DNA from: a phage | DNA: 47,775 bases | Sequence record: PZ445409.1 | Direction: 5' to 3' (one strand) | Shown here: positions 1 through 47,775 of the stretch, one piece after another | Position numbering within the stretch: the first letter of the stretch is position 1 | Layout of the letters: each line of letters begins with the position of its first letter | Notes under the pieces: generated by a model | Told to the model about the DNA's origin: nothing | Seen by the model: only the letters and a program-made list of their open reading frames with translations | The model's database searches: none | Position numbers and translations under genes: made by a program

Positions 1-1569
1 ATGATCATATGGGAAGATTTGACGGCGGCGCAAAAGCGAGCCATTAAAGAAATCAGTGAGCATTCATTCGAAAAGATGATCAGAATCTGGTTCCAGTTAT
101 TGCAGGGGCAAAAATTCCAGAGTAACTGGCATTTTAGCTTATTGTGCAGTGAGGTAGAGAAGATCATCAATGGAGAGTCGCAGAATGTGATTTTCAATAT
201 TACGCCAGGTAGCGGTAAGACTGAGATTTTCTCGATCCACATGTCACCCTACGCGTCATTGAAAAGCCGGAAGGTGAGAAATCTTAACCTTTCGTTTAGT
301 GATGGCCTTGTCCAGCAAAACAGCAACCGGATAAAGGAGATTATTGGTTCTCCTGAGTGGCAAGAGCTATGGCCAGGAAAACTGGCAAAGGCGAGCGCTA
401 AAGATCTGATAGTCACCGAAGGCGGCAAGGTTAAATTGCAAGTTAACTCACGTTCTATTGGCGGCCAGGTAACAGGTTTGCGTGGTGGCTATATGGACGA
501 TGGTTTTACTGGTATGCTGGTTCTTGACGATCCAGACAAGCCGGATGATATGCTTTCTAAGGTAAAGCGTGAGGCTATCCACATGCGGTTAAAAAACACA
601 GTGCGATCGCGTCGAATGAAAGACACAACTCCGATTGTTATGGTGCAACAGCGACTACACGTTAATGATTCCACCTGGTTTATGCTTAATGGCGGGATGG
701 GTGGTATTGAGTTTAAAGTCGTGAGCATTCCGGCGCTGGTTACGAAAGAATACCGCGAAACGCTTCCTGATTGGTTGAAGCCTGAATTTGATCGTGATGT
801 GCTATCAAGTAAGCCAGTGATGATAGATGGCGTTGCTCATTATTCATTTTGGCCTGCAAAGGAAAGCGCGGAGGAATTGCTTGCATTGCGCAATGCAGAT
901 CCTTACACGTTCGCCAGCCAATACCAACAGCAACCAATCGCGCTGGGCGGGAACGTGTTTAAAACAGAGTGGTTCCAGTATTACGGCAGCGGCGAAAAAT
1001 GCGCACTACCAAAACCTGATCGCTTTGAATACACATTTATTACTGGAGATACCGCGCAGAAGGCCGGAGAGCTTAACGACTATTCAGTTTTTTGTTATTG
1101 GGGGATGTATAAGAATCGCGTTTACTTCATTGATGGCATTCGCGGAAAGTGGGAAGCGCCGGATCTTGAATTAAATTTTATTGCCTTCGTTAACCAGTGC
1201 TGGAAGCGCAATAAGGAGTGTGGCAGCTTGCGACGTATCCACATTGAGGATAAGGCCAGCGGCACGGGTTTGATTCAGGGGGCCAAAAAGAAGATCCCGA
1301 TTGATATAAATCCCGTTCAGCGAAGCAATGACAAGGTGACGCGAGCAATGGACGCCGCGCCAGTAATGAGGGCCGGACGTGTGGCACTGCCAGAAAATCA
1401 CCCCATGCTGCCTGAGATACTAGCAGAGGTTGCAGCATTCACTTTTGATGATTCTCATCCCCATGATGATATTGTCGATAATATAGTTGATGCTGTTAAC
1501 GTCGAAATGAATTTGGCAGATGATCCGGTAGCAAGGATGAAAAAGCTGGCAGGTCTACGCAATAAATAG
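1..1569 (+). CDS. terL: terminase large subunit
   Basis: 522-aa ORF; N-terminal P-loop-like PGSGKT and acidic DDPDKPDD motifs; ATG at 1-3 overlaps the terS stop reconstituted across the window ends; hairpin+T-run follows. Confidence 0.85.
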   Translation: MIIWEDLTAAQKRAIKEISEHSFEKMIRIWFQLLQGQKFQSNWHFSLLCSEVEKIINGESQNVIFNITPGSGKTEIFSIHMSPYASLKSRKVRNLNLSFSDGLVQQNSNRIKEIIGSPEWQELWPGKLAKASAKDLIVTEGGKVKLQVNSRSIGGQVTGLRGGYMDDGFTGMLVLDDPDKPDDMLSKVKREAIHMRLKNTVRSRRMKDTTPIVMVQQRLHVNDSTWFMLNGGMGGIEFKVVSIPALVTKEYRETLPDWLKPEFDRDVLSSKPVMIDGVAHYSFWPAKESAEELLALRNADPYTFASQYQQQPIALGGNVFKTEWFQYYGSGEKCALPKPDRFEYTFITGDTAQKAGELNDYSVFCYWGMYKNRVYFIDGIRGKWEAPDLELNFIAFVNQCWKRNKECGSLRRIHIEDKASGTGLIQGAKKKIPIDINPVQRSNDKVTRAMDAAPVMRAGRVALPENHPMLPEILAEVAAFTFDDSHPHDDIVDNIVDAVNVEMNLADDPVARMKKLAGLRNK

Positions 1570-1598
1570 CACTAATTGCTAAAAAGTTATATAATCAA

Positions 1599-1623
1599 GG
1601 CTGGATTTTTCCAGCCTTTTTTA
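1599..1623 (+). terminator. intrinsic terminator after terL
   Basis: Hairpin ggctggatttttccagcc followed by T-run. Confidence 0.5.
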
Positions 1624-1639
1624 TTATGGAGATTTGACT

Positions 1640-2932
1640 ATGAGCGAAAAAACAAGGCTAGTTAAGGCCGATGGATACAACGAGATTTTCAAGGGTAGCA
1701 AGGGCAATGGGCGTGTGGAGTTGCCTTTCTTTATGCAAGGGTTCGAATACACCACGCACGCTGATTTTTACATTCGCGACGGCCTAGCAAAACGAATTAT
1801 CGACGTTGTTCCAGAAGAAATGGTGACACCTGGATTTAATATTGATGGCGTGGAAGATGAGGAGAGTTTTAGATCTTTGTGGGATGAGAAGCGACTAAAC
1901 GATAAAATCATTGATGCGCTTTGCTGGTCGCGTCTTTTTGGTGGCGCGGCAATCGTGGCAATCGTTCAGGATGGCAGGTCGTTAAAGTCACCTGCAGCGC
2001 CTGGTGCAATCCTTGAAGATGTTCGCGTTTACGATCGCTTTCAGGTTCGCGTAGAAAAGCGAGAAACTAATCCACGCAAGGTGCGATATGGTGAGCCATT
2101 AATTTACACCATTTCACCTGGTGCGGACTTGCCAGAATATCAGGTTCACTATTCGCGAGTCTGTATTATCGACGGTGAGCGGCTACCAAATCAGCGACGT
2201 CAGTCAAATGATGGTTGGGGTGAGTCAATCCTGAATAAGCGATTGGTTGAGGCTATTTGTGATTACAACTACTGCGAAAACTTAGCAACTCAATTGTTGC
2301 GACGTAAGCAACAGGCAGTATGGAAAGCTAAAGGACTTGCCGATCTTTGTGATGATGATGATGGTGTTAACGCCGCACGTTTGCGCCTTGCTCAAGTTGA
2401 TGATGAGGGTGGCGTAGGTCGTGCGATCGGCATTGATGCGGAAGATGAGGAATATGATGTTTTAAATTCTGATATTTCCGGCGTCGATTCATTCCTGGAA
2501 AAGAAGATGGATCGCATTGTATCTCTTTCCGGCATCCATGAAATCATCCTCAAAAACAAGAACGTTGGCGGTGTTAGCGCGAGCCAAAACACGGCGCTTG
2601 AAACCTTCTACAAGCTGATCGATCGAAAGCGAAAGGAAGAATACAAACCAATCCTTGAATTTCTGATCCCGTTCCTGATTCAAGAGGAAGAATGGAGTAT
2701 TCAGTTTGCGCCGTTAAGCGTTCCCAGTGAAAAGGACCAGGCCGAGATCTTGAACAAGAATATTGATTCTTTGAGCAAGGCTATTGACGGTCAATTCATG
2801 GATACAGAGGAGGCGCGCGACACATTGCGAGCCATTGCGCCTAACGTTAAACTAAAGGACGGAAATAACATTAAATTACCTGAGCAGGACGTAGAGCCGG
2901 AGCCAGGAACAACCGAGGGTAGCAATCAATGA
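1640..2932 (+). CDS. portal protein
   Basis: 430-aa ORF directly after terL; GGAG RBS 8 nt before ATG 1640 (track ORF 1634 starts at TTG); size and position typical of portal. Confidence 0.7.
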   Translation: MSEKTRLVKADGYNEIFKGSKGNGRVELPFFMQGFEYTTHADFYIRDGLAKRIIDVVPEEMVTPGFNIDGVEDEESFRSLWDEKRLNDKIIDALCWSRLFGGAAIVAIVQDGRSLKSPAAPGAILEDVRVYDRFQVRVEKRETNPRKVRYGEPLIYTISPGADLPEYQVHYSRVCIIDGERLPNQRRQSNDGWGESILNKRLVEAICDYNYCENLATQLLRRKQQAVWKAKGLADLCDDDDGVNAARLRLAQVDDEGGVGRAIGIDAEDEEYDVLNSDISGVDSFLEKKMDRIVSLSGIHEIILKNKNVGGVSASQNTALETFYKLIDRKRKEEYKPILEFLIPFLIQEEEWSIQFAPLSVPSEKDQAEILNKNIDSLSKAIDGQFMDTEEARDTLRAIAPNVKLKDGNNIKLPEQDVEPEPGTTEGSNQ

Positions 2933-3684
2933 TAGTGAAAGGCGTCGTTAAACAATGGCGCTTTCCTGAAGCAAGCGAGCGGCAATTGCGCCGCTCAATT
3001 CAGGAGGCGATAAGGGATCTTGTTGTGCTGATGCGCAGCAAAACAAAGGGGATGAAATTTGACGCGGACACCGAAGAAATCAACGCCGCAGAGGATGAGA
3101 TTAGTAGCTTCGCGTTAAAGCTAATAGCTGGCATCGCCGCATCACTTCCGGTTATCGGCCTTGCTGTTTATAAATTCAACGCAAAGCAATTTATTAACGT
3201 AGCGAAATCATCGGGAGGTAAGTCAAATTCCGCCGTTATCATCCTTATGGCTATTGGGGCCAATGCGAATGAGAGTTGGTATAGGACGCTATACGGTCAA
3301 TGGCATGACATGACGATCGCATCTCTTCAAAAACTATTTGGAAACATCGTGTCTGACTGGTCAGCCAATATTAGATCGGCAAACTTTCGCGGAATGAGAG
3401 ATAGTCAGGTTAATGAATTGGCTGGTAAGAGATTTGCAGTGTATAGCTCTTGGGGTAAGACAAGGGCTGAAAATATCATAGGCGCTTGGAATAGTAGACT
3501 CATGCGACAGCGTCTTTATGATGCAAAAGTAACTCATTATTTTTGGCATGGTATGCTTGATGACAGAGAGCGATTACAGCATGTACAATGGGAAGGTAAG
3601 CGCATTGCGCTAGATTCTGAACATGATTTTCCTGGTGAGCCTTTCGGTTGTCGTTGTTGGGCCATACCAGATTGGAACAGTTAA
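2929..3684 (+). CDS. minor head / head morphogenesis protein
   Basis: 251-aa ORF, ATGA overlap with portal stop; conserved position after portal. Confidence 0.55.
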   Translation: MIVKGVVKQWRFPEASERQLRRSIQEAIRDLVVLMRSKTKGMKFDADTEEINAAEDEISSFALKLIAGIAASLPVIGLAVYKFNAKQFINVAKSSGGKSNSAVIILMAIGANANESWYRTLYGQWHDMTIASLQKLFGNIVSDWSANIRSANFRGMRDSQVNELAGKRFAVYSSWGKTRAENIIGAWNSRLMRQRLYDAKVTHYFWHGMLDDRERLQHVQWEGKRIALDSEHDFPGEPFGCRCWAIPDWNS

Positions 3685-3694
3685 GAGGTATTAA

Positions 3695-4810
3695 ATGAAA
3701 GCAAAACAAAGATTTGATAGCGCCAAAGTAAAGGCGCACTTTGATGATAACGGTTTTTTAGTTGATCGCCCTATCGTGGCGCGAATTGGTTTACAAGTCT
3801 ATCAGACTCCTTTCGGTGAGCGCAGAGAATTTCGTCCTGCGTCCGAAGTATTCAAGGCCGACTCACTCGCCACCTTCGCAGGTAAGCCAGTCACGGTTGG
3901 TCACGTTACGGTAACTCCAGAAAACGCCGAAAAGGTTGTGGTTGGTTCTTGTGCTGGCGCTGGTGTGCCGAACGGGATCGGCGTAGAGGTTCCGTTAAGC
4001 ATTTACTCAAAACGAGCAATCGAAAGCGCGAAGAAGCGAGACACTGCTGAAATTTCAGTTGGTTATACATCGGTTGATATTGATAAACCAGGCTGGGGCA
4101 ATAATAAAACTGGTGAGTACGTTTTCGATGAGGATGTTAGCGAAGACTGGAAACCTGATTCTCCTGATTGGGTTAAGTTTGATGCAATCCAGACTGAAAT
4201 CAAGGTAAACCACATCGCTTTAGTTTTCCGAGGTCGAGCCGGTATTGCAAAATTAAACCTTGATAGCCAGCAAGATTTTCCGTATAGTGACGACGTTATT
4301 AACAACAAAGAGGATCAAATCATGACTGTAAAAATTAAACTGGATGGCGCTGTAGAATTTGATGTGCCGAAAGCAGTTGCGGATCACATTGAAACGCTTA
4401 AAGCTGATGCCAAAGCACAGAAAGAAAAGGCGGATGGCCTGGAAGCTGAGCGCGATGCGCTGCAAACCAAAGTAGATGGCATTCAGGATCAGATTGATGC
4501 CGCAGTCAAGAAGGCCAAAGAAGATGCCGAGCAATATGCTCAATTAGTGGCAGACGCTAAAGAGTTAGGCATCAAGTGCGACGGCCTTGATGCGAAAGCA
4601 ATCAAGGTTGCATACATCAAAGAAGTTATGGGTAATGACGTTTCTGATAAAGCTGACGCCTATATCGAAACAGCTTTCGACATCGCCAAAAACTCTGATA
4701 AAATGGCGGCACAGCGTAAGAGCATTAAAGGTGACTCTTTCGCTAATGAAAAACAGGATGACGCAGGTTGCAAGCTGAATCCTAACGCTCGTTTTGAGAA
4801 ACTGAAATAA
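3695..4810 (+). CDS. head scaffolding / prohead protease-like protein
   Basis: 371-aa ORF with AGAGG RBS; C-terminal half K/E/A/D-rich predicted coiled coil; lies between portal-associated and capsid genes. Confidence 0.5.
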   Translation: MKAKQRFDSAKVKAHFDDNGFLVDRPIVARIGLQVYQTPFGERREFRPASEVFKADSLATFAGKPVTVGHVTVTPENAEKVVVGSCAGAGVPNGIGVEVPLSIYSKRAIESAKKRDTAEISVGYTSVDIDKPGWGNNKTGEYVFDEDVSEDWKPDSPDWVKFDAIQTEIKVNHIALVFRGRAGIAKLNLDSQQDFPYSDDVINNKEDQIMTVKIKLDGAVEFDVPKAVADHIETLKADAKAQKEKADGLEAERDALQTKVDGIQDQIDAAVKKAKEDAEQYAQLVADAKELGIKCDGLDAKAIKVAYIKEVMGNDVSDKADAYIETAFDIAKNSDKMAAQRKSIKGDSFANEKQDDAGCKLNPNARFEKLK

Positions 4811-4822
4811 GGAGTAATTAAA

Positions 4823-5332
4823 ATGGCTAAAATTGGAGCAAGTTATTTTGACACTATGGCGCGCGCGCTTCCTGGTCAGGTATCCGACACGTCGGCATAT
4901 AACATCGACGGCGCTTGCGTCCTTGACAAGGAAGACGGCATCCCAATCCTGGTTGGCGTGGCTGTTAAGCTAAAAGGCGTTGACTCAATGGGTAATAAGC
5001 TGATCGACGCTATTTCTGGTGGTGGTGATGTTCCTTATGGCGTTGGCATCCGCTCGCACTTTCAAACTACGGCTGATAATGGTCGAATGGTTTATGAGGC
5101 TGGCGGCGGAATCAACGTTATGACTGAGGGCCGTGTCTGGATGATTGGCGATGATTCCGATAAAAGCAAAAAGCCAGAATATCGTGATCCTGTAAAAATT
5201 GATGAAAACTCTGGCAAGGTGAAAAGTGCTGGCGCTATCAATACAAACTGGGTTTACACTGGCGATAAAACCACTTTTGGAACTGGCAATAATATGTTGA
5301 CTTTGTTTGAAGTTCAGGTCTTCCCAAGCTAA
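4823..5332 (+). CDS. head accessory/decoration protein (paralog 1)
   Basis: 169-aa ORF, AAGGAG RBS; shares YNIDG...GVxIRS...GxVW motifs with the next ORF; hairpin+T-run terminator at 5339-5363. Confidence 0.4.
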   Translation: MAKIGASYFDTMARALPGQVSDTSAYNIDGACVLDKEDGIPILVGVAVKLKGVDSMGNKLIDAISGGGDVPYGVGIRSHFQTTADNGRMVYEAGGGINVMTEGRVWMIGDDSDKSKKPEYRDPVKIDENSGKVKSAGAINTNWVYTGDKTTFGTGNNMLTLFEVQVFPS

Positions 5333-5338
5333 AATCAA

Positions 5339-5363
5339 GGCGCTCGCTTGAGCGCCTTTTTTA
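5339..5363 (+). terminator. intrinsic terminator
   Basis: Hairpin ggcgctcgcttgagcgcc + TTTTTT. Confidence 0.6.
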
Positions 5364-5382
5364 TTATGTAAGGAGAAATGAA

Positions 5383-6165
5383 ATGGCTAAAGATTATTCA
5401 TCTGTCATGGGTCTTTCTTGCCCTGGTTGTTTGGTTGATTCTACTCGCTACAATATTGATGGTACTGGCGTTTGTGGTTCTGAATCGATCATTGCTGGAA
5501 AGGTTGTTTTCTTTAAAGAAAGAGTTGAAGGTTACAACATATTTGTTGATCACAAAGAGGGTGACGCTGTGGTTGCTGGTGTTGCTATAAGGAGCAATAT
5601 CACGACAACGGTTAACGAGGAAGACGGATACTCTGACTATAAGGAAGGAGATTCTATCAACATTTTAACAAGAGGGGTTGTATGGTGCTTAACTCAAACG
5701 ATTGAGTCTGCGCCTGAGCATGGCGATCTTGTTTATGTTAACAATGATGGTTTTGTAGCAAGTAGTGATGGGGATGAAATCGTCGATGGCTGGATTTTTA
5801 CTGGTGACTTTTACAAGTTTGATGAAACAATGAACATAGTCGGAGTCAGAATAACGCCGCTTCATCATAGAAAATACCTTCTTACTGGTGCGATTATTGA
5901 GGCCGAAAATGGTTACGTAGAGGGAACAGAAACAATTGACAACGTTCAGCTAAAAGTAACCGTTGTTCCAACATGGGCTGACGACAAAACGGGGCAGTGG
6001 ACGATTACAAACGAGCAAGATCCAAAGGTTGCAAGCGTTAGTCGCACTGGCCTTGTAGTTCCTACTGGGGTAGGCGGACATGTTAATGTTAACTGGACTG
6101 CAAACGACGGTTCTGGAGTTGCTGATCAGTTTGACATAGTGTTCAGTAAAACAGTAGGCACTTAA
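5383..6165 (+). CDS. head accessory/decoration protein (paralog 2, C-terminal extension)
   Basis: 260-aa ORF, AAGGAG RBS 7 nt upstream; N-terminal half paralogous to 4823-5332; C-terminal about 90 aa beta-rich, possibly Ig-like. Confidence 0.4.
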   Translation: MAKDYSSVMGLSCPGCLVDSTRYNIDGTGVCGSESIIAGKVVFFKERVEGYNIFVDHKEGDAVVAGVAIRSNITTTVNEEDGYSDYKEGDSINILTRGVVWCLTQTIESAPEHGDLVYVNNDGFVASSDGDEIVDGWIFTGDFYKFDETMNIVGVRITPLHHRKYLLTGAIIEAENGYVEGTETIDNVQLKVTVVPTWADDKTGQWTITNEQDPKVASVSRTGLVVPTGVGGHVNVNWTANDGSGVADQFDIVFSKTVGT

Positions 6166-6191
6166 TGAATACCACAAAATAGATTTGCACC

Positions 6192-6208
6192 TTTAACAAA
6201 AAGTGCTA
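6192..6208 (+). promoter_or_regulatory. inverted copy of conserved element upstream of capsid gene
   Basis: TTTAACAAAAAGTGCTA flanked by TTGCAC (6185-6190) and TATCAT (6207-6212) with 16-bp spacing; followed by hairpin+T-run 6215-6241. Confidence 0.45.
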
Positions 6209-6214
6209 TCATGA

Positions 6215-6241
6215 GGCTGTTACTTGTTAACAGCCTTTTTT
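6215..6241 (+). terminator. intrinsic terminator/attenuator immediately upstream of capsid gene
   Basis: Hairpin ggctgtta-cttg-ttaacagcc + TTTTTT, 16 nt before capsid ATG. Confidence 0.5.
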
Positions 6242-6256
6242 ATAGGAGAAAAAATC

Positions 6257-7231
6257 ATGACAAAGAAAAAATATGATGAGCTAGACGCTTCCATTGTGTC
6301 TAATCACCTGCAATTGCAAGGTGTTAAGGGTGATGCTTCCGACATGGGTATTTGGACTGCTCAGGAGTTGCACAAAATCCGATCCACTGCTTACGAAAAA
6401 GAGTATCCAGCGGGTTCTGCGCTTCGCGTCTTCCCTGTCACCAATGAACTGAGCGACACCGACAAAACTTTCGAGTATCAGACTTTTGATAAAGTTGGTT
6501 ACGCGAAAATTATTGCAGACTACACCGACGACCTGCCGACCGTTGACGCTCTTATGACTTCTGAGTTTGGCAAAGTGTTCCGCATGGGTAACGCTTTCCT
6601 GATCTCAATTGACGAAATCAAAGCAGGTCAGCGAACTGGTAAAAGCCTTTCTACTCGCAAGGCTAACGCAGCGCAGAATGCACATGATCAGCTTATTAAC
6701 TTCCTGGTTTTCAAAGGTTCCAAGCCTCATAAGATCGTTTCCGTTTTCGATCATCCAAACCTGACTAAAATCACGTCAAAAGGATGGCTGAGTAAAGACG
6801 GAAACACAAAGTTTCCAGAAGTTGCAAGCGATGAGCTGGAGACTGCAATCGAAACGATCGAGGAAGTAACCAAAGGTCAGCATCGCGCGACTAACATCCT
6901 GATTCCGCCGTCTATGCGTAAAGTCCTTACGGTTCGAATGGAAAATACCACTGAAAGCTATTTGGAATACTTCCAGAAGCAAAACGACGGTATCACCATC
7001 GACTCCATTGCAGAGCTTGAGGATATTGACGGCAAAGGCACTAAAGGCTGCCTGGTTTACGAAAAAGATCCAATGAACATGAGCATTGAGATCCCGGAGG
7101 CATTCAATATGCTGCCTGCACAGCCGAAAGATCTGCATTTTAAAGTTCCTTGTACTTCAAAGTGCACTGGCCTTACAATTTACCGTCCGTTTACGATGGT
7201 TCTAATTACTGGCTTGAAAAAGGCTGCGTAA
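6257..7231 (+). CDS. major capsid protein
   Basis: 324-aa ORF starting at ATG 6257 with AGGAG RBS (track ORF 6224 starts inside a hairpin); position after decoration genes; strong terminator 7243-7272. Confidence 0.7.
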   Translation: MTKKKYDELDASIVSNHLQLQGVKGDASDMGIWTAQELHKIRSTAYEKEYPAGSALRVFPVTNELSDTDKTFEYQTFDKVGYAKIIADYTDDLPTVDALMTSEFGKVFRMGNAFLISIDEIKAGQRTGKSLSTRKANAAQNAHDQLINFLVFKGSKPHKIVSVFDHPNLTKITSKGWLSKDGNTKFPEVASDELETAIETIEEVTKGQHRATNILIPPSMRKVLTVRMENTTESYLEYFQKQNDGITIDSIAELEDIDGKGTKGCLVYEKDPMNMSIEIPEAFNMLPAQPKDLHFKVPCTSKCTGLTIYRPFTMVLITGLKKAA

Positions 7232-7242
7232 TTAGATAACAT

Positions 7243-7272
7243 GGGGAGCCTTAATGGTTCCCCTTTTTTTTA
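7243..7272 (+). terminator. intrinsic terminator after capsid gene
   Basis: Hairpin ggggagccttaatggttcccc + T9. Confidence 0.7.
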
Positions 7273-7289
7273 TTTACGGAGTACACAAA

Positions 7290-7556
7290 ATGAGCAAAAC
7301 TTTAAAACTTAAAGTAACTGGCGTTTGCATGATTATTATGAACGGTAAGCGTTATCATCCTGGTGATGAAATTGAAATTGAATCCGAACGCATTAATGAT
7401 TCCGCAATTGAATACCTGATCGCTCGCGGAGATGTGGAAGTTAAAGACAATTCAGAAATTAACGAGCAAATCAAGGAGAAAGCGGAGAAGAAGCGCAAAA
7501 AAGATCCTACCGAGGGTAAGAGCCGCAAAGAGCTAGAGGATGGCGGCGAATATTAA
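7290..7556 (+). CDS. hypothetical protein (lysine-rich C-terminus)
   Basis: 88-aa ORF from ATG 7290 with GGAG RBS; track start 7254 lies inside the upstream terminator. Confidence 0.5.
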
Positions 7557-7602
7557 TAATTGGGGCGCTTATGCGCCCTTTGTCACATCTGGAGAAAACA
7601 AA

Positions 7603-8022
7603 ATGGTAGATGAATTTTACACAGACGCTGAAATCATGCAGCAAATCGTAAAGTTAGCGCCGCCAATGCAACAAGTTGATCCCGATTTAATTGTGGCATG
7701 GATTGAGCTTGCTAAAGAGTTTGTTTGCAAAAAACGGTTTAAAAACTCATACCCGAAAGCGGTTGCGCTTTACACTCTTCACCTTATGACCTTAGACGGG
7801 GCAATGAAACAGGAAGGTGAAAGCGTAGAAAGCTATTCCCGCCGCGTTGCCTCGTTCACTCTGACTGGTGAGTTTAGTCAGACGTTTGATCGAATTTCTT
7901 CCGATACAAGCGGAAAGCAGATCCGACAAACGCCGTGGGGCAAAATGTACGAAGTGTTAAACCGTAAGCACGGTGGCGGCTTTGGCCTTGTGACTGGATT
8001 GCGCCGGAGATGCTGCCGATGA
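7603..8022 (+). CDS. head-tail connector/adaptor protein (positional)
   Basis: 139-aa ORF from ATG 7603 with GGAG RBS; position between capsid and tail genes. Confidence 0.4.
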
Positions 8023-8390
8023 ACTACAATGAGATTGCAAGAATGGCTACGGCTGGGATTAACTTTTTCAGCGACGCTAACGGTATGTTTAAGTGCATCA
8101 CGCAGCAGGGCGGAGTTGAGATTATCGGCGGAGAGGAAGTTACCAAGCCGGAGATTTCAGTGATGATAAAGGGGCTTGTTAGATCCCCTAGAACTAGAGA
8201 GGTTGACGGTGAAACAATCCGAGTAACCGACAAGTTGGGGATATTCACCAATGAAACTGAGATCAAAAATGGTTATCAGATTGAAATTGATGGCGAACGT
8301 TATGTTGTCGTTGAAGCAAGACCAGTCAGGCAGACTAACATCACGGCAGCTTATCGTCCGATATTAAGGAGGATTGCTGTGCATGGCTGA
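8019..8390 (+). CDS. neck / head closure protein (positional)
   Basis: 123-aa ORF; ATGA overlap with upstream stop; GGAG RBS. Confidence 0.4.
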
Positions 8391-8826
8391 TAATTATAAG
8401 ATCAGAGAATTTCACGGTGATATAAGCAGGTGGATTGATTCAGTAAGCAGCGGCCTTGTTGATTGCGTTGAAATGTTCGCGACAAACGTCCACGAGGATC
8501 TTGTAAATCGCTCGCCAGTTGATACGGGGCGATATAAAGCTAACTGGCAGATAACAGCAAACAAGCCGCCGCTATATGCGCTCAACCAATACGATCGCGA
8601 TGGTAGTAAAACCATTGCAGAAGGCAAGCGAGCAATATATGCAATCATGCGTGGCGGTGGCGCGGTGCGGTCAATCTATTTTTCAAACATGCTTATTTAC
8701 GCCAACGCGCTTGAATACGGTCATTCAAAACAAGCGCCGTCCGGCGTACTTGGAATCGTGGCGGTAAAGCTGCGATCTTATATGGCTAAGGCAATAAAGG
8801 ATTCGAGGGCAAAAAATGCACTATGA
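8383..8826 (+). CDS. neck / tail completion protein (HK97 gp10-like position)
   Basis: 147-aa ORF from ATG 8383 with AAGGAGG RBS; overlaps upstream gene by 8 nt. Confidence 0.4.
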   Translation: MADNYKIREFHGDISRWIDSVSSGLVDCVEMFATNVHEDLVNRSPVDTGRYKANWQITANKPPLYALNQYDRDGSKTIAEGKRAIYAIMRGGGAVRSIYFSNMLIYANALEYGHSKQAPSGVLGIVAVKLRSYMAKAIKDSRAKNAL

Positions 8827-9217
8827 TTTAATGTTGGCGGCAAGAAAGGCGCTGGCGGCTGAATATGAATCACGATTCAAGATCTCCTATGAAAACGTTG
8901 ATTTTGTACCGCCTGGAGACGGTTCTATGTGGTTAAAATTTGACTACATGGAAGCAGACACGGATCGCATATCTCTTGATAGAAAATGTGTTTCTTATAT
9001 CGGCTTGGTTCAGGTTGGAATTGTCATTCCTCCTGGCGGTGGCACTGATAACGCTCGTTTGCTGGCTAAAGAGATTGCGAGATTTTTCTATGATGGTAGA
9101 ATGTTTGAAACTGGCTATATTAGCGAGGGGGCAAACGTCCACGCATTACTAAAAAGTGAAACAGGTTGGTTCTTACCGATCCGTTTCAGTGTTAGGCTTG
9201 ACAAAAAGGAGGAATAA
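8816..9217 (+). CDS. tail terminator-like protein (positional)
   Basis: 133-aa ORF overlapping upstream gene by 11 nt; immediately before major tail gene. Confidence 0.4.
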   Translation: MHYDLMLAARKALAAEYESRFKISYENVDFVPPGDGSMWLKFDYMEADTDRISLDRKCVSYIGLVQVGIVIPPGGGTDNARLLAKEIARFFYDGRMFETGYISEGANVHALLKSETGWFLPIRFSVRLDKKEE

Positions 9218-9219
9218 TC

Positions 9220-9882
9220 ATGCACTTGCCTAATGGTTCTCAAATTTTCATCGGCGTTAATATGGGTGAGCCAATTAGCGCGACTCAAATCACCAATGCT
9301 GATGATCCTGTTTTTACAGCTACAAACACTCAAAGCATCAAAAAAGGTGCTTATGTTCTTATTGAAACATCTTCTTGGGGCAAACTTGTTAGTCGAGTGC
9401 TTCGAGTTAAGGAAGTATCAGATAATGTAAGTGTTACTCTTGAAGGTGTTAGCACTAAAGATACAAACGTATTTCCAGAAGGAGAGAACACAGCAACTTT
9501 CCGAGAAGTGAAATCTTGGGTGGAGGTTCCTTGCGTACAGGATCTTGCGCAGGACGGCGGCGAGCAACAGTATTACACTTATCAGTGTTTGGCTGATGAC
9601 CAGGAGCAGCAGTTGCCGACCTACAAGAGCGCCGTTTCTCTTACCTATACTTTCGCGCATGAGTATGATAATCCGATTTATCCGATCTTGCGCGAGGCTG
9701 AGGAATCCGGCGACGTGACCGCCTTGCGTATGTACGTGCCGAAAGCTAAAGAGATGCGTTGTTGGGCTGGCGTATTGTCTTTTAATGACATTCCGCAAAC
9801 CACTATGAACGAAATGGAAACTGTTTCCCTTTCCGTATCTCTGAAAGGTCGATTCACGTTCTTACCTTCTGACGTTAAGTAA
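9220..9882 (+). CDS. major tail (tube) protein
   Basis: 220-aa ORF, AAGGAGG RBS; precedes chaperone G/GT and tape measure; terminator 9888-9909 downstream. Confidence 0.6.
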   Translation: MHLPNGSQIFIGVNMGEPISATQITNADDPVFTATNTQSIKKGAYVLIETSSWGKLVSRVLRVKEVSDNVSVTLEGVSTKDTNVFPEGENTATFREVKSWVEVPCVQDLAQDGGEQQYYTYQCLADDQEQQLPTYKSAVSLTYTFAHEYDNPIYPILREAEESGDVTALRMYVPKAKEMRCWAGVLSFNDIPQTTMNEMETVSLSVSLKGRFTFLPSDVK

Positions 9883-9887
9883 AACAA

Positions 9888-9909
9888 GGGGCGTTGCGCC
9901 CCTTTTTTC
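9888..9909 (+). terminator. intrinsic terminator after major tail gene
   Basis: Hairpin ggggcgttgcgcccc + TTTTTT. Confidence 0.65.
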
Positions 9910-9948
9910 ATTCCTGTAAAATCAATCTATCAAATAAATTAATTCCAC

Positions 9949-9966
9949 TTTTAACAAAAAGTGCTA
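9949..9966 (+). promoter_or_regulatory. inverted copy of conserved element abutting RBS of chaperone G
   Basis: TTTTAACAAAAAGTGCTA ends 2 nt before AAGGAG RBS; 15 nt before ATG. Confidence 0.45.
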
Positions 9967-9981
9967 TAAGGAGATCTTGAG

Positions 9982-10299
9982 ATGGCAAAGATGAAACTAA
10001 CGTTAGGCCCACTGCCTGATTTTAAACTGCCTGTTTCTTTCGTGCTTCCAAATGGTGATGAGCAAGTTATTGTTTTCACTGTGCGCCACAAGAAGGCAAG
10101 CGAGATTCACGAACGATACACGGCAGAAAAGCCGATGAGCGACGTAGAAATGATCACCTTCCTTGCTTCCGGTTGGGATCTGGAAGATGAATTTAACGAG
10201 GAAAACGTTGCTAAATTGCTGGATTATTACCCTTCTGCGTCATTATCGCTGACTGGTCATTATATGAAAGCACTTGCGGGGCAGCGGGTAAAAAACTAA
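9982..10299 (+). CDS. tail assembly chaperone (G)
   Basis: 105-aa ORF immediately before tape measure; ends at slippery heptamer A_AAA_AAC (10290-10296) then TAA. Confidence 0.7.
   Translation: MAKMKLTLGPLPDFKLPVSFVLPNGDEQVIVFTVRHKKASEIHERYTAEKPMSDVEMITFLASGWDLEDEFNEENVAKLLDYYPSASLSLTGHYMKALAGQRVKN
10290..10296 (+). other. -1 programmed ribosomal frameshift slippery heptamer A_AAA_AAC
   Basis: Heptamer sits 1 codon before the G stop codon; -1 frame continues open to 10616. Confidence 0.65.
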
Positions 10300-10616
10300 A
10301 GCGGGCGGTTTACCTGTTTTACCTCAAGCCGCCAACTGACGCACAATTAGAGGCCGTCGGCCTATCCCGTTCAGACTACGAAGGGGAGGAGCCGCCGGAG
10401 GTAATTTTTGATGAATCAATGTTTCAATCTTGGGATCTGTTTTGCGCTATGCAGACGCAATGGAGATCGACTAGCGGCAGTGTGTATGGGTTCGACTATA
10501 ACGTTTTGCCTATGCTTTTTGACATTTACAAGATTGAGGATCGGGAGATGGCGCTAAATGATTTGCGCATCATGGAACAAAAGGCGCTAGAAATGATTCA
10601 TTCAAACAAAACATAA
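10296..10616 (+). CDS. tail assembly chaperone frameshift extension (T part of G-T fusion)
   Basis: -1 frame is open from the slippery site to 10616 with no stops (checked codon by codon 10290-10421); classic G/GT arrangement. Confidence 0.6.
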   Translation, partial: LKRAVYLFYLKPPTDAQLEAVGLSRSDYEGEEPPEVIFDESMFQSWDLFCAMQTQWRSTSGSVYGFDYNVLPMLFDIYKIEDREMALNDLRIMEQKALEMIHSNKT

Positions 10617-10637
10617 GCGCCGCGAGGCGCTTTTTTA
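10617..10637 (+). terminator. intrinsic terminator after G/GT
   Basis: Hairpin gcgccgcgaggcgc + TTTTTT. Confidence 0.6.
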
Positions 10638-10655
10638 ATATCTGGAGGTTTTAAA

Positions 10656-13337
10656 ATGGCTGAAAAATACGCTGGCCTAACGCTAGGCGTTGACGTGTCG
10701 CAGGTCAACAATGCTGTTAAATCATTGCAGCAATTCAAGAAGGCAAACGACGACGCAAAAAAAAGCGTTAATGAATTTGTTGATTCTGAGGTTGTGGCGC
10801 GACAGCAAGCAAAACAGCTTGCCGAAGAACTGGCGCGCCAGAAAGCAGAATTTAAGAAAATCCAGGAGTCAATTGATCCCACCGCATCAAAGATGGATAA
10901 GCTGCGAAAGACAGCGACACAGCTTGATGCGCTATGGAAAAAGGGCGTTGTTCCTGATCAGACTTTTTTTGAGCTTGGGGCAATTCTTGAGACGCAGCAA
11001 AACAAGCTGATCGCAACCAAAAAAGCGATGACAGAGGAAGGCCGCGCGGCGCTTGAGGAATCAAAGAACAAGGCGCGTGCAGCGGAAGAGGCTAAAAAAT
11101 TCGTCCAGGCTTTGCGTGAGCAGGAAGAAGCAGCAGGAAAAAGCAAGTCTGAATTGCTGGAAATGAAAGCGGCACAGCTTGGAGTTAGCCAGGAGGCAGC
11201 ACCTTACATCGCAAGACTGAAAGAGCAGGAAAAGCAGATCCAAAAACTTGGGATTTCTACAGGCCAATACAATCAAGCAATGAAGCTATTGCCAATGCAG
11301 ATCACAGACGTGGTGACTTCACTTGCTTCTGGTATGCCTGTTTGGCTGGTTGCAATCCAGCAGGGCGGACAGATTAAGGATTCTTTTGGTGGCGCATCCA
11401 ATGCTTTAAAAGCGTTGCTATCTTTCCTTAATCCGGTAAACGTTGCGTTTGGCTTGCTTTCCGGCACGCTGGCAATTGCTGCATATAATGCCTACAAAAC
11501 ACAGACAGAGTTTGAGGCAATTAAAAAAACCGTTCAGGAAACAACTGGCTTGACTGGTGATTTTGCCGAAAAGATTGCTACCGGAATCCAGGAGCTTTCC
11601 GACAAGACAGGCGAAAGCGCCGAAGATCTGGCAAAGGCTTACATCACCACGAAAGACGGCGCGAGCGAGGCGATTAAAAAACTGGTTGACGTTGGCATGA
11701 CTTATGATGACGCAAAAAAGAAAGTCAACGAGTACAAAGGCGCATCTAGCTTTGTTGGCCTGAATAACGACATTGCAAACCACAAAAATAAAATCCTTGA
11801 GTTGGGCGAGTCGTGGTATGAAGTTTTGAAAGCGAAGCGTGATTACGCTTCCCCGTCCGGCGGCCTGTTAGGTAAAGAGCTTGGCTATGTTAATCCTATG
11901 CTTAAGTTTGCACTTAACACTTATGAAGACATTGGAAAGGTCGTAAAAGATGCTAATAAGGACATGGCTGAACGAGCGGAGCGCATCGACAAAGAAAACC
12001 TGGCCTTGAACAGAGTGAGAGCAGCACAGGAGGCTTTAAACAAAGCCATTGAAGATCAGAAGGGTGTTGCGCGTTCGGCTGATGAAGAACTGAAAAAGCG
12101 TGCGGCTGAAAACGTGGAGTTCAGACGCAAAGAGCTTGAGGAGATCAAGAAGCAGGAGCAGAAAAAGAAAGAGGCTAAAGGCGGAATAGTTCGCGGCCCG
12201 ACTGAGCAGCTTGATAAAGAGTTGTACGTTTTAAAAGCGCAACTGGAAACGCTTAAAGAGCATCGCACTGTTAATGATGTTATTTCTCGCCAGCGTAAAT
12301 CTTTATGGAGCATCGAAAAGCAGATCGAGATCCTGGAGGATGCGCAGAGTAAGCGTAAATTGACCGGAGCGGAACAGGCGCTACTAAATGAGCAAAAATC
12401 CGTTTTGGAAATGGCAAGGCAAAAGGCTGAATTAGGGGATCAGATTGTTTTGCAGGAGCGCAAAAACAAGCTGGAGCAAGATAGCATTAAGTTTATCCGT
12501 GAAACGCAGGCGGCTATTGATGTGCTTGGCCTTAAGCAACTTGGCTACACTGAAAAGCAGATCGAGCGTGAGCTAGAGTTACGCAAGCTGCGCACCGACT
12601 ACGAGGCGCAAGGAGGAAGCGTTAGCGATGAAGTTTTTCAGCAAATGGAGGCGAAACTTAAGCAGTATTATCAGACACAGGATGAGGTTCAAGGCAACTG
12701 GTTGGCAGGAGCAAAAAACGCATGGGAGCTATTCGCGGAAGATGCAAACAATGCCTATGGCAATGTTCAGCAGATCGCAAGCGAGGCGTTAAACGGCCTT
12801 ACAAACCAATTAGCGAATTTTATCGCTACTGGCAAGGCAAACTTTAAAGACTTCTCGACGGCTATCATCAAAATGATTATTCAGATGATCACGAAAATGG
12901 TTGTCTTTAATGCGTTATCTGGCCTGATGGGTGGTCAAACCTGGACGATGGGGAGCTTGCTTAAGAACATTGGCGGATTTGCTGGCGGTGGATACACTGG
13001 CGACGGCGGGAAGTATGAGCCAGCCGGAATTGTCCATAAAGGTGAATTTGTCATGACGAAGGAGGCGACGCAGCGTATCGGGGTAGGCAACTTGTACCGC
13101 ATGATGCGAGGCTATGCTAACGGCGGCGTTGTTGGTAGTTACGGCTATACTGGCGGTGGCGCTGTCACTGGTGGAGCACCTCAATTTAACATCGGTGGGA
13201 TTGATGTTAGCATCAATAACGGCAGCGATCCGAAGGGCATCGAAACTGGCGTTAAGATGATCTTTACTGATATGATTAGACGTTCCTGTATGCAGGGCGG
13301 GGAGGTTTACGAATTTGTTATGAGCAAGCGAGGTTGA
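10656..13337 (+). CDS. tail tape measure protein
   Basis: 893-aa ORF, GGAGG RBS; long coiled-coil-rich sequence with Gly-rich C-terminal region; follows G/GT chaperone. Confidence 0.85.
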   Translation: MAEKYAGLTLGVDVSQVNNAVKSLQQFKKANDDAKKSVNEFVDSEVVARQQAKQLAEELARQKAEFKKIQESIDPTASKMDKLRKTATQLDALWKKGVVPDQTFFELGAILETQQNKLIATKKAMTEEGRAALEESKNKARAAEEAKKFVQALREQEEAAGKSKSELLEMKAAQLGVSQEAAPYIARLKEQEKQIQKLGISTGQYNQAMKLLPMQITDVVTSLASGMPVWLVAIQQGGQIKDSFGGASNALKALLSFLNPVNVAFGLLSGTLAIAAYNAYKTQTEFEAIKKTVQETTGLTGDFAEKIATGIQELSDKTGESAEDLAKAYITTKDGASEAIKKLVDVGMTYDDAKKKVNEYKGASSFVGLNNDIANHKNKILELGESWYEVLKAKRDYASPSGGLLGKELGYVNPMLKFALNTYEDIGKVVKDANKDMAERAERIDKENLALNRVRAAQEALNKAIEDQKGVARSADEELKKRAAENVEFRRKELEEIKKQEQKKKEAKGGIVRGPTEQLDKELYVLKAQLETLKEHRTVNDVISRQRKSLWSIEKQIEILEDAQSKRKLTGAEQALLNEQKSVLEMARQKAELGDQIVLQERKNKLEQDSIKFIRETQAAIDVLGLKQLGYTEKQIERELELRKLRTDYEAQGGSVSDEVFQQMEAKLKQYYQTQDEVQGNWLAGAKNAWELFAEDANNAYGNVQQIASEALNGLTNQLANFIATGKANFKDFSTAIIKMIIQMITKMVVFNALSGLMGGQTWTMGSLLKNIGGFAGGGYTGDGGKYEPAGIVHKGEFVMTKEATQRIGVGNLYRMMRGYANGGVVGSYGYTGGGAVTGGAPQFNIGGIDVSINNGSDPKGIETGVKMIFTDMIRRSCMQGGEVYEFVMSKRG

Positions 13338-13339
13338 TA

Positions 13340-13690
13340 ATGAAACTGGATCAGTTTAAGTGGTGTACGCAGGTTCAGAACGGCGGCGGGTCCATGACGT
13401 CATCAAATAACGATCGAGAGATTGCATTCGGTAACGGATACACACAGGTAGCATCTGGAGGCTTTAACACAATCCGGCGAGAGTTTAGCATTGTTTACGC
13501 TGGGATTGATTACAGAGATGTTGTCAAGTTCCTGAATGAGCACAGGCTAAAACCTTTCTTGTGGATCATGCCAGATGGAAGCCCTGGATTGTTTAGGGTG
13601 AAAAGCGGTAGCGTCGGGCTTACTCCGTTGTCGCCAACCGTTCAGGAAGTAAAAGCCACTTTTACGGAACAATTTACATCAATGCAGTAA
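13340..13690 (+). CDS. minor tail protein (lambda M-like position)
   Basis: 116-aa ORF from ATG 13340 (track start 13334 is TTG); directly after tape measure. Confidence 0.5.
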   Translation: MKLDQFKWCTQVQNGGGSMTSSNNDREIAFGNGYTQVASGGFNTIRREFSIVYAGIDYRDVVKFLNEHRLKPFLWIMPDGSPGLFRVKSGSVGLTPLSPTVQEVKATFTEQFTSMQ

Positions 13691-13695
13691 TTTAA

Positions 13696-13719
13696 AGCCG
13701 CCTTTGTGCGGCTTTTTTC
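13696..13719 (+). terminator. intrinsic terminator
   Basis: Hairpin agccgcctttgtgcggct + TTTTTT. Confidence 0.6.
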
Positions 13720-13752
13720 TTGATGTTACAATGAGCAAAAAGGAGGTAGAAA

Positions 13753-14514
13753 ATGGCTAATAAAGAATCAGGTAGAGTTGAATTTGAGAACTGCCTACAA
13801 AGTTTGTACCCAGGCGAAATTATAACGCTTGTAGAGATTGACGGGACGAAGTTCGGAGCAAATATTTACCGATTTCACAATGAAAACATCTCTTATACTG
13901 CCGAAGAATTAATGCAAGCGCAGCAAACTGGAATCTTGCCGCCGAAAGATATTATTTTCCAGGGTGAGGTTTACGGAGCGCGGCCTTTCGGTGTGAGCGG
14001 GATTAACTTCACAAGTAGCGGCAGGGCAGATAAGCCTCAGCTTATAGTGTCAAACCTTGACAGCAGGGTTAGCGCCATGATCAGAAATTACAATGGCATG
14101 ATGCAAGCAAAGGTGACTTTCTGGATTACGGCAAAGGAATTTATAGGAGAAGGCGGAGCAATCAAAGATGGCGCTTACAGAAAATTGGTTTATTACATTG
14201 AGCGCCCAAGCCAGTATAATAGAGAGGTGGCGAAATTTGATCTGACATCGCCTTACGATATGGATGGAATCATGATACCGCCGCGCATCACTCAAAGCGT
14301 TTGCTATTGGGCGCAAAGGGGATGGTACAGGAGCGGAAAGGGTTGCTCTTATAACGGATCGGCAATGTTCGATAAAGACAATAAGCCAGTAACAGATCCA
14401 TCACAAGACTATTGCGCCGGAACTGTAACGGCTTGCAAATTGAGATTCGGTCAGAAAAACGAATTGGATTTCGGCGGTTGCGCGGTGGCGTCACTGCTAC
14501 GGAGGAATCAATAA
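13753..14514 (+). CDS. minor tail protein (lambda L-like)
   Basis: 253-aa ORF with AGGAGG RBS; C-terminal Cys cluster (CYWAQ...CSYNG...CAGTVTAC) reminiscent of the gpL Fe-S motif. Confidence 0.5.
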   Translation: MANKESGRVEFENCLQSLYPGEIITLVEIDGTKFGANIYRFHNENISYTAEELMQAQQTGILPPKDIIFQGEVYGARPFGVSGINFTSSGRADKPQLIVSNLDSRVSAMIRNYNGMMQAKVTFWITAKEFIGEGGAIKDGAYRKLVYYIERPSQYNREVAKFDLTSPYDMDGIMIPPRITQSVCYWAQRGWYRSGKGCSYNGSAMFDKDNKPVTDPSQDYCAGTVTACKLRFGQKNELDFGGCAVASLLRRNQ

Positions 14515-15245
14515 TGATTAGTGCAAAAGTTAAACTTGAAATAATGCAGCACGTTAAAGAGGAATACCCTAAAGAGGCTTGCGGCGTCATAACTCAAAAA
14601 TCACGGGTACAGAAATATCACCGCATAACCAACGTGCATGACGATCCAGAAAATCATTTTGAAATGGACGCCGTAGAATACGCTGAATCGCTCGACAAAG
14701 GCGAATTAATCGCGGTGGTGCATTCCCATTGCGGGGATGGTGCTAGCACGATACCGAGCGCGCACGACTCATGTATGTGCGATGAAATGGGTGTGTCGTG
14801 GATTATAGTGTCATGGCCAGAAGGTGATATGAGAATTGTCGAGCCGCAGGAGAGGCCGCTTATCGGTCGCCCGTGGTCGCTGGGGTCGTTCGATTGCTGG
14901 GGTCTTATCATGGCATGGCATAAACAGCACGGAGTAGTATTGAATGACTTCCGAAAGCCTTACGAGTGGTGGAAGTCAGAATATGGTGAAAATCTTTACC
15001 AGGATAATTATTTGAAAGAGGGATTTGTTGAAACTAACGAGCCTCCAAAACCTGGTGATATGGTGATTATGCAGCTATCATCGCCAGTCTGGAATCATGC
15101 GGGGATTTATTTGGGTAACAATCAGCTATTACATCATGCGTTTGGAAAGCTATCTCGCATTGACTTGTATTCTGGATGGTATCAGGAGCACACTGTAAAA
15201 ATTTGCCGACATAAGGATCTGAAATATGACATTGAAAGTAATTAA
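14514..15245 (+). CDS. tail assembly protein K-like (JAB/MPN + NlpC/P60)
   Basis: 243-aa ORF from ATG 14514 (TAATG overlap); HSHCGDG...S..HD JAB-like motif and DCWGL...H Cys-His pair. Confidence 0.6.
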   Translation: MISAKVKLEIMQHVKEEYPKEACGVITQKSRVQKYHRITNVHDDPENHFEMDAVEYAESLDKGELIAVVHSHCGDGASTIPSAHDSCMCDEMGVSWIIVSWPEGDMRIVEPQERPLIGRPWSLGSFDCWGLIMAWHKQHGVVLNDFRKPYEWWKSEYGENLYQDNYLKEGFVETNEPPKPGDMVIMQLSSPVWNHAGIYLGNNQLLHHAFGKLSRIDLYSGWYQEHTVKICRHKDLKYDIESN

Positions 15246-15822
15246 GCTATCTGGTTCCCTGGGGCGTAGATTTGGCGTCTTTCACAAAATGGCGGTTGAC
15301 TCATACCCCGAAGCAATACGCGCGTTATCTTCCCAGGTTGAAGGGTTCAAAGACTACATGCAAAGCGAAGTTGGATCGCGCATGAAGTATGCTATATTCG
15401 TTGACGGTAAAAACATTGGTCAGCATGATGAAAAATCATGGAAGTGCGCGCGAGAGGTTAGAATAGTTCCTGTTCCAACTGGTTCTAAGTCCGGCGGCCT
15501 GTTCAATGTTGTTTTTGGTGCTGTAATTATGGCTACTGCGTTCATTACTGGCGGTGCAAGCCTGGCGGCTATGGGCGCTTTTGCATCTTCCGCATTTATG
15601 ATGGGTGGTGCTATCGCGCTTGGCGGTGTCATGCAAATGATCTCTCCGCAGCAGGGCGGAATGAAACTGCAAAGCCAATCAGCAGAAAACAAGCCTTCTT
15701 ACGCTTTCGGCGGCGCAGTAAATACCACGGCGGCAGGTTATCCGGTTCCTTTGCCATATGGATATAGGACAGTAGGCGGAGCGATCTGGTCGGCTGGCAG
15801 CTACGCAGAAGATAAAGCATAA
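15226..15822 (+). CDS. tail assembly protein I-like
   Basis: 198-aa ORF overlapping K by 20 nt; Gly/Ala-rich hydrophobic C-terminal half; position before J. Confidence 0.5.
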   Translation: MTLKVIKLSGSLGRRFGVFHKMAVDSYPEAIRALSSQVEGFKDYMQSEVGSRMKYAIFVDGKNIGQHDEKSWKCAREVRIVPVPTGSKSGGLFNVVFGAVIMATAFITGGASLAAMGAFASSAFMMGGAIALGGVMQMISPQQGGMKLQSQSAENKPSYAFGGAVNTTAAGYPVPLPYGYRTVGGAIWSAGSYAEDKA

Positions 15823-15829
15823 AAAAATA

Positions 15830-15851
15830 CCCGCCTTGCGCGGGTTTTTTT
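15830..15851 (+). terminator. intrinsic terminator before J gene
   Basis: Hairpin cccgccttgcgcggg + T7. Confidence 0.6.
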
Positions 15852-15900
15852 GTGCATTTATAATGTGCAAACCAAGAAACAGCACAAAAGGTTAAAAGTC

Positions 15901-18900
15901 ATGGCTAAATATATGATAAGCGGCAGTAAGGGCGGAAGCAAAAAGCCATACGTGCCAAAAGAGATGGAAGATAACCTGATCTCGATAAACAAGATTAAAG
16001 TTTTGCTGGCTGTATCTGATGGCGAGTGCGATCCAGATTTCACGTTGCGTGATCTTTATCTTGATGATGTTCCGGTTATTGCCAGCGATGGCACTGTTAA
16101 CTATGAGGGTGTAACGGCTGAATATAGACCAGGCACACAGACGCAAGATTACATCCAGGGGTTTACTGACACATCAAGCGAGGTGACAGTTTCGCGAGAT
16201 ATTACAACAGACAATCCCTATATTATATCTGTAACAAATAAAAATCTTTCTGCAATCAGAATCAAGATTCTGATGCCAGTTGGCATAAAACAGGAGGATA
16301 ACGGCGATCTTGTTGGTGTAAGGGTTCAATATGCTGTAGATATGGCTGTTGATGGCGGTTCTTATAACGAGGTTATGAGAGATGTAATTGACGGCAAGAC
16401 AAGATCAGGGTATGACCGCAGCAGAAGGATTGATCTTCCTAAGTTTGATGAGCGCGTTTTAATCAGAGTCAAGCGACTGACTCCAGATAGCACATCTTCA
16501 AAGGTTACTGATAAAATCAAACTGCAAAGTTACGCTGAGGTTGTGGATGCAAAATTCCGTTATCCTCTGACTGGCCTTGTATTCGTAGAATTTGACAGCG
16601 AATTGTTTCCTACACAAATCCCTAACATTTCTATAAAAAAGAAATGGAAGATTATTAATGTGCCAAGCAACTACGATCCAATATCAAGAGAATATCACGG
16701 GTCATGGGATGGGACTTTTAAAAAAGCGTGGTCAAATAATCCTGCATGGGTTCTTTATGATCTGGTAACTAATCAGCGTTATGGACTTGACCAGCGAGAG
16801 TTAGGAATACAGATCGACAAGTGGAGCTTATACGAGGCTGGTGTTTACTGTGATCAGAAAGTTCCAGACGGTAAGGGCGGTACAGAGCCTCGCTACCTAT
16901 GCGATGTGGTGATCCAGAATCAGGTTGAGGCTTATCAGCTAATCCGTGACATTTGCTCAATCTTTCGCGGAATGAGCTTTTGGAATGGTGAGAGCTTATC
17001 AATCGTGATTGATAAGCCGCGCGATCCATCATACGTGTTTACTAATGAAAACGTCATCAACGGTGATTTTCAGTACACAACCGCAAGCGAAAAAAGCATG
17101 TACACGCAGTGTAACGTGACGTTTGACGACGAACAAAACATGTATCAGCAGGACGTAGAGGGGGTTTTTGATACTGAGGCGGCATTACGATTTGGATACA
17201 ATCCAACAAGCATTACAGCGATCGGGTGTACACGCAGGAGCGAAGCGAATCGTCGCGGTCGGTGGGTTTTGAAAACAAACCTTAGAAGCACTACTGTAAA
17301 CTTTGCTACCGGACTAGAGGGGATGATTCCATCAATAGGTGATGTGATTGCTATCGCTGATAATTTTCAGAGTAGCAACCTAACGTTAAACCTATCGGGC
17401 CGAGTGATGGAAGTTTCAGGATTGCAGGTTTTCGTTCCGTTTAAGGTTGATGCTCGTCCTGGTGATTTTATTATCATCAACAAGCCGGACGGCAAGCCAG
17501 TTAAGCGCACGATCTCAAAGGTTAGCGCAGACGGAAAAACCATTGAGTTAAATATTGGATTTGGTTTTGATGTTAAGCCTGATACTGTTTTTGCGATTGA
17601 CCGTACTGACCTTGCGTTGCAGCAATACGTTGTGACAACTATCAGCAAGGGTGATGACGAAAATGAGTTTACCTATTCAATAACGGCTGTAGAGTACGAT
17701 CCGAACAAATACGACGAGATTGATTATGGAGTAAACATTGATGACAGGCCGACTTCAATTGTTCAGCCTGACGTAATGGCAGCGCCTGAGAACGTGCAAA
17801 TCTCATCTTATTCTCGCGTCGTGCAGGGTGTCAGCGTTGAGACTATGGTTGTGTCGTGGGAAAAAGTGCCTTATGCGTCACTGTATGAAATGCAATGGCG
17901 AAAAGGTGATGGCAACTGGCTAAATACGCCGCGCACAGCGAACAAAGAGACGGAAGTAGAAGGGATTTATTCAGGGAACTATCAAGTAAGGGTCAGATCT
18001 GTTTCAGCTTCCGGCAGTACATCAGCATGGTCGAAGATTGCAACAGCTTCCCTGACTGGTAAAGTTGGCGAGCCAGGCGCGCCAGTTAACTTAACCGCAT
18101 CAGATAATGAAGTTTTCGGCATTCGTATTAAATGGGGCATGCCAGAAGGAAGCGGAGACACGGCCTACATTGAGCTTCACCAGTCGCCAGACGGAACGGT
18201 TGAAAACTCAAGCCTGTTAACGCTGATCCCATACCCGCAATATGAATACTGGCACAGTACACTACCAGCGGGTCAGGTTGTCTGGTATAGAATCCGCAGC
18301 GTTGACAGAATCGGCAACGTTTCTAGCTGGACTGATTTTGTTCGTGGCATGGCATCAGATGATGTTGAATCTGTTTTAGGAGATATTCTTGATAAGATTT
18401 TTGATAGCGAAGCAGGGCAAGAAATCAAGGAGAACGCCATCGAAAGCGCGAACAAGATCAAAGACCAGGCGCAGGCAATAATCCAGAACGCTTTGGCGAT
18501 TGACGCTAACTTGAAATGGACGCGAGTACAGAACGGAAAGCGAAAGGCTGAATATGGTCATGCTGTTCAGTTGATCGCAAATGAGACTGAGGCGCGAGTA
18601 ACTCAAATCGAAGAATTGAGGGCTTCAATTGATGGCGAGATAACATCAAGCATCAAGACAGTGCAGGAGGCAATCGCCACTGAATCAGAGACACGAGCAA
18701 CTCAAATTCAGCAGCTTGATTCTAAATTCACAAAAGAAATTGACGGCGTGCGCAAGGACACTTCTGCAAGCATTAGCGATGTAAGGCAGACAATCACTAA
18801 CGAGTCAGAAGCGCGAGCGCAAGCGGTACAACAGCTTGATGCAAAATTCACCAAAGAGATTAATGATCTCAATGATGCAATCAAGGTTGACGTTGAGGCC

Positions 18901-19479
18901 AGCATTTCAGAAGTGAGACAAGCTATCGCCAACGAGGAGGAAGCACGAGTACAAGCTGATCAGGCATTAACAGCACGATTTGGAGACGTTGAATCTGCAT
19001 TGGTTGAAAAGTTGGATTCTTGGGCGAGCGTTGATTCAGTTGGTGCTAAGTACGCTATGAAACTTGGCCTTACTTACAAAGGCCAGCAGTACAGCGCAGG
19101 AATGGTAATGCAGCTTTCGCAGGGTTCATCCGGTCTTATCTCGCAAATTTTGTTTGATGCGAACAGGTTCGCCATTATGACTAGCTCTACTGGAGGGACT
19201 TTCACTTTGCCTTTCGTGGTTGAGAATAATCAGGTTTTCATTAATAGTCTTTTGGTGAAGAACGGTTCAATCACTAATGCGATGATCGGTAATGTTATTC
19301 AGTCGAATAACTTTGTTGCTGATCAGCAGGGGTGGAGGCTTGATAAGAATGGGCGATTTGAGAACTACGGATCTACGTCTGGAGAAGGTGCAATGAAGTT
19401 GACCAATGAAACGATAAGCGTACGAGACGCAAACGGGCAATTGCGCGTTCAGATTGGCAGGCTGACTGGTACTTGGTAA
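15901..19479 (+). CDS. central tail fibre / host specificity protein (J-like)
   Basis: 1192-aa ORF from ATG 15901 (track start 15850 is an alternative start); largest tail-tip gene after the M-L-K-I set. Confidence 0.8.
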   Translation: MAKYMISGSKGGSKKPYVPKEMEDNLISINKIKVLLAVSDGECDPDFTLRDLYLDDVPVIASDGTVNYEGVTAEYRPGTQTQDYIQGFTDTSSEVTVSRDITTDNPYIISVTNKNLSAIRIKILMPVGIKQEDNGDLVGVRVQYAVDMAVDGGSYNEVMRDVIDGKTRSGYDRSRRIDLPKFDERVLIRVKRLTPDSTSSKVTDKIKLQSYAEVVDAKFRYPLTGLVFVEFDSELFPTQIPNISIKKKWKIINVPSNYDPISREYHGSWDGTFKKAWSNNPAWVLYDLVTNQRYGLDQRELGIQIDKWSLYEAGVYCDQKVPDGKGGTEPRYLCDVVIQNQVEAYQLIRDICSIFRGMSFWNGESLSIVIDKPRDPSYVFTNENVINGDFQYTTASEKSMYTQCNVTFDDEQNMYQQDVEGVFDTEAALRFGYNPTSITAIGCTRRSEANRRGRWVLKTNLRSTTVNFATGLEGMIPSIGDVIAIADNFQSSNLTLNLSGRVMEVSGLQVFVPFKVDARPGDFIIINKPDGKPVKRTISKVSADGKTIELNIGFGFDVKPDTVFAIDRTDLALQQYVVTTISKGDDENEFTYSITAVEYDPNKYDEIDYGVNIDDRPTSIVQPDVMAAPENVQISSYSRVVQGVSVETMVVSWEKVPYASLYEMQWRKGDGNWLNTPRTANKETEVEGIYSGNYQVRVRSVSASGSTSAWSKIATASLTGKVGEPGAPVNLTASDNEVFGIRIKWGMPEGSGDTAYIELHQSPDGTVENSSLLTLIPYPQYEYWHSTLPAGQVVWYRIRSVDRIGNVSSWTDFVRGMASDDVESVLGDILDKIFDSEAGQEIKENAIESANKIKDQAQAIIQNALAIDANLKWTRVQNGKRKAEYGHAVQLIANETEARVTQIEELRASIDGEITSSIKTVQEAIATESETRATQIQQLDSKFTKEIDGVRKDTSASISDVRQTITNESEARAQAVQQLDAKFTKEINDLNDAIKVDVEASISEVRQAIANEEEARVQADQALTARFGDVESALVEKLDSWASVDSVGAKYAMKLGLTYKGQQYSAGMVMQLSQGSSGLISQILFDANRFAIMTSSTGGTFTLPFVVENNQVFINSLLVKNGSITNAMIGNVIQSNNFVADQQGWRLDKNGRFENYGSTSGEGAMKLTNETISVRDANGQLRVQIGRLTGTW

Positions 19480-19522
19480 AATCAAGGCGGGGCGTTTGCC
19501 CCGCATTTGTGGAGGTTTAATA

Positions 19523-19834
19523 ATGGCTGAATATGGAATCTCAACATGGGATGCAAACGGAAAATATAATAACTACGGCATCAAGCCATCAGTTGTTATT
19601 GGAATGTTCTCACTTTCTACAGGGCAGGTTTCTGGTAGTTATACATTTAACGTGCCTTCTGGATACAAGCTATCATACGCAATATCCCTTGATGAAGGGA
19701 GCAGCGCCGGAGATAGGAGAAAAATCACAATAGCAGGCAATACAGTTACGATCTCAAATGCTGGATCATCAATAGGCGCTGACATATGGCCTACAACAAA
19801 ATGCGATGTTATTGTTTTTTTGGAGACTGCATAA
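19523..19834 (+). CDS. hypothetical tail-associated protein
   Basis: 104-aa ORF with GGAGG RBS; N-terminus (MAEYG..) resembles that of the next ORF. Confidence 0.5.
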   Translation: MAEYGISTWDANGKYNNYGIKPSVVIGMFSLSTGQVSGSYTFNVPSGYKLSYAISLDEGSSAGDRRKITIAGNTVTISNAGSSIGADIWPTTKCDVIVFLETA

Positions 19835-20428
19835 ATGGCGCAATACGGAGCAAGTTTAAAATTATCAAATGGGAATGTTTTTGTTACTCCTGATGCAAGT
19901 CCTTTGTGTCTTTATAGGCGCATGACGCTAACGTCAAATTACCAATCAGTGACAATTCCATCCGGTAAGCCTGTCATGTATTTTTCACGTGACGCTGACG
20001 GAATATCAATGGCGTTTAGAAATTCAGCAACGGAATTGTTAGTGGGGCCAGGTAATGGAGTTGGTTACATTTTTACTATATTTACACCTTCTCTTCCTAA
20101 GTATGGGATGGGTATCTGGAATGCAGAAGGGCAATTGATATTGACCAACGAATCAAGGATTTTAACAGATCTTGTTAAGGTTGGCACGCCTGGGAATCAA
20201 GGAGGAATATATATAGATCAGACTCTTACAGGTTCTTATGCAATTGCTCCTCAATTGCTTGGCGCTATTGTAGGGATGGGATCTGCATCAATTTATGCGG
20301 CAACAAAATATAACGGAAGCACGACAAGAATTTATGGTAAGGTAGCAGGTCAGCCGCCAGGCGCTCAAGGTTATATTAATCATGGAAATATAATAACAGC
20401 AATCAAGACTGATATTTACGACCAATAA
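19835..20428 (+). CDS. hypothetical tail-associated protein
   Basis: 197-aa ORF starting right at upstream stop; Gly-rich; followed by bidirectional terminator. Confidence 0.5.
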   Translation: MAQYGASLKLSNGNVFVTPDASPLCLYRRMTLTSNYQSVTIPSGKPVMYFSRDADGISMAFRNSATELLVGPGNGVGYIFTIFTPSLPKYGMGIWNAEGQLILTNESRILTDLVKVGTPGNQGGIYIDQTLTGSYAIAPQLLGAIVGMGSASIYAATKYNGSTTRIYGKVAGQPPGAQGYINHGNIITAIKTDIYDQ

Positions 20429-20452
20429 AAAAAGGGGCTTACGCCCCTTTAT
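20427..20452. terminator. bidirectional intrinsic terminator between tail genes and cor
   Basis: A-run, hairpin ggggcttacgcccc, T-run. Confidence 0.6.
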
Positions 20453-20457
20453 CATTG

Positions 20458-20685
20458 TTACAAACTGCAATCAGCGTTTTTGAAGTTATCGACGCTTACC
20501 CACTGAAAATTAAACGGATAGCCAGCCTTAACCAGAGTCTGATCACCAACTCTTTTAGCACCAAAAATAGCGACAGAATATTCCATTCCACTATTTTCAT
20601 AAGTGGCTGTGCATTCACGTTTAGGCATATTTGCGCAACCAGTCAGAGCAACGGCGGCAATTAAAACGGCGATTAATTTTTTCAT
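20458..20685 (-). CDS. cor: Cor-like superinfection exclusion lipoprotein
   Basis: 75-aa ORF from ATG 20685 (AAGGAG RBS 8 nt upstream; track start 20691 is TTG); signal peptide with lipobox LTGC; about 55-aa mature protein; placement after tail genes as in T1/phi80/N15. Confidence 0.6.
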   Translation of the reverse strand: MKKLIAVLIAAVALTGCANMPKRECTATYENSGMEYSVAIFGAKRVGDQTLVKAGYPFNFQWVSVDNFKNADCSL

Positions 20686-20716
20686 CTTCAATACTCCTTA
20701 GTTGTTGTTGACTGTA

Positions 20717-20758
20717 ACTATACACGATCCGACAAGCTGGGTTTAGCAAAAAGTGCTA
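20717..20758 (-). promoter_or_regulatory. phage promoter unit upstream of cor (variant element + TATAGT)
   Basis: Minus strand TAGCACTTTTTGCTAAAC then 18 nt then TATAGT; AAGGAG RBS and cor ATG follow. Confidence 0.5.
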
Positions 20759-21128
20759 CATGTTATTTTTTGTTTTCCGGTGTTATCGGATTTAAGACGG
20801 CGTAAATTTAGCGCAAATTTTAGCCAACATAATAACAATAAATAATCAATAAAATAGATATATACATATAAAATCAATAGTTTATTTATTTATGTATGTA
20901 TATTTGTTTTTTCTTGTTATCTGTGTTCCTTGTGGTTTTGGTTGTTTGTGGTGATTTTTCTTTCTGAGTATCTGTATGTGCCATCATTCATGTGTATGTA
21001 TATAATCCGGCGTATCTGAGAGAACAAGGGAACAAGAAAAATAACACATATTAATCATTAACTTACGAGTCAAATTTGTTTTATTGCCATATGAGAACGT
21101 TTAGAAAACAGAAAAAACAAATCACCTA
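20759..21128. repeat. AT-rich regulatory region A with alternating Pu/Py (GTATGTATAT) blocks and T/G-rich core
   Basis: Noncoding; shares TTCCG-GATAAC elements, GTATsTATAT blocks, T/G-rich core and GGGAACAAGAAAAA (21028-21041) with region B in the same orientation. Confidence 0.5.
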
Positions 21129-21156
21129 TTGACTAAACGCATCAAATAGCTAAAAT
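21129..21156 (+). promoter_or_regulatory. sigma70-like promoter (TTGACT-16-TAAAAT) for recombination operon
   Basis: -35 at 21129-21134, -10 at 21151-21156; GAGGA RBS and ATG 21186 downstream. Confidence 0.55.
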
Positions 21157-21185
21157 GCAGGCATACCAACCAATGAGGACGAATC

Positions 21186-22247
21186 ATGAATAAATTTATG
21201 GCTTACACCAGCGCAGAAATGAGCAACGAGCTTTATCACGATCCAGAAGCATGGACGGCTGAATATGTTAGCGGTTCAAGTCTGGCAGAGATTTACAGCA
21301 CTTGCCCTGCTGCGTGGAAGTTCAAGCCTCGCGACGATAAGAGCAAGGCGCTCATTTTCGGTACGCAGTCGCATACCAACTTCGAAAGCAAGGATCTATT
21401 TAATAAAACTTACCGCCGTGCACCAGCGCCGGAAGACTTCAAAGAGTTAATCACAAGTCAAACGGCATTAGCTGCAAAGCTGAAATCTTTTGGCCTGAAA
21501 GGGACAAGCGGAAAGGCTTACCCCGACCTTATCAAAATGATGGTTGATTGTGGCGAAGACCTTAACATCATGTGGTTAATCGACATGATCGCAGAAAGCC
21601 AGGCCAGAGCCGACGGCGTACAGTTAATCGACGCGAAAGATTACGATGCTTGCGTGGCAATGCGCCAGGTTCTGGAATCCATACCGGAACATAACGCCTG
21701 CATGAACAGCCCGACGGCACAGCGTGAATTGTCGTTATTCGGCGAAATCAACGGCGTAAAAGTTAAAGTTCGATGTGATCACGTTGACGTAGTGAAAAAC
21801 GTCACCGCCACGCTGATTGATGGTTATGACGAAAAAGGTCAGCCAATTTGCCGCGATATTATCTATCCAGAAGCGGTTGTTATCACTGACTACAAAACAA
21901 CAATGAGCGCAAATCCGATGGAGTTTATGCGACTGGCTTACAACCACGGCTATTATCTGAAAATGGCGCTGCAACATGATTTATTCAGGAAGGCATATCC
22001 AGACGAGAAGCGCCCTGTAGTTATGCGCCTGTTAGCCCAGGAGAAGAAAGAGCCTTATTTGCCGTTGGCTTTCCGCATGAACAGCGAGCAATTGAAGATA
22101 GGCCGAGTCCAGTATGTTAGCGTGATCCAACAGTTTGCTATGTGCCAGCATCATGACGTATGGCCTGCGTATGCAAACGGTGAGCCGGAAGTTTGCTTGG
22201 ATACGCCTGAATTTGTGCGCCGACAGTTCAAGCAGTATCTGATTTAA
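21186..22247 (+). CDS. PD-(D/E)XK recombination exonuclease (RecE/YqaJ-like)
   Basis: 353-aa ORF, GAGGA RBS; D...VITDYKT nuclease-core-like motif; first gene after sigma70-like promoter 21129-21156; followed by Erf and SSB. Confidence 0.55.
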   Translation: MNKFMAYTSAEMSNELYHDPEAWTAEYVSGSSLAEIYSTCPAAWKFKPRDDKSKALIFGTQSHTNFESKDLFNKTYRRAPAPEDFKELITSQTALAAKLKSFGLKGTSGKAYPDLIKMMVDCGEDLNIMWLIDMIAESQARADGVQLIDAKDYDACVAMRQVLESIPEHNACMNSPTAQRELSLFGEINGVKVKVRCDHVDVVKNVTATLIDGYDEKGQPICRDIIYPEAVVITDYKTTMSANPMEFMRLAYNHGYYLKMALQHDLFRKAYPDEKRPVVMRLLAQEKKEPYLPLAFRMNSEQLKIGRVQYVSVIQQFAMCQHHDVWPAYANGEPEVCLDTPEFVRRQFKQYLI

Positions 22248-22323
22248 ACCGCACAAATAGCTAAACAAATGATTAGCGCGGTGTTATAATTCGCCGCGCA
22301 GGTTAACAAATAATGGATTAATT

Positions 22324-22977
22324 ATGCAGCTATCAGAGAAATTCGATCTTGTACTTCCGGCGCTACACAAAGCGCGTTCAATGTTTGTGAAGGTTAAAAA
22401 AGACCGACAAAACAGCCATCTGAAAAACCGTTACGCCACACTTGACGCTGTACTTGATGCAATAACTCCAGCGTTGATGGATAACGACCTAATGCTAATG
22501 CAGGACGGCAGCCGCATCGAAAATAACACGCTGCGAGTCGAAACAACAGTAATGCACACATCAGGTCAGTGGGTGAAATATTTCTTTGACATCCCAATTG
22601 TGAAGAATGATCCGCAAGGCGTAGGTTCTGCTTTCACCTATGGGCGACGTTATGCGGCGGCGGCAGCGTTCGGTTTAAGCCAGGCTGACGACGATGCGCA
22701 AATCGCTGTTAAGTCTGCGAACGACTGGAAACGCGATCTTGATAAATGTGAGTCAGTACCTGAATTGCAGGAAACATTCAAGAAAGCATGGAGCGCAAGC
22801 GATCCAGCAAGTAAACAGGTCGTTAAGGAACACTACGAGAAACGCAAAGCAGAAATCGAAATCGGCGGCGCGCGCGGTTTTAATCCAGCGCAACCAAAAA
22901 AGAATCTTGCAAGTGATTCCGTTGACACCGCAAAACATGAGCAAGTACAATCGGCTAACATCACCGATTTTGAATAA
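22324..22977 (+). CDS. Erf-family single-strand annealing protein
   Basis: 217-aa ORF; [18 protein letters not shown] motif typical of ERF proteins; between exonuclease and SSB. Confidence 0.65.
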
Positions 22978-23018
22978 AAACGGGGCGCTTGCGCCCCATT
23001 TTCATAGGAGAAAACAAA

Positions 23019-23465
23019 ATGCACGTAGTCACAGGAACGATCAGAAAAGAGCCATACACAAAAGAAGGACAAAGCAACTCCGGCGCTTACAAGATGTATA
23101 TTGTGGAATTGTCGGAGTCTATTAAAGACAGACAGAGTGGTGAACGGATATATTCAAACTATAGCGCAACGTTCTTCGCATCAAGCGATGCAATGCGTCA
23201 TTGGTATGATAACGCGTTGCAGGTTGGTAAAGTCGTTTCCATCTCTGCGGAAGTTCTACGCATCAACCAGCGCGAGCATAACGGTAACAACTATGTAACG
23301 TTGCAGATGGAACAACCACGACTGGTATTCAGCCAGCGCACCGAAGGACAGCAGCAACAGCAGAATCAAGGTGGATGGGGGCAACCGCAACAGCAGCATC
23401 CTCGCCAGCAACCACAGCAAAGCAATCAGCCGCCAATGAATTTTGACGACGACATTCCATTCTGA
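23019..23465 (+). CDS. ssb: single-stranded DNA-binding protein
   Basis: 148-aa ORF, AGGAG RBS; Gln/Gly-rich linker and acidic C-terminal tail ending DDDIPF, hallmark of SSB. Confidence 0.8.
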   Translation: MHVVTGTIRKEPYTKEGQSNSGAYKMYIVELSESIKDRQSGERIYSNYSATFFASSDAMRHWYDNALQVGKVVSISAEVLRINQREHNGNNYVTLQMEQPRLVFSQRTEGQQQQQNQGGWGQPQQQHPRQQPQQSNQPPMNFDDDIPF

Positions 23466-23499
23466 TAACAAAAGCCCCGCATATGCGGGGCATTTTTTT
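23466..23499. terminator. bidirectional intrinsic terminator between ssb and tail-fibre module
   Basis: A-run, hairpin gccccgcatatgcggggc, T7. Confidence 0.65.
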
Positions 23500-24193
23500 A
23501 GTCTAACGTGGTTGGTTTGTTTACCAGTGCCGCTACAACCGCTTTTAGCTCGTCAATTTCTTTTCTCATCTCCTCATTTTCCGCTTTCAGATTCTTGACG
23601 TGGTGAATCAGTGGAACAGTGAGGCGGTCATACATAACGCCTTCCGCCACCATGCCATTACTTGAAGCAATGGCAGGATCTTCTCCTTCTTGCAGCGGTC
23701 GCCAGTGAACGTACTCCGGCGCAACCTCTCCAACTTCCTCTGCAATCAGTCCGTACCATCCCCAATCTTTACGGTCGCTTTCACAAGTTGACCGATACCA
23801 CACAGGACGCATTTCAAGCATCAGATCCGCATATTCATCAATAACCGATTCTACGCTGCGCTTATAACGAGAAGAGGAAGTGGAGCGTAAAACTTGCGAA
23901 ACTCCAGCATTTGGATCAAGCCATAAGTTTGCTGATTGAGCGGTTGTGTTGAGTCTAAACAAATAAAATGCCTCGTTACCAGTCAGGGGGTAAAAACTGC
24001 CACTATACCTTCCGCTTTCCAACTCGGATGATAGATCAGTTTGTTTTAGATACGGTTTCAATTTATTTTCAACATCAGTAGTTGATGCTTTTCCGGCAAC
24101 ATCCTGTTTTAGTGTCGAAACATCCTGATTTATCGTAGAAACATCATTTTTTAGCTTCGTTATATCACTAGGTATAACAGTTACTGTAGCCAT
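23498..24193 (-). CDS. tail fibre-like protein with C-terminal intramolecular chaperone (S74-like) domain
   Basis: 231-aa ORF, AAGGAG RBS; C-terminus has SDRKDWGWYGLIAEEVGEVAPEYV segment and coiled coil typical of auto-cleaving fibre chaperone domains. Confidence 0.55.
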   Translation of the reverse strand: MATVTVIPSDITKLKNDVSTINQDVSTLKQDVAGKASTTDVENKLKPYLKQTDLSSELESGRYSGSFYPLTGNEAFYLFRLNTTAQSANLWLDPNAGVSQVLRSTSSSRYKRSVESVIDEYADLMLEMRPVWYRSTCESDRKDWGWYGLIAEEVGEVAPEYVHWRPLQEGEDPAIASSNGMVAEGVMYDRLTVPLIHHVKNLKAENEEMRKEIDELKAVVAALVNKPTTLD

Positions 24194-24205
24194 TTTCCTA
24201 ACTCC

Positions 24206-24484
24206 TTAAGCCCATTCTCTAATAGGCTGATCTAACTCAACCACGTAGTCGTTAAAAATTACGGCATCAAACTTATCATCAATGATTCGCACATTGACGA
24301 AATAGCCGTCGTTCTTTTGCGCAATCTCCTCGCCATCGTCAGATCGTGCAATTACTGTGTAAGTAGTGCCGATTACATCAAGCATGATAGCGTTTTGAAG
24401 CTCATCATTATCATGCCATTCGATTTCGTCCAGAAAGGCGGAAAACTCCGCCTTGTCTACAAATTTCAGTGTTAAATCGCGCAT
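24206..24484 (-). CDS. hypothetical small protein (fibre-associated)
   Basis: 92-aa ORF from ATG 24484 with TAATG overlap to tail fibre stop (track start 24625 lies inside the fibre gene). Confidence 0.45.
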   Translation of the reverse strand: MRDLTLKFVDKAEFSAFLDEIEWHDNDELQNAIMLDVIGTTYTVIARSDDGEEIAQKNDGYFVNVRIIDDKFDAVIFNDYVVELDQPIREWA

Positions 24485-26451
24485 TATACAATTTCCCCTA
24501 ATTGATGATCTGTTAATTCTTTGTGCCAAATACGCAAGTTCTTGACGTGTCCGAAAAGATGGAGTTCGCCTGTACTTGTTTGTCCGCCAATCCTTATAGT
24601 AGCCGTTGATACTATATATCTCCATTCCGTTTTTGTTTCGCTTGATATTCTGGCATTACTTACACAACAAGTATTGTAATCACTCTTTACTCTCATTCCT
24701 ATGATCATCTTTTTTAGTTTCGCATTCTCGTTAACCCTTCTGTTTGATTTACCTATATCGCAATAAGGGAATCCATCAGCATCGCCTTCGGCAGACCCGA
24801 AAGCAAGAATAATTCCCGCACCAGATTGATGACCTCCAGTATCGAAAACACGAGGCGCAGCATTTGGCGTTCTACTCCAGTTTTTATGAGCCTCCACAAG
24901 AACTGTAAACGGCAAATTGTAAAGGTTGTTTTTTATTGGCACTGTAACCATATCGCTTGCCCTTGTAACTGGCTTATCGCCAGTTACAATTAAAGACGAA
25001 GCAGATGATCCGTTTTCAACTTGGGCGGTAGCTAGAGTCATAAATTGACCTGCGGTAACATCCTGACCTTCCCTTGCTGCCATCTCAACGCGAGCATACA
25101 TCTTTATATCTTCTGGTGCTTTATATGTACCCTGGAATAATACCCATCCACCTGATTCCTGCTTCACATCATACGTCAACTTATTTCCTCCAGTCACATC
25201 AAGAGTGACAAGATCTAACATCACGTCAGCTATAAATGTGTTTCCCTGCCCATCAGGATTTAGCTTGGAGAATCGCAATCTTAACCTAACTGGTGAAGAA
25301 TATTCCTCGCCGATTCTTGCGCGTATTGAGATAGTACCATACTCACCATTCGCAACATCCACTACGCGAGATACACCAGTTGAAATTGCTGTAATCGGTA
25401 CAGTATCTTGACTTTCTTTATAAGTAAATTTAGCGGAAGTTATACCAAATTCATCTGTAGAATTAGCGGATACGTCCAACCTATTTAAGTTTCTATTCCA
25501 TTTGTCCGGTGAATTGCTATTACTGAAGTTGTTTGTTCTCTGCCCTTCAATCAGCAATCCATCTCTTTCAAAACGTGGTTCATCAATTGCTGCAACGGTA
25601 AGAATACCTGATTTGTTAATGTATGTTGCAGTTGATGCACGTTTAAATTTGACAATCTTGTCGCCCGGCATCGTGATCTCATCGTCACCTATGACAATCT
25701 TTTTGTATGACGGCGAGAATCCGGTAATCATATCCAGGGAATCATTAAATGGTATCCACACGTCCGGCAACGGTTGCAATAAGTCTTTGTAAGGTTCTGC
25801 GGCCTGCTTTGCGTATTCCTCCGCTTGATCTCGCGCACTTTCAGCTCCTGCCTTTGCAGTTTTCGCAGCGTCACGCGCGGATTCAGCGCCAGACTTTGCT
25901 GCTTCAGCGCCAGTCTTTGCAGTGTTTGCAGCGTCGCGCGCGGATTCAGCGGCAGCCTTTGCAGTATCAGCGCCTTTCTTGCTATTCGCTGCATTTGTTG
26001 CGCTTGTCTTCGCGCTATTCTCGCTGGTTTTAGCTGCCTGCTGGCTTGCTGCTGCTGCGTCAGCATTTGTCTTTACGTCTTCTTGGATCTTCTGTAGCTT
26101 ATCCCAATCAAAATCCTTGATGATCTCAATAAATCCAGCAAGCTCCGACTCTTTCCCCATGTAGTAGCGCAATGTTTCCGCTACGTCTTGCGCCAGGCCA
26201 TCAACAGTTAACGAGTCATGAAGCAAGATTATGTAGTCTGAACGGGGAACAACAGCACCACCAGTGGTGATTGCTCGAATGCTAGTATCGTTGACCACTT
26301 CGGTGATAACTGCGGCCTGTAGCGGCTGTGTCAGAAAAATAATGGTTGCGCCGGAACGGATCAGCGTTAACTGCTCACGCCAGTTCGTCCCGTAGCCAGT
26401 TATATAGCCTTGAGCGTCCATTGACGCTTGACCTTTGCGATAAATTGCCAT
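24484..26451 (-). CDS. side (L-shaped-like) tail fibre protein
   Basis: 655-aa ORF from ATG 26451 with AGGAGA RBS; Ala/Lys/Glu-rich coiled-coil segment after a conserved-looking N-terminal domain; beta-rich distal part. Confidence 0.65.
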   Translation of the reverse strand: MAIYRKGQASMDAQGYITGYGTNWREQLTLIRSGATIIFLTQPLQAAVITEVVNDTSIRAITTGGAVVPRSDYIILLHDSLTVDGLAQDVAETLRYYMGKESELAGFIEIIKDFDWDKLQKIQEDVKTNADAAAASQQAAKTSENSAKTSATNAANSKKGADTAKAAAESARDAANTAKTGAEAAKSGAESARDAAKTAKAGAESARDQAEEYAKQAAEPYKDLLQPLPDVWIPFNDSLDMITGFSPSYKKIVIGDDEITMPGDKIVKFKRASTATYINKSGILTVAAIDEPRFERDGLLIEGQRTNNFSNSNSPDKWNRNLNRLDVSANSTDEFGITSAKFTYKESQDTVPITAISTGVSRVVDVANGEYGTISIRARIGEEYSSPVRLRLRFSKLNPDGQGNTFIADVMLDLVTLDVTGGNKLTYDVKQESGGWVLFQGTYKAPEDIKMYARVEMAAREGQDVTAGQFMTLATAQVENGSSASSLIVTGDKPVTRASDMVTVPIKNNLYNLPFTVLVEAHKNWSRTPNAAPRVFDTGGHQSGAGIILAFGSAEGDADGFPYCDIGKSNRRVNENAKLKKMIIGMRVKSDYNTCCVSNARISSETKTEWRYIVSTATIRIGGQTSTGELHLFGHVKNLRIWHKELTDHQLGEIV

Positions 26452-26469
26452 CTGTAATTTTCTCCTGTA

Positions 26470-26488
26470 TAGCACTTTTTGCTAATGA
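26470..26488 (-). promoter_or_regulatory. inverted copy of conserved element abutting RBS of side tail fibre gene
   Basis: Coding (minus) strand reads TCATTAGCAAAAAGTGCTA then tACAGGAGA RBS then ATG at 26451. Confidence 0.45.
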
Positions 26489-26516
26489 CAACATTGAGAA
26501 TAGCAGTTTTGCAGGC

Positions 26517-26541
26517 AAAAAAAAACCCCGCATAAGCGGGG
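26517..26541 (-). terminator. intrinsic terminator (minus strand) after primase
   Basis: Plus strand A9 + ccccgcataagcgggg; on minus strand hairpin then T-run. Confidence 0.6.
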
Positions 26542-26557
26542 TAATACTAGCGGAGTT

Positions 26558-27487
26558 TTATAGCAGTGATTCGGGCTTGTAGAGTTTTCTTTCTACGCCC
26601 TGTTTAAAATTATCGTTAACAGGCATCATTATGTCAAGACCTCTTTCCTCTGCCGCGATTATCACATCACGATCATCTTTCCGGCAGACTACGCGCATTC
26701 TTCTTTCTCCTTTATATCTATGCGCAACCATTTCAAGATTTGAAGGAGTAAAGCAGGCCCACACCTCTTGACCAGTTGATAAATGAACATGCTGGGAATC
26801 AACCCAATCAAGGCACAAATATATCGTCTTATCTGTGCTACCTGTTTTAACAACAGACCCGCGCGTGTAGTCGCGAGCTAAAAACCAATCCTTTCCATCC
26901 TCATCAATGAAAAGCACGTTACACATTTCATCATCCAGCCCGTCATCATGCACCAGGTGACAAGGTAGCGCGTGAATGTATCGACCATCCTTGACGCCGC
27001 AATCATAATGACAACCTTCCGGCGGATATATCCCCTCATAAACGCTTAAAGGTGTGCGATCGAATTTTAATGTTTTTGCCATCACTTTTTCGCAGCATTC
27101 ATGACTTGCCTGTTTCCCGAACGAGTAACCAGAAGAACGCGAAGCGCGTTTGTTTGCTCTGATCCTGTAATCCTGCGGCACTTTTCCGAGGAAGCGACCC
27201 AAAATGTTGATGGCCTCGCTGTAAGGTTCGCCAGTTAATTTCATTAACCAACCGATCCCCGTGTCGTTACCGCACACGTTGCAGATCGCGCCGCCGTCGC
27301 CCTCTTCATTTAGCTTATCAGTCCATCTAAAACGATCCTTACCGCCGCAGTGTGGGCAAGGCTGATGCTTTTTGTTGAAAACATCGCTATGCAGTCCGCA
27401 AATGCTTTGTAGTGCTTCACGCCATAACCCCTTCATATATGGCAAAACATCTTCTTTCTGATAGGTCATAAAGTTTTCAGTATTCAT
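26558..27487 (-). CDS. DNA primase (zinc-ribbon + TOPRIM-like)
   Basis: 310-aa ORF from ATG 27487 with GAGG RBS after a terminator hairpin; CPHCGG...CNVCG zinc-binding motif and acidic IDEDG cluster. Confidence 0.55.
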   Translation of the reverse strand: MNTENFMTYQKEDVLPYMKGLWREALQSICGLHSDVFNKKHQPCPHCGGKDRFRWTDKLNEEGDGGAICNVCGNDTGIGWLMKLTGEPYSEAINILGRFLGKVPQDYRIRANKRASRSSGYSFGKQASHECCEKVMAKTLKFDRTPLSVYEGIYPPEGCHYDCGVKDGRYIHALPCHLVHDDGLDDEMCNVLFIDEDGKDWFLARDYTRGSVVKTGSTDKTIYLCLDWVDSQHVHLSTGQEVWACFTPSNLEMVAHRYKGERRMRVVCRKDDRDVIIAAEERGLDIMMPVNDNFKQGVERKLYKPESLL

Positions 27488-27542
27488 GGCAAACCTCAAT
27501 AAAAAAGCCCAGCAAATATTATCATTTCGCTGGGCCTTATCA

Positions 27543-28019
27543 TTAGCTATTCGTGCTGTTATCACCTTTGTAGAATCTTCCGCCTGGTTCGTAGTCTGAA
27601 TTTTTGACTACGCGCAACATTTCGTATTTGTCGCAACGGGTAGTAAGAGGCTTGCCGTTAGAATCAAACCGCAGATCTGGACGACAAAACGAGGCGCGGT
27701 ATCCTTTGCATCCATTATATTTGTAGTCGTTATGCACCTTTTGTGCTCCAGCGGCTGAAATCATACCACGCTTTCGCCATTGGTTAACAACTTGCTGAGA
27801 TACGCGCAGACGTCGAGCCATAGCAGGAACGCCGCCGTAATACTCGATCAGAATGTCAAGGCGAGATTTCAGGCTTGCTTTTACCTCATCTCGCAGGATA
27901 AGAAATCCGGTTCGATGTTTTCGTGGCTTTTTGTCTTTACCTCGTCGCGTTCCGTTGTTACCGTTAATAGTGCGCTTGTCGATCTCACCAGTAGACACTG
28001 CAATTCGTGCATCTTTCAT
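27543..28019 (-). CDS. XRE/Cro-like HTH DNA-binding protein
   Basis: 158-aa ORF with GAGGTGA RBS; helix-turn-helix GGVPAMARRLRVSQQVVNQWRKRG; Cys-rich C-terminal part; inverted copy of the conserved 19-bp element in its 5-prime UTR. Confidence 0.55.
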   Translation of the reverse strand: MKDARIAVSTGEIDKRTINGNNGTRRGKDKKPRKHRTGFLILRDEVKASLKSRLDILIEYYGGVPAMARRLRVSQQVVNQWRKRGMISAAGAQKVHNDYKYNGCKGYRASFCRPDLRFDSNGKPLTTRCDKYEMLRVVKNSDYEPGGRFYKGDNSTNS

Positions 28020-28031
28020 CTAGTCACCTCA

Positions 28032-28074
28032 TAGCATTTTTTGTTAAAACAGTTTATTGTAATGAGTCTATTAT
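28032..28074 (+). promoter_or_regulatory. phage promoter unit (19-bp element + 18-bp spacer + TATTAT)
   Basis: TAGCATTTTTTGTTAAAAC at 28032-28050, hexamer 28069-28074; 32 nt before helicase ATG. Confidence 0.6.
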
Positions 28075-28106
28075 ATACTCCAAATGGCATTTTTTAAAGG
28101 TTTAAG

Positions 28107-30104
28107 ATGATTCCAAATATCGAAAAACAAATATCAGCGTTAGGCGAGGCAGTAATAAAAAGCATCCAAGAGCGATTCACGGTTGGCAATATAGTGCCTT
28201 ATCCTTATCAGTGCGTTGCGTATGCCGAGATCGCAAAGCGCATGAAAAACTATGAGCATCCTTTCTTTGTTAAGGCTTCTGTGTCGGCTGGTAAAACATT
28301 GATGTTTGCGATGGTTGCGGCGCAATGCCGCAAGATGGGATTGAAAATGATGGTCCTTGCTCGCCAGGCTGAAATTGTTGATCAGGATTCAGAAGAGATC
28401 AGCAATCTTGGCGTGCCAAACTCAATCTATTGCGCCGGACTGAAAACAAAAAGCGCATACTTTCCGATCGTAGTCGGTTCTGAGGGCACTGTAGTAAACG
28501 GATTGTTTAAGTCGTTAGGTGATTATGTTCCGCACGTTATCGGTATTGATGAATGTCACCAGGTGGATTGGGAGGATCTCGCTGATGCGATAGAAAATAA
28601 TGAATCTTACCAGCAGATGACCACTAAGAAGGATTTGCCTGTACTGATTGGAGAAGAACAGCAATTTGATTCCAATGGCGATCCAATGTTCGGAACAGGG
28701 CGCACACAGTACACCGTAATAATCATGGAAATGATGCGCAGGTGTCGCGAGGCATACGGGCACGAATTGCGAATATTCGGTATGACTGGATCTGAGTTTC
28801 GCGGCGTGGTTCCAATACTGGTTGAAGATAAGAACAAAAAGGGATTCTGGCGTGAGCAGGTGACTAACATAGACACAAACTACTTAATCAAATTTGGTTC
28901 GGTAGTGCCAACAAATTTCGGCGACGTAGGCGACCTGGGGTATGACCTTTCAGAGTTCGAAGCCAGTAGCGAGGATGGCGTTTCAGACTTTGACGCTAAA
29001 ACATTGCGCAAGATGGAAGAAAAGATCCATCAAGACGCAACAATGACACAGAAAATCATGGCTAAAGTCCATGAGATATGCAAAGACAGGAACGGAGTTT
29101 TAGTTACATGCGCAGGGGAAAGGCACTGCAAGGAGGCAGCCGCCGCACTGCCGCCAGGCGTTGAATACAGGATCATAACTGGCAAGACTGGAGATAATCA
29201 GCGTAAAGAGTGGCTGAGGGAGGCATACGAGGGAAAAGTAAAATACATCTTCCAGGTACAGGCGCTTACCACTGGCGTTAACGTTCCGTTTTGGGATACT
29301 TCTGTAATACTGAGAAAGATAGGATCTCTAACATTGCTAATCCAGCTTTTGGGGCGCGGTATGCGACTGCTTAAGCAATGGCACATTGAGCAGGGATTCA
29401 AGAAAAAAGATCATCTTGTATTGGATTTTGCCGGTACTATGGATGAGTTAGGGGATTTGTATTTCGATCCAATCCTTGAGCAAGCGCAATTCCAAAAGAG
29501 ATTTACAAACGGGAAAGAGCCTAAGACTTGTCCGATATGTGGAACGCTAAACAGCTTTTACGCTCGCCGATGTATGCACGTAGACGATAACGGGAAGAGA
29601 TGCGAGCATTTTTGGACTTACAGAATTTGCGAGGACCAGGTAGATCCGAGAACGAAAAAGATAATCAAGCGCGGTTGCGGAACAAAAAACGACGTAGTGG
29701 CGAGAGTATGCCGTTGTTGCGATATTTCTCTTGTCGATCCTAACGAGAAGTTAAGCGGCAAGCACTACACCAAAAACGATTGGTGCAACGTTAAATCTTT
29801 CCGCGTTGATATGACGAAAAACCAGAAAGGAATTGTTTTTTGCTATGAGCTTGAGGCCAACGGCGACACGTTCAAGGCATACGAAAGATTTTTCCCTGAG
29901 TCAGAAAGCAACATTTGCCGGACGATATGGAGAAAAATAGCATTGCAGCACATACCGGATCGCAAGATTGCTGGTATGGTGGCGAGCTATAGAAATGCGC
30001 GTAAAATAATGTCATACGCTCATCACATCATGCCTCCTGTACGCGTAACGCATCGCAAAAACGGCAAAGGTGAGGATAACATTGCAAAACGGGAGTTTGT
30101 TTAA
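28107..30104 (+). CDS. superfamily 2 helicase
   Basis: 665-aa ORF; Walker A SAGKT, DECH box (VIGIDECHQ), C-terminal Cys-rich zinc-finger-like region; driven by promoter unit 28032-28074. Confidence 0.7.
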   Translation: MIPNIEKQISALGEAVIKSIQERFTVGNIVPYPYQCVAYAEIAKRMKNYEHPFFVKASVSAGKTLMFAMVAAQCRKMGLKMMVLARQAEIVDQDSEEISNLGVPNSIYCAGLKTKSAYFPIVVGSEGTVVNGLFKSLGDYVPHVIGIDECHQVDWEDLADAIENNESYQQMTTKKDLPVLIGEEQQFDSNGDPMFGTGRTQYTVIIMEMMRRCREAYGHELRIFGMTGSEFRGVVPILVEDKNKKGFWREQVTNIDTNYLIKFGSVVPTNFGDVGDLGYDLSEFEASSEDGVSDFDAKTLRKMEEKIHQDATMTQKIMAKVHEICKDRNGVLVTCAGERHCKEAAAALPPGVEYRIITGKTGDNQRKEWLREAYEGKVKYIFQVQALTTGVNVPFWDTSVILRKIGSLTLLIQLLGRGMRLLKQWHIEQGFKKKDHLVLDFAGTMDELGDLYFDPILEQAQFQKRFTNGKEPKTCPICGTLNSFYARRCMHVDDNGKRCEHFWTYRICEDQVDPRTKKIIKRGCGTKNDVVARVCRCCDISLVDPNEKLSGKHYTKNDWCNVKSFRVDMTKNQKGIVFCYELEANGDTFKAYERFFPESESNICRTIWRKIALQHIPDRKIAGMVASYRNARKIMSYAHHIMPPVRVTHRKNGKGEDNIAKREFV

Positions 30105-30523
30105 TGGCTATAACTGATAAAGGCGATTATCTTGAGTTTTACGAAAGGGATCCAACCGACACGAGAAGGGAAGTTAATCACCAGATAGATAGTTTTCAGT
30201 GGTTGACTTATGCTCATCCTTATTTGCTGGCGTGGCATACGGTAAACGAGAATGAGAAGTCTAAAGCAACGGCGATGATTGATCAGCAGTCCGGCTTGGT
30301 TAAGGGAGTAAGCGATTTCATCATCCTGATTGGTTTAAACGGAAAATATCCCTTTGCGGCGATTGAGATCAAACGAGTGAATAAATCAGGCAAGGGGAAA
30401 GCATCACCAGTCAGCGATGAACAAAAGGCTTTTTTGCGTCGCGTTCGCAGCTTAGGAGGATTCGCTGCGGTAGCCTACGGATTCAATCAGTTTAAGTTGG
30501 CTATTGAATACATGCTTAAATAG
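30104..30523 (+). CDS. VRR-NUC domain nuclease
   Basis: 139-aa ORF, TAATG overlap with helicase; PD-(D/E)XK-like DFIIL...EIKR...QKAFL. Confidence 0.6.
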   Translation: MAITDKGDYLEFYERDPTDTRREVNHQIDSFQWLTYAHPYLLAWHTVNENEKSKATAMIDQQSGLVKGVSDFIILIGLNGKYPFAAIEIKRVNKSGKGKASPVSDEQKAFLRRVRSLGGFAAVAYGFNQFKLAIEYMLK

Positions 30524-30563
30524 CACTTTTTGTTAAAACTGGCGCGATGGATTGCGCCATAAT
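30521..30563 (+). promoter_or_regulatory. phage promoter unit (element + spacer + CATAAT)
   Basis: TAGCACTTTTTGTTAAAAC begins with VRR-NUC stop TAG; hexamer 30558-30563; upstream of dam. Confidence 0.6.
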
Positions 30564-30603
30564 TCAATAACACGAGATGGCTTTTAATAGCGGAGAAATG
30601 AAA

Positions 30604-31329
30604 ATGGCTAAAGATATTTTAGATAAAGACACCCATGACGCATTCGTTAGCTTTGAGCAGTTGGAGAGAGAAACGTTTATAGGGAATGCCCTTACAACTG
30701 GAGGCCATTACCAGGCAGTAAAGCCAAATCAATATTATAAGGTAAGTGGCAACCGATACGCTGGAAGCACCACGCCGGACGTTGTGCGCGATATGTGGAG
30801 CACGCCTCAAGAGATTGTGGAGTGGATGGAATCAGAATTTGGTGAATACGATCTCGACGCGGCAGCAAGCCAGGAAAACGCAGTTTGCGAGAAGTTCTAT
30901 AGCAAGGAAACAAACTGCTTAAAGCGTTGGCGGGGTAGCAACAAGCACGTATGGCTTAACCCGCCGTACAGCAACCCAACTCCATTTATCAAGAAAGCAA
31001 TTGAGCAAATGGAGCACAACAACCAAATTGATGTTTTGTTGCCAGCCGACAACTCTACAGCATGGTTTTATGATGCGCAGAAAAACGCGGCTGAAATCAT
31101 CTGGATCACTGGCGAGGTTTACGAAGAGGGTGGAGTAGAATACTCCCGCACCGGAAGAATCGCCTTTGTGTCTGGATTGACTGGCGAGCCTGTACAGGGC
31201 AACAACAAGGGGGGCGTGATTTTTGTCATGCGAAAACTTAAAGAAGGCGAGGAGCAGAAAACGCGATACGTTAAGATCAGCGATATTTGCCCTTCTGTAA
31301 CCGAACGCCGCGCGCGCAAACGGAGCTAA
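30604..31329 (+). CDS. dam: DNA N6-adenine methyltransferase (Dam-like)
   Basis: 241-aa ORF from ATG 30604 (GGAG RBS 9 nt upstream; track start 30577); NPPY motif (WLNPPYSN); phage Dam family. Confidence 0.75.
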   Translation: MAKDILDKDTHDAFVSFEQLERETFIGNALTTGGHYQAVKPNQYYKVSGNRYAGSTTPDVVRDMWSTPQEIVEWMESEFGEYDLDAAASQENAVCEKFYSKETNCLKRWRGSNKHVWLNPPYSNPTPFIKKAIEQMEHNNQIDVLLPADNSTAWFYDAQKNAAEIIWITGEVYEEGGVEYSRTGRIAFVSGLTGEPVQGNNKGGVIFVMRKLKEGEEQKTRYVKISDICPSVTERRARKRS

Positions 31330-31333
31330 CACG

Positions 31334-31591
31334 ATGAAAAAAGAGAGAAGCGTTTATTTAAATGAAACTGGCGAATGGTTGTTATTTCGCGCTATGGTGT
31401 GCGATGCACTTGATAAAAATCCTAACGTGAAAAAGATGATTGATTGCGATCCGTGGGAATTTTCAAGCGCATTAGATATGAGCTTTGAGGAGACAAGAAA
31501 ACTCCCGCTTGAAAAATGGCACGAACAAATCAGAAATGACATGCAAGAGTTTGTTGATTCGTGGAATTTTCAGCACGGAATGATCCACTAA
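31334..31591 (+). CDS. hypothetical protein
   Basis: 85-aa ORF with GGAG RBS; its TAA stop is directly followed by promoter unit 31592-31634. Confidence 0.5.
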   Translation: MKKERSVYLNETGEWLLFRAMVCDALDKNPNVKKMIDCDPWEFSSALDMSFEETRKLPLEKWHEQIRNDMQEFVDSWNFQHGMIH

Positions 31592-31634
31592 TAGCACTTT
31601 TTGTTAAAACGCCCGGCCTAGTGTCGGGCATAAT
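31592..31634 (+). promoter_or_regulatory. phage promoter unit (element + spacer + CATAAT)
   Basis: Element directly after TAA stop; 18-bp spacer gcccggcctagtgtcggg identical to the minus-strand unit at 34810-34852. Confidence 0.6.
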
Positions 31635-31667
31635 TATTTCAACGAAGCAAACATGAGGAAATAAAAA

Positions 31668-31847
31668 ATGGTGGTATTCGATAAACGCGCTTTTAATCTT
31701 GCTCAAGAAGTAGCAAAAGGTTCAGTTGATGGCGGTTCAAAGGAAGGGTTCCAGTTTGATTGGGAGATCGCAATGTTTTTACTGAAAGTTGCATACGGTC
31801 ACGCGCCAATTGAACAAGCGGAGGCATATTATAAGCATGAAGGTTGA
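31668..31847 (+). CDS. hypothetical small protein (59 aa, not in ORF track)
   Basis: ATG 31668 with GAGGA RBS about 35 nt after the promoter hexamer; translated by hand, no internal stops; stop TGA 31845-31847 overlaps next ATG. Confidence 0.4.
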   Translation: MVVFDKRAFNLAQEVAKGSVDGGSKEGFQFDWEIAMFLLKVAYGHAPIEQAEAYYKHEG

Positions 31848-32079
31848 GCAAGGGAGAGAGGCGGTATGGAATCACGCTAAAGAATGCGGTATTGCCGACG
31901 ATATAAAGAAGATCGCGCAATACTTTGATATTGCAGATGTGAGCATAATTAGCGGTGATAAGATGACTTTCCTCAAGGAAAGGCCGCGAAAAATGGTAAG
32001 AGTTCCAGCAGTTCCAACAAAAATTGATTTCAAAGAGGCAATGGCTAAAATCCGAGAGCCTCGCAAATATTATAAATGA
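31837..32079 (+). CDS. hypothetical protein
   Basis: 80-aa ORF from ATG 31837 overlapping upstream ORF (track start 31789). Confidence 0.4.
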   Translation: MKVEQGREAVWNHAKECGIADDIKKIAQYFDIADVSIISGDKMTFLKERPRKMVRVPAVPTKIDFKEAMAKIREPRKYYK

Positions 32080-32173
32080 GGATAGTTATCATGTGGCGCT
32101 TGTTTGTTCTACCGTTACACGTTATCATCGCTGTTACAGTTATGTACCATATAGTAATGAGATAGGTAGCAGA

Positions 32174-33289
32174 ATGAAAAATGTAAAAATTACAGATGAG
32201 CAATTCAAGATCGAACGGGCGGCAGGTAAGACATATAAACAGATCGCTCAAGAGTACGGAATGAATGTGAGAAGCGTCGAGCGTCGCGCGGCGCGTCTTG
32301 CAAAGCAAGGACAGTTATCGACCATTGGAGCGCCTGGTTTTGGTGTTCATGGTGAGTCAGTAATGACCGACAAAGAAGGCAACATAATCCTCAAGTGGAC
32401 CAAAACCAGCAAGGACAAAGAGCAATTAGAAGCATTGATGCGCGCAGCAATGGAGGCGTTTAGCGAGGAAGTGCCGCGATTAGATCCAGTTCCATTGCAG
32501 GAGCGTGACTATAATGAAACGCTTTCATTGTATCCGATCTTTGACATGCACTTAGGCGCTATGGCCCATAAGCACGAATGCGGCGAAAATTGGGATACTG
32601 CGACGGCGGAGCGCGTTATGAATAACTTTATCGACTATGCTTTGATGTGCGCACCTGACAGTGAAAAGGCTGTTATCCTGATTGGTGGCGACATGCTTCA
32701 TAGCGATGGCCTGGAGGCTGTGACCCCTGCAAGCGGTCACGTACTTGATCAAGATAGCCGATATGCAAAATTGGTTTACGTTGCAATACGTGCAATGCGC
32801 CGCGCAATTAATAAAATGCTGTTAAAGCATAAACATGTTGAGGTCCAGATCGTTGAGGGCAATCACGACCAATCAGGAATGATTTGGCTACGCGCAGCAA
32901 TGGCGGCAGCATATGATAACGAGCCGCGCGTTTACGTTGATGTTTCTCCTCGCGTTGTTCACCACACGCAATACGGAAAAACTTTCCTTGCGTACCATCA
33001 CGGGCACACAGTGCGTAAACCGGAGACTTTGCTAATGATGTGCGCGTCAGATTGGCGGGAGGACTTCGGAAACTCAAAAACGATGTATGCGCACGTAGGG
33101 CACTGGCATCACCAGACCGTGACGGAAACGTCGCTTGGGATCGTGGAGGTACATAGCACCCTGGCGGCAAAAGACGCATACGCCGCGCGCGGTGGCTGGA
33201 GATCTCGACGCCGTGCAGCGGTTATCATTTACGACAAAGAGCATGGAGAAGTTGGGCGATTTGTTCACTATCCAGAAATGATGAATTGA
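32174..33289 (+). CDS. HTH domain fused to calcineurin-like metallophosphoesterase
   Basis: 371-aa ORF from ATG 32174; N-terminal sigma-70-region-4/resolvase-type HTH (KTYKQIAQEYGMNVRSVERRAARL); phosphoesterase motifs DMH, GGDMLHSDG, GNHD, GHWHH. Confidence 0.6.
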   Translation: MKNVKITDEQFKIERAAGKTYKQIAQEYGMNVRSVERRAARLAKQGQLSTIGAPGFGVHGESVMTDKEGNIILKWTKTSKDKEQLEALMRAAMEAFSEEVPRLDPVPLQERDYNETLSLYPIFDMHLGAMAHKHECGENWDTATAERVMNNFIDYALMCAPDSEKAVILIGGDMLHSDGLEAVTPASGHVLDQDSRYAKLVYVAIRAMRRAINKMLLKHKHVEVQIVEGNHDQSGMIWLRAAMAAAYDNEPRVYVDVSPRVVHHTQYGKTFLAYHHGHTVRKPETLLMMCASDWREDFGNSKTMYAHVGHWHHQTVTETSLGIVEVHSTLAAKDAYAARGGWRSRRRAAVIIYDKEHGEVGRFVHYPEMMN

Positions 33290-33335
33290 TGAATTTTTAT
33301 TTAAATCAATGACAAATTAAATCAAAAACTTGCAA

Positions 33336-33365
33336 AGGGGCGGCGTTTGTCGCCTCTTTTTTTTG
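33336..33365 (+). terminator. intrinsic terminator before lysis cassette
   Basis: Imperfect hairpin aggggcggcgtttgtcgcctct + T8. Confidence 0.5.
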
Positions 33366-33435
33366 TTTAAATTTTTATCATGTGCGTTTATTATGCGGTT
33401 AATATATTGACTTTAATTAATATGGAGCATTAAAA

Positions 33436-33651
33436 ATGAAAGATTTTATTAACGCAGCTACAGCCGGATCTGGCGGTTCATCTATCGCAAGCGCCGCTAC
33501 AGGTCAGTTAACCATTGCTATTGCCAGCTTTGTTTTAATGGCTGCATTCGGTGCGTGGGGTGCTTACCTTCGCTGGCGTGATAGTAAAAAATTCCACGAG
33601 GCGATCGAAAAAGGTGATATTCAAAAAGCTATTGAAATCAGGGGCAAGTAA
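33436..33651 (+). CDS. holin
   Basis: 71-aa ORF, GGAG RBS; Gly/Ala-rich hydrophobic segment then charged C-terminus; immediately upstream of endolysin with TAATG overlap. Confidence 0.55.
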
Positions 33652-34142
33652 TGAGCATCAAGAACAGGGTGGCGGCGGCGGCCTTTGGCGTTGCGGTTGC
33701 CTTGACTTCTCCACTTCTTGAAGAGATCGAAGGGGTAAGATACAAGCCATACAAAGATATTGCGGGAGTATGGACGGTTTGCGCAGGAATCACCGGACCA
33801 GATGTTATCCTGGGGAAAACGTACACTAAAAAAGAGTGTGATGCTTTGTTGGCTAAGCATATCCAGGTTGCTAAAAAGGAAGTTGACAAGCAGGTTAAGG
33901 TTGACATTCCTGATAGTATGCGTGCAGCAATGTACTCATTCACTTACAATGCAGGTGTGGGAGCTTTCAGAAATTCAACAATGCTGAAACTCATCAACCA
34001 GGGGAAATTAAACGAGGCTTGCGATCAGCTTTATCGTTGGACGTATTACCATAACCCCAAAACAGGAAAGCGCGAGAAGTCTAAAGGCTTACTTAACAGG
34101 CGCAAGGTCGAATACAAATATTGCACAATGGATCTGAAATGA
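33651..34142 (+). CDS. SAR endolysin (T4 lysozyme-like muramidase)
   Basis: 163-aa ORF; weakly hydrophobic Ala/Gly-rich N-terminal signal-anchor-release segment; E..D..T catalytic spacing (EEIEG..YKD..GVWT). Confidence 0.7.
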
Positions 34143-34534
34143 TGAAGAAATTTTTATTTACACCAATCGCAATGGCGGTGATCTTGTCTGGATGTTCAAG
34201 CGTTACGCCACTGACCGGATTAATCGGCAGTAAGCCGGAAATAACAGCACAGGCTGGCGCGGAGAACGTGAAGCAGACAGTTGGCATTACAGCAAAGCAG
34301 GACGCCAGCACAAAACAGGAAACCACAATAAAGGAATCTGCGGTTGACAAGGTGGACACGTCCAGCAAGAAGGATTTCACAACATCAACCATTCAGGCCA
34401 ATACCATCAAGGCAGACAAAATTCAGGTCGTGCAGGGTAATAACGGCAGATGGTACGATCCAATAATCATATGCATGGTTGTGTTCATTGTGCTGATTTG
34501 TCTTTACTGGAGGGAAAAGAAAAAGGAGGCTTAA
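34139..34534 (+). CDS. unimolecular spanin (u-spanin)
   Basis: 131-aa ORF overlapping endolysin stop; N-terminal lipoprotein signal with lipobox LSGC plus C-terminal transmembrane helix ([16 protein letters not shown]); T1 gp11-like architecture. Confidence 0.7.
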
Positions 34535-34550
34535 TGCCTCCTTTATTTTT
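34525..34550. terminator. bidirectional intrinsic terminator after spanin / after 34549-34773
   Basis: A-run, hairpin ggaggcttaatgcctcc, T-run; convergent genes on both sides. Confidence 0.65.
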
Positions 34551-34773
34551 ATGCGTCGGGCCACATATGAGTTTCGTTTGTTGGCTTGTTCGATTCGTCG
34601 TACTGCCTTACTTCAATGCTGCAAGTGTCGCCGTACAGTTCTGCAATCTTGCGCTCATTTTCAACCGCCGATTGCTCACTCCATCCAAAATCCCTGTCGT
34701 AAATTGTCGGTATTTCAGCAGAAGATCCGTTGTCATGATTATATACGCGAACTACTAAAAACTTGCTGGACAT
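34549..34773 (-). CDS. hypothetical protein
   Basis: 74-aa ORF with AAAGG RBS; first gene after promoter unit 34810-34852; ends at bidirectional terminator. Confidence 0.5.
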   Translation of the reverse strand: MSSKFLVVRVYNHDNGSSAEIPTIYDRDFGWSEQSAVENERKIAELYGDTCSIEVRQYDESNKPTNETHMWPDA

Positions 34774-34809
34774 AATTTTACCTTTTGGTTGTTTCGTTTC
34801 GATGAAACA

Positions 34810-34852
34810 AATATACCCGACACTAGGCCGGGCGTTTTAACAAAAAATGCTA
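34810..34852 (-). promoter_or_regulatory. phage promoter unit (element + TATATT)
   Basis: Minus strand TAGCATTTTTTGTTAAAAC + gcccggcctagtgtcggg + TATATT; inverted near-identical copy of 31592-31628. Confidence 0.6.
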
Positions 34853-35044
34853 TTCCATACGCTTTACCGTAACCAGTAATACACCATCATCATTGCATAA
34901 AACATGTTCAGTGGTGCTAAAAGCGCGCATATCTGAATAAAGTAGCGTAAGTAAAGCATGAATAAAATCCTCATGTGATATTGAATTTACGGCGCAGTGC
35001 TTCAAGATCTTGTCTATTAGCTTTTGCCTGGAACAATTCATCAT
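34850..35044 (-). CDS. hypothetical small ORF (alternative frame)
   Basis: 64-aa ORF whose TAG stop is the TAG of the conserved promoter element (as for several other genes); overlaps 3-prime end of 34971-35366 by 74 nt in another frame. Confidence 0.25.
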   Translation of the reverse strand: MMNCSRQKLIDKILKHCAVNSISHEDFIHALLTLLYSDMRAFSTTEHVLCNDDGVLLVTVKRME

Positions 35045-35366
35045 CGCCCATCTCCCCTATTCTCGCCATATCCCTGATCCAGTCGTTGCGCATACCATCC
35101 AGGCTATACAATTCGAATCCGAAAGGCCGCTTTGACGATCCTTTGGACCAGTATTTTCCGCAGACCCCATCTATATAACCAGCCGTCATCATTCTTGCGC
35201 AAAATTCCTTAGATGCAAGGCTGGCGAACATTCGCGGCGTAAGTCCGGCGGCCCGTGCGAGCCGCTCACATTCTCTATGCTGATAGATAAATTTGGCTAT
35301 GTGCTGCCTGTTAAACCAGTCGTATGACTCACACCATTTATACAGATCAAGCAAAAACATAATCAT
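34971..35366 (-). CDS. hypothetical protein
   Basis: 131-aa ORF; ATG overlaps stop of upstream ATPase gene (ATGA), indicating translational coupling. Confidence 0.5.
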   Translation of the reverse strand: MIMFLLDLYKWCESYDWFNRQHIAKFIYQHRECERLARAAGLTPRMFASLASKEFCARMMTAGYIDGVCGKYWSKGSSKRPFGFELYSLDGMRNDWIRDMARIGEMGDDELFQAKANRQDLEALRRKFNIT

Positions 35367-36946
35367 CCCAGCAGTATTGGATTGACAAAAATAACACCAT
35401 TAATCACACAAACATAATTTCTTTCTTCCAGCATTGGCAGCAAGTGCCCTTCTATCCTCTTCATTACGCCAGCCTGACCAACGAAAGGTTTTACCTTTCT
35501 CGCTGATTCGTACAGGGCGCGAATATTCAGGATCCCTTTGTTAGCCTTGCCGTGTCTAGTGATCAATTCAATCAATTTACCCATTTCAGCATCATCACCA
35601 GCATAACCAGAAGCATTGGCGGCGCTAATGTATGTTTTGCTCAATTCCTGAAACATGATCAGCGCCTCTTGCATTGTTTCCACGTCGATCTCTTTCGACT
35701 TCTGCGGGTATCCGGCAGGATTAAACCAGTTGCGGATAACATGCAGGACGGAAGCAAGCCTGATCACCTGTTTATCCATTTTACCCAGCGCACCGCGTAA
35801 CATTGTATGAGAATACTTTCCGCCGTCTGCAAGATGCGGTTCCATATCCTGGCGAGCAATGTTGAGCACTCGCATAGCTGAACGGCTTATTTTCAGCGAT
35901 ATATTTGATTCGCTCATGATGTTATGCACCAATTGATAATATTGGGCCTTCAATTCAGGATCCACCGCCTCATAGGTAGAATCACCATTTTCATCAATGA
36001 ATGAGCGACGGCCTAAGAATGATTCCTCACGGACCAACAAAAAGCGCTCACTCACACCGATACCGCGCGATCCAGCGTCCATGATTCCGCTTATCGTTTC
36101 ATCCTGGGCTATAACGCTCATACATCCAAGCGCGCGAAAACTCATGTTATTGTCAGCATTAGCACGGGCAATTGATACGTGACCATTATCCCACGCCTTA
36201 AGCACTAGCTCGCTGTTAGTCTTCCTTTCGCTATTGGCATAGGTCAAGCCTAACAGGCTGTTAATACTTGTTGCTTCGTCAGATATTACGGCAAAGTTAC
36301 CTTGCTTGTTGTTGATTTTCGCCAAGCCTTCTGGAGTGGTATCTGAAACAGGGAAAGTTATATCACACATCTTTTCCAGCTTCTCCTCCAGATCCTCTTT
36401 TTCCTGGTATAGAGATTCCATATCAGCGCCTGATCTTTCGCTTTTCATCTCCTTTGCAAGACCTGCCAACTTTGCCTGTATTTTCTTTCTTTCCTTGCGG
36501 CGTTGCTCGTTGATCTTCTCAACTTCCGCAATCATCGGAGCAATAGCCATACTGTTGATCGCAGATTTACCAGTTGACGGCGGCTGGCTTGTAACTACGT
36601 AAAGCGCAGTCGGCTGATCTGTTCCGTGGTAGTCAACTGTGAATCGACCAAGCATAGCGGCAGAAATACATCCGATAAAGTGCATGTAGGCCGATGATTC
36701 AGGGAATTGAACAGATCTCGCAAGATTGCGCGCCAGCTTACCAACTACATCAACATCATTCCCAAGTGAAATAACAGGGTAGCGGTCGTTACCGCCGTTA
36801 ATATCTTCCACCTGGCCCCAATAGCTTGAAGATTGGCGGTATCCGTTGGCCTGAATGGATACACGAACAGGGGAAATACCTTGAGATTCGGCGGTTTCAA
36901 TGATTTGTTTCGGTGATAACTGACTTGTTTCAAATGAAAAATTCAT
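35363..36946 (-). CDS. P-loop NTPase (DUF3987/primase-helicase-associated-like)
   Basis: 527-aa ORF with AGGAG RBS; deviant Walker A (QPPSTGKS), central charged coiled-coil segment; driven by promoter unit 36974-37016. Confidence 0.5.
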   Translation of the reverse strand: MNFSFETSQLSPKQIIETAESQGISPVRVSIQANGYRQSSSYWGQVEDINGGNDRYPVISLGNDVDVVGKLARNLARSVQFPESSAYMHFIGCISAAMLGRFTVDYHGTDQPTALYVVTSQPPSTGKSAINSMAIAPMIAEVEKINEQRRKERKKIQAKLAGLAKEMKSERSGADMESLYQEKEDLEEKLEKMCDITFPVSDTTPEGLAKINNKQGNFAVISDEATSINSLLGLTYANSERKTNSELVLKAWDNGHVSIARANADNNMSFRALGCMSVIAQDETISGIMDAGSRGIGVSERFLLVREESFLGRRSFIDENGDSTYEAVDPELKAQYYQLVHNIMSESNISLKISRSAMRVLNIARQDMEPHLADGGKYSHTMLRGALGKMDKQVIRLASVLHVIRNWFNPAGYPQKSKEIDVETMQEALIMFQELSKTYISAANASGYAGDDAEMGKLIELITRHGKANKGILNIRALYESARKVKPFVGQAGVMKRIEGHLLPMLEERNYVCVINGVIFVNPILLG

Positions 36947-36973
36947 TAAATCGACTCCTATTTGGTGCGGTGT

Positions 36974-37016
36974 ATGTTACCGCACCAATACTACCCTTAT
37001 TTGTCAAAAAGTGCTA
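36974..37016 (-). promoter_or_regulatory. phage promoter unit (variant element + TAACAT)
   Basis: Minus strand TAGCACTTTTTGACAAATA + 18 nt + TAACAT; upstream of ATPase gene. Confidence 0.5.
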
Positions 37017-37025
37017 TTTGATCCG

Positions 37026-37235
37026 CTAGATTGCAACCAGTAGGCGATCTGGCTGGCGGTCGCTGTAGCATTCTCCGGTTACATCATCCTTAAAAGTGAA
37101 GTAAAGCGACTTGTGATATGAATACCCAATCAGCCAACCTTCCGCAGTTCTCTTTATTGGCCTGACAATATCGCCAGGCTTGAAAGTTGCAGTTGTGGCG
37201 TGAGTTACTTTATATCGGTATTCACTGCGGATCAT
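37026..37235 (-). CDS. hypothetical protein
   Basis: 69-aa ORF; ATGA overlap with upstream gene. Confidence 0.5.
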   Translation of the reverse strand: MIRSEYRYKVTHATTATFKPGDIVRPIKRTAEGWLIGYSYHKSLYFTFKDDVTGECYSDRQPDRLLVAI

Positions 37236-37618
37236 GAATATTTGGCCTCAAAAAGATAAGAGTAACCAGCAGAGAATCCGACCTCCTCGCGGTAGAGCGT
37301 CCATCGGTCGCCGTCCTCATCGAAGACGTAACCAGCAACTGATCCAAGAACGCGACCCTGTTCGACCTGGTAACGCTTTCCAGCTTTAAAACTTTTTTTG
37401 GTTTTCACCCGGTGATCAACAAACGTACATAGAATCGTCTTTGCCTTGATAGTGCGGTATTCGTCCTGGTTGGCTGATTCCCACTTCGCGCCCTTAGCCA
37501 GCGCCTTAACCTGAAATTCCTCCACCTCGATCACGTCGTCGCTGCCAGCTACTTTTGTGTAAACAGTTTTATAGCGACAGTTCATCAATTTGTTGTCGGA
37601 ATTGCGGATAACTTTCAT
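37232..37618 (-). CDS. hypothetical protein
   Basis: 128-aa ORF with GGAG RBS; first gene after promoter unit 37651-37693. Confidence 0.5.
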   Translation of the reverse strand: MKVIRNSDNKLMNCRYKTVYTKVAGSDDVIEVEEFQVKALAKGAKWESANQDEYRTIKAKTILCTFVDHRVKTKKSFKAGKRYQVEQGRVLGSVAGYVFDEDGDRWTLYREEVGFSAGYSYLFEAKYS

Positions 37619-37650
37619 TTGATTTTCTCCAGTTGTTTTCGTTGAAACGC

Positions 37651-37693
37651 ATTATGCCCGACTCAAGGTAGGGCGTTTTAACAAAAAGTGCTA
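37651..37693 (-). promoter_or_regulatory. phage promoter unit (element + CATAAT)
   Basis: Minus strand element starts with methyltransferase-like gene stop TAG; hexamer at 37656-37651. Confidence 0.6.
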
Positions 37694-38377
37694 TTTTGAG
37701 TTTGCCTCAAATACGGCGCGAGCAAATCCTCGCGGAGTGAGGGAGCGTAGTTGCTTTGTTCTGGCAGACTTACCTCCTAAAAACTTCCAACCCCAAAAGA
37801 ACATTACTCCCTCATCATTGCGTAACGGCTTGCGTTCCGGTTCGGTAAATCCGTTGCCGCACCAGATAGCCGTCCTTTTTGTGTAGCCATCCTTTAGCGG
37901 CATCTTGGGGTGAAAAGATCCATCGGATTCGTCCAGGTAGTTACCAAAATCGCGCGGATTGAAATAAAAATCAGGCTTGCGCCATAGCGTTGATAGTCGG
38001 CCTACAGGATTCTCAGCCATCCAGGGAACACCGAAATGATTCCCGACAGTTTCAACCATGATTGCATTTTTGAGCGCGATCTGAATATCATCATCGCTTC
38101 GCACGTGCTTGCTTCCTGATTGGGCAAACATGGTGCAGTCTGGAAATCCAAATACAATATCTGGTTTTGGAATATCCATCTTACTGATTCTTTCAATGAA
38201 ATTTTCATCAATCCACATATTAACATAATGCAGATTTTCATTCTTCATCTTGATGAAATATTCGCCGTGATTTCCCTCATCAGCGTTAAAGCAATAGCAT
38301 TGATAGCCAGCCTTCGCATATTCAAGCAGCATGATTCCAGATCCATCAAACATTGAGTAAGCAACTTTATTTCCCAT
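37691..38377 (-). CDS. DNA C5-cytosine methyltransferase-like protein lacking a target-recognition domain
   Basis: 228-aa ORF from ATG 38377 (track start 38437 is TTG); motif I SMFDGSG, motif IV-like DIVFGFPDC, motif VI-like MAENPVG, motif X-like RSLTPRGFARA; no region long enough for a TRD; TAG stop is first triplet of promoter element. Confidence 0.55.
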   Translation of the reverse strand: MGNKVAYSMFDGSGIMLLEYAKAGYQCYCFNADEGNHGEYFIKMKNENLHYVNMWIDENFIERISKMDIPKPDIVFGFPDCTMFAQSGSKHVRSDDDIQIALKNAIMVETVGNHFGVPWMAENPVGRLSTLWRKPDFYFNPRDFGNYLDESDGSFHPKMPLKDGYTKRTAIWCGNGFTEPERKPLRNDEGVMFFWGWKFLGGKSARTKQLRSLTPRGFARAVFEANSK

Positions 38378-38894
38378 GATTTTTATGATACCCCAATTCA
38401 TTCTCGGCTTTACGTTTTGCGGCAACAGCATCCCCAAAACTGGAGAAACAACCTATATAAATCCTACTTCCTCGCTTTCCGCTTCCAACCCTTACAACCC
38501 ATTTGCCATGTTTATTTTTATGCACACCTGGTATGCCACTTGTATTGTTTTTCTGCTTTGATGTGTTTCGCATATTTCCTTTGTGATCTTTTAACTCAAA
38601 GTTTATTGCTCTGTTATCAGTCGTAATGTGATTTAAGTGATCAACCTCCATTCCTTCCGGTATAGGCCCATAGTGCATTTCATAGCATATTCTATGAACT
38701 TTCAGGTTGTAACGTTTTCCGTTTACAGTAAGTGCGGTTTCTAAATATCTGCCACCACTACCCAAAGAGCCAACCTCATTACCAGCATTGCAAGCATTCC
38801 ATTGTTTAACTCTTGATTGGTGAATATCTTTTCTTTCTTTCCAGAACAGCTTTCCAGTTTCTGGATTGTATGTAAAGTAATCGTGCCAATTCAT
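38367..38894 (-). CDS. HNH homing endonuclease with AP2-like DNA-binding domain
   Basis: 175-aa ORF with GAGGTGA RBS; HNH motif EVDHLNHITTDNRAIN; C-terminal GVHKNKHGKWVVRVGSGKRGSRIYIGCFSSF AP2-type fold signature; 3-prime end overlaps start of methyltransferase-like gene. Confidence 0.7.
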   Translation of the reverse strand: MNWHDYFTYNPETGKLFWKERKDIHQSRVKQWNACNAGNEVGSLGSGGRYLETALTVNGKRYNLKVHRICYEMHYGPIPEGMEVDHLNHITTDNRAINFELKDHKGNMRNTSKQKNNTSGIPGVHKNKHGKWVVRVGSGKRGSRIYIGCFSSFGDAVAAKRKAENELGYHKNHGK

Positions 38895-38902
38895 TCATCA
38901 CC

Positions 38903-39127
38903 TCAAAACGGAAAACAGCGAGGACAGCTAGGATCGAAATCGCATCCACAATCATTAACAATCATAGTTGGATCTGCAAATATTGCGCTTGATTCAAGAT
39001 TCATATCCATATCACCTAGCGCCTCATCAAGAGTCTTAATTTTATATGCCACTTCAAGCGCCGCCTCTTTATTTAGTCCAGCATCTTCTGCCATTTGAAG
39101 TCGCTCAAAAAAACCGTCTTGACTCAT
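38903..39127 (-). CDS. hypothetical acidic protein with C-terminal Cys cluster
   Basis: 74-aa ORF; ATG overlaps stop of upstream small membrane ORF; ends CGCDFDPSCPRCFPF. Confidence 0.5.
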   Translation of the reverse strand: MSQDGFFERLQMAEDAGLNKEAALEVAYKIKTLDEALGDMDMNLESSAIFADPTMIVNDCGCDFDPSCPRCFPF

Positions 39128-39240
39128 CGCATAATCCCCTTAATAACAGCCAAGATAATAGCCAGGCCAGCAGCAGTAACCAAAAATCCAACCGCGCCAA
39201 TAATCGAATAAAAAAAGAAATCAATAGCTTTATCTATCAT
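39124..39240 (-). CDS. small membrane protein (38 aa, not in ORF track)
   Basis: ATG 39240 with GAGGTGG RBS right after a minus-strand terminator; single hydrophobic helix; TGA overlaps next ATG. Confidence 0.4.
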   Translation of the reverse strand: MIDKAIDFFFYSIIGAVGFLVTAAGLAIILAVIKGIMR

Positions 39241-39282
39241 TTTCCACCTCATTTAAAAGGCGGCAAAACGCCGCCAGATTAA

Positions 39283-39510
39283 TTAAAGAGCGCGCCAACT
39301 TTGAATATAGAAATCGTTTTCTTCCAGTAATTCTTTTACCTGATCTTTATTGTATTTGCGCACCTTGCCGCCTGGATGGATACCAATAAGATAGCCGCCT
39401 TTGCCCTCGGTGATAGTGATTTGGCTAATTCCGCAGGACTTATCAAGTTTTACAGCCACGCGGTGATGAGCGTCAATAGTTGCCATAATGTTTAAAACTT
39501 TTGCTTTCAT
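39283..39510 (-). CDS. hypothetical protein
   Basis: 75-aa ORF with GAGGA RBS. Confidence 0.5.
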   Translation of the reverse strand: MKAKVLNIMATIDAHHRVAVKLDKSCGISQITITEGKGGYLIGIHPGGKVRKYNKDQVKELLEENDFYIQSWRAL

Positions 39511-39618
39511 TTAAATATCCTCAATTGAAATATGAATGACGTGGTGCTCTTTTTCCGTCGCCGCCGTAATGGTCATTTGCAACCGCCACCATCCAAGCGT
39601 TTTTGAAAATAAATAGCC

Positions 39619-39831
39619 TCATTTCTTATTTTTCAGCTTAAATTTATGACCTGGAAGACCAGCGCCAATATACCCATCGTTGTATTCCATCAAATAAAGG
39701 TGAATACCATTATCTGAAATTACATGAGGATCTTCTTTGAGATTTCCCATTAGTGGATATTCTTTTTCGCGCGTAAATTTCCAAATTGAGTTATAAGTTT
39801 CTACGCATTTAAGTTTTAATTGCTTTGCCAT
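39619..39831 (-). CDS. hypothetical protein
   Basis: 70-aa ORF; TAATG overlap with upstream gene. Confidence 0.5.
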   Translation of the reverse strand: MAKQLKLKCVETYNSIWKFTREKEYPLMGNLKEDPHVISDNGIHLYLMEYNDGYIGAGLPGHKFKLKNKK

Positions 39832-40028
39832 TAGATGATCTCCATGTATGTTTCAAAGCCATTTAACTTGAACAGGCCGTTTTCACACTTGCGCACGTTC
39901 CAGGTTAGGCCGGAGTGGTACGCTTCCATATCTTCAAGGTCAATGGTGATTTCAGCACCTTTCTTAAACAGACCTTTCTCATGAGACTTGTCGCGCTTGA
40001 TAACCTTAACGTCAACCTGCGTTTCCAT
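39831..40028 (-). CDS. hypothetical protein
   Basis: 65-aa ORF from ATG 40028 with GAGGA RBS 7 nt upstream (track start 40034 is TTG); first gene after promoter unit 40060-40102. Confidence 0.5.
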   Translation of the reverse strand: METQVDVKVIKRDKSHEKGLFKKGAEITIDLEDMEAYHSGLTWNVRKCENGLFKLNGFETYMEII

Positions 40029-40059
40029 TTTCAATTCCTCGTTCGTTGTCGATGCGTGT

Positions 40060-40102
40060 AATGTACAGGAATGCGAGGATTGAGTTTTAACAAAAAGTGC
40101 TA
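40060..40102 (-). promoter_or_regulatory. phage promoter unit (element + TACATT)
   Basis: Minus strand element 1 nt after TAA stop; hexamer followed by conserved ACACGCATC leader. Confidence 0.6.
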
Positions 40103-40103
40103 T

Positions 40104-40370
40104 TTAGTCCAGGAATTCGATTTCACGCTCTCCAGTTAACGGATCTACAAGCCAGAAGCCGAGCGCCTCACCGTAAACACCGCCATAGAATCCAAGCGCC
40201 GCCAGATCTTCACCTTTAACGAATGCCAGGTTTCCGCTGCGGCTTACGTGAGACACGTTAACGATAACCGGAAAGGTGCGATCCTTAAATGCAGGCATCA
40301 GGGCGTAACATCCTTTATTGAGCAAACGTGCTTTGCGCTTTACTGGAATAGGTGCATTGATACGTGCCAT
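40104..40370 (-). CDS. hypothetical protein
   Basis: 88-aa ORF with GGAGA RBS; ATGA overlap with upstream gene; stop directly followed by promoter element. Confidence 0.5.
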   Translation of the reverse strand: MARINAPIPVKRKARLLNKGCYALMPAFKDRTFPVIVNVSHVSRSGNLAFVKGEDLAALGFYGGVYGEALGFWLVDPLTGEREIEFLD

Positions 40371-40582
40371 CAGTTGATTCTCCCATACAGATCACAGACT
40401 TCGTTGATAAAATTGCTTTGCGCCCCTTTGTTGTCACGCTCAAGAATTGCGCGGCATTCAAACTTATGATTATGCACGATGACTACAACCATGTTTTCAG
40501 GCATTGAGCGGTTATAGCGTTGCGCATCACTGATTGAAACATCCATACCCATCTCACGGGCTTTCTTGATCACATCCAACAT
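40370..40582 (-). CDS. hypothetical protein (paralog of 40570-40836)
   Basis: 70-aa ORF from ATG 40582 with AGGAG RBS; C-terminal ..NKGAQSNFINEVC resembles ..IKGRADFINDVC of the upstream gene. Confidence 0.5.
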   Translation of the reverse strand: MLDVIKKAREMGMDVSISDAQRYNRSMPENMVVVIVHNHKFECRAILERDNKGAQSNFINEVCDLYGRIN

Positions 40583-40836
40583 TTTTTCTTCTCCTGCAAT
40601 AAGCAAACATCATTGATAAAATCAGCGCGGCCTTTAATGTTGCTGATGTGGAAAGTCTTTTCAGCGTACAGGCCATCACCTTCAATCACGATCATTACGC
40701 GAGTCGGTTTATTCACGGGCGCACATGAAAAGAGTGGGCGCACCGGAAGAAATTTAGTAGTCACATCCAGGTTATCCCTGGCCGCCCTGCAAAATGCCTC
40801 CGCCAGATCTAAATCATTTTCGGTAATCACCGCCAT
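40570..40836 (-). CDS. hypothetical protein (paralog of 40370-40582)
   Basis: 88-aa ORF; TAATG overlap with upstream gene. Confidence 0.5.
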   Translation of the reverse strand: MAVITENDLDLAEAFCRAARDNLDVTTKFLPVRPLFSCAPVNKPTRVMIVIEGDGLYAEKTFHISNIKGRADFINDVCLLQEKKKCWM

Positions 40837-41108
40837 TACTTCTTGATCTCCTCACTGATAAATTTCAGCACCCGGCGCAAGAAAACTTCGTTGTTGATAG
40901 TCGCTGGCAATTCTTCTTTCACCTCTTGCGGCAGATAGATATTGCCGTGCCAGGTCAAGCAATCGTAGTTGATACGATAAGAGCAAAGCCACTCGCAATC
41001 GTTATCTGCTTCCCAAATGCAGAGTTGCAGAACATCTCCTAAGTTCTCAACAGTCAGATCCAGACCGTGACGCTTAGCGAAATTGAAAGTGGTTTTGCTG
41101 ATGTTCAT
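40836..41108 (-). CDS. hypothetical protein (first gene of leftward operon)
   Basis: 90-aa ORF with AGGAG RBS, 30 nt after promoter hexamer at 41144-41149. Confidence 0.5.
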   Translation of the reverse strand: MNISKTTFNFAKRHGLDLTVENLGDVLQLCIWEADNDCEWLCSYRINYDCLTWHGNIYLPQEVKEELPATINNEVFLRRVLKFISEEIKK

Positions 41109-41143
41109 TTGCTATCTCCTGAGCGGTTTGTTTTGATGTGTGT

Positions 41144-41186
41144 AATGTACCCGATCAGGTGGCCTGAGTTTTAACAAAAAGTGCGA
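41144..41186 (-). promoter_or_regulatory. phage promoter unit (variant element + TACATT), first leftward promoter
   Basis: Minus strand TCGCACTTTTTGTTAAAAC + 18 nt + TACATT + ACACACATC leader; AGGAG RBS; ATG 41108. Confidence 0.6.
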
Positions 41187-41218
41187 TTTGACGGTTAGCG
41201 CCAGGATTGTGATAGAAA

Positions 41219-41306
41219 TAATCAAAAGTAATCATTCGTAATCAAATCACGTCAAAATGATGATTGCCTTTGCAAATTTGATGAGAAAAGTAATCACGTT
41301 TAATCA
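41219..41306. repeat. 10-bp-phased GTAATCA/TAATCA iteron-like repeats
   Basis: TAATCA at 41219, 41229, 41239 and at 41291, 41301 (exact 10-bp spacing within each set); partial inverted copy TGATTG at 41261. Confidence 0.5.
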
Positions 41307-41726
41307 TTGGTTGCAGTGGAGATAGTGAAACCTTCCCCTCTTGCCTCACTTTTCCGCCTGGCTGTCAGTGGTTGTTATGTTCCGTTTTCGCCTGTTCTTT
41401 TGTTGACCTTCCGCAAAATACGATAACAAAAAATAACAAACAATACCTATATAATACATTGAAAAATAAGGATTATTTATTTATATGTATCTATATATTC
41501 TCTTTTGTTATCTTGGTTATTGTGGTATTTGGTGGGGGTATATAGTTTTTGTGTATCTATATGTGTGTATGGGTATGTAGGGGCATATATATCTATATGG
41601 CACTTTCCGCGATAAAACTTCGATAACAAGCAATGATAACATTGATTTATAAGGAAAAATAACGCCCATATTGTTATTGTGCCACCATATAAAATTGATA
41701 AAACACGCGGGAACAAGAAAAAACAG
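41307..41726. repeat. AT-rich regulatory region B, paralogous to region A
   Basis: TTCCGC..CGATAAC at 41409-41427 and 41605-41627; GTATCTATAT blocks at 41487, 41553, 41589; T/G-rich core 41499-41545; GGGAACAAGAAAAA at 41709-41722. Confidence 0.5.
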
Positions 41727-41755
41727 TTGACACATTAAATAGCATTATTGATAAT
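41727..41755 (+). promoter_or_regulatory. near-consensus sigma70 promoter (TTGACA-17-GATAAT with TG) for rightward operon
   Basis: -35 at 41727-41732, extended -10 TGATAAT at 41749-41755; preceded by GGGAACAAGAAAAA element. Confidence 0.6.
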
Positions 41756-41783
41756 GCCCACACCTAACAACCAGGAGGTAGAA

Positions 41784-42248
41784 ATGAGCGAGCAATCATT
41801 CACTGACACGCTGCGCCGTGCCGCTATTATGCTTGCCAATGGCGAGGAAGAGACGATCAAGATTCCTGACGCGTATTTGCAGGTCCACATGTTCGGCAAG
41901 AAGTCGGCAAGCAATCCGGCGGCCTACATTCGCCAGATCATGAGTCGAGTGCCAGAAGTCGCCGAGCGGGGGCGTGTATCCGTTACACGTGGCGTTTACG
42001 GGCCGGAAGATGAAAACTTCGGTAGCACTTTCTACGAGGTGCGGATTGTTGAAGGCCGTCGCAAGGTTTACAACAAAGAGGCACTGGAAAGGGCAGTGCG
42101 CCAGGCTAAGCGCAAGGTTGCAGAGGCGATCATTGATATGTCACCAAACCTGGCAAACTATGCGCCGGAAGAGTATGAAACATTATCAAAGGCCGTCGCT
42201 GACTTTCACGCGATGATCAAAAAAACTTTCCTGGAGGATGAGCAATGA
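41784..42248 (+). CDS. hypothetical protein (first gene of rightward operon)
   Basis: 154-aa ORF from ATG 41784 with AGGAGG RBS, downstream of near-consensus sigma70 promoter 41727-41755. Confidence 0.55.
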   Translation: MSEQSFTDTLRRAAIMLANGEEETIKIPDAYLQVHMFGKKSASNPAAYIRQIMSRVPEVAERGRVSVTRGVYGPEDENFGSTFYEVRIVEGRRKVYNKEALERAVRQAKRKVAEAIIDMSPNLANYAPEEYETLSKAVADFHAMIKKTFLEDEQ

Positions 42249-42505
42249 AAAAGGCATTAATCGGCGTTTTGGTGGCAATGACACTCCTGACCGGATGCGA
42301 AAAGGCATCAGAATCAACGGTTGTCGTAGGCGTGGAGTCAGATTTCAAAGTCGGTCGCCTGTTCACTGTTGACGGATGCACAGCATACAGATTCTATGAT
42401 AACGGTCGCGCGATCTATTACACCAGTTGCAAAGGCGCAACGGATAGCACGTACAACAGCGGAAAGAACGTAATGCACCAGCAAGTCACAACAGATATTA
42501 AATAG
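42245..42505 (+). CDS. putative lipoprotein
   Basis: 86-aa ORF, ATGA overlap; signal peptide with lipobox LLTGC; small Cys-containing mature domain. Confidence 0.6.
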   Translation: MKKALIGVLVAMTLLTGCEKASESTVVVGVESDFKVGRLFTVDGCTAYRFYDNGRAIYYTSCKGATDSTYNSGKNVMHQQVTTDIK

Positions 42506-42545
42506 CACTTTTTGCAAAAACAGATTGTCGGGCTTGCGGTATAGT
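42503..42545 (+). promoter_or_regulatory. phage promoter unit (variant element + TATAGT)
   Basis: TAGCACTTTTTGCAAAAAC begins with lipoprotein stop TAG; hexamer 42540-42545. Confidence 0.55.
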
Positions 42546-42576
42546 AAGCCCATCAACAACAAACGAGGATTAAATC

Positions 42577-42840
42577 ATGGCTAACAAGATCGAATTTTTT
42601 AAAGCGGTAGACATTATTGATGGCGCGCCTAGCTTCTTTGCCATCCATTCTATTGACGGCAAGGATATTGGGTACAACGTTATCCGTCGAGATGGAATCT
42701 CAAAACTTAGTGACCTGGTAGGTCATGTTGTGGCAAACGGGAAATGTGCATGGCCCGATTCGCCACGAGAGCCACGCCGCCGCGACATGGTAGAGCCTGT
42801 TCTGCTTTACACGCTGGTAGTAGAAGGAGAAAATAAATGA
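42577..42840 (+). CDS. hypothetical protein
   Basis: 87-aa ORF with GAGGA RBS after promoter unit 42503-42545. Confidence 0.5.
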   Translation: MANKIEFFKAVDIIDGAPSFFAIHSIDGKDIGYNVIRRDGISKLSDLVGHVVANGKCAWPDSPREPRRRDMVEPVLLYTLVVEGENK

Positions 42841-43022
42841 TTTGGTTACTTGCTTTTTTGGTTGTTTTTCTTTACATTTCAGGCTTGTTTACGTTCCGCG
42901 CGTTGGTGAAATATTCTTACACGACAGACAAAGACGATAAAATCGTTCTCGCTTTCTGGTTTGTTTGGGTGTGGTTAGCAATTTACGAGATCATCAGAGA
43001 CAAACAGAAATTTGAGTGGTGA
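42837..43022 (+). CDS. small membrane protein
   Basis: 61-aa ORF, ATGA overlap; two hydrophobic helices. Confidence 0.5.
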   Translation: MIWLLAFLVVFLYISGLFTFRALVKYSYTTDKDDKIVLAFWFVWVWLAIYEIIRDKQKFEW

Positions 43023-43081
43023 TTCTTGCTATGGCGCATTCATGCAGTGCGCCATGTTGAGAAAACCTAAAGGGGGAAATG

Positions 43082-43213
43082 ATGCGTAACTTTGAAAAAA
43101 TCATTACCAAAAAGAAGCGTCGCGGGTACGATGAGCATGTGGAGCTTGTGAAAAAGCAACGCAAGAAGCGCGGGAAAAAATTTAATGCGATTTTTCGCTA
43201 TGGAGATCATTAA
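43082..43213 (+). CDS. hypothetical small basic protein (not in ORF track)
   Basis: 43-aa Lys/Arg-rich ORF with AAGGGGG RBS; translated by hand. Confidence 0.35.
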   Translation: MRNFEKIITKKKRRGYDEHVELVKKQRKKRGKKFNAIFRYGDH

Positions 43214-43215
43214 TC

Positions 43216-43806
43216 ATGAAACGAGACATTATCATCCTTAATGGGCCGCCAGGTTGCGGGAAGGACACTATTGCAGCTTACCTAACGGGCCATCGTTACC
43301 CTGCTGTCAAGGCGTCATTCAAACAGCCGATGTTCGATATTGCTTTTTCTATGCTGGGCGTGTACCGATACGATGAATTTATGGACCTGTACAACGACCG
43401 AGAGCAAAAAGAAAAGCCTCAAGTTATCTTAGGCGGCAAGTCACCTCGACAATTCATGATCTGGATTAGCGAGGATGTAATGAAGCCAGTTTTTGGGGAT
43501 CACTATTTCGGGCGTCGAATGGTTGAAGAGATTCACGAGATGTACCGAGATTTGGCGGTTGTGATCAGTGATGGCGGATTCCCCGAAGAAATCAAGCCGC
43601 TGGTTAAGGCAGGGCATGAAGTGCATATTTGCCGATTGCATCGCGACGGCTTCACGTTTGCTGGCGATTCGAGAGACTACATTGACCTGAGCGGTTATCA
43701 CTATCGAATCCATCACTATGATTTCCACTTGCAGGACGGTAAGCCGGAGCTGGCTGTAAGCGAGATCGTCAATGCAGTCAAATGGAAGCACACACAGATT
43801 AAATAG
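43216..43806 (+). CDS. P-loop kinase, deoxynucleoside monophosphate kinase-like
   Basis: 196-aa ORF; N-terminal ILNGPPGCGKDT P-loop as in phage dNMP kinases; TAG stop is first triplet of promoter element 43804-43846. Confidence 0.5.
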   Translation: MKRDIIILNGPPGCGKDTIAAYLTGHRYPAVKASFKQPMFDIAFSMLGVYRYDEFMDLYNDREQKEKPQVILGGKSPRQFMIWISEDVMKPVFGDHYFGRRMVEEIHEMYRDLAVVISDGGFPEEIKPLVKAGHEVHICRLHRDGFTFAGDSRDYIDLSGYHYRIHHYDFHLQDGKPELAVSEIVNAVKWKHTQIK

Positions 43807-43846
43807 CACGAATTGCTAAACGCGGGGTTATCGGCCCCGCTATAAT
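43804..43846 (+). promoter_or_regulatory. phage promoter unit (variant element + TATAAT)
   Basis: TAGCACGAATTGCTAAAC begins with kinase stop TAG; hairpin gcggggttatcggccccgc; hexamer 43841-43846. Confidence 0.55.
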
Positions 43847-43876
43847 GCTCACATCAACAATCAAGAGGAAATCACA

Positions 43877-44257
43877 ATGGTTAACATCAGAAAAATTCGC
43901 GTCGGCACTAAATTCTTAGTTACTTACGCAATTCCAGATAGCGGAATGAAGAAGGGCCAGATTGTTAAGGTTGATAGCAAAAGGTTCGGAATCCCTGGTA
44001 TCAATGGCTATCTAATCAATAAAGATCTTGGATTCGACGGCTTCGCTATCCGTGCGCTTGAGGGTATTGTTGCAACTCTTAAACGAATTACTAATCATCG
44101 CGGCTGCCCAATCAAGACGATTAAAGCGCCAATAAATTACGGCAAACTGGATAATCGTCGAATCCGCCGCCTGGCGCGTAACGCGTTAAAATTCCGTGGC
44201 GTAGGCGATGATTTCTACTATGGATACAAGAGGATTGCGCGCAATGCTGGGAAATAA
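43877..44257 (+). CDS. hypothetical protein
   Basis: 126-aa basic ORF with AGAGGA RBS after promoter unit. Confidence 0.5.
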   Translation: MVNIRKIRVGTKFLVTYAIPDSGMKKGQIVKVDSKRFGIPGINGYLINKDLGFDGFAIRALEGIVATLKRITNHRGCPIKTIKAPINYGKLDNRRIRRLARNALKFRGVGDDFYYGYKRIARNAGK

Positions 44258-44356
44258 CAATAAAGCAACGAATCCTAAGCCACCTTTTGATTTTCATTCC
44301 GCAATGATTGCGGTATTATCAATGCTACTTTTTCTTTATAGCATGAGGGCGCTACT

Positions 44357-44620
44357 ATGGTTTTTAACGCATTGAAACGACTGTTTAAGCCGGAATACCG
44401 GATCGTTGCTTGCACAGAATGCAAGATTTATTATCTGCAACGCCGCCGCGTTATTAGTGGGGATTGGGAATATCTGACGGATGATGCTTTCGGCTTTTGG
44501 GCTATGGAGTTCAATAGCTACAGCGAAGCGCTCGAATACGCTAAAAAGTTGCACAAGTTCAGACCTTACAAGCTGCGTTTGCTGGTTGTCAAAAAGTGCG
44601 ACGTATGGGATCACGAATGA
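44357..44620 (+). CDS. hypothetical protein
   Basis: 87-aa ORF with GAGGG RBS; hairpin then TATTAT 38 nt upstream. Confidence 0.5.
   Translation: MVFNALKRLFKPEYRIVACTECKIYYLQRRRVISGDWEYLTDDAFGFWAMEFNSYSEALEYAKKLHKFRPYKLRLLVVKKCDVWDHE
44586..44601 (+). promoter_or_regulatory. inverted copy of conserved element 15 nt before ATG 44617
   Basis: TTGTCAAAAAGTGCGA lies inside the 3-prime end of ORF 44357-44620. Confidence 0.35.
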
Positions 44621-44793
44621 AAAGAGTAATTATCACCTTTATTGCCCTTATCGCTGGTTCCCACTTGGCATATGGGTATAGCGGCATTGTTGAGTCAATC
44701 GGCGGAATGATTATCTTCCTAGCTGGCGCATGTTACGGCTACGGCGATGGATTTAAAAACGGCAAGCGTTACATCCTGACCGGGAAGAAATAA
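44617..44793 (+). CDS. small membrane protein
   Basis: 58-aa ORF from ATG 44617 (ATGA overlap); two Gly-rich hydrophobic helices. Confidence 0.45.
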   Translation: MKRVIITFIALIAGSHLAYGYSGIVESIGGMIIFLAGACYGYGDGFKNGKRYILTGKK

Positions 44794-44835
44794 TGTTTAA
44801 TCGCGCCGCTTCGGTGGCGCTAAAAGGAGGAAAAA

Positions 44836-45123
44836 ATGGCTAAAAGCAATCGTAAGATGTTGATTAACGCATTCGAAAAGGCAGCGCTTGAGCGTGGCTG
44901 GAATGACTCATTTCACACGGCAAACTGTATCCGCCGTTACGGATTCAAGAGTTGTCGCTCATGGGCGCGAGAAATGGCTTCATGGTATGATCTTGATGCG
45001 CATTACCTTGATATGGATTGCGCCCTGGTTGAAATGATTGAGCAGGCAGCACTAGAGAATCGACCATTAACGCAATATGATTTTGACGATTTTGTGCGCG
45101 ATGAAATCTATTACATGAGCTAA
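44836..45123 (+). CDS. hypothetical protein
   Basis: 95-aa ORF with AAGGAGG RBS preceded by a UUCG-tetraloop hairpin (44803-44820). Confidence 0.5.
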   Translation: MAKSNRKMLINAFEKAALERGWNDSFHTANCIRRYGFKSCRSWAREMASWYDLDAHYLDMDCALVEMIEQAALENRPLTQYDFDDFVRDEIYYMS

Positions 45124-45166
45124 TAGCACTTTTTGTTAAAACTTCCGCAAGGGCATTTGGTAAAGT
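45124..45166 (+). promoter_or_regulatory. phage promoter unit (element + TAAAGT)
   Basis: TAGCACTTTTTGTTAAAAC directly after TAA stop; hexamer 45161-45166. Confidence 0.5.
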
Positions 45167-45198
45167 GCCCTTATTGAAGCGAAACAGAGGAAAGCGCA

Positions 45199-45411
45199 AT
45201 GAAAATTAAAATCACCAAAATCGACACCATCAACGGCGACGGATCAATCACTCTTGAGCAATGCGGTTTGGTTGTTGGTGATGTGCTGGAGGTTGACGGT
45301 CATTTCAGCGACGGATCTTATTGTGTTATTGCGCCGCGTAACAGCGAGTTTATCAAGGCTGGCGACAATATTAGTGTTAACCATGACGAATGCGAGGTAG
45401 TAGAAGAATGA
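45199..45411 (+). CDS. hypothetical small acidic protein
   Basis: 70-aa ORF, about 14 Asp/Glu vs 5 Lys/Arg; after promoter unit 45124-45166. Confidence 0.5.
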   Translation: MKIKITKIDTINGDGSITLEQCGLVVGDVLEVDGHFSDGSYCVIAPRNSEFIKAGDNISVNHDECEVVEE

Positions 45412-45671
45412 TCACGATTAACCTGTCAGAGCAGCAAGCGCGCGTTATGTTAGCGGCCTTTGGCTGGCGAGATGATGACGGCATCCAGGCAACTGTTAAA
45501 ATTCCTGAGACGGTAGCGCGTGAAGTTTTTAACCAGATTGAACACGCATTTGTTCCTGTTGGCACTGATCAGGCAGAAACAGCGGCTTGGTTCGGAGAGA
45601 ACGGATACAGAGATCAGCAAGTCGAAAACTGGAAGCGCATAAACGAGACTATGGAGGAATCAGGTTTATGA
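45408..45671 (+). CDS. hypothetical protein
   Basis: 87-aa ORF from ATG 45408 (ATGA overlap). Confidence 0.5.
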   Translation: MITINLSEQQARVMLAAFGWRDDDGIQATVKIPETVAREVFNQIEHAFVPVGTDQAETAAWFGENGYRDQQVENWKRINETMEESGL

Positions 45672-45982
45672 TTTACATTCACTACTACCAAATCGGAACT
45701 AACGAGAACAAAAAAGAGCATCGTTTCATCCACGATGATTTGGACAAGGCAAAGGCACAGCAACAGGTTTTAGGCGGCGTCATTCAGGCTTTTGAGCCTA
45801 TAGAAGATATTGAGTACCGCGAGCATTTAAAAGATGTTGTTATTGATGAGATCTCTTGCTTGATTGATGATATGACAAATCACGGCCCTGGTTCCACGTG
45901 GGAAGACGCAGGATCTGTAACGTGGGACAAGGCCAAAATTAAGACGCTAAACAACTTTCGAGAGATTCTCGACGGTTTTTAA
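45668..45982 (+). CDS. hypothetical protein
   Basis: 104-aa ORF from ATG 45668 (ATGA overlap). Confidence 0.5.
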   Translation: MIYIHYYQIGTNENKKEHRFIHDDLDKAKAQQQVLGGVIQAFEPIEDIEYREHLKDVVIDEISCLIDDMTNHGPGSTWEDAGSVTWDKAKIKTLNNFREILDGF

Positions 45983-46052
45983 TTAAAAACGCATAGCCGT
46001 TAGAGCGCCTCAATCGCATTCTAACGAGCTATTTTTCTGGTAAGGTGATTTA

Positions 46053-46181
46053 ATGGATGAGTACAAACAACCTTCGCAGTGGTGCAAAGAGAAGCAAGAA
46101 GAGGCGCTGGAGCGCGGAGATGTGGAAGAAGCTATGAACTATTTCAAACTTGCGGAAGAATGGAAGGGGAGAGGATACTGA
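46053..46181 (+). CDS. hypothetical small protein (42 aa, not in ORF track)
   Basis: ATG 46053 with AAGGTG RBS; stop TGA shares its A with next ATG. Confidence 0.35.
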   Translation: MDEYKQPSQWCKEKQEEALERGDVEEAMNYFKLAEEWKGRGY

Positions 46182-46411
46182 TGTTCGGCATGAATGAGGC
46201 GCAATTCAACGCAGCTAAACGCCAGGCTAAAAAGTGCGGCGAGGCGATGAAAGCTGATGTGGAAAAGCGCGGGAAGTATGTTGATGAAGTAATGAAGGGC
46301 ATCATTGCAGAACACTACCAGCCAATCGCGCCAATGTTGACGATCACTCAATTCATTTGGCTATGTGGTTACTTGCGTGGACGTTGGGGGAACGCTTTCG
46401 ACAGGGAATGA
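46181..46411 (+). CDS. hypothetical protein
   Basis: 76-aa ORF from ATG 46181 (in frame with track ORF 46079-46411). Confidence 0.45.
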   Translation: MFGMNEAQFNAAKRQAKKCGEAMKADVEKRGKYVDEVMKGIIAEHYQPIAPMLTITQFIWLCGYLRGRWGNAFDRE

Positions 46412-46440
46412 TTGACAACTCTTTCCTGATTGGTTAGCAT
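46412..46440 (+). promoter_or_regulatory. sigma70-like promoter (TTGACA-17-TAGCAT)
   Basis: -35 at 46412-46417, -10 at 46435-46440; followed by 130-nt structured leader. Confidence 0.5.
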
Positions 46441-46573
46441 GGCGTCGTTTACATAAGAGCGGCTTAGTCCGAACGCGTGACGCGATAGTCACACAACAAC
46501 GGCGATATGCAGGAGGTTTTTGCAATGCAAAATAATCCGTAAGACGTATCGCCTTTTTTAATGGAGATTCAAA

Positions 46574-46807
46574 ATGATCAAATACAAATTAACCGTTTCT
46601 TTCCGTGATACCGTTATTCATCCTTTCTACAATAGCTTTGTTAACAGCTTTACAGTAGAAGTTACAGAGGATCAGCTAGACGGTGACGAAACTTGCATTT
46701 CTATTGGAAATGTTGCTTACCCGATTCACAACATTACCAGCATTAAGCGTGAGGTTGTCGCTGATGAATTACAAAGTGAAGATGAAGATCCGGCGAATGG
46801 GGCGTAA
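46574..46807 (+). CDS. hypothetical acidic protein
   Basis: 77-aa ORF with GGAG RBS downstream of sigma70-like promoter and leader hairpin; acidic C-terminus. Confidence 0.5.
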   Translation: MIKYKLTVSFRDTVIHPFYNSFVNSFTVEVTEDQLDGDETCISIGNVAYPIHNITSIKREVVADELQSEDEDPANGA

Positions 46808-46949
46808 TTGCCAATCATGCAAACAGGAATATGAATGCGTAGTTGATGCTCTTGATGAACTGGAAGCAGTAGCAAAAGCAAAAGAGCAATCGGGCGCTAA
46901 TCCTGAAACACATCAATTTTCAATTAACCTTGTGAGGGCTTTACAATGA
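46764..46949 (+). CDS. hypothetical small protein (start uncertain)
   Basis: 61-aa ORF in frame with track ORF 46683-46949; GAGG RBS before ATG 46764; overlaps upstream gene; CxxC...C motif. Confidence 0.35.
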   Translation: MNYKVKMKIRRMGRNCQSCKQEYECVVDALDELEAVAKAKEQSGANPETHQFSINLVRALQ

Positions 46950-47170
46950 TCGCATTATCTTTCTGCATTGGTTTTATCATGGCTATCATTATCTTTTCCG
47001 TTGTCATGCGCTTTGCTTATAAGTTCGTTATTAATAAAGGCTGGTACGCTTCTGCAATCTGGAGCGAAAAACAAAAGAAATGGCTTGTACGTGGTCAATA
47101 CCTGATGATCGGAAGCAAGATCCTAAATTCCATTCGAGCCAAAGATGGAAAAGTAAAATATACAGCTTAA
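46946..47170 (+). CDS. small membrane protein
   Basis: 74-aa ORF, ATGA overlap; N-terminal hydrophobic helix; followed by terminator 47177-47199. Confidence 0.5.
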   Translation: MIALSFCIGFIMAIIIFSVVMRFAYKFVINKGWYASAIWSEKQKKWLVRGQYLMIGSKILNSIRAKDGKVKYTA

Positions 47171-47176
47171 AAATTA

Positions 47177-47199
47177 CCCGCCGCACGGCGGGTTTTTTA
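47177..47199 (+). terminator. intrinsic terminator before terS
   Basis: Hairpin cccgccgcacggcggg + TTTTTT. Confidence 0.65.
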
Positions 47200-47248
47200 T
47201 TGCCCGTTGTCTGGTATAATCAGGCATCTAACCAAAGGAGGATTAATA

Positions 47249-47775
47249 ATGGCTAAAAATGTTGAGCCTGCTGTAAAGGCATTAAATTTCAAAGAGTTAT
47301 ACAATAAAACTTATGGCGATATTGTCACGCTAAACAACCGCCACAAGTACACGCCGGAACAGGTTTTTGATATGGCGATCCGCTATTTCACTTGGGCCGA
47401 AGAGAATCACATCCAGGCGGCTGAAACTGCTTCCTTTCAGGGTGACGTGTACGAGAGCAGAGTTTACAAGCCTCGCGTTTTCACGGTAAACGGATTCAGC
47501 TTGTATCTCGGCGTTACTGAGGCGGCTGTAAGCAAGTGGCGTAAAGAGCCTGGATTCTGCGATGTGATGGAGTTTGTTGATAAAGTAATTTACGAGCAAA
47601 AATTCCAGCTTGCGGCAAATAACATGATTAACGCTGGATTTATCGGTAAAGAGATCGGAGTGGAGAAGCCAGCAACAGTGAGCGTTGAAGCGAGCGCGGC
47701 AGCTAATGCAAGCATTGACGCAGTAACTGCCGATGAGGTGAAAGAGGCTGTGATTGATATTCTGGAGCAACTTTA
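47249..47775 (+). CDS. terS: terminase small subunit (3-prime end completed by nt 1 of window)
   Basis: ATG 47249 with AAGGAGG RBS; open to window end (175 codons + TA); HTH-like FSLYLGVTEAAVSKWRK; final TA plus nt 1 gives TAA overlapping terL ATG. Confidence 0.7.
   Translation, partial: MAKNVEPAVKALNFKELYNKTYGDIVTLNNRHKYTPEQVFDMAIRYFTWAEENHIQAAETASFQGDVYESRVYKPRVFTVNGFSLYLGVTEAAVSKWRKEPGFCDVMEFVDKVIYEQKFQLAANNMINAGFIGKEIGVEKPATVSVEASAAANASIDAVTADEVKEAVIDILEQL

Follow-up and report, generated by a model that had tools for sequence, protein, structure and literature searches.

Inverted copies of the 21-nt repeat of T1-like phages before capsid, tail and XRE-like genes most likely control transcription, not translation

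The window analysed here, a stretch of 47,775 nt, is from a T1-like (Drexlerviridae) coliphage. In it, a short element precedes some genes in the same orientation as their transcription and others in the opposite orientation, which raises the question of what the inverted copies do. An earlier note had described five of these as one uniform class abutting ribosome-binding sites and proposed that a single factor serves forward and inverted copies, with control of translation as one option. The element is the 21-nt repeat aaATAGCACnnnTTGnTAAAA of T1-like phages, already reported from phage TLS as an intergenic direct repeat of unknown function (PMC11447400); sequence, phage family and intergenic location are the same in both cases. 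The observation as a whole is partly confirmed and its interpretation is partly supported. We conclude that the inverted copies most likely control transcription, not translation, and we lean towards the view that they are ordinary T1-like 21-bp repeats that would serve as DNA-level sites for one regulator at -10-only or sigma70 promoters.

We searched the window with the 19-mer GTTTTAACAAAAAGTGCTA, which gave 12 matches at three or fewer mismatches (0.03 expected), and with the core pattern TAGCA[CT]NNNTTG[CT]TAA, which gave 15 copies at one mismatch or none (0.43 expected) and is the better search pattern. Four of the five inverted copies are real, and all four fit the core pattern and so belong by sequence to the TLS repeat. 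They are conserved in the family: the capsid, chaperone, fibre and XRE copies occur at the same positions in T1 (the fibre copy at 34903) and in many T1-like contigs of IMG/VR, and the capsid copy is also found in Vibrio phage Vc1. The fifth (44586–44601, plus strand) shares only the 10-mer CAAAAAGTGC with the element, has 6 mismatches over 19 positions and lies inside an ORF; it was rejected as a chance 10-mer within a coding region.

The core of the element is a near-dyad, TAGCA-N5-TG(C/T)TA, seen in 130 distinct copies, a set made up of exact matches to ATAGCAC-NNN-TTG in which those blocks are fixed by the search pattern. Position 13, left free by the pattern, is C or T at about 50:50 in these copies. 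The dyad has imperfections and asymmetric flanks, and in looser matches from Vc1 the right half is more variable than the left half, ATAGCAC. The sigma54 promoter consensus is TGGCAC-N5-TTGC. A sigma54 promoter was ruled out, since the element reads TAGCAC-N3-TTGC, with a spacing 2 bp too short and AG for GG in all copies.

Table 1. Element copies and neighbouring features in the window
Feature	Position	Strand	Remark
Extra copy TAGCACTAATTGCTAAAAA, forward	1567–1585	+	At TerL stop codon; missed by the earlier note
Predicted sigma70 capsid promoter	6184–6212	+	TTTGCA-17 (or TTGCAC-16)-TGcTATCAT
Site A element copy, TAGCACTTTTTGTTAAAGG on minus strand	6190–6208	-	Spacer and start of -10 of capsid promoter
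Terminator-like hairpin and T-run	6213–6237	+	Between capsid promoter and capsid SD
Major capsid protein gene	6258–7231	+	True ATG 6258, SD AGGAG upstream
Bidirectional terminator-like hairpin	9886–9904		After major tail gene
Predicted rightward promoter	9894–9922	+	TTGCGC (in terminator loop)-17-TAAAAT
-10 hexamer TAGATT, leftward promoter	9924–9929	-	Exactly 18 nt past element
Site B element copy	9948–9966	-	15 nt before tail-chaperone ATG 9982
Site E element copy, degenerate CAGCACAAAAGGTTAAAAG, forward	15880–15898	+	Just before J-like tail-fibre ATG; missed by the earlier note
Forward unit	20740–20758		Serves minus-strand lipoprotein-like gene; missed by the earlier note
Site C element copy, TAGCACTTTTTGCTAATGA on plus strand	26470–26488	+	18 nt before minus-strand fibre ATG 26451
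Extended -10 TGcTATTCT, gene direction	26497–26505	-	8 nt upstream of element
Cro-like HTH regulator (XRE-like) gene	27543–28019	-	Candidate binder of element
Site D element copy	28032–28050	+	Common to helicase forward unit and XRE-like gene leader; 12 nt before ATG 28019
7-mer TATTATA (TAnnnTA)	28069–28075		Reads as -10 on both strands: TATTAT helicase, TATAAT XRE
Sigma70 promoter of XRE-like gene	28070–28098	-	TTTAAA-17-TATAAT; promoter scan 10/12

All 12 forward units in the window have [TC]AnnnT 17–18 nt past the element, followed by a CA-rich leader, an SD and an ATG. They have no possible -35 because TTGnTA sits 22 bp away from the -10; what occupies the -35 position is a hexamer, TAAAAC or AAAACn, that scores no better than 2/6. 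The element spans -49 to -31, and its spacing to the -10 places the dyad centre near -42 (computed from TAnnnT 18 nt downstream, with the transcription start site inferred), which is where class II activators have their site. Class II promoters have an activator site centred near -41.5, a missing or poor -35 and a good -10. Judged by sequence, the forward units, including those at 9948 (minus strand) and 28032 (plus strand), resemble them in all of this. They share a good -10, no -35 and an upstream box at fixed spacing with the Mor/C promoters of phage Mu and the MotA middle/late promoters of T4. However, the sequence and position of the box differ, the T4 MotA box being centred near -30, and no MotA/AsiA or Mor homologues were found among the few early proteins scanned.

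These units are the counterparts of the TLS repeats located ~76 nt upstream of start codons (PMC11447400), and the rule of an intergenic copy running along transcription ~76 nt before the start codon holds for the 12 forward units. The inverted copies do not follow it, being opposite in orientation and 12–49 nt from the ATG, and TLS DR7 departs from it likewise (PMC11447400). DR7, on the minus strand before the capsid gene, corresponds to site A here and DR8 to site E. The TLS paper (PMC11447400) does not report the near-dyad core, the constant 18-nt distance to the -10 or the embedding of copies in sigma70 promoters, all of which are described here.

The forward units could also be read as a pure promoter module recognised by host RNA polymerase, either unmodified (as an UP-like or unusual upstream element) or altered by a small phage factor. 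Of the inverted copies, those at the chaperone and XRE genes would then be promoters of divergent or antisense transcripts and the one at the capsid gene a piece of a core promoter, and none would have a separate role as an operator. The strictly fixed spacing to the -10 is consistent with this, as is the presence of a complete opposite-strand unit at both the chaperone and the XRE copy. The element is also near-identical in phages from all parts of the family, one of them reported on Vibrio, whereas the phage proteins are down to ~50% identity. Its 3' portion is rich in T/A tracts, and the TLS authors brought up a similarity to UP elements, but they found no sigma or polymerase gene (PMC11447400). 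Moreover, the fibre, capsid, portal and J copies are conserved yet have no -10 at 18 nt, so that a promoter module of this kind is impossible for them. UP elements are A/T-rich tracts at about -59 to -38 contacted by the alpha-CTD; the element, at -49 to -31, does not sit at this position, and the best-conserved block in it, ATAGCAC, has an invariant G and Cs and is no A/T-rich tract. We regard this reading as unlikely.

The preferred reading, DNA-level sites for one regulator, draws on the anatomy of the four inverted sites. The capsid copy had been described as touching the ribosome-binding site, but it is 49 nt from the ATG with a hairpin between. As a forward unit it was ruled out because the minus strand has no TAnnnT at 18 nt. 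It is present in all 11 aligned lineages, T1 and Vc1 among them, and in this alignment TTG-16-TGnTATnnT is invariant, the spacing is fixed and the element is the spacer; the -35 TTG, the element and the T-A-T..T of the -10 are all invariant (alignment A2). An A-tract block, TAnCAnAAAA, is conserved upstream, the promoter scan picks up the promoter with a TG ahead of the -10, and the T1 GenBank record has a promoter annotated at the orthologous place. The element is at about -29 to -11 of this predicted promoter. The predicted start site (~6218–6220) is inside the 5' arm of the hairpin, which is kept between lineages though its stem sequence changes. Read-through RNA over the hairpin has a fold of -19.6 kcal/mol (z = -2.9), and RNA beginning at 6219 cannot form it.

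At the side-fibre site the 3' A-tract of the element is degenerate and no forward-type -10 was found. In the gene direction, TGnTAnnnT (for example, TGCTATAAT, TGCTAGAAT and TGCTATTAT) with an invariant 8-nt gap to the element occurs in 11 of 12 distinct orthologous sequences, and the exception (L043) retains TATAAT but has TGa in place of TGc before it. The predicted start site roughly coincides with the first base of the element, which would occupy about +1 to +19. The capsid and fibre copies appear to be operators only, one in a promoter spacer and the other at about +1 of an extended -10; each falls within -35 to +20 of a recognisable conserved promoter, as a repressor operator would.

The chaperone and XRE/helicase copies differ from these two in being complete forward units that face the other way and share or abut the -10 of a sigma70 promoter whose transcripts run through the element. 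At the chaperone, the minus-strand copy heads such a unit. The T, A and final T of its leftward -10 and the 18-nt spacing are invariant in 14 distinct orthologous sequences, among which hexamer positions 3–5 and the spacer sequence vary. Leftward transcripts are predicted to meet the 9886–9904 hairpin after ~40 nt, and that this promoter has no obvious product counts against our preferred explanation. The rightward promoter, which points towards the chaperone/tape-measure operon, has a predicted start site at ~9929, with the element at about +19 to +37. It has a weak -35 (3/6) and fell below the threshold of a simple promoter scan, which did not report it. Its TAnAAT is kept in all lineages, even TLS-like ones without the element at the chaperone site, and the design with TTG in a terminator loop is also found at 13705 and 15836.

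At site D, one copy is both the inverted copy before the XRE-like gene and the forward element of the helicase, as the earlier note had stated. The XRE promoter is orthologous to TLS P57 (TTGACT-17-TATCAT) and has a predicted start site at ~28062, which puts the element at about +13 to +31. The TAnnnTA 7-mer was present in every lineage examined. The supposed uniform class consists of two operator-only copies and two complete divergent forward promoters. The accompanying statement that no phased -10 precedes the ribosome-binding site is correct for the interval between element and ribosome-binding site, but at each site a -10 in the gene direction overlaps the element or is just upstream of it.

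If the inverted element were a translational operator, an RNA-binding factor would recognise GUUUUAACAAAAAGUGCUA in the mRNA 5' UTR next to the Shine-Dalgarno. A location in the 5' leader beside the SD is indeed predicted for the copies at 9948, 26470 and 28032, which end 2–4 nt before it. By contrast, the capsid transcript is predicted to start downstream of its copy. Orientations in the late region are mixed, with 6190 and 9948 inverted and the portal (1567) and J (15880) copies forward, so that the RNAs would bear complementary sequences. Both forward copies adjoin late-gene ribosome-binding sites. The first spans about -35 to -17 of a TATAAT at 1590–1595, after which come a terminator hairpin and the portal gene; the second, which has orthologous copies in other lineages, is downstream of TTGCGC(15836)-17-TATAAT(15859–15864). 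The distance to the ATG ranges over 12–49 nt at the four inverted sites and, for the chaperone and XRE copies, can be seen to change from one lineage to another; the distance to the promoter hexamer is fixed. The predicted 5' UTRs had no significant structure and no SD sequestration (fold z = -0.45, -0.62 and +2.2). Neither a constant mRNA orientation, a fixed relation to the SD nor a conserved RNA structure was found, and in 12 units this sequence is clearly part of a promoter at the DNA level. The two forward late-region copies and the unstructured predicted 5' UTRs favour a DNA-level operator over a translational signal, and we consider the latter extremely improbable. One factor for forward and inverted copies is plausible, in two kinds of context; the RNA-level role proposed with it is not supported.

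A DNA-binding factor might also be a pure repressor or roadblock at all copies, in the manner of mycobacteriophage L5 gp71 at its stoperators, with forward units firing without it. The TLS authors raised this analogy (PMC11447400). Like the stoperators, the element is one short site in many copies in short intergenic spaces, some of them downstream of promoters (here, of predicted start sites at four to five sites). Stoperators, however, are asymmetric and reportedly orientation-dependent. The element has a near-dyad core, both orientations in the late region with no bias relative to transcription, and mostly a fixed phasing to the -10; in units without a -35, this phasing of 17–18 nt is promoter-like and unexpected for roadblocks. 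This reading seems to us quite improbable.

As to what binds, a host protein such as Lrp or another global regulator could give the same activation and repression. The extreme conservation of the element across phages of different enterobacterial hosts would fit this, and TAGCACTTTTTGCTA agrees with the Lrp consensus yAGhAwATTwTdCTr at 13/15 positions. However, the resemblance is not significant, as ~12 chance matches at two or fewer mismatches are expected per window-sized sequence, and most element variants carry 3–4 mismatches (range 2–4). No other host consensus fitted by inspection. A host binder is thus, in our estimate, very unlikely. The Cro-like regulator adjoining site D is the best candidate, though unproven. 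Its fold is Cro-like, its gene has one of the few host-type promoters, and the leader of that gene contains an element copy, which is suggestive of autoregulation. Vc1 retains the element while the putative recognition helix of its regulator is different, and this weakens the assignment; a more conserved partner such as RNA polymerase would fit.

We propose that one regulator, probably a dimer and perhaps this Cro-like protein, binds the near-dyad. In the ~12 forward units it would recruit host RNA polymerase from about -42 in the style of a class II activator. Where the element overlaps host-type sigma70 promoters aimed at genes, occupancy should repress or gate them. At the XRE and chaperone sites, where the opposite-facing unit has a -10 overlapping or abutting the sigma70 -10, binding of the factor would make polymerase switch from the sigma70 promoter to the divergent one; at XRE this switch would couple autoregulation to helicase activation. 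In all this, the sequence anatomy, the fixed spacings and the conservation are observed, and the start-site positions, the choice between activation and repression and the identity of the binder are inferred. Start sites are expected near 6218–6220(+), 9929(+), 9917(-), 26490(-), 28062(-) and 28081(+). A literature search turned up no experimental start sites, binding or expression data for any T1-like phage. Relief of late-promoter repression late in infection is not accounted for by the operator model.

The arrangement resembles lambda CI at OR, where PRM is activated from about -42 and PR is repressed: the dyad is near -42, the promoter has no good -35, and the same site overlaps a divergent promoter in the regulatory region of the regulator itself. 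A Cro/CI-type HTH fold is also present in the candidate binder. Unlike lambda, there is no lysogeny here, at least 15 sites are spread over a virulent genome, and the XRE and helicase promoters share one -10 region rather than standing back to back.

More tentatively, and with some doubt, most of the T1-like temporal programme may be run by one near-dyad operator and one Cro-like protein, with an invariant basic N-terminal arm. It would activate at least a dozen -35-less promoters from -42 and would also gate the host-type promoters that serve the capsid, tail and fibre operons and its own gene. Among these would be promoter-flip modules: pairs of promoters on opposite strands, one sigma70 and one activator-dependent, whose -10 sequence is shared or adjacent. 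If true, this would settle the function of the 21-base repeat, the question left by the TLS paper (PMC11447400).

The window derives from a T1-like siphovirus of the Drexlerviridae. Its gene order is the same as in phage T1 (AY216660, L001), and Escherichia phages Poky, FritzSarasin, tunus and others match region 5000-11000 at 93-94% identity. Phage TLS is already known to carry the element as a 21-nt direct repeat, aaATAGCACnnnTTGnTAAAA, of which 18 intergenic copies have been tabulated (PMC11447400); by sequence, the element belongs to the T1/TLS repeat family. According to that paper, similar repeats are carried by T1, Rtp and Rogue1, and the TLS repeats are oriented with transcription about 76 nt 5' of start codons; stoperators, enhancer sites or UP-like elements were offered as options, and the function of the repeat was posed in 2024 as an open question for the field (PMC11447400). 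The inverted copies of the window break this rule of orientation and distance. The TLS table includes a minus-strand copy, DR7, 5' of the plus-strand capsid gene (PMC11447400), and DR7 is the orthologue of the capsid site (site A). A literature search on T1-like phages found no transcriptome, transcription start site (TSS) map or binding study, and a search for the element sequence itself turned up only the TLS paper.

To count copies in the window we used GTTTTAACAAAAAGTGCTA with up to 3 mismatches (12 matches versus 0.03 expected) and TAGCA[CT]NNNTTG[CT]TAA, a pattern chosen to accommodate the variable centre of the element, with up to 1 mismatch (15 copies versus 0.43 expected). The earlier note had described five inverted copies touching ribosome-binding sites (RBSs). 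Four are real (sites A-D in the table); the fifth, 44586-44601, has only the 10-mer CAAAAAGTGC in common with the element and lies inside an ORF. Nor does the capsid copy touch its RBS: ATG 6258 is 49 nt away, and a hairpin and T-run (6213-6237) intervene. Most of the observation therefore stands, and the sites are conserved. The inverted copies do not, however, form a class of translational signals that abut RBSs. Two late-region copies had been overlooked, one at the stop codon of TerL, the other, which is degenerate, before the J-like gene. Both are in forward orientation and adjoin late-gene RBSs. The hexamer 3' of the first is followed by a terminator hairpin and then the portal gene, and the second is matched by orthologous copies in other lineages and by DR8 of TLS. 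T1 has a forward-oriented copy whose start is overlapped by the small-terminase promoter TGgTAAAAT. The late promoter with extended -10 TGtTACAAT at 13725 is without an element copy.

Coordinates of element copies and of hairpins nested in forward-unit promoters
Feature	Coordinates	Strand	Position
Site A, capsid gene, inverted copy	6190-6208		
Site B, chaperone gene, inverted copy	9948-9966		
Site C, side fibre gene, inverted copy	26470-26488		
Site D, XRE-like gene/helicase, inverted copy	28032-28050		
Copy at TerL stop codon	1567-1585	+	about -35..-17 of TATAAT 1590-1595
Copy before J-like gene	15880-15898	+	about +10..+28 after TTGCGC-17-TATAAT
Nested hairpin	30540-30563		
Nested hairpin	31611-31634		
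Nested hairpin	34810-34833		
Nested hairpin	36974-36997		
Nested hairpin	37651-37674		
Nested hairpin	42522-42551		
Nested hairpin	43823-43846		
Nested hairpin	45143-45172		

All 12 forward units in the window share one layout: TAGCACnnnTTGnTAAAAC, 17-18 nt, [TC]AnnnT, about 5 nt, a CA-rich leader (for example CATCAACAACAAAC), GAGGA and ATG. The copy at 20740 is a normal forward unit of a minus-strand lipoprotein-like gene. TTGTTA cannot be a sigma70 -35 because the spacer to the -10 would be 22 bp; where a -35 is expected, the units read TAAAAC or AAAACn. The core of the element is a near-dyad, TAGCA-N5-TG(C/T)TA, and TTGCTA variants are perfect palindromes. We observed this core in 130 distinct copies, each an exact match to ATAGCAC-NNN-TTG, so that the search pattern itself fixed the ATAGCAC and TTG blocks; position 13, which the pattern left free, is split about 50:50 between C and T. 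All TSS positions used here are predicted from promoter hexamers; they fall near 1602(+), 6218-6220(+), 9929(+), 9917(-), 15871(+), 26490(-), 28062(-) and 28081(+), and between early and middle infection the 28062(-) start would give way to 28081(+). With the TSS placed from the -10, the dyad centre would lie near -42, a class II activator position.

Many forward units have a GC-rich hairpin nested inside the promoter. In five units (30521, 31592, 34834, 37675 and 43804) the hairpin occupies the whole 18-nt spacer from element to -10, and in three it brackets the -10 (36998; 42503, GGGCTTgcggTATAGTAAGCCC; 45124, AAGGGCAtttggTAAAGTGCCCTT). Stem sequences vary by unit and phage with pairing preserved, which suggests that terminators or RNA hairpins of upstream transcripts are packed into the next promoter. 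The degenerate forward copy TAGCACTTTTTGACAAATA (36998-37016), 5' of a DUF3987 ATPase gene, includes a perfect TTGACA, yet this hexamer and the -10 (TAACAT) are 22 bp apart. The cor-like lipoprotein gene is separated from the exonuclease VIII-like gene by about 420 bp (20760-21185) that are non-coding and very AT-rich, contain many short repeats (tatgtatgtata, ttatttattta, ggttttggttgtttgtgg) and end with a near-consensus sigma70 promoter, TTGACT-17-TAAAAT (~21121-21149). This could be an origin or other cis-acting region. The motif AAATAGCTAAA, which is like the element minus its centre, occurs at ~21143-21153 and ~22251-22261, in both cases adjoining or overlapping the -10 region of a host-type promoter of recombination genes (two promoters).

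At site A, the element forms, on the gene strand, the spacer of TTTGCA-17 (or TTGCAC-16)-TGcTATCAT; a promoter scan reports this promoter, together with the TG that precedes its -10. When 11 lineages were aligned, T1, TLS-like contigs and Vibrio phage Vc1 among them, the -35 TTG, the element, the -10 T-A-T..T and an upstream TAnCAnAAAA were invariant at constant spacing in variable surroundings. In the T1 GenBank record, the orthologous place is annotated with a predicted promoter and, after it, a terminator. On the opposite strand TAnnnT occurs at 18 nt in no lineage, and site A is therefore not a forward unit. We also considered the inverted element as a promoter at all sites, with TGcTATnnn as extended -10. 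This holds for the capsid copy alone, where TAnnnT forms the end and a -35 is present, unlike in the chaperone, fibre and XRE copies. The predicted capsid TSS (~6218-6220) falls within the 5' arm of the hairpin. Upstream read-through RNA folds the terminator (-19.6 kcal/mol, z -2.9) and RNA starting at 6219 cannot form it, so escape of RNA starting in the stem would explain a promoter directly before a terminator.

After both the portal and the capsid promoter a terminator hairpin follows within 1-6 nt (1590-1618 and 6207-6237), and the predicted TSSs are therefore inside the stem; the promoters' own transcripts would escape the terminator that halts upstream read-through. The TAnCAnAAAA block (6170-6183 and orthologues; columns 21-31 of the capsid-site alignment, A2) lies 5-15 bp upstream of the capsid -35 and resembles an UP-element A-tract and equally a partial second copy of the TAACAAAAA half of the element. 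Predicted promoters in the T1 GenBank record (15062-15089, 30319-30346, 32109-32138 and 36483-36511) are labelled 'RpoD-independent'. These came from a sigma70-type prediction tool and the label is probably a slip for 'RpoD-dependent'.

At site B, the minus strand carries the element, exactly 18 nt and TAnnnT in all 14 distinct orthologous sequences (TAGATT, TATATT, TAAGAT, TATCAT, TAGCAT, TATCTT, TAGAGT and TACAGT), with spacers almost wholly diverged. By this architecture site B is a putative forward unit directed leftward. One base left of this hexamer is a conserved plus-strand TAnAAT (9917-9922), and 17 bp before it the loop of the major-tail-gene terminator contains TTGCGC. In TLS-like phages the element is missing here, yet a -10-like TAATAT is retained after the terminator. 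The same arrangement, with 17 bp between a TTG in a terminator loop and TAnAAT, is also seen at 13705-13733 and 15836-15864. The simple scan did not report the rightward promoter at site B because its -35 scores only 3/6. In a rightward transcript the element would occupy about +19..+37. Transcription from the leftward unit would begin some 12 bp off and run into the bidirectional terminator 9886-9904. Since the open complexes would overlap, the two promoters should be mutually exclusive. The distance from element to ATG differs visibly between lineages. In three late-region terminators, TTGCGC or TTGTGC (9894-9899, 13705-13710 and 15836-15841) forms part of the loop or the 3' arm, and TAnAAT follows after exactly 17 bp; the -35 of the next late-region promoter appears to sit within the preceding terminator.

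At site C, an extended -10 lies exactly 8 nt upstream in the gene direction in 11/12 distinct orthologues (TGCTATTCT in the window; TGCTATAAT, TGCTAGAAT, TGCTAAAAT and TGCTATTAT in others), and the element is therefore predicted at about +1..+19. The exception, L043, keeps TATAAT but has TGa for TGc before it. T1 has the same copy at 34903. The 3' A-tract is degenerate (TTAATGA), and the other strand has no forward-type -10. At site D, the promoter scan found TTTAAA-17-TATAAT on the minus strand (28098-28070) for the XRE-like gene. Its TLS orthologue, P57 (TTGACT-17-TATCAT), is near-consensus and one of only three sigma70 promoters accepted by the authors (PMC11447400). The helicase forward unit has TATTAT (28069-28074), and in every lineage both -10 hexamers are encoded by a single 7-mer, TAnnnTA, read on both strands. 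From these promoter positions, the element would span about +13..+31 relative to the XRE start and -49..-31 relative to the helicase start. The chaperone and XRE inverted copies thus read as complete divergent forward promoters sharing or abutting a sigma70 -10 (two sites).

The earlier note had raised translational control by the inverted element as one option. We consider this unlikely on five points: late-region copies are present in both orientations; the capsid copy lies 5' of its predicted TSS; spacing from element to promoter hexamer is fixed and distance to ATG variable; folding of predicted leaders gave unremarkable energies (z = -0.45, -0.62 and +2.2) and an unpaired Shine-Dalgarno, with neither RNA structure nor its sequestration; and the element is clearly a promoter component in 12 units. 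These favour a DNA operator.

The gene at 27543-28019 encodes a candidate binder. It belongs to PHROG 2856 ('transcriptional regulator'), and its 158-aa protein matches YdaS and P22_Cro in Pfam, in both cases below threshold. Phage records with a homologue number 824, and the matches listed are T1-like phages. The most conserved part is a basic N-terminal arm, DKRxxNGNNGxxRGxD. With a host-type promoter, and with the element in the leader of its gene, the Cro-like protein would suit an immediate-early autoregulated master regulator. Covariation between helix 3 and the element does not support it, without excluding it: distant Vibrio phage Vc1 keeps the element unchanged with a regulator that differs in the putative recognition helix, and the assignment is therefore circumstantial. 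The element may instead be read directly by RNA polymerase in modified form or by a protein of the host. For host Lrp, the resemblance to consensus (13/15 for one variant) was not above chance. A sigma54-like promoter was rejected on spacing and missing GG relative to the sigma54 consensus. Pfam and PHROG scans of other early proteins gave no further clear DNA-binding candidate, and two T1 'RipR-like HTH' orthologues fall in PHROGs of unknown function. Across 25 diverse homologues the arm of the Cro-like protein is invariant (D14-K-R-x-x-N-G-N-N-G-x-x-R-G-x-D29), is more conserved than the HTH and is probably disordered; a C-terminal GYRASFCRPDLxFDxNGKP segment is also conserved.

Together, the best-supported reading is a single near-dyad operator on which a bound factor would activate forward-unit promoters from about -42, and which at other sites would occlude or gate host-type promoters. 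Whether a site activates or represses, where transcripts start and which protein binds are all inferred. Such a mechanism would be like that of lambda CI at OR and of class II activators that double as repressors. If the ordinary reading alone is true, this is one more phage regulator with dual activator and repressor sites. The compact designs could serve synthetic biology, among them a -10 common to two divergent promoters, a predicted TSS within a terminator stem and -35 hexamers within terminator loops. T1 is a classic coliphage whose gene regulation is essentially uncharacterised, and the question of what the repeat does is now recast as a concrete, testable circuit that comprises a near-dyad operator, a named regulator candidate, a set of predicted TSSs and sites of two kinds, one to activate at -42 and one to occlude sigma70 promoters.

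What the first reader, a model, noticed from the sequence alone, without database searches (positions are those of the whole stretch)
6185..6256. Promoter-like sequence followed directly by an intrinsic terminator 16 nt before the major capsid start codon
TTGCAC-16 bp-TATCAT (6185-6212, spanning the inverted conserved element) is followed within 3 nt by a perfect hairpin (ggctgtta/taacagcc) and T6 (6215-6241), then the AGGAG RBS and capsid ATG 6257. A terminator between a decoration gene and the most highly expressed structural gene is unusual. It suggests attenuation or processive antitermination (lambda Q-like logic), or an mRNA-stabilising or processing hairpin.
Basis: partly seen in the sequence, partly recalled or inferred. 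Interest (0 to 1): 0.45.

Follow-up and report, generated by a model that had tools for sequence, protein, structure and literature searches.

The report
Capsid promoter abutting the upstream terminator
In this T1-like coliphage the capsid gene has its own conserved host-type promoter, and that promoter's predicted start point lies inside the terminator hairpin of the preceding gene, so the two signals probably act on different transcripts; the same layout is already annotated in phage T1 and is ordinary for this family.

Summary
TTGCAC (6185-6190), a 16-nt spacer and TGcTATCAT (-10 at 6207-6212) are followed by the hairpin GGCTGTTA/cttgt/TAACAGCC (6215-6235), T6 (6236-6241), AGGAG and the capsid ATG at 6257.

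The window is a T1-like phage (Drexlerviridae).

- **Promoter:** it is conserved in 44 distinct relatives, down to 55% capsid identity.
- **Hairpin:** it is kept by compensatory changes (6 of 9 pairs).
- **Prior annotation:** phage T1's GenBank record annotates the same promoter, terminator, RBS and capsid series. The TLS paper lists the orthologous pair as DR7 and T35.

The attenuation / lambda-Q reading fails on geometry. In 28 of 28 distinct coliphage-type relatives the hairpin begins 0-5 nt after the -10. An invariant G sits 7-8 nt after it, at the expected start site. Capsid transcripts therefore lack the 5' arm (-0.6 versus -12.8 kcal/mol) and should escape.

The hairpin most likely terminates transcripts arriving from the cement genes. 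Klebsiella relatives (Webervirus) have the same two elements in conventional order. The abutting layout recurs at 3 of 9 late terminators here and 4 of 10 in T1.

Unexplained: the promoter spacer is a near-invariant inverted copy of the family's 21-nt repeat. No transcript-end data exist.

The parts
5383..6165 (+). Upstream gene: capsid cement/decoration protein with a C-terminal Ig-like (Big_2) domain. Its transcripts are the ones the hairpin can terminate.
   Evidence: Pfam Phage_cement 2e-22 and Big_2 3e-6. The T1 orthologue is annotated 'IgG-domain-containing decoration protein'.
6168..6181 (+). A-rich stretch upstream of the -35 (window AATACCACAAAATA; family consensus aTAACAcAAAAA). Possibly an UP-element-like proximal subsite.
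   Evidence: Conserved in the alignment of 20 diverse relatives and in the 44 distinct upstream regions. The UP-like function is inferred only.
6185..6190 (+). -35 hexamer TTGCAC of the capsid promoter P(mcp).
   Evidence: TTG is invariant. Variants are TTGCAC, TTGAAC, TTGACG and TTGACC, always 16 (three times 17) nt from the -10. T1 annotates the orthologous 28-mer as a promoter.
6191..6209 (-). Inverted copy of the family repeat ATAGCACtttTTGtTAAAA. It forms the promoter spacer and the first three bases of the -10.
   Evidence: 18 of 19 match. The spacer columns are nearly invariant across relatives. It is orthologous to TLS DR7 on the negative strand and to T1 15068-15086 on the minus strand.
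6204..6212 (+). Extended -10: TGc + TATCAT.
   Evidence: The -10 variants TATCAT, TATATT, TATTAT and TATTCT all keep A at -11 and T at -7. Ordinary copies of the repeat read TATTTA, TATTAG and similar in this orientation.
6218..6221 (+). Predicted transcription start, most likely G6219, 7 nt after the -10 and inside the 5' arm of the hairpin.
   Evidence: Inferred from sigma-70 start-site geometry. The G of YGTT is invariant and lies 7 or 8 nt after the -10 in all 28 distinct coliphage-type relatives. No experimental mapping exists.
6213..6237 (+). Terminator hairpin (core 6215-6235, 8 bp, loop CTTGT).
   Evidence: -12.8 kcal/mol. Listed by the terminator scan. 6 of 9 pairs show compensatory double changes among 16 relatives.
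6236..6241 (+). T6 tract (U-tract of the terminator).
   Evidence: 23 of 28 distinct relatives have at least 4 T in the 6 nt after the stem. One has none and one has two.
6245..6249 (+). Shine-Dalgarno AGGAG, 7 nt before the ATG.
   Evidence: An RBS is annotated at the same place in T1.
6257..7231 (+). Major capsid protein gene.
   Evidence: PF09950, 1.4e-53. Relatives are annotated as major capsid/head protein.
7214..7271 (+). The same composite module after the capsid gene: TTGAAA-17-TAACAT (7214-7242) abutting the hairpin 7243-7263 and T8. It ends the capsid unit and probably starts the next one.
   Evidence: TTGnnn-17-TAnnAT abutting the hairpin is kept in coliphage-type relatives although the C-terminal coding sequence and the stop-to-hairpin distance differ.
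5307..5364 (+). The same composite module between the two cement genes: TTGAAG-17-TAAAAT (5307-5335), then the hairpin 5337-5358 and a T-run.
1566..1624 (+). Related module before the portal gene: forward repeat (its TAGCAC at the -35 position), 17 nt, TATAAT 1590-1595, then the hairpin 1597-1618 and a T-run.
   Evidence: Its conservation in relatives was not checked.

Best explanation
This is a composite junction between two late transcription units, not a regulated terminator inside one unit.

(1) P(mcp) is a host sigma-70 promoter of the extended -10 type, dedicated to the capsid gene. It consists of an A-tract, TTGCAC, a 16-nt spacer and TGcTATCAT.

(2) The hairpin plus T6 is the intrinsic terminator, probably leaky, of transcripts arriving from the upstream cement/decoration genes.

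(3) The hairpin starts 2 nt after the -10, so RNA polymerase starting at P(mcp) begins at about G6219, inside the 5' arm. Its RNA has only GUUA/UAAC left to pair. It cannot form the terminator and runs into the capsid gene until the strong terminator at 7243-7271. That gives a roughly 1.05-kb monocistronic capsid mRNA with an unstructured, U-rich 38-nt leader.

Shown: sequence anatomy, conservation, covariation, and recurrence of the layout. Inferred: that the promoter fires, where it starts, and that the hairpin terminates.
For: **Promoter.** The -35 TTG, the 16-17 nt spacing, TGn and a -10 with A-11 and T-7 are kept in 44 distinct upstream regions, including Webervirus phages whose capsid is only 55% identical. 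T-7 is present in this copy of the repeat but not in ordinary copies read in the same orientation. T1's GenBank record annotates the orthologous 28-mer as a promoter.

**Hairpin.** RNAalifold finds 9 pairs, 6 with compensatory double changes. My own pair table shows CG/UA at 12 versus 9 and GC/AU at 14 versus 8. T1 annotates it as a rho-independent terminator and TLS lists it as T35.

**Geometry.**
- The first G-C pair lies 0-5 nt after the -10 in 28 of 28 distinct coliphage-type relatives, and within 3 nt in 27.
- None places the hairpin at or beyond the start site.
- The invariant G sits 7-8 nt after the -10.
- RNA from 6213 folds at -12.8 kcal/mol. RNA from 6219 folds at -0.6, and from 6220 at 0.

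**Independent functions.** Webervirus has the same two elements in conventional order: terminator GGGGCTTCGGCCCC+ATTTTT, then about 20 nt, then the promoter, with no hairpin after the -10.

**Recurrence.** TTGnnn-N16-18-TAnnnT ending 0-3 nt before a hairpin occurs at 3 of 9 late terminators here and 4 of 10 in T1. The background is 0.39% of positions, giving binomial P of 5e-6 and 5e-8. The module after the capsid gene keeps its 17-nt spacing through indels.
Against: - No 5'- or 3'-end mapping exists for any T1-like phage in the paper library. The start site and termination are predictions.
- As a consensus match the promoter is unremarkable: 9 of 12, with site counts not above shuffles. The -35 matches only TTG and the spacer is 16 nt.
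- The T-tract is not universal. One relative has none and one has TT, yet both keep the hairpin. The hairpin may therefore have a role beyond termination.
- By a rough d-score, with the formula recalled from memory, this is the weakest late terminator in the window: 10 against 20-57.
- The model does not explain why the spacer is a near-invariant inverted copy of the family repeat.
- A-rich hexamers before terminators can arise simply as the A-tract of bidirectional terminators.
Confidence: 0.6

Rival explanations
1. Attenuation or processive antitermination (lambda Q-like). Transcripts from this promoter stop at the hairpin unless a phage factor, loaded at the conserved element between -35 and -10, makes RNA polymerase termination-resistant.
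For: A conserved, probably protein-recognised element lies exactly between the -35 and the -10, which is where lambda's Q-binding element lies. A terminator-like hairpin follows.
Against: - The hairpin begins 2 nt after the -10. A sigma-70 start 6-9 nt downstream lies inside the 5' arm, so the promoter's own RNA cannot fold it.
- No TAnnnT pause-inducing hexamer lies in about +1 to +20. The hexamers starting with TA there are TACTTG and TAACAG.
- T1's curated annotation lists no antiterminator.
- Rfam finds no put-like or other RNA.
- Webervirus has no hairpin between this promoter and the capsid gene.
Confidence: 0.05
2. The hairpin is mainly an RNA stability or processing element. It would be a 3'-end protective stem for the cement-gene mRNA, or an RNase site separating the units. 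Little true termination occurs, and the T-run in this phage is incidental or serves as a U-rich translational enhancer.
For: The stem is maintained by covariation even in relatives with no T-run (L036) or only TT (L023). More than half of the family's repeat-type promoters carry strong hairpins that mostly lack U-tracts, against 6% of random 40-mers. This terminator scores weakest in the window.
Against: 23 of 28 distinct relatives have at least 4 T in the 6 nt after the stem. The window, T1 and others have T6. Webervirus has an unmistakable terminator in the same intergenic region. The stem base is G-C rich directly before the T-run, as in working intrinsic terminators.
Confidence: 0.15
3. 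There is no promoter. The conserved block is only an inverted copy of the family repeat, acting as a protein-binding site such as a roadblock or 'stoperator'. The capsid gene would then be expressed by read-through from upstream.
For: The repeat is a family-wide element of unknown function, and the TLS authors suggested stoperator-like or enhancer roles. Consensus promoter matches are not enriched in the window.
Against: - The invariant TTG lies outside the repeat at a fixed 16-17 nt.
- Webervirus improves it to TTGACG or TTGACC.
- T at -7 is present in this copy only.
- A conserved A-tract precedes the -35.
- Read-through alone would have to cross a terminator to make the most abundant virion protein.
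- The other inverted copy (9949-9967) lacks both the TTG and T-7. This shows what a non-promoter copy looks like.
Confidence: 0.1
4. An addition to the best explanation, not an exclusive rival. The inverted repeat in the spacer is an operator through which whatever recognises the repeat at early promoters times or throttles the capsid promoter.
For: Spacer columns are nearly invariant over genera while the neighbouring stem covaries. Webervirus keeps the repeat there as the 'GAA' subtype. At early promoters the repeat sits a fixed 19 nt upstream of the -10, in promoters that lack a -35 at 17 nt. In P(mcp) it would cover about -28 to -10.
Against: No binding protein is known. The repeat read backwards supplies TGnTAT, so part of its conservation may simply be the extended -10. 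No expression-timing data exist.
Confidence: 0.3

Closest known systems
Phage T1 annotated promoter 15062..15089 and rho-independent terminator 15095..15121 before the major capsid gene (GenBank AY216660; the 'transcriptons' of Roberts et al. 2004, as cited in PMC11447400)
   Same: It is the orthologous site. The order is the same: Ig-decoration gene, promoter (TTGACG-16-TATTAT with the inverted repeat as spacer), hairpin plus T6, RBS, capsid gene, then a second terminator.
   Different: The hairpin sequence differs (AGCCGTGA/TCACGGT) and T1's -35 is closer to consensus. The record does not comment on the start site falling inside the stem or on the repeat forming the spacer. I could not read the 2004 paper.
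Phage TLS DR7 (negative strand, 15044..15024) and terminator T35 (15049..15069), Table S1 of PMC11447400
   Same: The same inverted repeat is immediately followed by a plus-strand terminator upstream of the capsid gene. The repeat consensus aaATAGCACnnnTTGnTAAAA equals the window's element.
   Different: The TLS authors did not call it a promoter. [quoted passage not shown] They leave the function open: stoperator, enhancer or UP element.
Webervirus (Klebsiella T1-like phages, e.g. KL, KingDDD) capsid upstream region
   Same: It has the same promoter with the inverted repeat in the spacer and a terminator for the upstream gene in the same intergenic region.
   Different: The order is conventional: terminator, about 20 nt, promoter, then an unstructured CA-rich leader. 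There is no hairpin after the -10. This shows that the two functions are separable.
Lambda pR'-QBE-tR' late antitermination module
   Same: A conserved element lies between the -35 and the -10 of a late promoter, with a terminator after it (lambda anatomy from my own knowledge).
   Different: In lambda the terminator lies about 190 nt downstream and is fully transcribed. A sigma-dependent pause at +16/17 and a Q protein are required. Here the hairpin overlaps +1, no pause hexamer is present, and no Q homologue is annotated in T1.
T7 gene 10 unit (phi10 promoter ... T-phi terminator)
   Same: The logic is the same: the capsid gene has a dedicated promoter just upstream and a strong terminator just downstream, which boosts it above its neighbours (my own knowledge).
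   Different: T7 uses its own RNA polymerase and has no terminator overlapping the promoter.

Membership tests
Sigma-70 promoter, extended -10 class | -10 hexamer with A at -11 and T at -7, preceded by TGn | tested here: met
   TGcTATCAT at 6204-6212. All orthologous -10 variants keep A-11 and T-7.
Sigma-70 promoter, extended -10 class | -35-like hexamer at 16-18 nt | tested here: met
   TTGCAC at 16 nt. TTG is invariant, and the hexamer is TTGACG or TTGACC in T1 and Webervirus.
Sigma-70 promoter, extended -10 class | Initiation by E. coli holoenzyme at a defined +1 | not testable with these tools
   No TSS data were found. G6219 is predicted from geometry and from the invariant G at 7-8 nt.
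Intrinsic (rho-independent) terminator | Stable G+C-containing stem-loop directly followed by a U-tract | tested here: met
   8-10 bp stem, -9.8 to -12.8 kcal/mol by the boundaries used (core 6215-6235 alone: -9.8), then T6.
Intrinsic (rho-independent) terminator | Pairing, not sequence, conserved in relatives | tested here: met
   6 of 9 pairs have compensatory double changes.
Intrinsic (rho-independent) terminator | U-tract conserved in relatives | tested here: inconclusive
   23 of 28 have at least 4 T in 6, three have 3, one has 2 and one has 0.
Intrinsic (rho-independent) terminator | RNA 3' ends form there | not testable with these tools
   No Term-seq or in vitro data are available.
Lambda Q-type antitermination module | Terminator wholly downstream of the promoter's +1, so that the promoter's own transcript meets it | tested here: not met
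   The hairpin starts 2 nt after the -10. 0 of 28 relatives place it at or beyond +1.
Lambda Q-type antitermination module | -10-like pause element in the initial transcribed region | tested here: not met
   6219-6245 holds no TAnnnT hexamer; the TA-starting hexamers there are TACTTG and TAACAG.
Lambda Q-type antitermination module | Q-family antiterminator gene | not tested
   None is annotated in T1. I did not scan every window ORF with HMMs.
T1-family 21-nt repeat (TLS 'DR', aaATAGCACnnnTTGnTAAAA) | Sequence match to the consensus | tested here: met
   18 of 19 on the minus strand at 6191-6209.
T1-family 21-nt repeat (TLS 'DR', aaATAGCACnnnTTGnTAAAA) | Points in the direction of transcription, with a -10 exactly 19 nt downstream | tested here: not met
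   It is inverted relative to the late genes. The hexamer 19 nt downstream on the minus strand is TATTCA here and TATACA in T1, with no T at -7 and no conservation. It is an atypical copy, like TLS DR7.

The most novel reading that the evidence does not exclude
Drexlerviridae may use a systematic 'start-inside-the-stem' syntax. Late promoters are packed against the terminator of the preceding unit so that only incoming transcripts can fold it.

The capsid promoter may in addition be wired to the early programme. Its spacer is an inverted copy of the 21-nt repeat that defines the family's -35-less early promoters. An unidentified factor that recognises the repeat, whether phage-encoded or RNAP-associated, would then switch early units on and hold the capsid promoter off (or the reverse). 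That would give this RNAP-less, sigma-less phage its early-to-late switch.
Probability: 0.25. Interest if true: 0.55.

Novelty: new member of a known kind. Interest (0 to 1): 0.3.

Why it matters
Practically, it gives annotators and phage engineers a rule. In coliphage T1-like genomes a terminator directly before a late gene does not mean the gene depends on read-through or antitermination. They should look for a promoter whose -10 abuts the stem.

It also defines a compact part of about 75 bp that both insulates a unit and restarts transcription.

Biologically, the open question is not the terminator but the inverted 21-nt repeat inside the promoter. T1-like phages encode no RNA polymerase or sigma factor, and how they time late genes is unknown. 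This promoter is the one place where the early-promoter repeat and a late sigma-70 promoter coincide.

Tried and rejected
- **Rfam scan of the whole window:** no family matched.
- **Literature search for TSS or RNA-seq data on T1-like phages:** none found. The one Drexlerviridae paper with transcriptomics sequenced a T5-like phage. The T1 genome paper of 2004 is not held.
- **Search for published precedents of start sites inside terminator stems:** the two candidate papers were not about that.
- **Antisense-promoter reading of the inverted repeat at 6191-6209:** rejected. The hexamer 19 nt downstream on the minus strand lacks T at -7 and is not conserved.
- **Palindromic-operator reading (TTGCAC-N12-GTGCTA):** rejected because Webervirus does not keep the symmetry.
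- **Minus-strand terminator reading of the hairpin:** rejected because no T-run follows it on that strand.
- **MAFFT alignment of the whole intergenic region:** it misaligned the 3' arms. I therefore counted pairs from per-sequence folds and from a hairpin-only alignment.
- **-10-like hexamers before terminators as evidence by themselves:** discounted because they can be the A-tract of bidirectional terminators. I required a TTG at 16-18 nt as well.
- **One protein-family call:** it failed on a wrong frame.

Full report
**What is there.** The window is a T1-like coliphage. Region 5300-7400 is 98.6% identical to Escherichia phage Jahat_MG145 and 84-97% identical to many Drexlerviridae.

- TTGCAC at 6185-6190, then a 16-nt spacer;
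- TG at 6204-6205, one base before TATCAT at 6207-6212;
- GA, then the stem GGCTGTTA (6215-6222) / TAACAGCC (6228-6235) with loop CTTGT;
- T6 at 6236-6241, AGGAG at 6245-6249 and ATG at 6257.

The downstream gene is a PF09950 major capsid protein. The upstream gene (5383-6165) is a cement/decoration protein with an Ig-like domain.

The consensus scan lists both the promoter-like site (9 of 12, TG present) and the hairpin. However, promoter-like sites are no more frequent than in shuffles, 36 against 30.5 +/- 5.2. A consensus match alone proves nothing.

**The conserved element.** Positions 6191-6209 on the minus strand are a copy (18 of 19) of ATAGCACTTTTTGTTAAAA, which occurs about 16 times in the window.

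In the non-structural regions the repeat points with the genes. It lies exactly 19 nt upstream of a good -10 (TATAAT, CATAAT, TATAGT, TACATT). A conserved CA-rich leader (CATCAACAACAAAC) and an RBS follow. These are evidently the family's early promoters. They have no -35 hexamer at 17 nt; the TTGtTA inside the repeat is 22 nt from the -10.

The repeat is published. The 2024 TLS re-annotation describes a 21-nt direct repeat aaATAGCACnnnTTGnTAAAA at 21 sites. It notes similar repeats in T1, Rtp and Rogue1 and leaves the function open: stoperator, enhancer site or UP element (PMC11447400).

**It is already annotated in relatives.**
- TLS Table S1 lists DR7 on the negative strand at 15044..15024, immediately followed by the plus-strand terminator T35 at 15049..15069.
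- The T1 GenBank record annotates, in order, the IgG-domain decoration gene, a promoter at 15062..15089, a rho-independent terminator at 15095..15121, an RBS, the major capsid gene and another terminator.
- The T1 sequence reads TTGACG-16-TATTAT, then tga, then AGCCGTGA/TCACGGT and T6.

So a terminator before the capsid gene is the family norm, not an oddity. The TLS paper cites the T1 genome paper for late 'transcriptons' flanked by terminators and containing promoters.

**Is the promoter real?** I fetched 78 loci encoding relatives of the capsid protein at 54-96% identity. Among 44 distinct upstream regions, all of the following are kept:
- the -35 TTG (TTGCAC, TTGAAC, TTGACG, TTGACC);
- the 16-nt spacing (17 in three);
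- TGn;
- a -10 with A-11 and T-7 (TATCAT, TATATT, TATTAT, TATTCT);
- an upstream A-tract (aTAACAcAAAAA).

The TTG lies outside the repeat. Ordinary copies of the repeat, read in this orientation, give TATTTA, TATTAG or TATTCC, without the essential T at -7. This copy has been shaped into a working -10.

The second inverted copy in the late region (9949-9967; T1 18832-18850) lacks both TTG and T-7 (TTCCAC ... TATAAG; T1 TATCAA) and abuts an RBS. It shows what a non-promoter copy looks like.

**Is the hairpin real?** In the coliphage-type relatives the stem sequence changes but the pairing is kept. RNAalifold on 16 diverse hairpins predicts 9 pairs, 6 with compensatory double changes, for example C-G versus U-A at 8:7 and G-C versus A-U at 11:5. 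Per-sequence folds of 24 distinct sequences agree.

A T-rich tail follows in most. 23 of 28 distinct sequences have at least 4 T in the first 6 nt, and the window and T1 have T6. One relative has none and one has only TT.

By a rough d'Aubenton-Carafa-type score, with the formula recalled from memory, the window's hairpin passes. It is nevertheless the weakest of the late terminators, 10 against 20-57. It is probably leaky.

**The geometry decides the mechanism.** The first G-C pair of the stem lies 0-5 nt after the -10 in all 28 distinct coliphage-type sequences, and within 3 nt in 27. None places the hairpin beyond the start site.

Sigma-70 polymerase starts 6-9 nt after the -10, most often at 7, preferring a purine after a pyrimidine (established knowledge). 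Here that is G6219.

The G and T of YGTT are invariant in a stem whose other positions covary. The G sits 7 nt (20 sequences) or 8 nt (7 sequences) after the -10. The one outlier in the table is a pattern-matching artefact in L002, where the G is also at 7. This fits an extra constraint as the initiating nucleotides.

RNA starting at 6213 folds the terminator at -12.8 kcal/mol. RNA starting at 6219 has -0.6, and from 6220 nothing.

Hence the promoter's own transcript cannot form the terminator. Only transcripts coming from upstream can. This removes the need for antitermination. It also excludes a 5' stabilising stem on the capsid mRNA.

**Independent support.**
- *Webervirus.* The Klebsiella T1-like phages have the same promoter, again with the inverted repeat as spacer. 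Their terminator (GGGGCTTCGGCCCC + ATTTTT) lies about 20 nt upstream of the -35, and an unstructured leader follows the -10. The same two functions appear in conventional order.
- *The module after the capsid gene.* In coliphage-type relatives TTGnnn-17-TAnnAT abuts the conserved hairpin even though the C-terminal codons and the stop-to-hairpin distance differ. In L007 a different TTG keeps the 17-nt spacing. Webervirus again has terminator-then-promoter there.
- *Recurrence.* Across the late region, TTGnnn-N16-18-TAnnnT ending 0-3 nt before a hairpin is found at 3 of 9 terminators here (5337, 6213, 7243). Site 1597 is similar, with the repeat's TAGCAC as its -35. In T1 it is found at 4 of 10. 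The background is 0.39% of positions, giving binomial P of 5e-6 and 5e-8.
- *A second interleaving.* The -35 TTGCGC sits inside the hairpin, the T-run is the spacer and the -10 lies downstream. This is seen at 15829 and 13694 and at T1 22793 and 24972.

**Most likely working.** Upstream late transcripts carrying the cement genes end, partly, at 6238-6243. RNA polymerase starting at P(mcp) begins inside the stem and reads the capsid gene to the strong terminator at 7243-7271. The capsid therefore gets a dedicated, insulated, monocistronic message. The logic resembles T7 gene 10 between phi10 and T-phi. I put this at about 0.6. The promoter and the RNA structure are well supported by comparison. 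Firing, start position and termination are inferred.

**What remains odd.** A sigma-70 spacer needs no particular sequence, yet this one is a near-invariant inverted copy of the early-promoter repeat across genera. Webervirus even keeps it as the 'GAA' subtype. Part of this may be the TGnTAT it supplies, but the far half (TTTAAC) is conserved too.

At early promoters the repeat sits at a fixed distance and orientation in promoters without a -35. That suggests recognition by RNA polymerase or an associated factor. In P(mcp) the same site would cover about -28 to -10, a repressing position. This may be how capsid expression is timed, but nothing tested here shows it.

In addition, more than half of the repeat-type promoters carry strong hairpins in the 19-nt spacer or flanking the -10: 8 of 15 here and 10 of 17 in T1, against 6% of random 40-mers. 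Most lack U-tracts, and their role is unknown.

**Verdict.** The feature is a conserved, already annotated promoter/terminator junction of T1-like phages. The start-inside-the-stem reading and its recurrence did not turn up in my paper search, but they are a modest extension of known signals. Interest is low to moderate.

Noticed in passing
window 9886-9984 (T1 L079 18770-18875): A second inverted copy of the 21-nt repeat (9949-9967, minus strand) lies directly before the RBS of the tape-measure chaperone gene and is conserved in T1. On the plus strand it is not a promoter (TTCCAC ... TATAAG, no T at -7). On the minus strand a -10-like hexamer (TAGATT; T1 TAAGAT) lies at exactly the 19-nt distance used by early promoters. 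It points into the bidirectional terminator 9886-9904. This may be a short antisense transcript or an antisense RNA to the tail-tube gene.
   Followed up: partly
window 28031, 30520, 31591, 34835(-), 36999(-), 37676(-), 40085(-), 41169(-), 42502, 43803, 45123 (repeat starts): The family's early promoters consist of the repeat ATAGCACtttTTGtTAAAA, exactly 19 nt, a good -10, then a conserved CA-rich leader (CATCAACAACAAAC) and an RBS. No -35 hexamer lies at 17 nt; the TTGtTA is 22 nt from the -10. How host RNA polymerase uses them is unknown.
   Followed up: partly
window 30540-30560, 31611-31629, 34816-34834, 36963-36989, 42530-42551, 43822-43840, 45149-45172; T1 L079 likewise: GC-rich hairpins are embedded in these promoters, either inside the 19-nt spacer or flanking the -10 and ending at -1. 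8 of 15 (window) and 10 of 17 (T1) have dG of -6 kcal/mol or lower, against 6% of random 40-mers. Most have no U-tract. They can form only in read-through RNA.
   Followed up: partly
window 13694-13745 and 15829-15875 (T1 L079 22793-22830, 24972-25010): This is a second way of interleaving. The -35 (TTGCGC or TTGTGC) lies in the loop and 3' arm of a terminator hairpin, the T-run serves as the spacer, and TATAAT or TACAAT follows 17-18 nt later.
   Followed up: partly
window 31590-31651 and 34793-34854: A 62-nt inverted repeat, 89% complementary, comprises two nearly identical convergent repeat-type promoters, including their spacer hairpin and leader.
   Followed up: no
window 25840-25965: Two tandem 63-nt copies (84% identical) lie inside the long minus-strand ORF 24484-26475. 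This is an internal duplication of 21 codons.
   Followed up: no
window 20828-20942 and 41473-41533: Related AT-rich stretches (TTATTTATTTATGTATGTATATTTG...) occur in direct and inverted orientation in the two largest ORF-poor gaps of the genome. Their function is unknown.
   Followed up: no
window 4823-5332 and 5383-6165: Two paralogous Phage_cement genes lie in tandem, the second with an added Big_2 Ig-like domain. A promoter/terminator module of the same abutting type (5307-5364) separates them.
   Followed up: partly

What the first reader, a model, noticed from the sequence alone, without database searches (positions are those of the whole stretch)
20692..21185. Region A is a direct, diverged paralog of control region B, 20 kb away
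The 494-bp noncoding region between cor and the recombination operon contains, in the same order and orientation as region B, a TTCCGG-GTTATCG element (20775-20788), GTATGTATAT blocks (20891-20903, 20991-21006) flanking a T/G-rich core (20904-20960), GGGAACAAGAAAAA (21028-21041) and a sigma70-like promoter (21129-21156). Two copies of one regulatory cassette drive the recombination genes and the rightward operon, implying shared regulation or a duplicated origin. Direct repeats 20 kb apart are also potential recombination substrates.
Basis: seen in the sequence. Interest (0 to 1): 0.5.

Follow-up and report, generated by a model that had tools for sequence, protein, structure and literature searches.

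The report
Paired iteron/AT-rich cassettes in T1-like phage
The two largest non-coding stretches of this T1-like phage genome are diverged copies of one roughly 400-base cassette, which looks most like a pair of replication-origin or early-control elements and gives a testable candidate for the unidentified origin of T1-like phages.

Summary
Region A (20692-21185) and region B (about 41330-41783) are each other's only strong match in the window: local alignment score 85, against 22.8 +/- 2.7 for dinucleotide shuffles and 23 +/- 7 for all other 700-nt windows. They lie in direct orientation.

The window is a Drexlerviridae (Tempevirinae) phage. The same A/B pairing is present in all 13 genomes I compared, which include three named subfamilies. 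Across subfamilies, A and B within one genome resemble each other more than A resembles A or B resembles B. That points to concerted evolution or a shared binding protein.

Each cassette has this layout:
- short lineage-specific repeats in a fixed order and orientation (here ATAACA/TGTTAT, 5 and 7 copies against about 0.9 expected);
- these repeats flank the two least stable duplex segments of the genome;
- then a T/G-rich stretch and a further repeat cluster;
- then a near-consensus (10-11 of 12) sigma-70 promoter.

Region B also carries, to the left of the cassette, the zone where the mapped pac ends of T1 and TLS fall.

Best reading (about 0.45): paired origin-type elements bound by one phage protein, as in SPP1 oriL/oriR or P4 ori/crr. 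Main rival (about 0.3): operator or enhancer cassettes for the two early promoters. No experiment exists, and the accessible literature does not describe the pairing.

The parts
20742..20766 (-). Copy of the 21-nt repeat ATAGCACnnnTTGnTAAA. It faces cor and marks the left edge of region A.
   Evidence: (D3). The window has 16 copies against 0.57 expected. The element is described in the TLS paper PMC11447400 with function unknown.
20761..20840 (.). Cassette A, left repeat cluster: TGTTAT at 20761 and 20781 (minus sense) and ATAACA at 20832 (plus sense).
   Evidence: the hexamer occurs 5 times in A against 0.95 expected (P=0.003). The density is 10 per kb, against 0.77 per kb outside A and B.
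20802..20921 (.). Cassette A, AT-rich centre. It is the least stable 120-nt duplex segment of the whole window (60-nt minimum at 20837-20896). It contains an IHF-core match, AATCAATAGTTTA, at 20872-20884.
   Evidence: -125.8 kcal/mol against a genome mean of -163.8 +/- 7.9. (GC 0.30). (IHF core).
20904..20960 (+). Cassette A, T/G-rich core. It starts with the inverted repeat copy TTGTTATC (20914-20921), which lies 83 nt from the ATAACA at 20832.
   Evidence: The same 83-nt spacing occurs in B (41423 to 41506).
20891..21006 (+). Two TGTATGTATAT blocks (20893-20903 and 20993-21003), exactly 100 nt apart, bracketing the T/G-rich core.
   Evidence: D5. B has ATATGTATCTATAT-type blocks at 41483, 41549 and 41585; the outer two are 102 nt apart.
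21020..21048 (+). Cassette A, right repeat cluster: GAGAACAAG-GGAACAAG-AAAAATAACACA, three tandem NNAACA units 8-13 nt apart.
   Evidence: The homologous cluster in tonijn B reads GTTAACAGCGTGAACAGAAAAATAACAG.
21104..21156 (+). A-tract (UP-element-like) followed by the sigma-70-type promoter TTGACT-16-TAAAAT, which faces recE (ATG at 21186).
   Evidence: The promoter is conserved in T1 as TTGACTAAACGC...TATAAT.
41170..41194 (-). Copy of the 21-nt repeat facing the leftward genes. It marks the left edge of region B.
41208..41313 (.). B-specific zone of TGATT/AATCA repeats, absent from A. The equivalent zones of T1 and TLS contain position 1 of their records, which is the mapped pac end.
   Evidence: (D3). 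TLS has a HindIII site at 5876, and the paper places pac about 5,882 bp from a HindIII site. The T1 record begins with a repeat_region at 1-2800.
41373..41441 (.). Cassette B, left repeat cluster: TGTTAT at 41373 (minus sense), then ATAACA at 41423 and 41433 (plus sense).
   Evidence: 7 copies in 41330-41783 against 0.86 expected (P<0.001).
41414..41533 (.). Cassette B, AT-rich centre. It is the second least stable 120-nt segment of the window (60-nt minimum at 41447-41506).
   Evidence: -129.4 kcal/mol. (GC 0.29).
41504..41600 (+). Cassette B, inverted repeat copy TTGTTATC (41505-41512), T/G-rich core and the flanking ATATCTATAT blocks.
   Evidence: D4.
41610..41683 (.). Cassette B, right repeat cluster: CGATAAAAC-TTCGATAACAAG-CAATGATAACA, plus AATAACG and TTGTTATTG.
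41709..41755 (+). GGGAACAAGAAAAAAC (UP-element-like) abutting the sigma-70-type promoter TTGACA-17-GATAAT, which faces the DUF7174 gene (ATG at 41784).
27543..28019 (-). Candidate trans-acting binder (inferred): a Cro/YdaS-like helix-turn-helix protein encoded just upstream of the primase gene (26558-27565).
   Evidence: (phrog_2856). The recognition helix is nearly the same in the ATAACA lineages and different in TLS, T1 and Rtp. The protein is 100% identical in the phages that share this A core.

Best explanation
**What it is.** Regions A and B are two copies, in direct orientation 20.6 kb apart, of a non-coding cassette of roughly 400 bp. The cassette appears to be a standard part of Drexlerviridae genomes.

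**Layout of each copy.**
- Oriented copies of a short, lineage-specific repeat (here ATAACA).
- These flank an extremely AT-rich segment, the easiest DNA in the genome to unwind.
- Next come a T/G-rich stretch and a tandem cluster of the repeat.
- About 80 nt further on is a strong early promoter pointing away from the cassette.

**How it most likely works (inferred).**
- A single phage-encoded sequence-specific protein binds the repeats in both cassettes.
- That protein, together with the negative supercoiling left behind by outward transcription, opens the AT-rich centre.
- The phage's P4-alpha-type primase and its helicases then load.
- The two cassettes would therefore be a pair of replication-origin-type elements. 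They could be two origins. Alternatively one is an origin and the other an auxiliary or fork-arrest site, as in SPP1 oriL/oriR or P4 ori/crr.
- The same occupancy could also regulate the two early promoters.

**What is shown and what is not.** Shown: the paralogy, its presence across the family, the co-evolution of the two copies, the repeat architecture and the stability minima. Inferred: the binding protein and origin activity.
For: 1. **Real paralogy, unique in the genome**.

2. **Present in every genome examined.**
   - Within-genome A-vs-B scores: window 85, tonijn 114, vojen 70, SLUR29 108, TLS 63, T1 66, Rtp 141.
   - Six further genomes assembled from environmental samples (IMG/VR contigs). 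Five gave direct A-vs-B z-scores of 9-34.
   - The sixth, contig 2974606805, scored highest (84) against the strand I had assumed to be inverted. Contig coordinates show its copies are also direct, and they align over about 400 nt.

3. **Co-evolution of the two copies.** Comparisons of A with A, or of B with B, across subfamilies score only 24-58, below the within-genome scores for T1 and Rtp.

4. **Least stable DNA.** In the window, T1, TLS and Rtp, the two least stable 60-nt and 120-nt duplex segments of the whole genome are the A and B centres. They lie about 5 SD from the mean and are well separated from third place.

5. **Lineage-specific short repeats concentrated in A and B.**
   - Window: ATAACA/TGTTAT, 5 and 7 copies against about 0.9 expected, a 13- to 20-fold higher density than elsewhere.
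   - T1: TGTAACA, 6 copies inside A and B and 0 outside.
   - Rtp: TCCGCGGA, 6 inside and 0 outside.
   - Contig 2974606805: (A/C)(T/C)CCTCCG(T/C)AA, with 5 tandem copies at 10-11 nt, one inverted copy just after the AT centre and 3 tandem copies at the right edge, in both A and B.
   - Over 41 non-redundant A regions, spacings between neighbouring same-strand repeat copies peak at 8-11 nt (45 of 75), with a second peak at 18-20 nt.

6. **Order, orientation and spacing of the repeat copies match between A and B.** The pattern is minus, plus, AT centre, minus, T/G stretch, plus. The inverted pair around the AT centre is 83 nt apart in both.

7. **The replication genes are of the P4 type.** The primase is homologous to the P4 alpha primase domain (E = 2e-16). 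P4 uses two separate cis elements that share GGTGAACAG iterons. TLS and tonijn carry tandem CGTGAACA(G).

8. **There is precedent.** SPP1, another virulent pac-type siphovirus, has two distant origins of similar organisation (direct repeats plus an AT-rich unwinding element), both bound by one protein (PMC6316719).

9. **No other origin candidate is known.** The TLS re-annotation looked for iteron-type origins and reported none (PMC11447400).
Against: - No experiment bears on origin activity or protein binding.
- In this window the repeat is only a 6-mer, and A has few copies.
- An automatic search for GC-containing 8-mers did not recover a repeat shared by A and B in the window, TLS or Rtp.
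- AT-rich, bent DNA upstream of strong promoters is common without any role in replication.
- In T1 the repeat is a short palindrome (GTGT-W-ACAC). Two copies lie at and just downstream of the only TTGACA match in B, whose -10 is poor. That position is typical of an operator.
- The A/B similarity extends through spacer sequence that carries no repeats. Gene conversion could explain that without any functional constraint.
- No homolog of the P4 alpha origin-binding domain was found.
- There are no DnaA boxes.
- Phages with the same A core and the same helix-turn-helix protein can carry rather different B cores, for example tonijn against this window.
Confidence: 0.45

Rival explanations
1. Early-promoter control cassettes. 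The repeats are operators or enhancer sites for a phage regulator such as the Cro-like helix-turn-helix protein. The AT-rich, T-tract DNA is an upstream activating or bent region. Together they switch the two host-polymerase early operons on and off, with no role in replication.
For: - Both cassettes end in sigma-70 promoters matching 10 and 11 of 12 consensus positions, with A-tracts directly upstream.
- The TLS paper found only three intergenic sigma-70 promoters in the whole genome, one of them before the recE homolog. A and B may therefore hold the immediate-early promoters.
- The T1 and Rtp repeats are palindromic, which is typical of sites bound by dimeric helix-turn-helix proteins. Two T1 copies lie at and just downstream of the only TTGACA match in B.
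- A conserved Cro/YdaS-like regulator is encoded in 829 related records.
Against: - In this window no repeat copy overlaps either promoter. Most copies lie 80-370 nt upstream.
- Tandem arrays of up to five direct repeats at one-helical-turn spacing are unusual for simple operators.
- The cassette is kept where the downstream promoter is of the 21-nt-repeat type, and in TLS where it is not between divergent genes.
- Being the two least stable duplexes in four genomes goes beyond what a UP element requires.
Confidence: 0.3
2. Homogenised spacer DNA with little function of its own. An old duplication of a promoter-upstream region is kept similar by gene conversion through the phage RecE/Erf system, and the short repeats are by-products of low-complexity sequence.
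For: - Similarity runs through AT-rich spacer sequence (Rtp: 124 nt ungapped at about 80% identity; contig 024360: 204 nt).
- The cores are swapped between lineages as modules.
Against: - Both copies are retained in all 13 genomes despite tight packing of the genome.
- Order, orientation and an 83-nt spacing of repeat copies are conserved even where the surrounding sequence has diverged.
- GC-containing repeats such as TCCGCGGA and ATCCTCCGYAA are not low-complexity sequence, and they are nearly confined to A and B.
Confidence: 0.1
3. Packaging signal. The shared cassette is what the small terminase recognises, so A would be a second pac-like site.
For: - B lies in the non-coding region where the pac ends of T1 and TLS map.
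- Phased short repeats are typical of small-terminase binding sites.
Against: - The mapped ends fall in the TGATT-repeat zone, which is specific to B, about 200 nt to the left of the shared core.
- TLS restriction analysis reports a single submolar pac fragment.
- A second pac site 20 kb away would start a second packaging series, and none has been described.
Confidence: 0.05
4. A duplicated small RNA or small protein gene.
For: Some GenBank records annotate short hypothetical ORFs in these regions.
Against: - Rfam gives no match.
- Folding energies are not better than shuffled sequence on either strand (z = +0.5, +0.1, -1.9, -1.6).
- The A/B alignment is full of 1- and 2-nt indels.
- The longest ORFs differ in strand and length between relatives.
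- No internal promoter is conserved.
Confidence: 0.03

Closest known systems
Bacillus phage SPP1 oriL / oriR
   Same: - SPP1 is also a virulent siphovirus with pac-type headful packaging and a genome of about 44-50 kb.
- It has two distant cis elements of similar organisation: direct repeats plus an AT-rich unwinding element. One of them sits in a long intergenic region.
- Both are bound by one phage protein.
- In the SPP1 model, the second site arrests forks and triggers the recombination-dependent switch to concatemer synthesis, using a 5'-3' exonuclease, an annealing protein and SSB (PMC6316719).
- Here, cassette A sits directly upstream of recE-erf-ssb.
   Different: - There is no sequence or protein homology. 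SPP1 uses gp38, gp39 and a DnaB-type gp40. This phage has a P4-type primase, a DUF3987 helicase and an SF2 helicase.
- SPP1 oriL lies inside the initiator gene, whereas both cassettes here are intergenic and attached to promoters.
- Origin function is proven for SPP1 and unproven here.
Satellite phage P4 ori / crr
   Same: - P4 has two separated cis elements that share short iterons (GGTGAACAG/TGTTCACC) in direct and inverted copies next to AT-rich DNA.
- The primase here is homologous to the P4 alpha primase domain (24% identity, E = 2e-16).
- TLS and tonijn carry tandem CGTGAACA(G).
   Different: - P4 alpha combines primase, helicase and an iteron-binding winged helix in one protein. No homolog of that binding domain was found here, and the DUF3987 helicase is unrelated to alpha at the sequence level.
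- The P4 elements are 4.5 kb apart and are not copies of one cassette.
- The iteron resemblance is limited to some lineages and could be coincidence.
Iteron-plus-unwinding-element origins (lambda ori, plasmid oriV)
   Same: - Short direct repeats phased at about one helical turn, next to the least stable DNA.
- Nearby transcription could help opening.
   Different: - Lambda ori lies inside the O gene and is single-copy.
- There are no DnaA boxes here.
- The repeat in this window is only 6 nt long and its copies are scattered rather than forming one tight array.
The 21-nt intergenic repeat of T1-like phages (aaATAGCACnnnTTGnTAAAA)
   Same: It is also a repeated non-coding element of Drexlerviridae. 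One copy sits at the left edge of each of A and B.
   Different: It is a different element. It is a single 21-mer found before many genes (16 copies here). It is not part of the homology between the A and B cores.

Membership tests
Iteron-type phage/plasmid replication origin | Multiple copies of a short specific repeat, concentrated at the locus | tested here: met
   - Window: ATAACA/TGTTAT, 5 copies in A and 7 in B against about 0.9 expected (P = 0.003 and P < 0.001), and 13- to 20-fold denser than elsewhere.
- The signal is much stronger in some relatives: T1 6 inside and 0 outside, Rtp 6 and 0, contig 2974606805 11 and 8 copies.
Iteron-type phage/plasmid replication origin | Repeats phased at about one helical turn | tested here: inconclusive
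   - Across 41 non-redundant A regions, spacings peak at 8-11 nt and again at 18-20 nt.
- In this window only short runs show it: 41423/41433, 41623/41636 and 21020-21048.
Iteron-type phage/plasmid replication origin | Adjacent AT-rich DNA-unwinding element | tested here: met
   The A and B centres are the two least stable duplex segments genome-wide in the window, T1, TLS and Rtp.
Iteron-type phage/plasmid replication origin | Specific binding by an initiator protein | not testable with these tools
   There are only candidates: the Cro-like helix-turn-helix protein next to the primase gene and the C-terminal part of the DUF3987 helicase.
Iteron-type phage/plasmid replication origin | Replication starts there, or the element supports replication in cis | not testable with these tools
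   No published mapping was found.
SPP1-like dual origins | Two distant elements of like organisation in one genome | tested here: met
SPP1-like dual origins | Homologous initiator (gp38) and helicase loader | tested here: not met
   The Pfam and PHROG scans of the replication genes and of the ORFs flanking A and B show a P4-type primase, DUF3987, an SF2 helicase and a Cro-like helix-turn-helix protein. Nothing gp38/gp39-like was seen among them. This is an analogy only.
P4 ori/crr system | Alpha-type primase | tested here: met
   BLASTP of P4 alpha residues 20-263 against the window primase gives E = 2e-16, plus a Zn_Ribbon_Prim domain.
P4 ori/crr system | Alpha C-terminal iteron-binding domain | tested here: not met
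   tblastn of the alpha C-terminus against the window, T1, TLS and Rtp finds nothing significant.
pac site (terminase recognition) | Coincides with the packaging-initiation cut | tested here: not met
   The mapped ends of T1 and TLS fall in the TGATT-repeat zone, which is specific to B, and not in the shared core. A has no such zone.
Structured non-coding RNA | Rfam match or stable conserved fold | tested here: not met

The most novel reading that the evidence does not exclude
The two cassettes form an SPP1-like division of labour. One (probably B, at the left genome end beside pac) fires as the early theta origin. The other (A), bound by the same protein directly upstream of recE-erf-ssb, arrests the fork. 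It thereby triggers the recombination-dependent switch to concatemer synthesis that T1 is known to need. If so, the cassette pair would be the cis-acting core of the T1 replication programme, and it would co-evolve with a rapidly diverging specificity protein.
Probability: 0.15. Interest if true: 0.7.

Novelty: new member of a known kind. Interest (0 to 1): 0.5.

Why it matters
- T1 is one of the founding model phages and a notorious laboratory contaminant, yet where its replication starts is not known.
- A 2024 re-annotation of the relative TLS reported finding no iteron-type origin and listed the non-coding repeats among the open questions.
- This pair of co-evolving, repeat-studded, easily melted cassettes was found in every relative I checked. 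It gives two precise 400-bp targets for origin mapping, protein-binding assays and engineering.
- It also matters for building synthetic or minimised T1-like genomes.
- It helps explain how mosaic recombination can swap genes while leaving cis-elements matched to their binding proteins.

Tried and rejected
- **Non-coding RNA.** Rfam at gathering thresholds found nothing in the window. RNA folding of both cores on both strands was not better than shuffles. I dropped the RNA reading.
- **Host-factor sites.** No consistent DnaA boxes. An IHF core match occurs only in some A centres.
- **TTCCGG, TTCCGCG and CGGCGTA as specific motifs.**
- **'A is more conserved than its flanking genes'.** This turned out to be mosaicism, not constraint. 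The A core is 98% identical to Warwickvirus-type phages and 69% to Hanrivervirus-type phages. cor and recE show the opposite pattern.
- **P4 alpha origin-binding domain.** No homolog by tblastn. The DUF3987 helicase has no PDB relative by sequence.
- **Searches that fell short.**
  - The DUF7174 alignment could not be used to fetch B regions.
  - The helicase-based scan returned only 19 loci, and many contigs are opened inside B.
  - An exact-pattern scan of IMG/VR found few relatives.
- **Automatic 8-mer search.** It was restricted to GC-containing words and missed the AT-rich repeat of this window. It failed to find a repeat shared by A and B in TLS and Rtp.
- **Covariation with the helix-turn-helix protein.** This is compatible with it being the binder, but it does not discriminate, because every protein differs between the lineages compared. 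BEK1-23 has the same A core with a protein only 80% identical, though its recognition helix is nearly unchanged.
- **Coding potential.** No ORF is conserved across relatives.
Full report
**What the window is**

The region around the finding matches T1-like coliphages of the family Drexlerviridae, subfamily Tempevirinae. Region A with its flanks is up to 88% identical to phage BabyEgg. Region B is 97-98% identical to phages tiwna and atuna.

The gene layout is:
- plus-strand structural genes, 1-20428
- cor on the minus strand, 20458-20691
- region A, 20692-21185
- recE, erf and ssb on the plus strand, 21186-23465
- a minus-strand block that includes a P4-type primase and a Cro-like helix-turn-helix protein
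- a plus-strand block from 28107
- a minus-strand block, 34971-41108, that includes a DUF3987 helicase
- region B, 41109-41783
- a plus-strand operon of small genes that starts with a DUF7174 protein at 41784

**Checking the observation**

- A local alignment of A against B scores 85 over A 20825-20980 and B 41414-41565. Dinucleotide shuffles give 22.8 +/- 2.7, maximum 34.
- Shuffles that keep local composition give z = 7.8.
- B is the one outstanding match of A among all 700-nt windows on both strands, and A is the best match of B (85 against 23 +/- 7).
- The repeat finder reports a 61-nt ungapped pair independently.

So the similarity is real and in direct orientation. It is not just shared AT-richness, although A and B are the two lowest-GC bins of the window (0.30 and 0.29).

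- The leftmost 'TTCCGG-GTTATCG' element has its second half inverted in B, and TTCCGG-type strings are common everywhere in the genome.
- GGGAACAAGAAAAA lies 88 nt from the -35 hexamer in A but abuts it in B.
- In this window the continuous homology covers about 155 nt. The rest is matching motifs in the same order.

**The pairing is found across the family**

I compared the region upstream of recE with the region upstream of the DUF7174 operon in other genomes.
- Within-genome A-vs-B scores are 114 (tonijn), 108 (SLUR29), 70 (vojen), 63 (TLS), 66 (T1) and 141 (Rtp). Against local-composition shuffles, z is 7.4 for T1, 9.4 for TLS and 28.8 for Rtp.
- In tonijn the two copies align collinearly over about 360 nt, right up to the -35 hexamer.
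- I assembled six further A/B pairs from genomes sequenced from environmental samples (IMG/VR contigs). I used RecE and the DUF3987 helicase as anchors and the local stability minimum as a pointer. Five gave z = 9-34 in direct orientation.
- The sixth, contig 2974606805, aligned over about 400 nt. Contig coordinates show its copies are also direct.
- All 13 genomes therefore have both copies.

Comparisons of A with A, or of B with B, across subfamilies score only 24-58. That is below the within-genome A-vs-B scores of T1 and Rtp. The two copies in a genome therefore co-evolve.

**Anatomy of the cassette**

- In the window, T1, TLS and Rtp, the two least stable 60-nt and 120-nt duplex segments of the entire genome are the centres of A and B. 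They lie about 5 SD from the mean and well clear of third place.
- Short lineage-specific repeats flank these centres.
  - In this window the hexamer ATAACA/TGTTAT occurs 5 times in A and 7 times in B, against about 0.9 expected from dinucleotide shuffles. Elsewhere its density is 0.77 per kb.
  - The copies run in the same order and orientation in both: minus, plus, AT centre, minus, T/G-rich stretch, plus. The inverted pair around the AT centre is 83 nt apart in both.
- Other lineages use other words.
  - T1: TGTAACA, 6 copies in A and B and none elsewhere.
  - Rtp: the palindrome TCCGCGGA, 6 and none.
  - TLS: CGTGAACA.
  - Contig 2974606805: a very clear ATCCTCCGYAA repeat. It has five tandem copies at 10-11 nt, one inverted copy just after the AT centre and three tandem copies at the right edge, in both A and B.
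- Across 41 non-redundant A regions, spacings between neighbouring same-strand copies peak at 8-11 nt and again at 18-20 nt.
- An automatic search limited to GC-containing 8-mers confirmed enrichment in B for six genomes. It failed for the window, TLS and Rtp. The repeat evidence is therefore strong in some lineages and moderate here.
- Each cassette ends in an A-tract followed by a near-consensus (10-11 of 12) sigma-70 promoter.

**What B has and A lacks**

To the left of the shared core, B carries a zone of TGATT/AATCA repeats (41208-41313).
- The equivalent zones of T1 and TLS contain position 1 of their GenBank records.
- T1 annotates a terminal repeat at 1-2800.
- In TLS a HindIII site at 5876 matches the published 'pac about 5,882 bp from HindIII'.
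- Another paper also places pac in this untranslated region (PMC7718038).

The packaging signal is therefore most likely a B-specific module. The shared cassette is something else.

**Mosaicism**

The A core of this window is 98% identical to tonijn and SLUR29 and 69% to vojen and G29-2. The adjacent cor and recE genes show the reverse pattern (divergence from tonijn begins inside the promoter spacer). The helix-turn-helix protein is 100% identical to that of tonijn, SLUR29, tiwna and atuna.

So the flanking genes were exchanged while the cassette stayed with the backbone. This fits a cis-element that must match a protein encoded elsewhere in the genome, but chance could also produce it.

**Readings ruled out or weakened**

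- Not an RNA: no Rfam match and no fold better than shuffled sequence.
- Not coding: the alignment has frame-breaking indels, and no ORF is conserved across relatives.
- No DnaA boxes. An IHF core match occurs only in several A centres.

**Mechanism**

The architecture is that of an iteron-type origin: oriented and phased short repeats flanking the most easily unwound DNA, next to promoters that transcribe outward.

Two known systems use two such elements.
- SPP1 is also a virulent siphovirus with pac-type packaging. It has oriL and oriR, of similar organisation and both bound by gp38. oriR is proposed to stall forks and trigger the exonuclease/annealing-protein/SSB-dependent switch to concatemers (PMC6316719). 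Here cassette A lies directly upstream of recE-erf-ssb.
- P4 has ori and crr, which share GGTGAACAG iterons. The primase here is a homolog of the P4 alpha primase domain, and TLS and tonijn carry tandem CGTGAACA(G). The alpha iteron-binding domain has no homolog here.

The most plausible binder is the Cro-like helix-turn-helix protein encoded next to the primase gene. Its recognition helix is nearly the same in the ATAACA lineages and different in TLS, T1 and Rtp. This test does not discriminate between candidates.

The main rival is a purely transcriptional role. Evidence for it:
- Only about three sigma-70 promoters are predicted in TLS.
- The T1 and Rtp repeats are palindromic.
- Two T1 copies lie at and just downstream of the only TTGACA match in its B region, which has a poor -10.

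The two roles can coexist. I put origin-type function at about 0.45 and promoter control alone at about 0.3.

**Novelty**

Full-text searches found no description of the A/B pairing. They covered the TLS re-annotation (which states that no iteron-like repeats were found), the SU57, KanT1 and AHP24 papers, and broader searches.

If the cassettes are origins, they are a new member of a known kind. They would also be the first concrete origin candidates for T1-like phages.

Noticed in passing
window 1566, 6192, 9950, 20742, 26469, 28031, 30520, 31591, 34836, 37000, 37677, 40086, 41170, 42502, 43803, 45123: There are 16 copies of the 21-nt repeat ATAGCACnnnTTGnTAAA against 0.57 expected. Most are followed by a GC-rich hairpin and a -10-like hexamer about 22 nt after the TTGnTA. 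The copies at 6192, 9950 and 26469 lie on the strand opposite to the surrounding genes, whereas the TLS paper describes the repeats as pointing in the direction of transcription. The A promoter (AATCACCTATTGACTAAAC) looks like a variant of this element.
   Followed up: partly
window 41208-41313: This zone of TGATT/AATCA repeats is specific to B. The equivalent zones in T1 and TLS contain record position 1, the mapped pac end, so it is a candidate terminase recognition site. In T1 and Rtp it is bracketed by two copies of the 21-nt repeat.
   Followed up: partly
window 20458-21600: There are mosaic breakpoints at the cassette edges. cor and recE are of the Hanrivervirus type (85-89% identical to vojen and G29-2, 77% or less to tonijn and SLUR29). 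The A core is of the Warwickvirus type (98% against 69%). The right breakpoint lies inside the promoter spacer, at about 21140.
   Followed up: yes
window 41784-42248; L003 539-1114; L004 589-1038; L005 546-1064: The first gene after B is a DUF7174 protein in every genome checked, and it evolves very fast. It is 29% identical between this window and tonijn, although their helix-turn-helix regulators are 100% identical. The T1 homolog gives a weak AcrF2 (anti-CRISPR) Pfam hit, E = 0.005, below threshold.
   Followed up: partly
L024 (P4) 9310-9413 compared with L004 (TLS) B and L019 (tonijn) B: The P4 type I origin iteron GGTGAACAG, tandem at 10-11 nt, closely resembles the tandem CGTGAACACGTGAACAG of TLS and CGTTAACAGCGTGAACAG of tonijn. 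These are phages whose primase is homologous to the P4 alpha primase domain. It could be coincidence.
   Followed up: partly
L086 / L123 (IMGVR_UViG_2974606805_000001): This distant relative has RecE and the DUF3987 helicase on the same strand, unlike the window. Its cassette A is followed by a promoter of the 21-nt-repeat type rather than a sigma-70 consensus. It shows the clearest repeat arrays of any genome examined (ATCCTCCGYAA, 11 copies in A and 8 in B).
   Followed up: partly
window 25840-25974: A 63-nt tandem repeat of 2.1 copies at 84% identity lies inside the long minus-strand ORF 24484-26475. That ORF is probably a tail fibre gene, judging by its position relative to T1 gp26.
   Followed up: no
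phage collection hits MG065640, MG065641, MG065679, MG065687 and others: About 18-20 records named 'Campylobacter phage' with host Campylobacter jejuni are T1-like genomes. They are about 82% identical to this coliphage across cor and recE, and they carry the same regulator. The names or hosts look doubtful.
   Followed up: no
window 28014-28134: The divergent promoter region between the helix-turn-helix gene and the SF2 helicase gene is the third least stable 120-nt segment of the genome, and it carries a copy of the 21-nt repeat at 28031. No ATAACA cluster was noted there.
   Followed up: no

Follow-up and report, generated by a model that had tools for sequence, protein, structure and literature searches.

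The promoter of the Escherichia coli gene micF is a class II promoter which depends on MarA, SoxS, Rob or RamA and for which cryo-EM structures with SoxS, RamA and Rob are available. In promoters of class II the activator's binding site (marbox) is in forward orientation with its centre near -41 and the -35 element is missing, while the canonical -10 hexamer and the start site are kept. The marbox of micF, ACAGCACTGAATGTCAAAAC, is followed after exactly 18 bp by TAGAAT, and the annotated +1 places its centre at -41.5. Two consensus sequences have been published for MarA, GCAnnWWnTGnnAAA (PMC12052159) and GCAHWWWWTGYYAAA (PMC6900184).

Among the T1-like phages, the 2024 re-annotation of TLS lists a 21-nt direct repeat in 18-21 copies (DR1-DR18), also present in T1, Rtp and Rogue1, the function of which was left open with a stoperator, an enhancer site or a UP element being suggested (PMC11447400). 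The TLS repeats represent the same element as the one analysed here: they read aaATAGCACnnnTTGnTAAAA, are intergenic and oriented with transcription, lie some 76 nt upstream of start codons and fall into TTT, GAA and AAA subtypes. The element had thus been described before, whereas the preliminary description knew of no such motif in T1-like phages; its phased -10 hexamer and its identity with the marbox are not among the features reported in the available part of that paper.

The window analysed here is a phage DNA of 47,775 nucleotides (PZ445409.1) which has about 99% sequence identity with Escherichia phage tonijn (Warwickvirus). All twelve units of the preliminary description were found, between 20717 and 45166, at the positions given there, and further copies of the element lie outside this range (last four rows of Table 1). 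The 19-mer TAGCAYTTTTTGTTAAAAC has 12 matches in the window at three or fewer mismatches against 0.07 expected; the copies at 43804 (+) and 36998 (-) are more diverged and both still fit a looser core. A conserved block is indeed present, its true extent being 20-22 bp (AAATAGCAC...AAAAC) instead of 19 bp. The conserved 20-mer, (A)ATAGCAC-N5-TGYTAAAAC, is oriented toward the gene and begins, as noted previously, at the stop codon of the preceding gene or directly behind it (TAA-ATAG or TAG). GCAC, TG and AAA are invariant; variation is seen after GCAC (TTT, GAA, AAA or TAA) and after TTG (T or C).

Table 1. Putative promoter units and further copies of the element in the window.
Feature	Coordinates	Strand	Marbox	Spacer	-10 region	Predicted +1	ATG
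Unit before cor-like lipoprotein gene	20717..20759	-	GTAGCACTTTTTGCTAAACC (20740-20759)	17 bp	TATAGT (20717-20722)	~20710	
Unit of helicase and VRR-NUC genes	28031..28074	+	ATAGCATTTTTTGTTAAAAC	18 bp	TATTAT (28069-28074)	~28081	28107
Unit of Dam methylase gene	30520..30563	+	ATAGCACTTTTTGTTAAAAC	18 bp, GCGC...GCGC hairpin	CATAAT	~30570	30598/30604
Unit of small ORFs and phosphoesterase gene	31591..31634	+	consensus		CATAAT	~31641	31668
Unit	34810..34853	-	ATAGCATTTTTTGTTAAAAC		TATATT	~34803	34773
Unit of second DNA helicase gene (35363-36946)	36974..37017	-	ATAGCACTTTTTGACAAATA (diverged)		TAACAT	~36967	
Unit	37651..37694	-	consensus		CATAAT	~37644	37618
Unit	40060..40103	-	consensus		TACATT	~40053	40028
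Unit, first of leftward early cluster	41144..41187	-	ATCGCACTTTTTGTTAAAAC		TACATT	~41137	41108
Unit	42502..42545	+	ATAGCACTTTTTGCAAAAAC		TATAGT	~42552	42577
Unit, 'GAA' variant	43803..43846	+	ATAGCACGAATTGCTAAACG	CGGGG...CCCCG hairpin	TATAAT	~43853	43877
Unit	45123..45166	+	consensus		TGG-TAAAGT (extended -10)	~45173	45199
Extra complete unit	9924..9967	-	ATAGCACTTTTTGTTAAAAG (9948-9967)	18 bp	TGA-TAGATT		
Sigma70-like site upstream of major capsid gene	6185..6212	+	consensus in reverse orientation (6190-6209, -)	16 bp, after TTGCAC	TGc-TATCAT		
Copy at terminase/portal junction, terminator hairpin after it	1566..1585	+	ATAGCACTAATTGCTAAAAA		no phased -10		
Degenerate copy adjoining tail-fibre gene start, opposite to that gene	26470..26488	+	TAGCACTTTTTGCTAATGA		no -10		

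The intergenic motif shows strong enrichment and is conserved throughout the family. The box is nearly invariant in Tempevirinae, Tunavirinae, Braunvirinae and the Klebsiella Webervirus, with 14-20 copies each against 0.7-2.2 expected, and it has not drifted between subfamilies although their helicases are only about 50-65% identical. In a Vibrio phage with a related helicase the box was absent (2 copies against 1.1 expected). This near-constancy across subfamilies and the absence from the Vibrio phage fit a constraint by a conserved enterobacterial factor.

Extended by one base at its 5' end the element is, judged by its sequence, the E. coli marbox, and the earlier designation as phage-specific no longer holds in view of the exact match to the site of the host proteins MarA, SoxS and Rob, the class II layout and the 18-bp gap of micF. 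GCAnnWWnTGnnAAA has 15 exact matches in the window against 1.6 expected, all 15 of them being copies of the element, and GCAHWWWWTGYYAAA has 12 against 0.11 expected. The variable positions of the phage element fall on degenerate positions of the consensus and the invariant ones on the A and B recognition sites. The box lies in forward orientation over the -35 position, at about -50 to -31 with its centre near -41, and so takes the place of the -35 hexamer. As in micF, the marbox is in forward orientation, contains the GCAC and (Y)AAA sites and is combined with the lack of a usable -35; 14-15 of 20 bases, including the AAAAC end, are identical between the micF marbox and the phage consensus, and both have exactly 18 bp from the AAAAC end to a TAnnnT -10 hexamer with the centre near -41. 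Unlike micF, the phage boxes are perfect consensus sites which occur 12-20 times per 48-kb genome, precede protein-coding phage operons and often have terminator hairpins in their spacers.

Other described systems resemble the units in part. The middle promoters of T4, with which they had been compared, likewise keep the -10 and carry an activator box instead of the -35, in numerous copies at early and middle genes. In T4 the MotA box (TGCTTtA) has its centre near -30 at a distance of 11-13 bp from the -10, and it requires the phage proteins MotA and AsiA. The box of the present phage is centred near -41, differs in sequence and has no evident phage activator, so that T4 does not provide the closest analogy. 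Class II promoters of CRP and FNR (e.g. galP1) share the site at -41.5 over the -35 and an activator touching sigma region 4 and the alpha subunits; however, their sites are palindromic and bound by dimers, whereas the asymmetric phage box has the form of a site for a monomeric activator with two HTH motifs. The stoperators of mycobacteriophage L5 are also numerous, short, asymmetric, intergenic and oriented with transcription, but they are repressor sites of a temperate phage and lack a phased -10, while T1-like phages are virulent.

Downstream of the element the hexamer has A at position 2 and T at position 6 in 12 of 12 units, as reported. The 18-bp spacer was found in 11 of them, the exception being the cor unit. 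Among 98 element copies from six Drexlerviridae genomes, nAnnnT follows exactly 18 bp past the element in 78, far beyond chance and in agreement with the proposed phasing, compared with 7 copies at 17 bp and at most 14 at any other offset. The description of the spacers as GC-rich applies to most of them (0.5-0.78 G+C against 0.447 for the window), the full range being 0.28-0.78. The -10 hexamers are near-consensus; 66 of 84 units (79%) have G-14, and 40% have TG. The leader behind the hexamer is conserved as well (C-1, A+1, CA/A-rich), with A+1 in 66 of the 77 units phased at 18 bp, and measures 24-30 nt from the predicted +1 to the start codon in the nine units with a script-assigned ATG. 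The best match to a -35 hexamer reaches 2.4 of 6 positions on average, and the view that the units have no canonical -35 and an activator-type geometry is supported. No enrichment of canonical sigma70 sites was seen, their number being 29 compared with 36.8 expected; the TLS authors likewise report only three (PMC11447400).

Of 77 units, 22 have stems of at least 6 bp, either in the spacer or bracketing the hexamer, compared with 2.3% of controls; the stems show compensatory variation, and their position relative to the box is not fixed. The spacer hairpin of the 31591 unit, GCCCGGCCTAGTGTCGGG, combined with the T-rich -10 region, also has the score of an intrinsic terminator, and the 34810 unit has the same hairpin in its spacer, which scores terminator-like. 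Inverted repeats bracket the hexamer in the 36974 (9 bp), 42502 (6 bp, GGGCTT/AAGCCC) and 45123 units (6 bp, AAGGGC/GCCCTT). Three spacer hairpins are annotated as terminators in the GenBank record of T1.

These units, about a dozen in the phage, look like real promoters, and from their sequence we consider it fairly probable that they are class II sigma70 promoters run by host Rob, MarA or SoxS. The lytic phage would then probably activate the majority of its early and replication genes via stress and antibiotic-resistance activators of its host; as described earlier, genes of replication and modification and a large number of small early ones have such units in front of them. The box would be bound by a monomeric host activator with two HTH motifs, at time zero probably constitutive Rob, which MarA or SoxS would supplement in cells under stress, as would RamA where the host is Klebsiella or Salmonella. 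By touching sigma70 region 4 and the alpha-CTD the activator would bring the host RNA polymerase to the phased -10 (T-12 A-11 T-10 A-9 A/G-8 T-7, usually with G-14). Transcription would start at the conserved A about 7 nt downstream and yield the CA-rich leader with its Shine-Dalgarno sequence; the spacer, free of sequence constraint, would often hold a GC hairpin also able to terminate transcription that arrives from the upstream gene. In this way about 12-16 small early and middle transcription units could be served without a phage RNA polymerase or sigma factor. The phage yielded no AraC/XylS-type protein: a Pfam search of 53 non-structural phage ORFs gave no HTH_18 or HTH_AraC match, and a MarA/SoxS/Rob profile built from manually entered sequences reached an E-value of 0.14 at best among 4250 six-frame ORFs from five genomes. 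For T1-like phages, neither mapped start sites nor binding or genetic experiments are contained in the searchable literature. In cells without stress Rob shows little activity, and MarA and SoxS are present in small amounts, which raises doubt whether a lytic phage with a fast cycle could rely on them.

The promoters might instead be read by a phage factor, either a dimer of the Cro/YdaS-like HTH protein (27543-28019) on TAGCA-N5-TGYTA or an immediate-early protein, the likeness to the marbox being convergence or mimicry. TAGCA-N5-TGYTA is near-palindromic, centred near -42 and self-complementary at 4-5 of 5 half-site positions, and could thus be bound by a dimeric phage protein. The gene of this regulator, conserved in T1, TLS and Rtp, has a canonical promoter of its own (TLS P57), and a cascade in which a few sigma70 promoters supply a phage activator for the many box promoters would follow a design well known from phages. 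The early proteins have no assigned function. A non-homologous phage protein expressed from one of the few canonical promoters may act instead, candidates being the gene at 41748 (DUF7174) and the Cro-like regulator. However, the flanks are asymmetric (AAA upstream, AAAAC downstream) with the 3' AAA being most conserved, which marbox site B explains and a symmetric dimer site does not, and the C required by symmetry is replaced by T in half of the copies. Furthermore, two exact MarA consensuses combined with the micF spacing are unlikely to arise by chance (below 1e-3 by a rough estimate), and the missing drift of the box also argues against a phage factor. The two regulators proposed in the preliminary description, at 27543-28019 and 32174-33289, find no support, the former being a single-HTH protein and the N-terminal HTH of the latter a sub-threshold match; neither belongs to the type with two HTH motifs by which an asymmetric marbox is read. 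Taken together, a phage factor seems unlikely.

Due to the good -10 and G-14 the units may have substantial activity without any activator. That they are activator-independent altogether, with an extended or strong -10 and an A/T-rich box serving as UP-like or DNA-bending element for the alpha-CTD, would agree with the near-consensus -10 hexamers, G-14 and TG given above, with the T and A runs inside the box and with the UP-element or enhancer roles proposed for TLS (PMC11447400). The invariant positions, however, contain G and C (GCAC, G-38) instead of A/T tracts. UP elements are located at about -40 to -60, whereas the element at -50 to -31 overlaps the -35, and the exact marbox match and the fixed 18-bp register would be left unexplained, so we regard this possibility as quite improbable. 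An RNA-level signal in read-through transcripts (processing, stability or nut-like antitermination) or a stoperator-like roadblock, the latter as suggested for TLS (PMC11447400), in place of a promoter has very little probability in our view. The units lie between co-oriented genes, hence are probably transcribed from upstream too, and the hairpins described above would suit such a role; but the phased -10, G-14, C-rich discriminator and A+1 are the signature of a DNA promoter, the hairpin has no fixed place relative to the box and some copies are on the antisense strand. The pattern of variable and invariant positions fits a protein-DNA site of MarA-type proteins, and the hairpins are better taken as embedded terminators, compatible with a promoter.

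Among the copies near late genes, those at 1566, 6190 and 26470 do not have class II geometry, which speaks against the class II reading; the degenerate one at 26470 is conserved in T1 and Rtp. The site at 6185, whose spacer is formed by the reverse-oriented box, has the same layout in T1, TLS and A120. The complete unit at 9924 points antisense into the major tail gene at its 3' end and is conserved in T1.

Escherichia phage tonijn, a virulent coliphage of the T1-like type (Drexlerviridae, Tempevirinae, Warwickvirus), and the window share about 99% identity. In the preliminary description twelve intergenic units had been listed at 20717-45166, and the copies printed with their flanks indeed consist of element, spacer, hexamer and a leader with Shine-Dalgarno sequence and ATG. 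The 19-mer TAGCAYTTTTTGTTAAAAC has 12 matches in the window at three or fewer mismatches compared to 0.07 expected. The hexamer carries A at position 2 and T at position 6 in all twelve units, as had been claimed, while the proposed 18-bp spacer applies to eleven of them, that of the cor unit (20717-20759, minus strand) being 17 bp long. All twelve copies are present, but further copies of the conserved block, referred to as the box, lie beyond that range (see the table). Box copies are without exception intergenic or overlap a stop codon, and in 12/12 units GCAC...AAA reads toward a start codon that follows the box start after about 76 nt.

Table. Additional box copies in the window and units in which an inverted repeat surrounds the hexamer
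Feature	Coordinates	Strand	Remarks
Extra box copy	1566-1585	+	without phased -10; near portal start, late gene
Extra box copy	6190-6209	-	reverse box within the capsid promoter spacer
Extra box copy	9948-9967	-	part of full unit 9924-9967
Extra box copy, degenerate	26470-26488	+	without phased -10; near tail-fibre start, late gene
Inverted repeat around hexamer	36974-37017	-	
Inverted repeat around hexamer	42502-42545	+	
Inverted repeat around hexamer	45123-45166	+	

The additional full unit on the minus strand (box, 18 bp, TGA-TAGATT) points, in antisense direction, into the major tail gene at its 3' end, faces a bidirectional terminator and is kept in T1 (18849, minus strand); it might give rise to a short antisense RNA. 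Like the copies near the portal and tail-fibre starts, a box copy of T1 near the start of terS (8363, plus strand) has no phased -10. These late-gene copies are found beside terminators or abutting the ribosome-binding site.

The motif had been thought to be undescribed, which does not hold: the searchable text of the 2024 re-annotation of phage TLS (PMC11447400) describes a direct repeat of 21 nt, aaATAGCACnnnTTGnTAAAA, at 21 places, 18 of them intergenic. According to the same text the TLS repeats are co-oriented with transcription, precede start codons by about 76 nt and also occur in T1, Rtp and Rogue1, while only three canonical sigma70 promoters were found in TLS. A stoperator, an enhancer-binding site or an UP element were proposed there as roles and the function was left open; for the authors of the TLS and T1 genome papers the repeats were in 2024 still without an explanation. 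Neither a phased -10 nor a host factor is mentioned in its searchable text. The copies in the window agree with it in sequence, intergenic position, orientation and distance to the start codons and belong to this Drexlerviridae repeat family.

The family scan covered T1, TLS, Rtp, mtp3 (a Klebsiella Webervirus) and A120 (a Tempevirinae record), and each Drexlerviridae genome scanned contains 14-20 core copies, where 0.7-2.2 would be expected on the basis of dinucleotide shuffling. In a Vibrio myovirus whose helicase is related, 2 core copies were counted vs 1.1 expected, and a scan of IMG/VR yielded further T1-like contigs and otherwise single chance matches only. Across six genomes, the window included, nAnnnT follows the element at exactly 18 bp in 78 of 98 copies and at 17 bp in seven, no other offset accounting for more than 14. 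A logo of the 77 units with 18-bp phasing revealed unforced conservation upstream (A-51, A-50, T-49, A-48, C-44, T-40, Y-37, T-36, A-32, C-31) as well as near the predicted start (G-14 in 63/77, T-12, T-10, C-1, A+1 in 66/77), followed by an A/CA-rich leader downstream of A+1; within the -10 itself T-12, A-11, T-10 and T-7 are conserved. When spacers of 17-19 bp were allowed, 84 units with a -10-like hexamer were obtained, of which 66 carry G-14 and 34 carry TG at -15/-14, and their best -35 match averages 2.4/6. Conservation of -10, G-14 and A+1 in the absence of a -35 is a hallmark of real sigma70 promoters of the -35-less type. By sequence, the assignment of the units as promoters in the preliminary description is well supported.

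The A120 record (MG065671.1, "Campylobacter phage A120", UNVERIFIED) represents a T1-like Tempevirinae genome with 16 E. coli-type marbox cores, and its helicase is 88.7% identical to that of the window. Its Campylobacter host label looks doubtful.

Together with one additional 5' base (ATAGCACTTTTTGTTAAAAC or ATAGCACGAATTGCTAAAAC) the element is, as judged from its sequence, the E. coli marbox, the site of MarA, SoxS and Rob. It had been regarded as phage-specific, but it matches the host consensus exactly. For the consensus GCAnnWWnTGnnAAA (PMC12052159) the window contains 15 exact matches compared to 1.6 expected, all of which are element copies and include the twelve units initially listed; the stricter consensus GCAHWWWWTGYYAAA (PMC6900184) has 12 compared to 0.11 expected, again exclusively element copies. 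Where the phage box varies, the consensus is degenerate, and the invariant positions of the box fall on the A site (GCAC) and B site (YAAA).

MarA, SoxS and Rob are monomeric activators with two HTH motifs. In class II marbox promoters the forward box overlaps the -35 with its centre near -41, and a canonical -10 is kept without a recognisable -35; for micF the forward orientation has been defined as CACT-7X-AAA. In the E. coli K-12 sequence, which was read directly, the micF marbox ACAGCACTGAATGTCAAAAC is followed after exactly 18 bp by TAGAAT, and the annotated 5' end of the RNA lies 8 nt beyond. In micF and in the phage units alike, the box is oriented forward, ends in AAAAC and is separated from the -10 by 18 bp. 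The units combine an asymmetric consensus marbox in forward orientation with a canonical -10 and no recognisable -35, and the box overlaps the -35 with its centre near -41 relative to the predicted start site. By a rough estimate, a match in sequence, orientation and register would arise by chance with P below about 1e-3. By sequence comparison, class II MarA/SoxS/Rob marbox promoters are the best-supported reading of the units. We found no report of it in the searchable literature; the same literature contains no paper linking the marbox, MarA or SoxS to T1-like phages and none on the mapping of transcription start sites in Drexlerviridae.

Several other readings of the element were considered. 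The T4 MotA box is TGCTTtA, centred near -30 and 11-13 bp from the -10, and the likeness to T4 middle promoters suggested in the preliminary description is not sustained since the phage box is centred at about -40.5, lies 18 bp from the -10 and differs in sequence. A sigma54 promoter has the form TGGCAC-N5-TTGC (-24 GG / -12 GC), but the element reads TAGCAC-N3-TTGY, lacking GG and having N3 instead of N5, and a sigma70-type -10 is phased downstream. UP elements are A/T-rich alpha-CTD sites that lie roughly between -40 and -60 and have no G/C-specific positions, which does not agree with the phage box, extending from -50 to -31 with invariant G-47, C-46, C-44 and G-38. The hexamer TTGTTA is located 22 bp from the -10, and no other -10 lies 17 bp downstream of it, which argues against its use as a -35. 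A divergent promoter with GTGCTA as TGn-TA start was rejected, as the sequence downstream of it is not consistent among the twelve units. A boxA/nut-like RNA element was considered owing to the resemblance of GCACUUU to boxA GCUCUUU, but this is absent from the GAA variants. Canonical sigma70 sites were not enriched in a scan of 27.5-47.4 kb (29 vs 36.8 expected).

With regard to the protein that reads the box, no HTH_18 or HTH_AraC match indicating an AraC/XylS-type protein was detected in Pfam searches of 10 and then 53 non-structural ORFs of the phage, and a MarA/SoxS/Rob profile, composed of manually entered sequences, reached a best E of 0.14 against 4250 ORFs from six-frame translation of five genomes. 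Sequence searches of the early proteins in PHROGs and PDB were uninformative. No regulator is annotated except the Cro/YdaS-like protein at 27543-28019, which has a single HTH. A non-homologous phage factor may possibly read the box. Between subfamilies with helicase identities of only about 50-65% the box does not change, as would be expected from constraint by a conserved protein of the host rather than from co-evolution with one of the phage. Promoters that have an extended -10 and are largely independent of an activator are possible as well. Taking the unchanged box together with the lack of an AraC/XylS-type phage protein, we favour host Rob, MarA or SoxS as the putative activator. Rob is constitutive and abundant, and in hosts such as Klebsiella or Salmonella a contribution of RamA would be expected.

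The metallophosphoesterase ("DNA repair exonuclease") encoded at 32174-33289 (plus strand) carries an HTH at its N terminus that weakly resembles sigma70 region 4, below the threshold (Pfam Sigma70_r4_2, E = 0.0018).

Upstream of the major capsid gene a sigma70-like site was identified at 6185-6212 (plus strand; TTGCAC, 16 bp, TGc-TATCAT), the 16-bp spacer of which is formed by a 20-mer consensus marbox in reverse orientation. The same layout occurs in T1 (TTGACG / TATTAT), TLS (TTGAAC / TATATT) and A120. A protein bound to this box would be expected to occlude the capsid promoter, which suggests that one factor may activate the early genes and hold back the late capsid promoter.

The class II marbox reading provides an immediate, cheap and falsifiable model, which is directly testable, for the open question of how transcription is controlled in T1-like phages without their own polymerase or sigma factor. 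If it is true, T1-like gene expression would depend on the host's status for marA, soxS, rob and ramA and on inducers, bile salts and salicylate among them. According to a wider reading, which we consider conceivable but rather unlikely, host mar/sox/rob(/ram) activators would run almost all early and middle transcription via 12-20 perfect-consensus marboxes per genome, reverse boxes in the capsid promoter spacer would repress the late genes, and titration of the activator by replicating box-rich DNA would act as an early-to-late timer. In that case phage growth would be tied to multidrug-resistance regulators, and clinical mutants with increased mar/ram activity would make better hosts and mutants in rob marA soxS poor ones. 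To our knowledge, a virulent phage family built on host activators of stress response and antibiotic resistance would be an unreported case. A dependence of gene expression on the host's activators would also matter in practice, T1-like phages being ill-famed as contaminants of fermenters and their Webervirus relatives being employed against Klebsiella.

The spacers are G+C-rich and often contain a hairpin. Terminator-like spacers with a T-rich -10 region are present in two of the twelve units (31611-31629, plus strand; 34815-34833, minus strand), which the other units do not fit, and the T1 GenBank record annotates three spacer hairpins as terminators (38973-39001, 39998-40024, 41980-42007). 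Since spacer hairpins are scored or annotated as terminators, the units appear to be compact terminator-promoter units joining termination of upstream transcription with re-initiation. Furthermore, a perfect inverted repeat of at least 6 bp brackets the -10 hexamer in about 29% of the 77 units from the six genomes compared to 2.3% of controls. These repeats differ by copy (e.g. GGGCTT/AAGCCC, AAGGGC/GCCCTT), and the hexamer would sit in the loop.

In the region 28020-28106 the leftward canonical promoter of the Cro/YdaS-like regulator (TTTAAA-17-TATAAT, 28098-28070) overlaps the -10 of the helicase unit. The palindrome CAAATGGCATTT (28081-28092), located between this promoter and the rightward helicase promoter, is kept in TLS and A120; it is unique in the window and was therefore rejected as the signal of a second regulon. 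The best canonical sigma70 match of the early region, TTGACA-17-GATAAT at 41727-41755 (plus strand), lies just before the DUF7174 gene (41748-42248), which is likely the first rightward immediate-early gene.

What the first reader, a model, noticed from the sequence alone, without database searches (positions are those of the whole stretch)
23498..26451. Oppositely oriented tail-fibre module with a stand-alone chaperone-domain protein
Between ssb and primase, on the minus strand, lie a 655-aa side tail fibre (coiled-coil shaft, beta-rich tip), a 92-aa ORF coupled by TAATG, and a 231-aa protein whose C-terminus has the SD...GLIAEEVGEVAPEYV segment typical of auto-cleaving intramolecular chaperone domains that normally terminate long fibres. 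Here the chaperone-type domain is attached to a short N-terminal part rather than to the large fibre, suggesting a separate receptor-binding or adhesin protein or a modular swap. The fibre gene start is immediately preceded by an inverted copy of the conserved element.
Basis: partly seen in the sequence, partly recalled or inferred. Interest (0 to 1): 0.4.

Follow-up and report, generated by a model that had tools for sequence, protein, structure and literature searches.

The report
Two-part lateral tail fibre cassette
This is the already annotated lateral tail-fibre locus of the T1-like coliphage PeterMerian, and its small "chaperone-domain" protein is most likely a stripped-down outer fibre segment that plugs onto the main fibre, not a free-standing chaperone.

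Summary
The window is the complete genome of Escherichia phage PeterMerian (BASEL Bas05). Three minus-strand genes lie between ssb and primase. GenBank names them "lateral tail fiber protein" (655 aa), "hypothetical protein" (92 aa) and "putative lateral tail fiber chaperone" (231 aa).

The three genes form a cassette that also occurs in lambdoid, T5-like, Queuovirinae and Dhillonvirus phages. The third gene always starts with M-x-T-x-T-x-IP-x-DIT-x-LK and ranges from 98 to 586 aa. In T5-like IrisVonRoten, the homologous trio was modelled in print as a proximal fibre with a galectin-like end, plus an attached distal fibre that ends in the chaperone domain.

PeterMerian's 231-aa protein is therefore best read as a near-minimal distal subunit: adaptor, short trimeric coiled coil, 45-residue stub, and a self-cleaving chaperone. 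Attachment and cleavage are inferred, not shown.

It is an ordinary, known kind of locus. The modest new point is the re-reading of one annotation.

The parts
26525..26542 (-). Intrinsic terminator after the primase gene (ACCCCGCTTATGCGGGGT followed by T9). It separates primase from the fibre operon.
26469..26485 (-). Copy of the genome-wide conserved element (TTAGCAAAAAGTGCTAT), 17 nt upstream of the fibre ATG and next to its Shine-Dalgarno sequence. Its role is unknown; it may be regulatory.
   Evidence: 15 copies against 0.38 expected, and this copy has 1 mismatch.
24484..26451 (-). Gene 1: lateral tail fibre, proximal subunit, 655 aa. Residues 1-120 are the virion anchor. Residues about 125-228 are an Ala-rich coiled-coil shaft. 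Residues about 230-655 are a conserved distal module with two beta-sandwich lectin-like domains.
   Evidence: It is 100% identical to PeterMerian 'lateral tail fiber protein'.
24958..25554 (-). First lectin-like beta-sandwich of the fibre (residues about 300-498; GTA_spike_fiber domain). It contains hypervariable segment 321-480.
   Evidence: NF048003 at E 1.2e-14, 55 bits against a cut-off of 36. pLDDT is about 90. Folds matched are LamG, galectin, CBM and phage Pa193/E217 fibres. Mosaic variation is shown.
24487..24933 (-). Second beta-rich region of the fibre (residues about 507-655). It contains hypervariable segment 521-640 and the conserved end ...RIWHKELTDHQLGEIV.
   Evidence: pLDDT 55-70 only.
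24206..24484 (-). Gene 2: 92-aa acidic protein (pI 4.05), translationally coupled to the fibre through TAATG. It always follows this type of fibre gene. Its role is unknown; it may be an assembly factor or a connector.
   Evidence: phrog_1361, E 9e-35; 179 phage records.
23498..24193 (-). Gene 3: 231-aa protein, interpreted as a near-minimal distal fibre subunit.
24149..24193 (-). N-terminal adaptor motif MATVTVIPSDITKLK (residues 1-15). Every gene-3 protein of this cassette type shares it.
24020..24172 (-). Heptad-repeat coiled coil (residues about 8-58). Hydrophobic a/d positions are 11, 14, 18, 21, 25, 28 and 32. Length among relatives varies in steps of 7 residues (224, 231 and 245 aa).
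23501..23878 (-). Peptidase_S74 intramolecular chaperone domain (residues 106-231). Self-cleavage is predicted between T105 and S106. The proposed catalytic pair is S106 and K111. The domain ends in a long helix, 188-224.
23474..23491 (.). Bidirectional intrinsic terminator (GCCCCGCATATGCGGGGC) shared by ssb (+) and the fibre operon (-).

Best explanation
The region is the lateral tail-fibre operon of a T1-like phage. It is built from a three-gene cassette that is exchanged horizontally.

Gene 1 makes the proximal fibre. It has a family-specific N-terminal anchor, a trimeric Ala-rich coiled coil, and a distal module of two lectin-like beta-sandwich domains. The host-range variation sits in that distal module, which probably binds surface glycans.

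Gene 2 (92 aa) is an accessory protein of that distal module.

Gene 3 (231 aa) is the distal subunit in near-minimal form. Its C-terminal S74 domain trimerises and folds its own N-terminal part. It then cuts itself off between T105 and S106, using S106 and K111. The product is a trimer of about 11.5 kDa per chain: a short coiled coil plus a 45-residue beta stub.

That trimer is held on the far end of the proximal fibre, or on gene 2 protein, by the conserved N-terminal adaptor MATVTVIPSDITKLK.

Shown here: gene structure, domain identity, conservation of the catalytic pair, purifying selection, cassette synteny, and sharing of the adaptor. Inferred: cleavage, trimer state, attachment, and presence in the virion.
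For: 1) The S74 domain is genuine. S106 is conserved in over 90% of 38 homologues, and K111 is invariant.

2) Selection is purifying. dN/dS is 0.15 for gene 3 (0.08 in the S74 core), 0.13 for gene 2 and 0.30 for gene 1.

3) The same gene order, with homologous parts, is found in several groups:
- lambdoid phages and E. coli prophages, in the stf/tfa position after J and lom;
- a 60.8-kb phage contig;
- Seuratvirus KurtStettler and T5-like HMD-P4;
- T5-like IrisVonRoten and Dhillonvirus KarlBarth.

4) Gene-3 proteins of 98 to 586 aa all begin with M[AVT]T[VKS]T[VIN]IPxDI[TK]xLK. In 74 assessable IMG/VR loci, 30 have such a gene directly after gene 2. The other 44 have a small membrane protein there instead. 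None has a fibre-like ORF without the motif.

5) The window's proteins match the IrisVonRoten trio. The fibre (residues 183-655) is 58% identical to Gp22. The 92-aa protein is 50% identical to Gp23. Residues 1-33 of gene 3 are 52% identical to the start of Gp24. The BASEL-2 paper (PMC11990801) models Gp24 as a distal fibre ending in the chaperone domain, attached to proximal fibre Gp22, whose galectin-like domain protrudes at its C-terminus.

6) The fibre's distal half is all-beta and matches phage tail-fibre, LamG, galectin and CBM folds.

7) Phage 21 and 44 of the 74 IMG/VR loci have genes 1 and 2 without gene 3. The proximal fibre therefore does not need gene 3 to be made.
Against: There are no experimental data for this phage: no virion proteomics and no cleavage assay.

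The attachment model for the IrisVonRoten homologues is itself an AlphaFold-Multimer prediction.

The AF2 monomer model of residues 1-100 has low confidence (pLDDT below 50).

The mature part has no domain large enough to be an obvious receptor binder, and it is not hypervariable. What a 'distal subunit' adds here is therefore unclear.

The gene carries frameshifts in a few deposited relatives: orkinos and AV105 at a C5 run, and JLBYU10. It may therefore be dispensable on K-12, or these may be sequencing errors.

The Pfam score is only just above its cut-off.
Confidence: 0.55

Rival explanations
1. Trans-acting assembly chaperone, as the GenBank name 'putative lateral tail fiber chaperone' implies. 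The 231-aa protein, perhaps with the 92-aa protein, would help the 655-aa fibre trimerise or fold and would not end up in the virion.
For: The S74 domain is a known folding and trimerisation chaperone (fold matches). The N-terminal part is short and lacks an evident receptor-binding domain. The protein stays conserved while the fibre's variable segments change, as expected for a factor acting on a conserved framework. Genes 2 and 3 occupy the place of tfa in lambdoid phages.
Against: From established knowledge of endosialidase, GA-1 and T5 Ltf, S74 domains act in cis on the chain they terminate. Fibres of the same type exist with gene 2 but without gene 3, in phage 21 and in 44 of 74 IMG/VR loci. 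The N-terminal adaptor is shared with large distal fibres that carry receptor-binding domains, such as IrisVonRoten Gp24 (574 aa) and the 576-586-aa forms. No Tfa/Caudo_TAP family match was found.
Confidence: 0.2
2. Independent short fibre or whisker. The matured trimer would attach somewhere else on the tail or neck, not on the lateral fibre, and act as a separate adhesin or sensor.
For: It has fibre-like architecture: a coiled coil plus the chaperone domain.
Against: The gene and its N-terminal motif occur only directly after genes 1 and 2 of this cassette. The carrier phages have unrelated tails: T1-like, lambda-like, T5-like and Queuovirinae. That argues for docking on a cassette component, not on a tail protein. 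There is no hypervariability.
Confidence: 0.12
3. Non-functional remnant of a module swap. The original C-terminus of a long S74-terminated fibre would have been left behind when a new lectin-type tip was recombined in.
For: phrog_3299 aligns the whole protein to the last 218 positions of a 1385-position profile. Single-chain fibres ending in S74 exist in other Drexlerviridae, namely SH6 ORF54 (PMC5238451) and Bas07 Gp36. Some relatives carry frameshifts.
Against: dN/dS is 0.15, and 0.08 in the catalytic core. The gene has its own strong Shine-Dalgarno sequence. It is conserved as an intact stand-alone gene across distant phage families and in thousands of E. coli prophage copies; clusters P0022 and P0023 have 2928 and 650 members. 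Length changes keep the heptad register.
Confidence: 0.05

Closest known systems
IrisVonRoten (Bas32, Tequintavirus) lateral fibre genes bas32_0022/0023/0024 (Gp22, Gp23, Gp24), as modelled in the BASEL-2 paper (PMC11990801)
   Same: The gene order and homology match. The distal module of gene 1 is 58% identical, gene 2 is 50% identical, and gene 3 starts with the same adaptor and ends in an S74 chaperone domain. The published model has a proximal fibre with a galectin-like C-terminal domain plus an attached distal fibre.
   Different: Gp24 is 574 aa and carries two receptor-binding domains (the 'T-shaped' fibre). The window's gene 3 is 231 aa, with only about 45 residues between the coiled coil and the cleavage site. 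The N-terminal anchor of gene 1 is T5-type there and T1-type here.
Phage T5 L-shaped tail fibre pb1 (Ltf) with its C-terminal intramolecular chaperone (PDB 4uw8)
   Different: In T5 a single long chain carries the anchor, shaft, tip and chaperone. Here the chaperone sits on a separate small protein, and the main fibre ends in lectin-like domains without one.
DT57C/DT571-2 branched fibres LtfA and LtfB (PMC4728585, PMC10713586)
   Same: The principle is the same. A second fibre protein is carried by the first through a short conserved N-terminal segment of about 45 residues, and S74 domains are cleaved off.
   Different: The docking modules differ: the LtfB N-terminus resembles phiEco32 gp15, not MATVTVIP. 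LtfA itself ends in S74. That system has no 92-aa gene between the two.
Endosialidase (K1F endoNF) and GA-1 neck-appendage C-terminal chaperone domains (3gw6, 3gud), and the eukaryotic MyRF ICA domain (7dc3)
   Different: Those domains terminate large enzymes, appendages or a transcription factor. Here the passenger is only 105 residues.
Lambda Stf/Tfa-type side tail fibre with a separate assembly protein
   Same: In lambdoid relatives the genomic position is the same, after J and lom. The fibre gene is followed by small accessory genes.
   Different: There is no sequence or family match to Tfa/Caudo_TAP. The accessory genes are a 92-aa protein and an S74-domain protein.

Membership tests
Peptidase_S74 / intramolecular chaperone auto-processing domain (PF13884) | Sequence match to the family model at or above the curated threshold | tested here: met
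   22.6 bits against a gathering score of 22, covering residues 106-162 and profile positions 1-57 of 58. The margin is small. Many homologues carry a precomputed PF13884 hit.
Peptidase_S74 / intramolecular chaperone auto-processing domain (PF13884) | Fold of the solved domains: a small beta core plus a long C-terminal helix | tested here: met
Peptidase_S74 / intramolecular chaperone auto-processing domain (PF13884) | Nucleophile Ser at the first residue of the domain, with Lys five residues later (Ser-x4-Lys) | tested here: met
   The motif S106-S-S-R-Y-K111 aligns to profile position 1. In 38 homologues S106 is over 90% conserved and K111 is invariant. The same spacing occurs in the SDRDLK and SDSRLK motifs of larger gene-3 proteins.
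Peptidase_S74 / intramolecular chaperone auto-processing domain (PF13884) | Autoproteolytic release after trimer folding | not testable with these tools
   This needs expression with S106A and K111A mutants, or mass spectrometry.
Two-subunit lateral tail fibre cassette of the IrisVonRoten Gp22/Gp23/Gp24 type | Gene order: fibre with a conserved lectin-type distal module, then an 85-93-aa protein, then an adaptor-bearing protein | tested here: met
   Identities are 56-58% for gene 1, 50-55% for gene 2, and 52-71% over the first 31-33 residues of gene 3.
Two-subunit lateral tail fibre cassette of the IrisVonRoten Gp22/Gp23/Gp24 type | The N-terminal adaptor motif of gene 3 is tied to the position after gene 2 | tested here: met
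   30 of 30 fibre-like ORFs found after gene 2 in IMG/VR loci carry the motif. The other 44 loci have no gene 3.
Two-subunit lateral tail fibre cassette of the IrisVonRoten Gp22/Gp23/Gp24 type | Physical attachment of the gene-3 trimer to the gene-1 fibre | not testable with these tools
   Only monomer prediction was available. The published support is an AlphaFold-Multimer model of the homologues (PMC11990801).
Two-subunit lateral tail fibre cassette of the IrisVonRoten Gp22/Gp23/Gp24 type | The distal subunit carries a receptor-binding domain | tested here: not met
   Only about 45 residues lie between the coiled coil and the cleavage site. There is no domain hit and no hypervariability. This is why it is described as a minimal variant.
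Tfa / Caudo_TAP tail fibre assembly chaperones | Sequence membership of the 92-aa or the 231-aa protein | tested here: not met
   No Pfam or NCBIfam hit for the 92-aa protein, even at E up to 10. No PDB sequence relative was found.
Drexlerviridae lateral tail fibre locus (BASEL paper PMC8594841, S1C Fig) | Position between the recombination genes/ssb and primase, with only the N-terminus of the large fibre conserved across the family | tested here: met
   Synteny with T1, SLUR29, tunus and KarlJaspers. The N-terminal 1-175 residues are shared even with Klebsiella phage depolymerases. The paper text is quoted.

The most novel reading that the evidence does not exclude
Gene 3's N-terminal adaptor, together with the conserved end of gene 1 and/or the 92-aa protein, may form a universal plug-and-socket joint. 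At least five families of enterobacterial phages would use it. PeterMerian-type phages and thousands of E. coli prophages would keep an 'empty plug': a distal subunit with no receptor-binding domain. It would be retained either because a docked trimer is needed to cap or stabilise the lectin-bearing fibre end, or as a ready acceptor for new binding domains through recombination.
Probability: 0.25. Interest if true: 0.5.

Novelty: new member of a known kind. Interest (0 to 1): 0.25.

Why it matters
Lateral fibres decide which O-antigen-bearing strains T1-like, T5-like and lambdoid phages can reach. If the small S74 protein is a docked distal segment and not a chaperone, the GenBank label on dozens of phages misleads. 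It would also mean one short adaptor motif defines a portable joint for swapping distal fibre modules between unrelated phages, which would help host-range engineering. As a discovery it is incremental. The locus, its variability, the chaperone-domain annotation and the two-part architecture of a homologous cassette are all already in the literature or in GenBank.

Tried and rejected
- A profile of 38 homologues searched against PDB sequences gave no hit. The link to solved chaperone domains is visible only at fold level.
- The 1.84-billion-protein search with residues 1-105 mostly returned unrelated coiled-coil proteins and added little.
- I considered stop-codon read-through fusing the 92-aa and 231-aa ORFs, because they are in frame with a 12-nt gap here. 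I rejected it: in KarlJaspers the frames differ once the start is corrected, and the stop is TAA followed by G.
- I considered direct homology of gene 3 to DT57C LtfB. I rejected it because LtfB has a different N-terminal docking segment and LtfA ends in S74.
- I rejected the remnant hypothesis on dN/dS and cross-family conservation.
- No family or solved relative was found for the 92-aa protein. I did not predict its structure, because both prediction slots were used for gene 3 and the fibre.
- I tried to read the conserved element as a sigma-70 promoter. In copies followed by TATAAT-like boxes, the spacing to TTGTTA is 21-23 nt. In copies next to start codons, a TGnTATAAG-type -10 box would overlap the Shine-Dalgarno sequence. 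I reached no conclusion.
- Literature searches found no virion proteomics for a Warwickvirus or Hanrivervirus.
Full report
**Identity of the window**

The window is a T1-like phage genome. The 3.2-kb region matches Warwickvirus genomes (Drexlerviridae, Tempevirinae) at about 90-97% DNA identity. The three proteins of the finding are 100% identical to proteins of Escherichia phage PeterMerian (BASEL Bas05), on a contig of exactly 47,775 bp.

GenBank names them 'lateral tail fiber protein', 'hypothetical protein bas05_0030' and 'putative lateral tail fiber chaperone'. The BASEL paper (PMC8594841) already describes this locus. It lies between the recombination genes and primase/helicase, it is the highly variable lateral tail-fibre locus of Drexlerviridae, and only the N-terminus of the large fibre is conserved across the family.

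T1 itself has the same minus-strand block: regulator, primase, fibre. It has a single fibre gene and no S74 protein.

**Checking the observation**

The ORFs are exactly as stated.
- The fibre is 24484-26451 (-), 655 aa.
- The 92-aa ORF is 24206-24484 (-), and its ATG overlaps the fibre's TAA (TAATG).
- The 231-aa ORF is 23498-24193 (-). It lies 12 nt after the 92-aa stop and has AAGGAG 8 nt upstream.

A bidirectional terminator (23474-23491) closes the operon against ssb. A terminator at 26525-26542 follows primase.

The 'conserved element' is a 17-21-nt motif, TTAACAAAAAGTGCTAT. It has 15 copies against 0.38 expected by chance. One copy with a single mismatch lies at 26469-26485 (-), 17 nt upstream of the fibre ATG.

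**The chaperone domain is real**

- Pfam PF13884 scores 22.6 bits, just above its cut-off of 22, over residues 106-162.
- PHROG tail-fibre families match strongly.
- An AF2 model built on 38 homologues is confident for residues 110-225.
- Foldseek puts the MyRF ICA domain first.

The alignment shows the motif R-S-T-S-S-x-R-Y-K. S106 is over 90% conserved and K111 is invariant. This is the Ser-x4-Lys arrangement of the family, so cleavage is predicted between T105 and S106.

**The main fibre**

Residues 1-175 match the N-termini of Klebsiella siphophage depolymerases 7vyv/7lzj at E 1e-50. This is the family's virion anchor. An Ala-rich shaft follows and contains a 63-nt tandem repeat.

The distal half matches NCBIfam GTA_spike_fiber (residues 300-498). 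It folds as all-beta sandwiches. These resemble the tail fibres of phages Pa193 and E217, and LamG, galectin and CBM domains.

Among nine relatives, two segments (321-480 and 521-640) fall to 12-50% identity, in a mosaic pattern. The rest stays at 75-100%. These segments are the likely specificity determinants.

**Is the small protein functional?**

Pairwise Nei-Gojobori dN/dS over ten phages:

| Gene | dN/dS |
|---|---|
| Fibre (gene 1) | 0.30 |
| 92-aa gene (gene 2) | 0.13 |
| 231-aa gene (gene 3) | 0.15 |
| S74 core of gene 3 | 0.08 |

Gene 3 length varies in 7-residue steps (224, 231 and 245 aa), through gain or loss of heptads. Residues 11-32 show a clean a/d heptad pattern. This is not a decaying remnant.

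A few deposited relatives carry frameshifts. Orkinos and AV105 have one at a C5 run, and JLBYU10 has one elsewhere. These could be sequencing errors, or losses on O-antigen-free laboratory hosts.

**The wider context decides the interpretation**

The same trio occurs in several phage groups:
- lambdoid phages and E. coli prophages, in the stf/tfa position after J and lom;
- a 60.8-kb phage contig;
- Seuratvirus KurtStettler and T5-like HMD-P4;
- T5-like IrisVonRoten and Dhillonvirus KarlBarth.

Across these, three things hold.
- Gene 1 keeps a 430-aa distal module under different anchors.
- Gene 2 stays at 85-93 aa.
- Gene 3 always begins M[AVT]T[VKS]T[VIN]IPxDI[TK]xLK and ranges from 98 to 586 aa. 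It mostly ends in an S74 domain.

I examined the best 80 of 265 IMG/VR loci holding a gene-2 homologue, and 74 were assessable. Thirty have a motif-bearing gene 3 directly downstream. Forty-four have a 97-aa membrane protein there instead, as in phage 21. None has a fibre-like ORF lacking the motif.

Gene 2 therefore belongs with gene 1. Gene 3 is an optional, exchangeable add-on defined by its N-terminal adaptor.

**Link to published work**

The BASEL-2 paper (PMC11990801) used AlphaFold-Multimer on IrisVonRoten. It describes Gp22 as a proximal fibre with a galectin-like domain protruding at its C-terminus. It describes Gp24 as a 'T-shaped' distal fibre, with two receptor-binding domains and a C-terminal chaperone domain, attached to the proximal fibre.

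The window's proteins are homologous to this trio:

| Window protein | IrisVonRoten partner | Identity |
|---|---|---|
| Fibre, residues 183-655 | Gp22 | 58% |
| 92-aa protein | Gp23 | 50% |
| Gene 3, residues 1-33 | Gp24, N-terminus | 52% |

By homology and synteny, PeterMerian's 231-aa protein is the distal subunit reduced to an adaptor, a short coiled coil, a 45-residue stub and the chaperone domain.

**Mechanism and what remains inferred**

The proposed steps for gene 3 are:
1. The S74 domain trimerises the chain and folds the N-terminal 105 residues.
2. It removes itself at T105/S106.
3. The 11.5-kDa-per-chain trimer stays docked on the fibre end through the adaptor.

Shown: domain identity, conservation of the catalytic pair, purifying selection, cassette structure, and adaptor sharing. 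Inferred: cleavage, trimer state, docking partner (gene 1 or gene 2), and presence in virions.

The main rival is the trans-chaperone reading implied by the GenBank name. It is weakened in two ways. Fibres of this type exist without gene 3. The adaptor is also shared with large distal fibres that carry receptor-binding domains. It is not excluded. I found no proteomic data for this genus.

**Verdict**

The locus is ordinary for this phage family and already annotated. The modest addition is the re-reading of the 'chaperone' as a minimal distal fibre subunit, and the recognition of a conserved adaptor across several phage families.

Noticed in passing
window 1566, 6193, 9951, 20743, 26469, 28031, 30520, 31591, 34837, 37001, 37678, 40087, 41171, 42502, 45123 (17-nt cores): A near-palindromic element, TTAACAAAAAGTGCTAT (core TAGCA-N5-TGCTA in some copies), occurs 15 times against 0.38 expected. 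About 11 copies read ATAGCAC... in the direction of transcription. In several of these the TAG or TAA stop of the upstream gene lies inside or beside the element, and a GC hairpin and a TATAAT-like box often follow. In four copies (6193, 9951, 26469 and 28031) the opposite orientation ends 12-18 nt before a start codon. The spacing does not fit a standard sigma-70 promoter. It may be a phage-specific regulatory or operator site.
   Followed up: partly
window 25840-25965: Two tandem 63-nt (21-aa) repeats, 84% identical, lie in the Ala-rich coiled-coil shaft of the fibre gene. Related genomes annotate a 'repeat_region' at the equivalent place.
   Followed up: no
window 25012-25491 and 24532-24891 (fibre residues 321-480 and 521-640): These two segments of the fibre are hypervariable and assort independently among Warwickviruses in a mosaic pattern. 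WaterSpirit keeps the first and changes the second. BEBK14 and tunus do the reverse.
   Followed up: partly
window 23986-23990 (C5 run in the 231-aa gene); L011, L016, L017: The homologous gene is frameshifted in phages orkinos and AV105 by C5 to C6 at this run. The two phages have different flanking polymorphisms. JLBYU10 carries a +2 insertion elsewhere. These are either homopolymer sequencing errors or recurrent loss on K-12 hosts.
   Followed up: partly
L022 (phage 21) 3792-4085; L005 2951-3244; 44 IMG/VR loci (e.g. L028): In lambdoid phages a conserved 97-aa predicted membrane protein (MDISPLLHALCAVAAQ...) follows the fibre cassette. It comes directly after gene 2 when gene 3 is absent, and after gene 3 when it is present. 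Its function is unknown.
   Followed up: no
L020 (KurtStettler) 5001-6533 compared with L007 2584-3420: KurtStettler's 510-aa 'putative lateral tail fiber chaperone' looks like a fusion. Its S74 domain loses the usual C-terminal helix and runs into a Gly-rich sequence. In the 60.8-kb contig L007, that Gly-rich sequence is a separate downstream ORF.
   Followed up: no
L004 (KarlJaspers) 5836-7660: Hanrivervirus KarlJaspers carries four extra genes between the S74-protein gene and ssb, including a 'putative sugar-binding protein'. They are absent from the window.
   Followed up: no
L024 (JeffSchatz, Vequintavirus) 4501-4833 and other rV5-like phages: Distant homologues of the 92-aa protein (about 30% identity, 110 aa) follow a 1479-aa lateral fibre. 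That fibre's C-terminal module is 40% identical to the window's fibre. The gene 1 plus gene 2 pair therefore extends to large myoviruses.
   Followed up: partly
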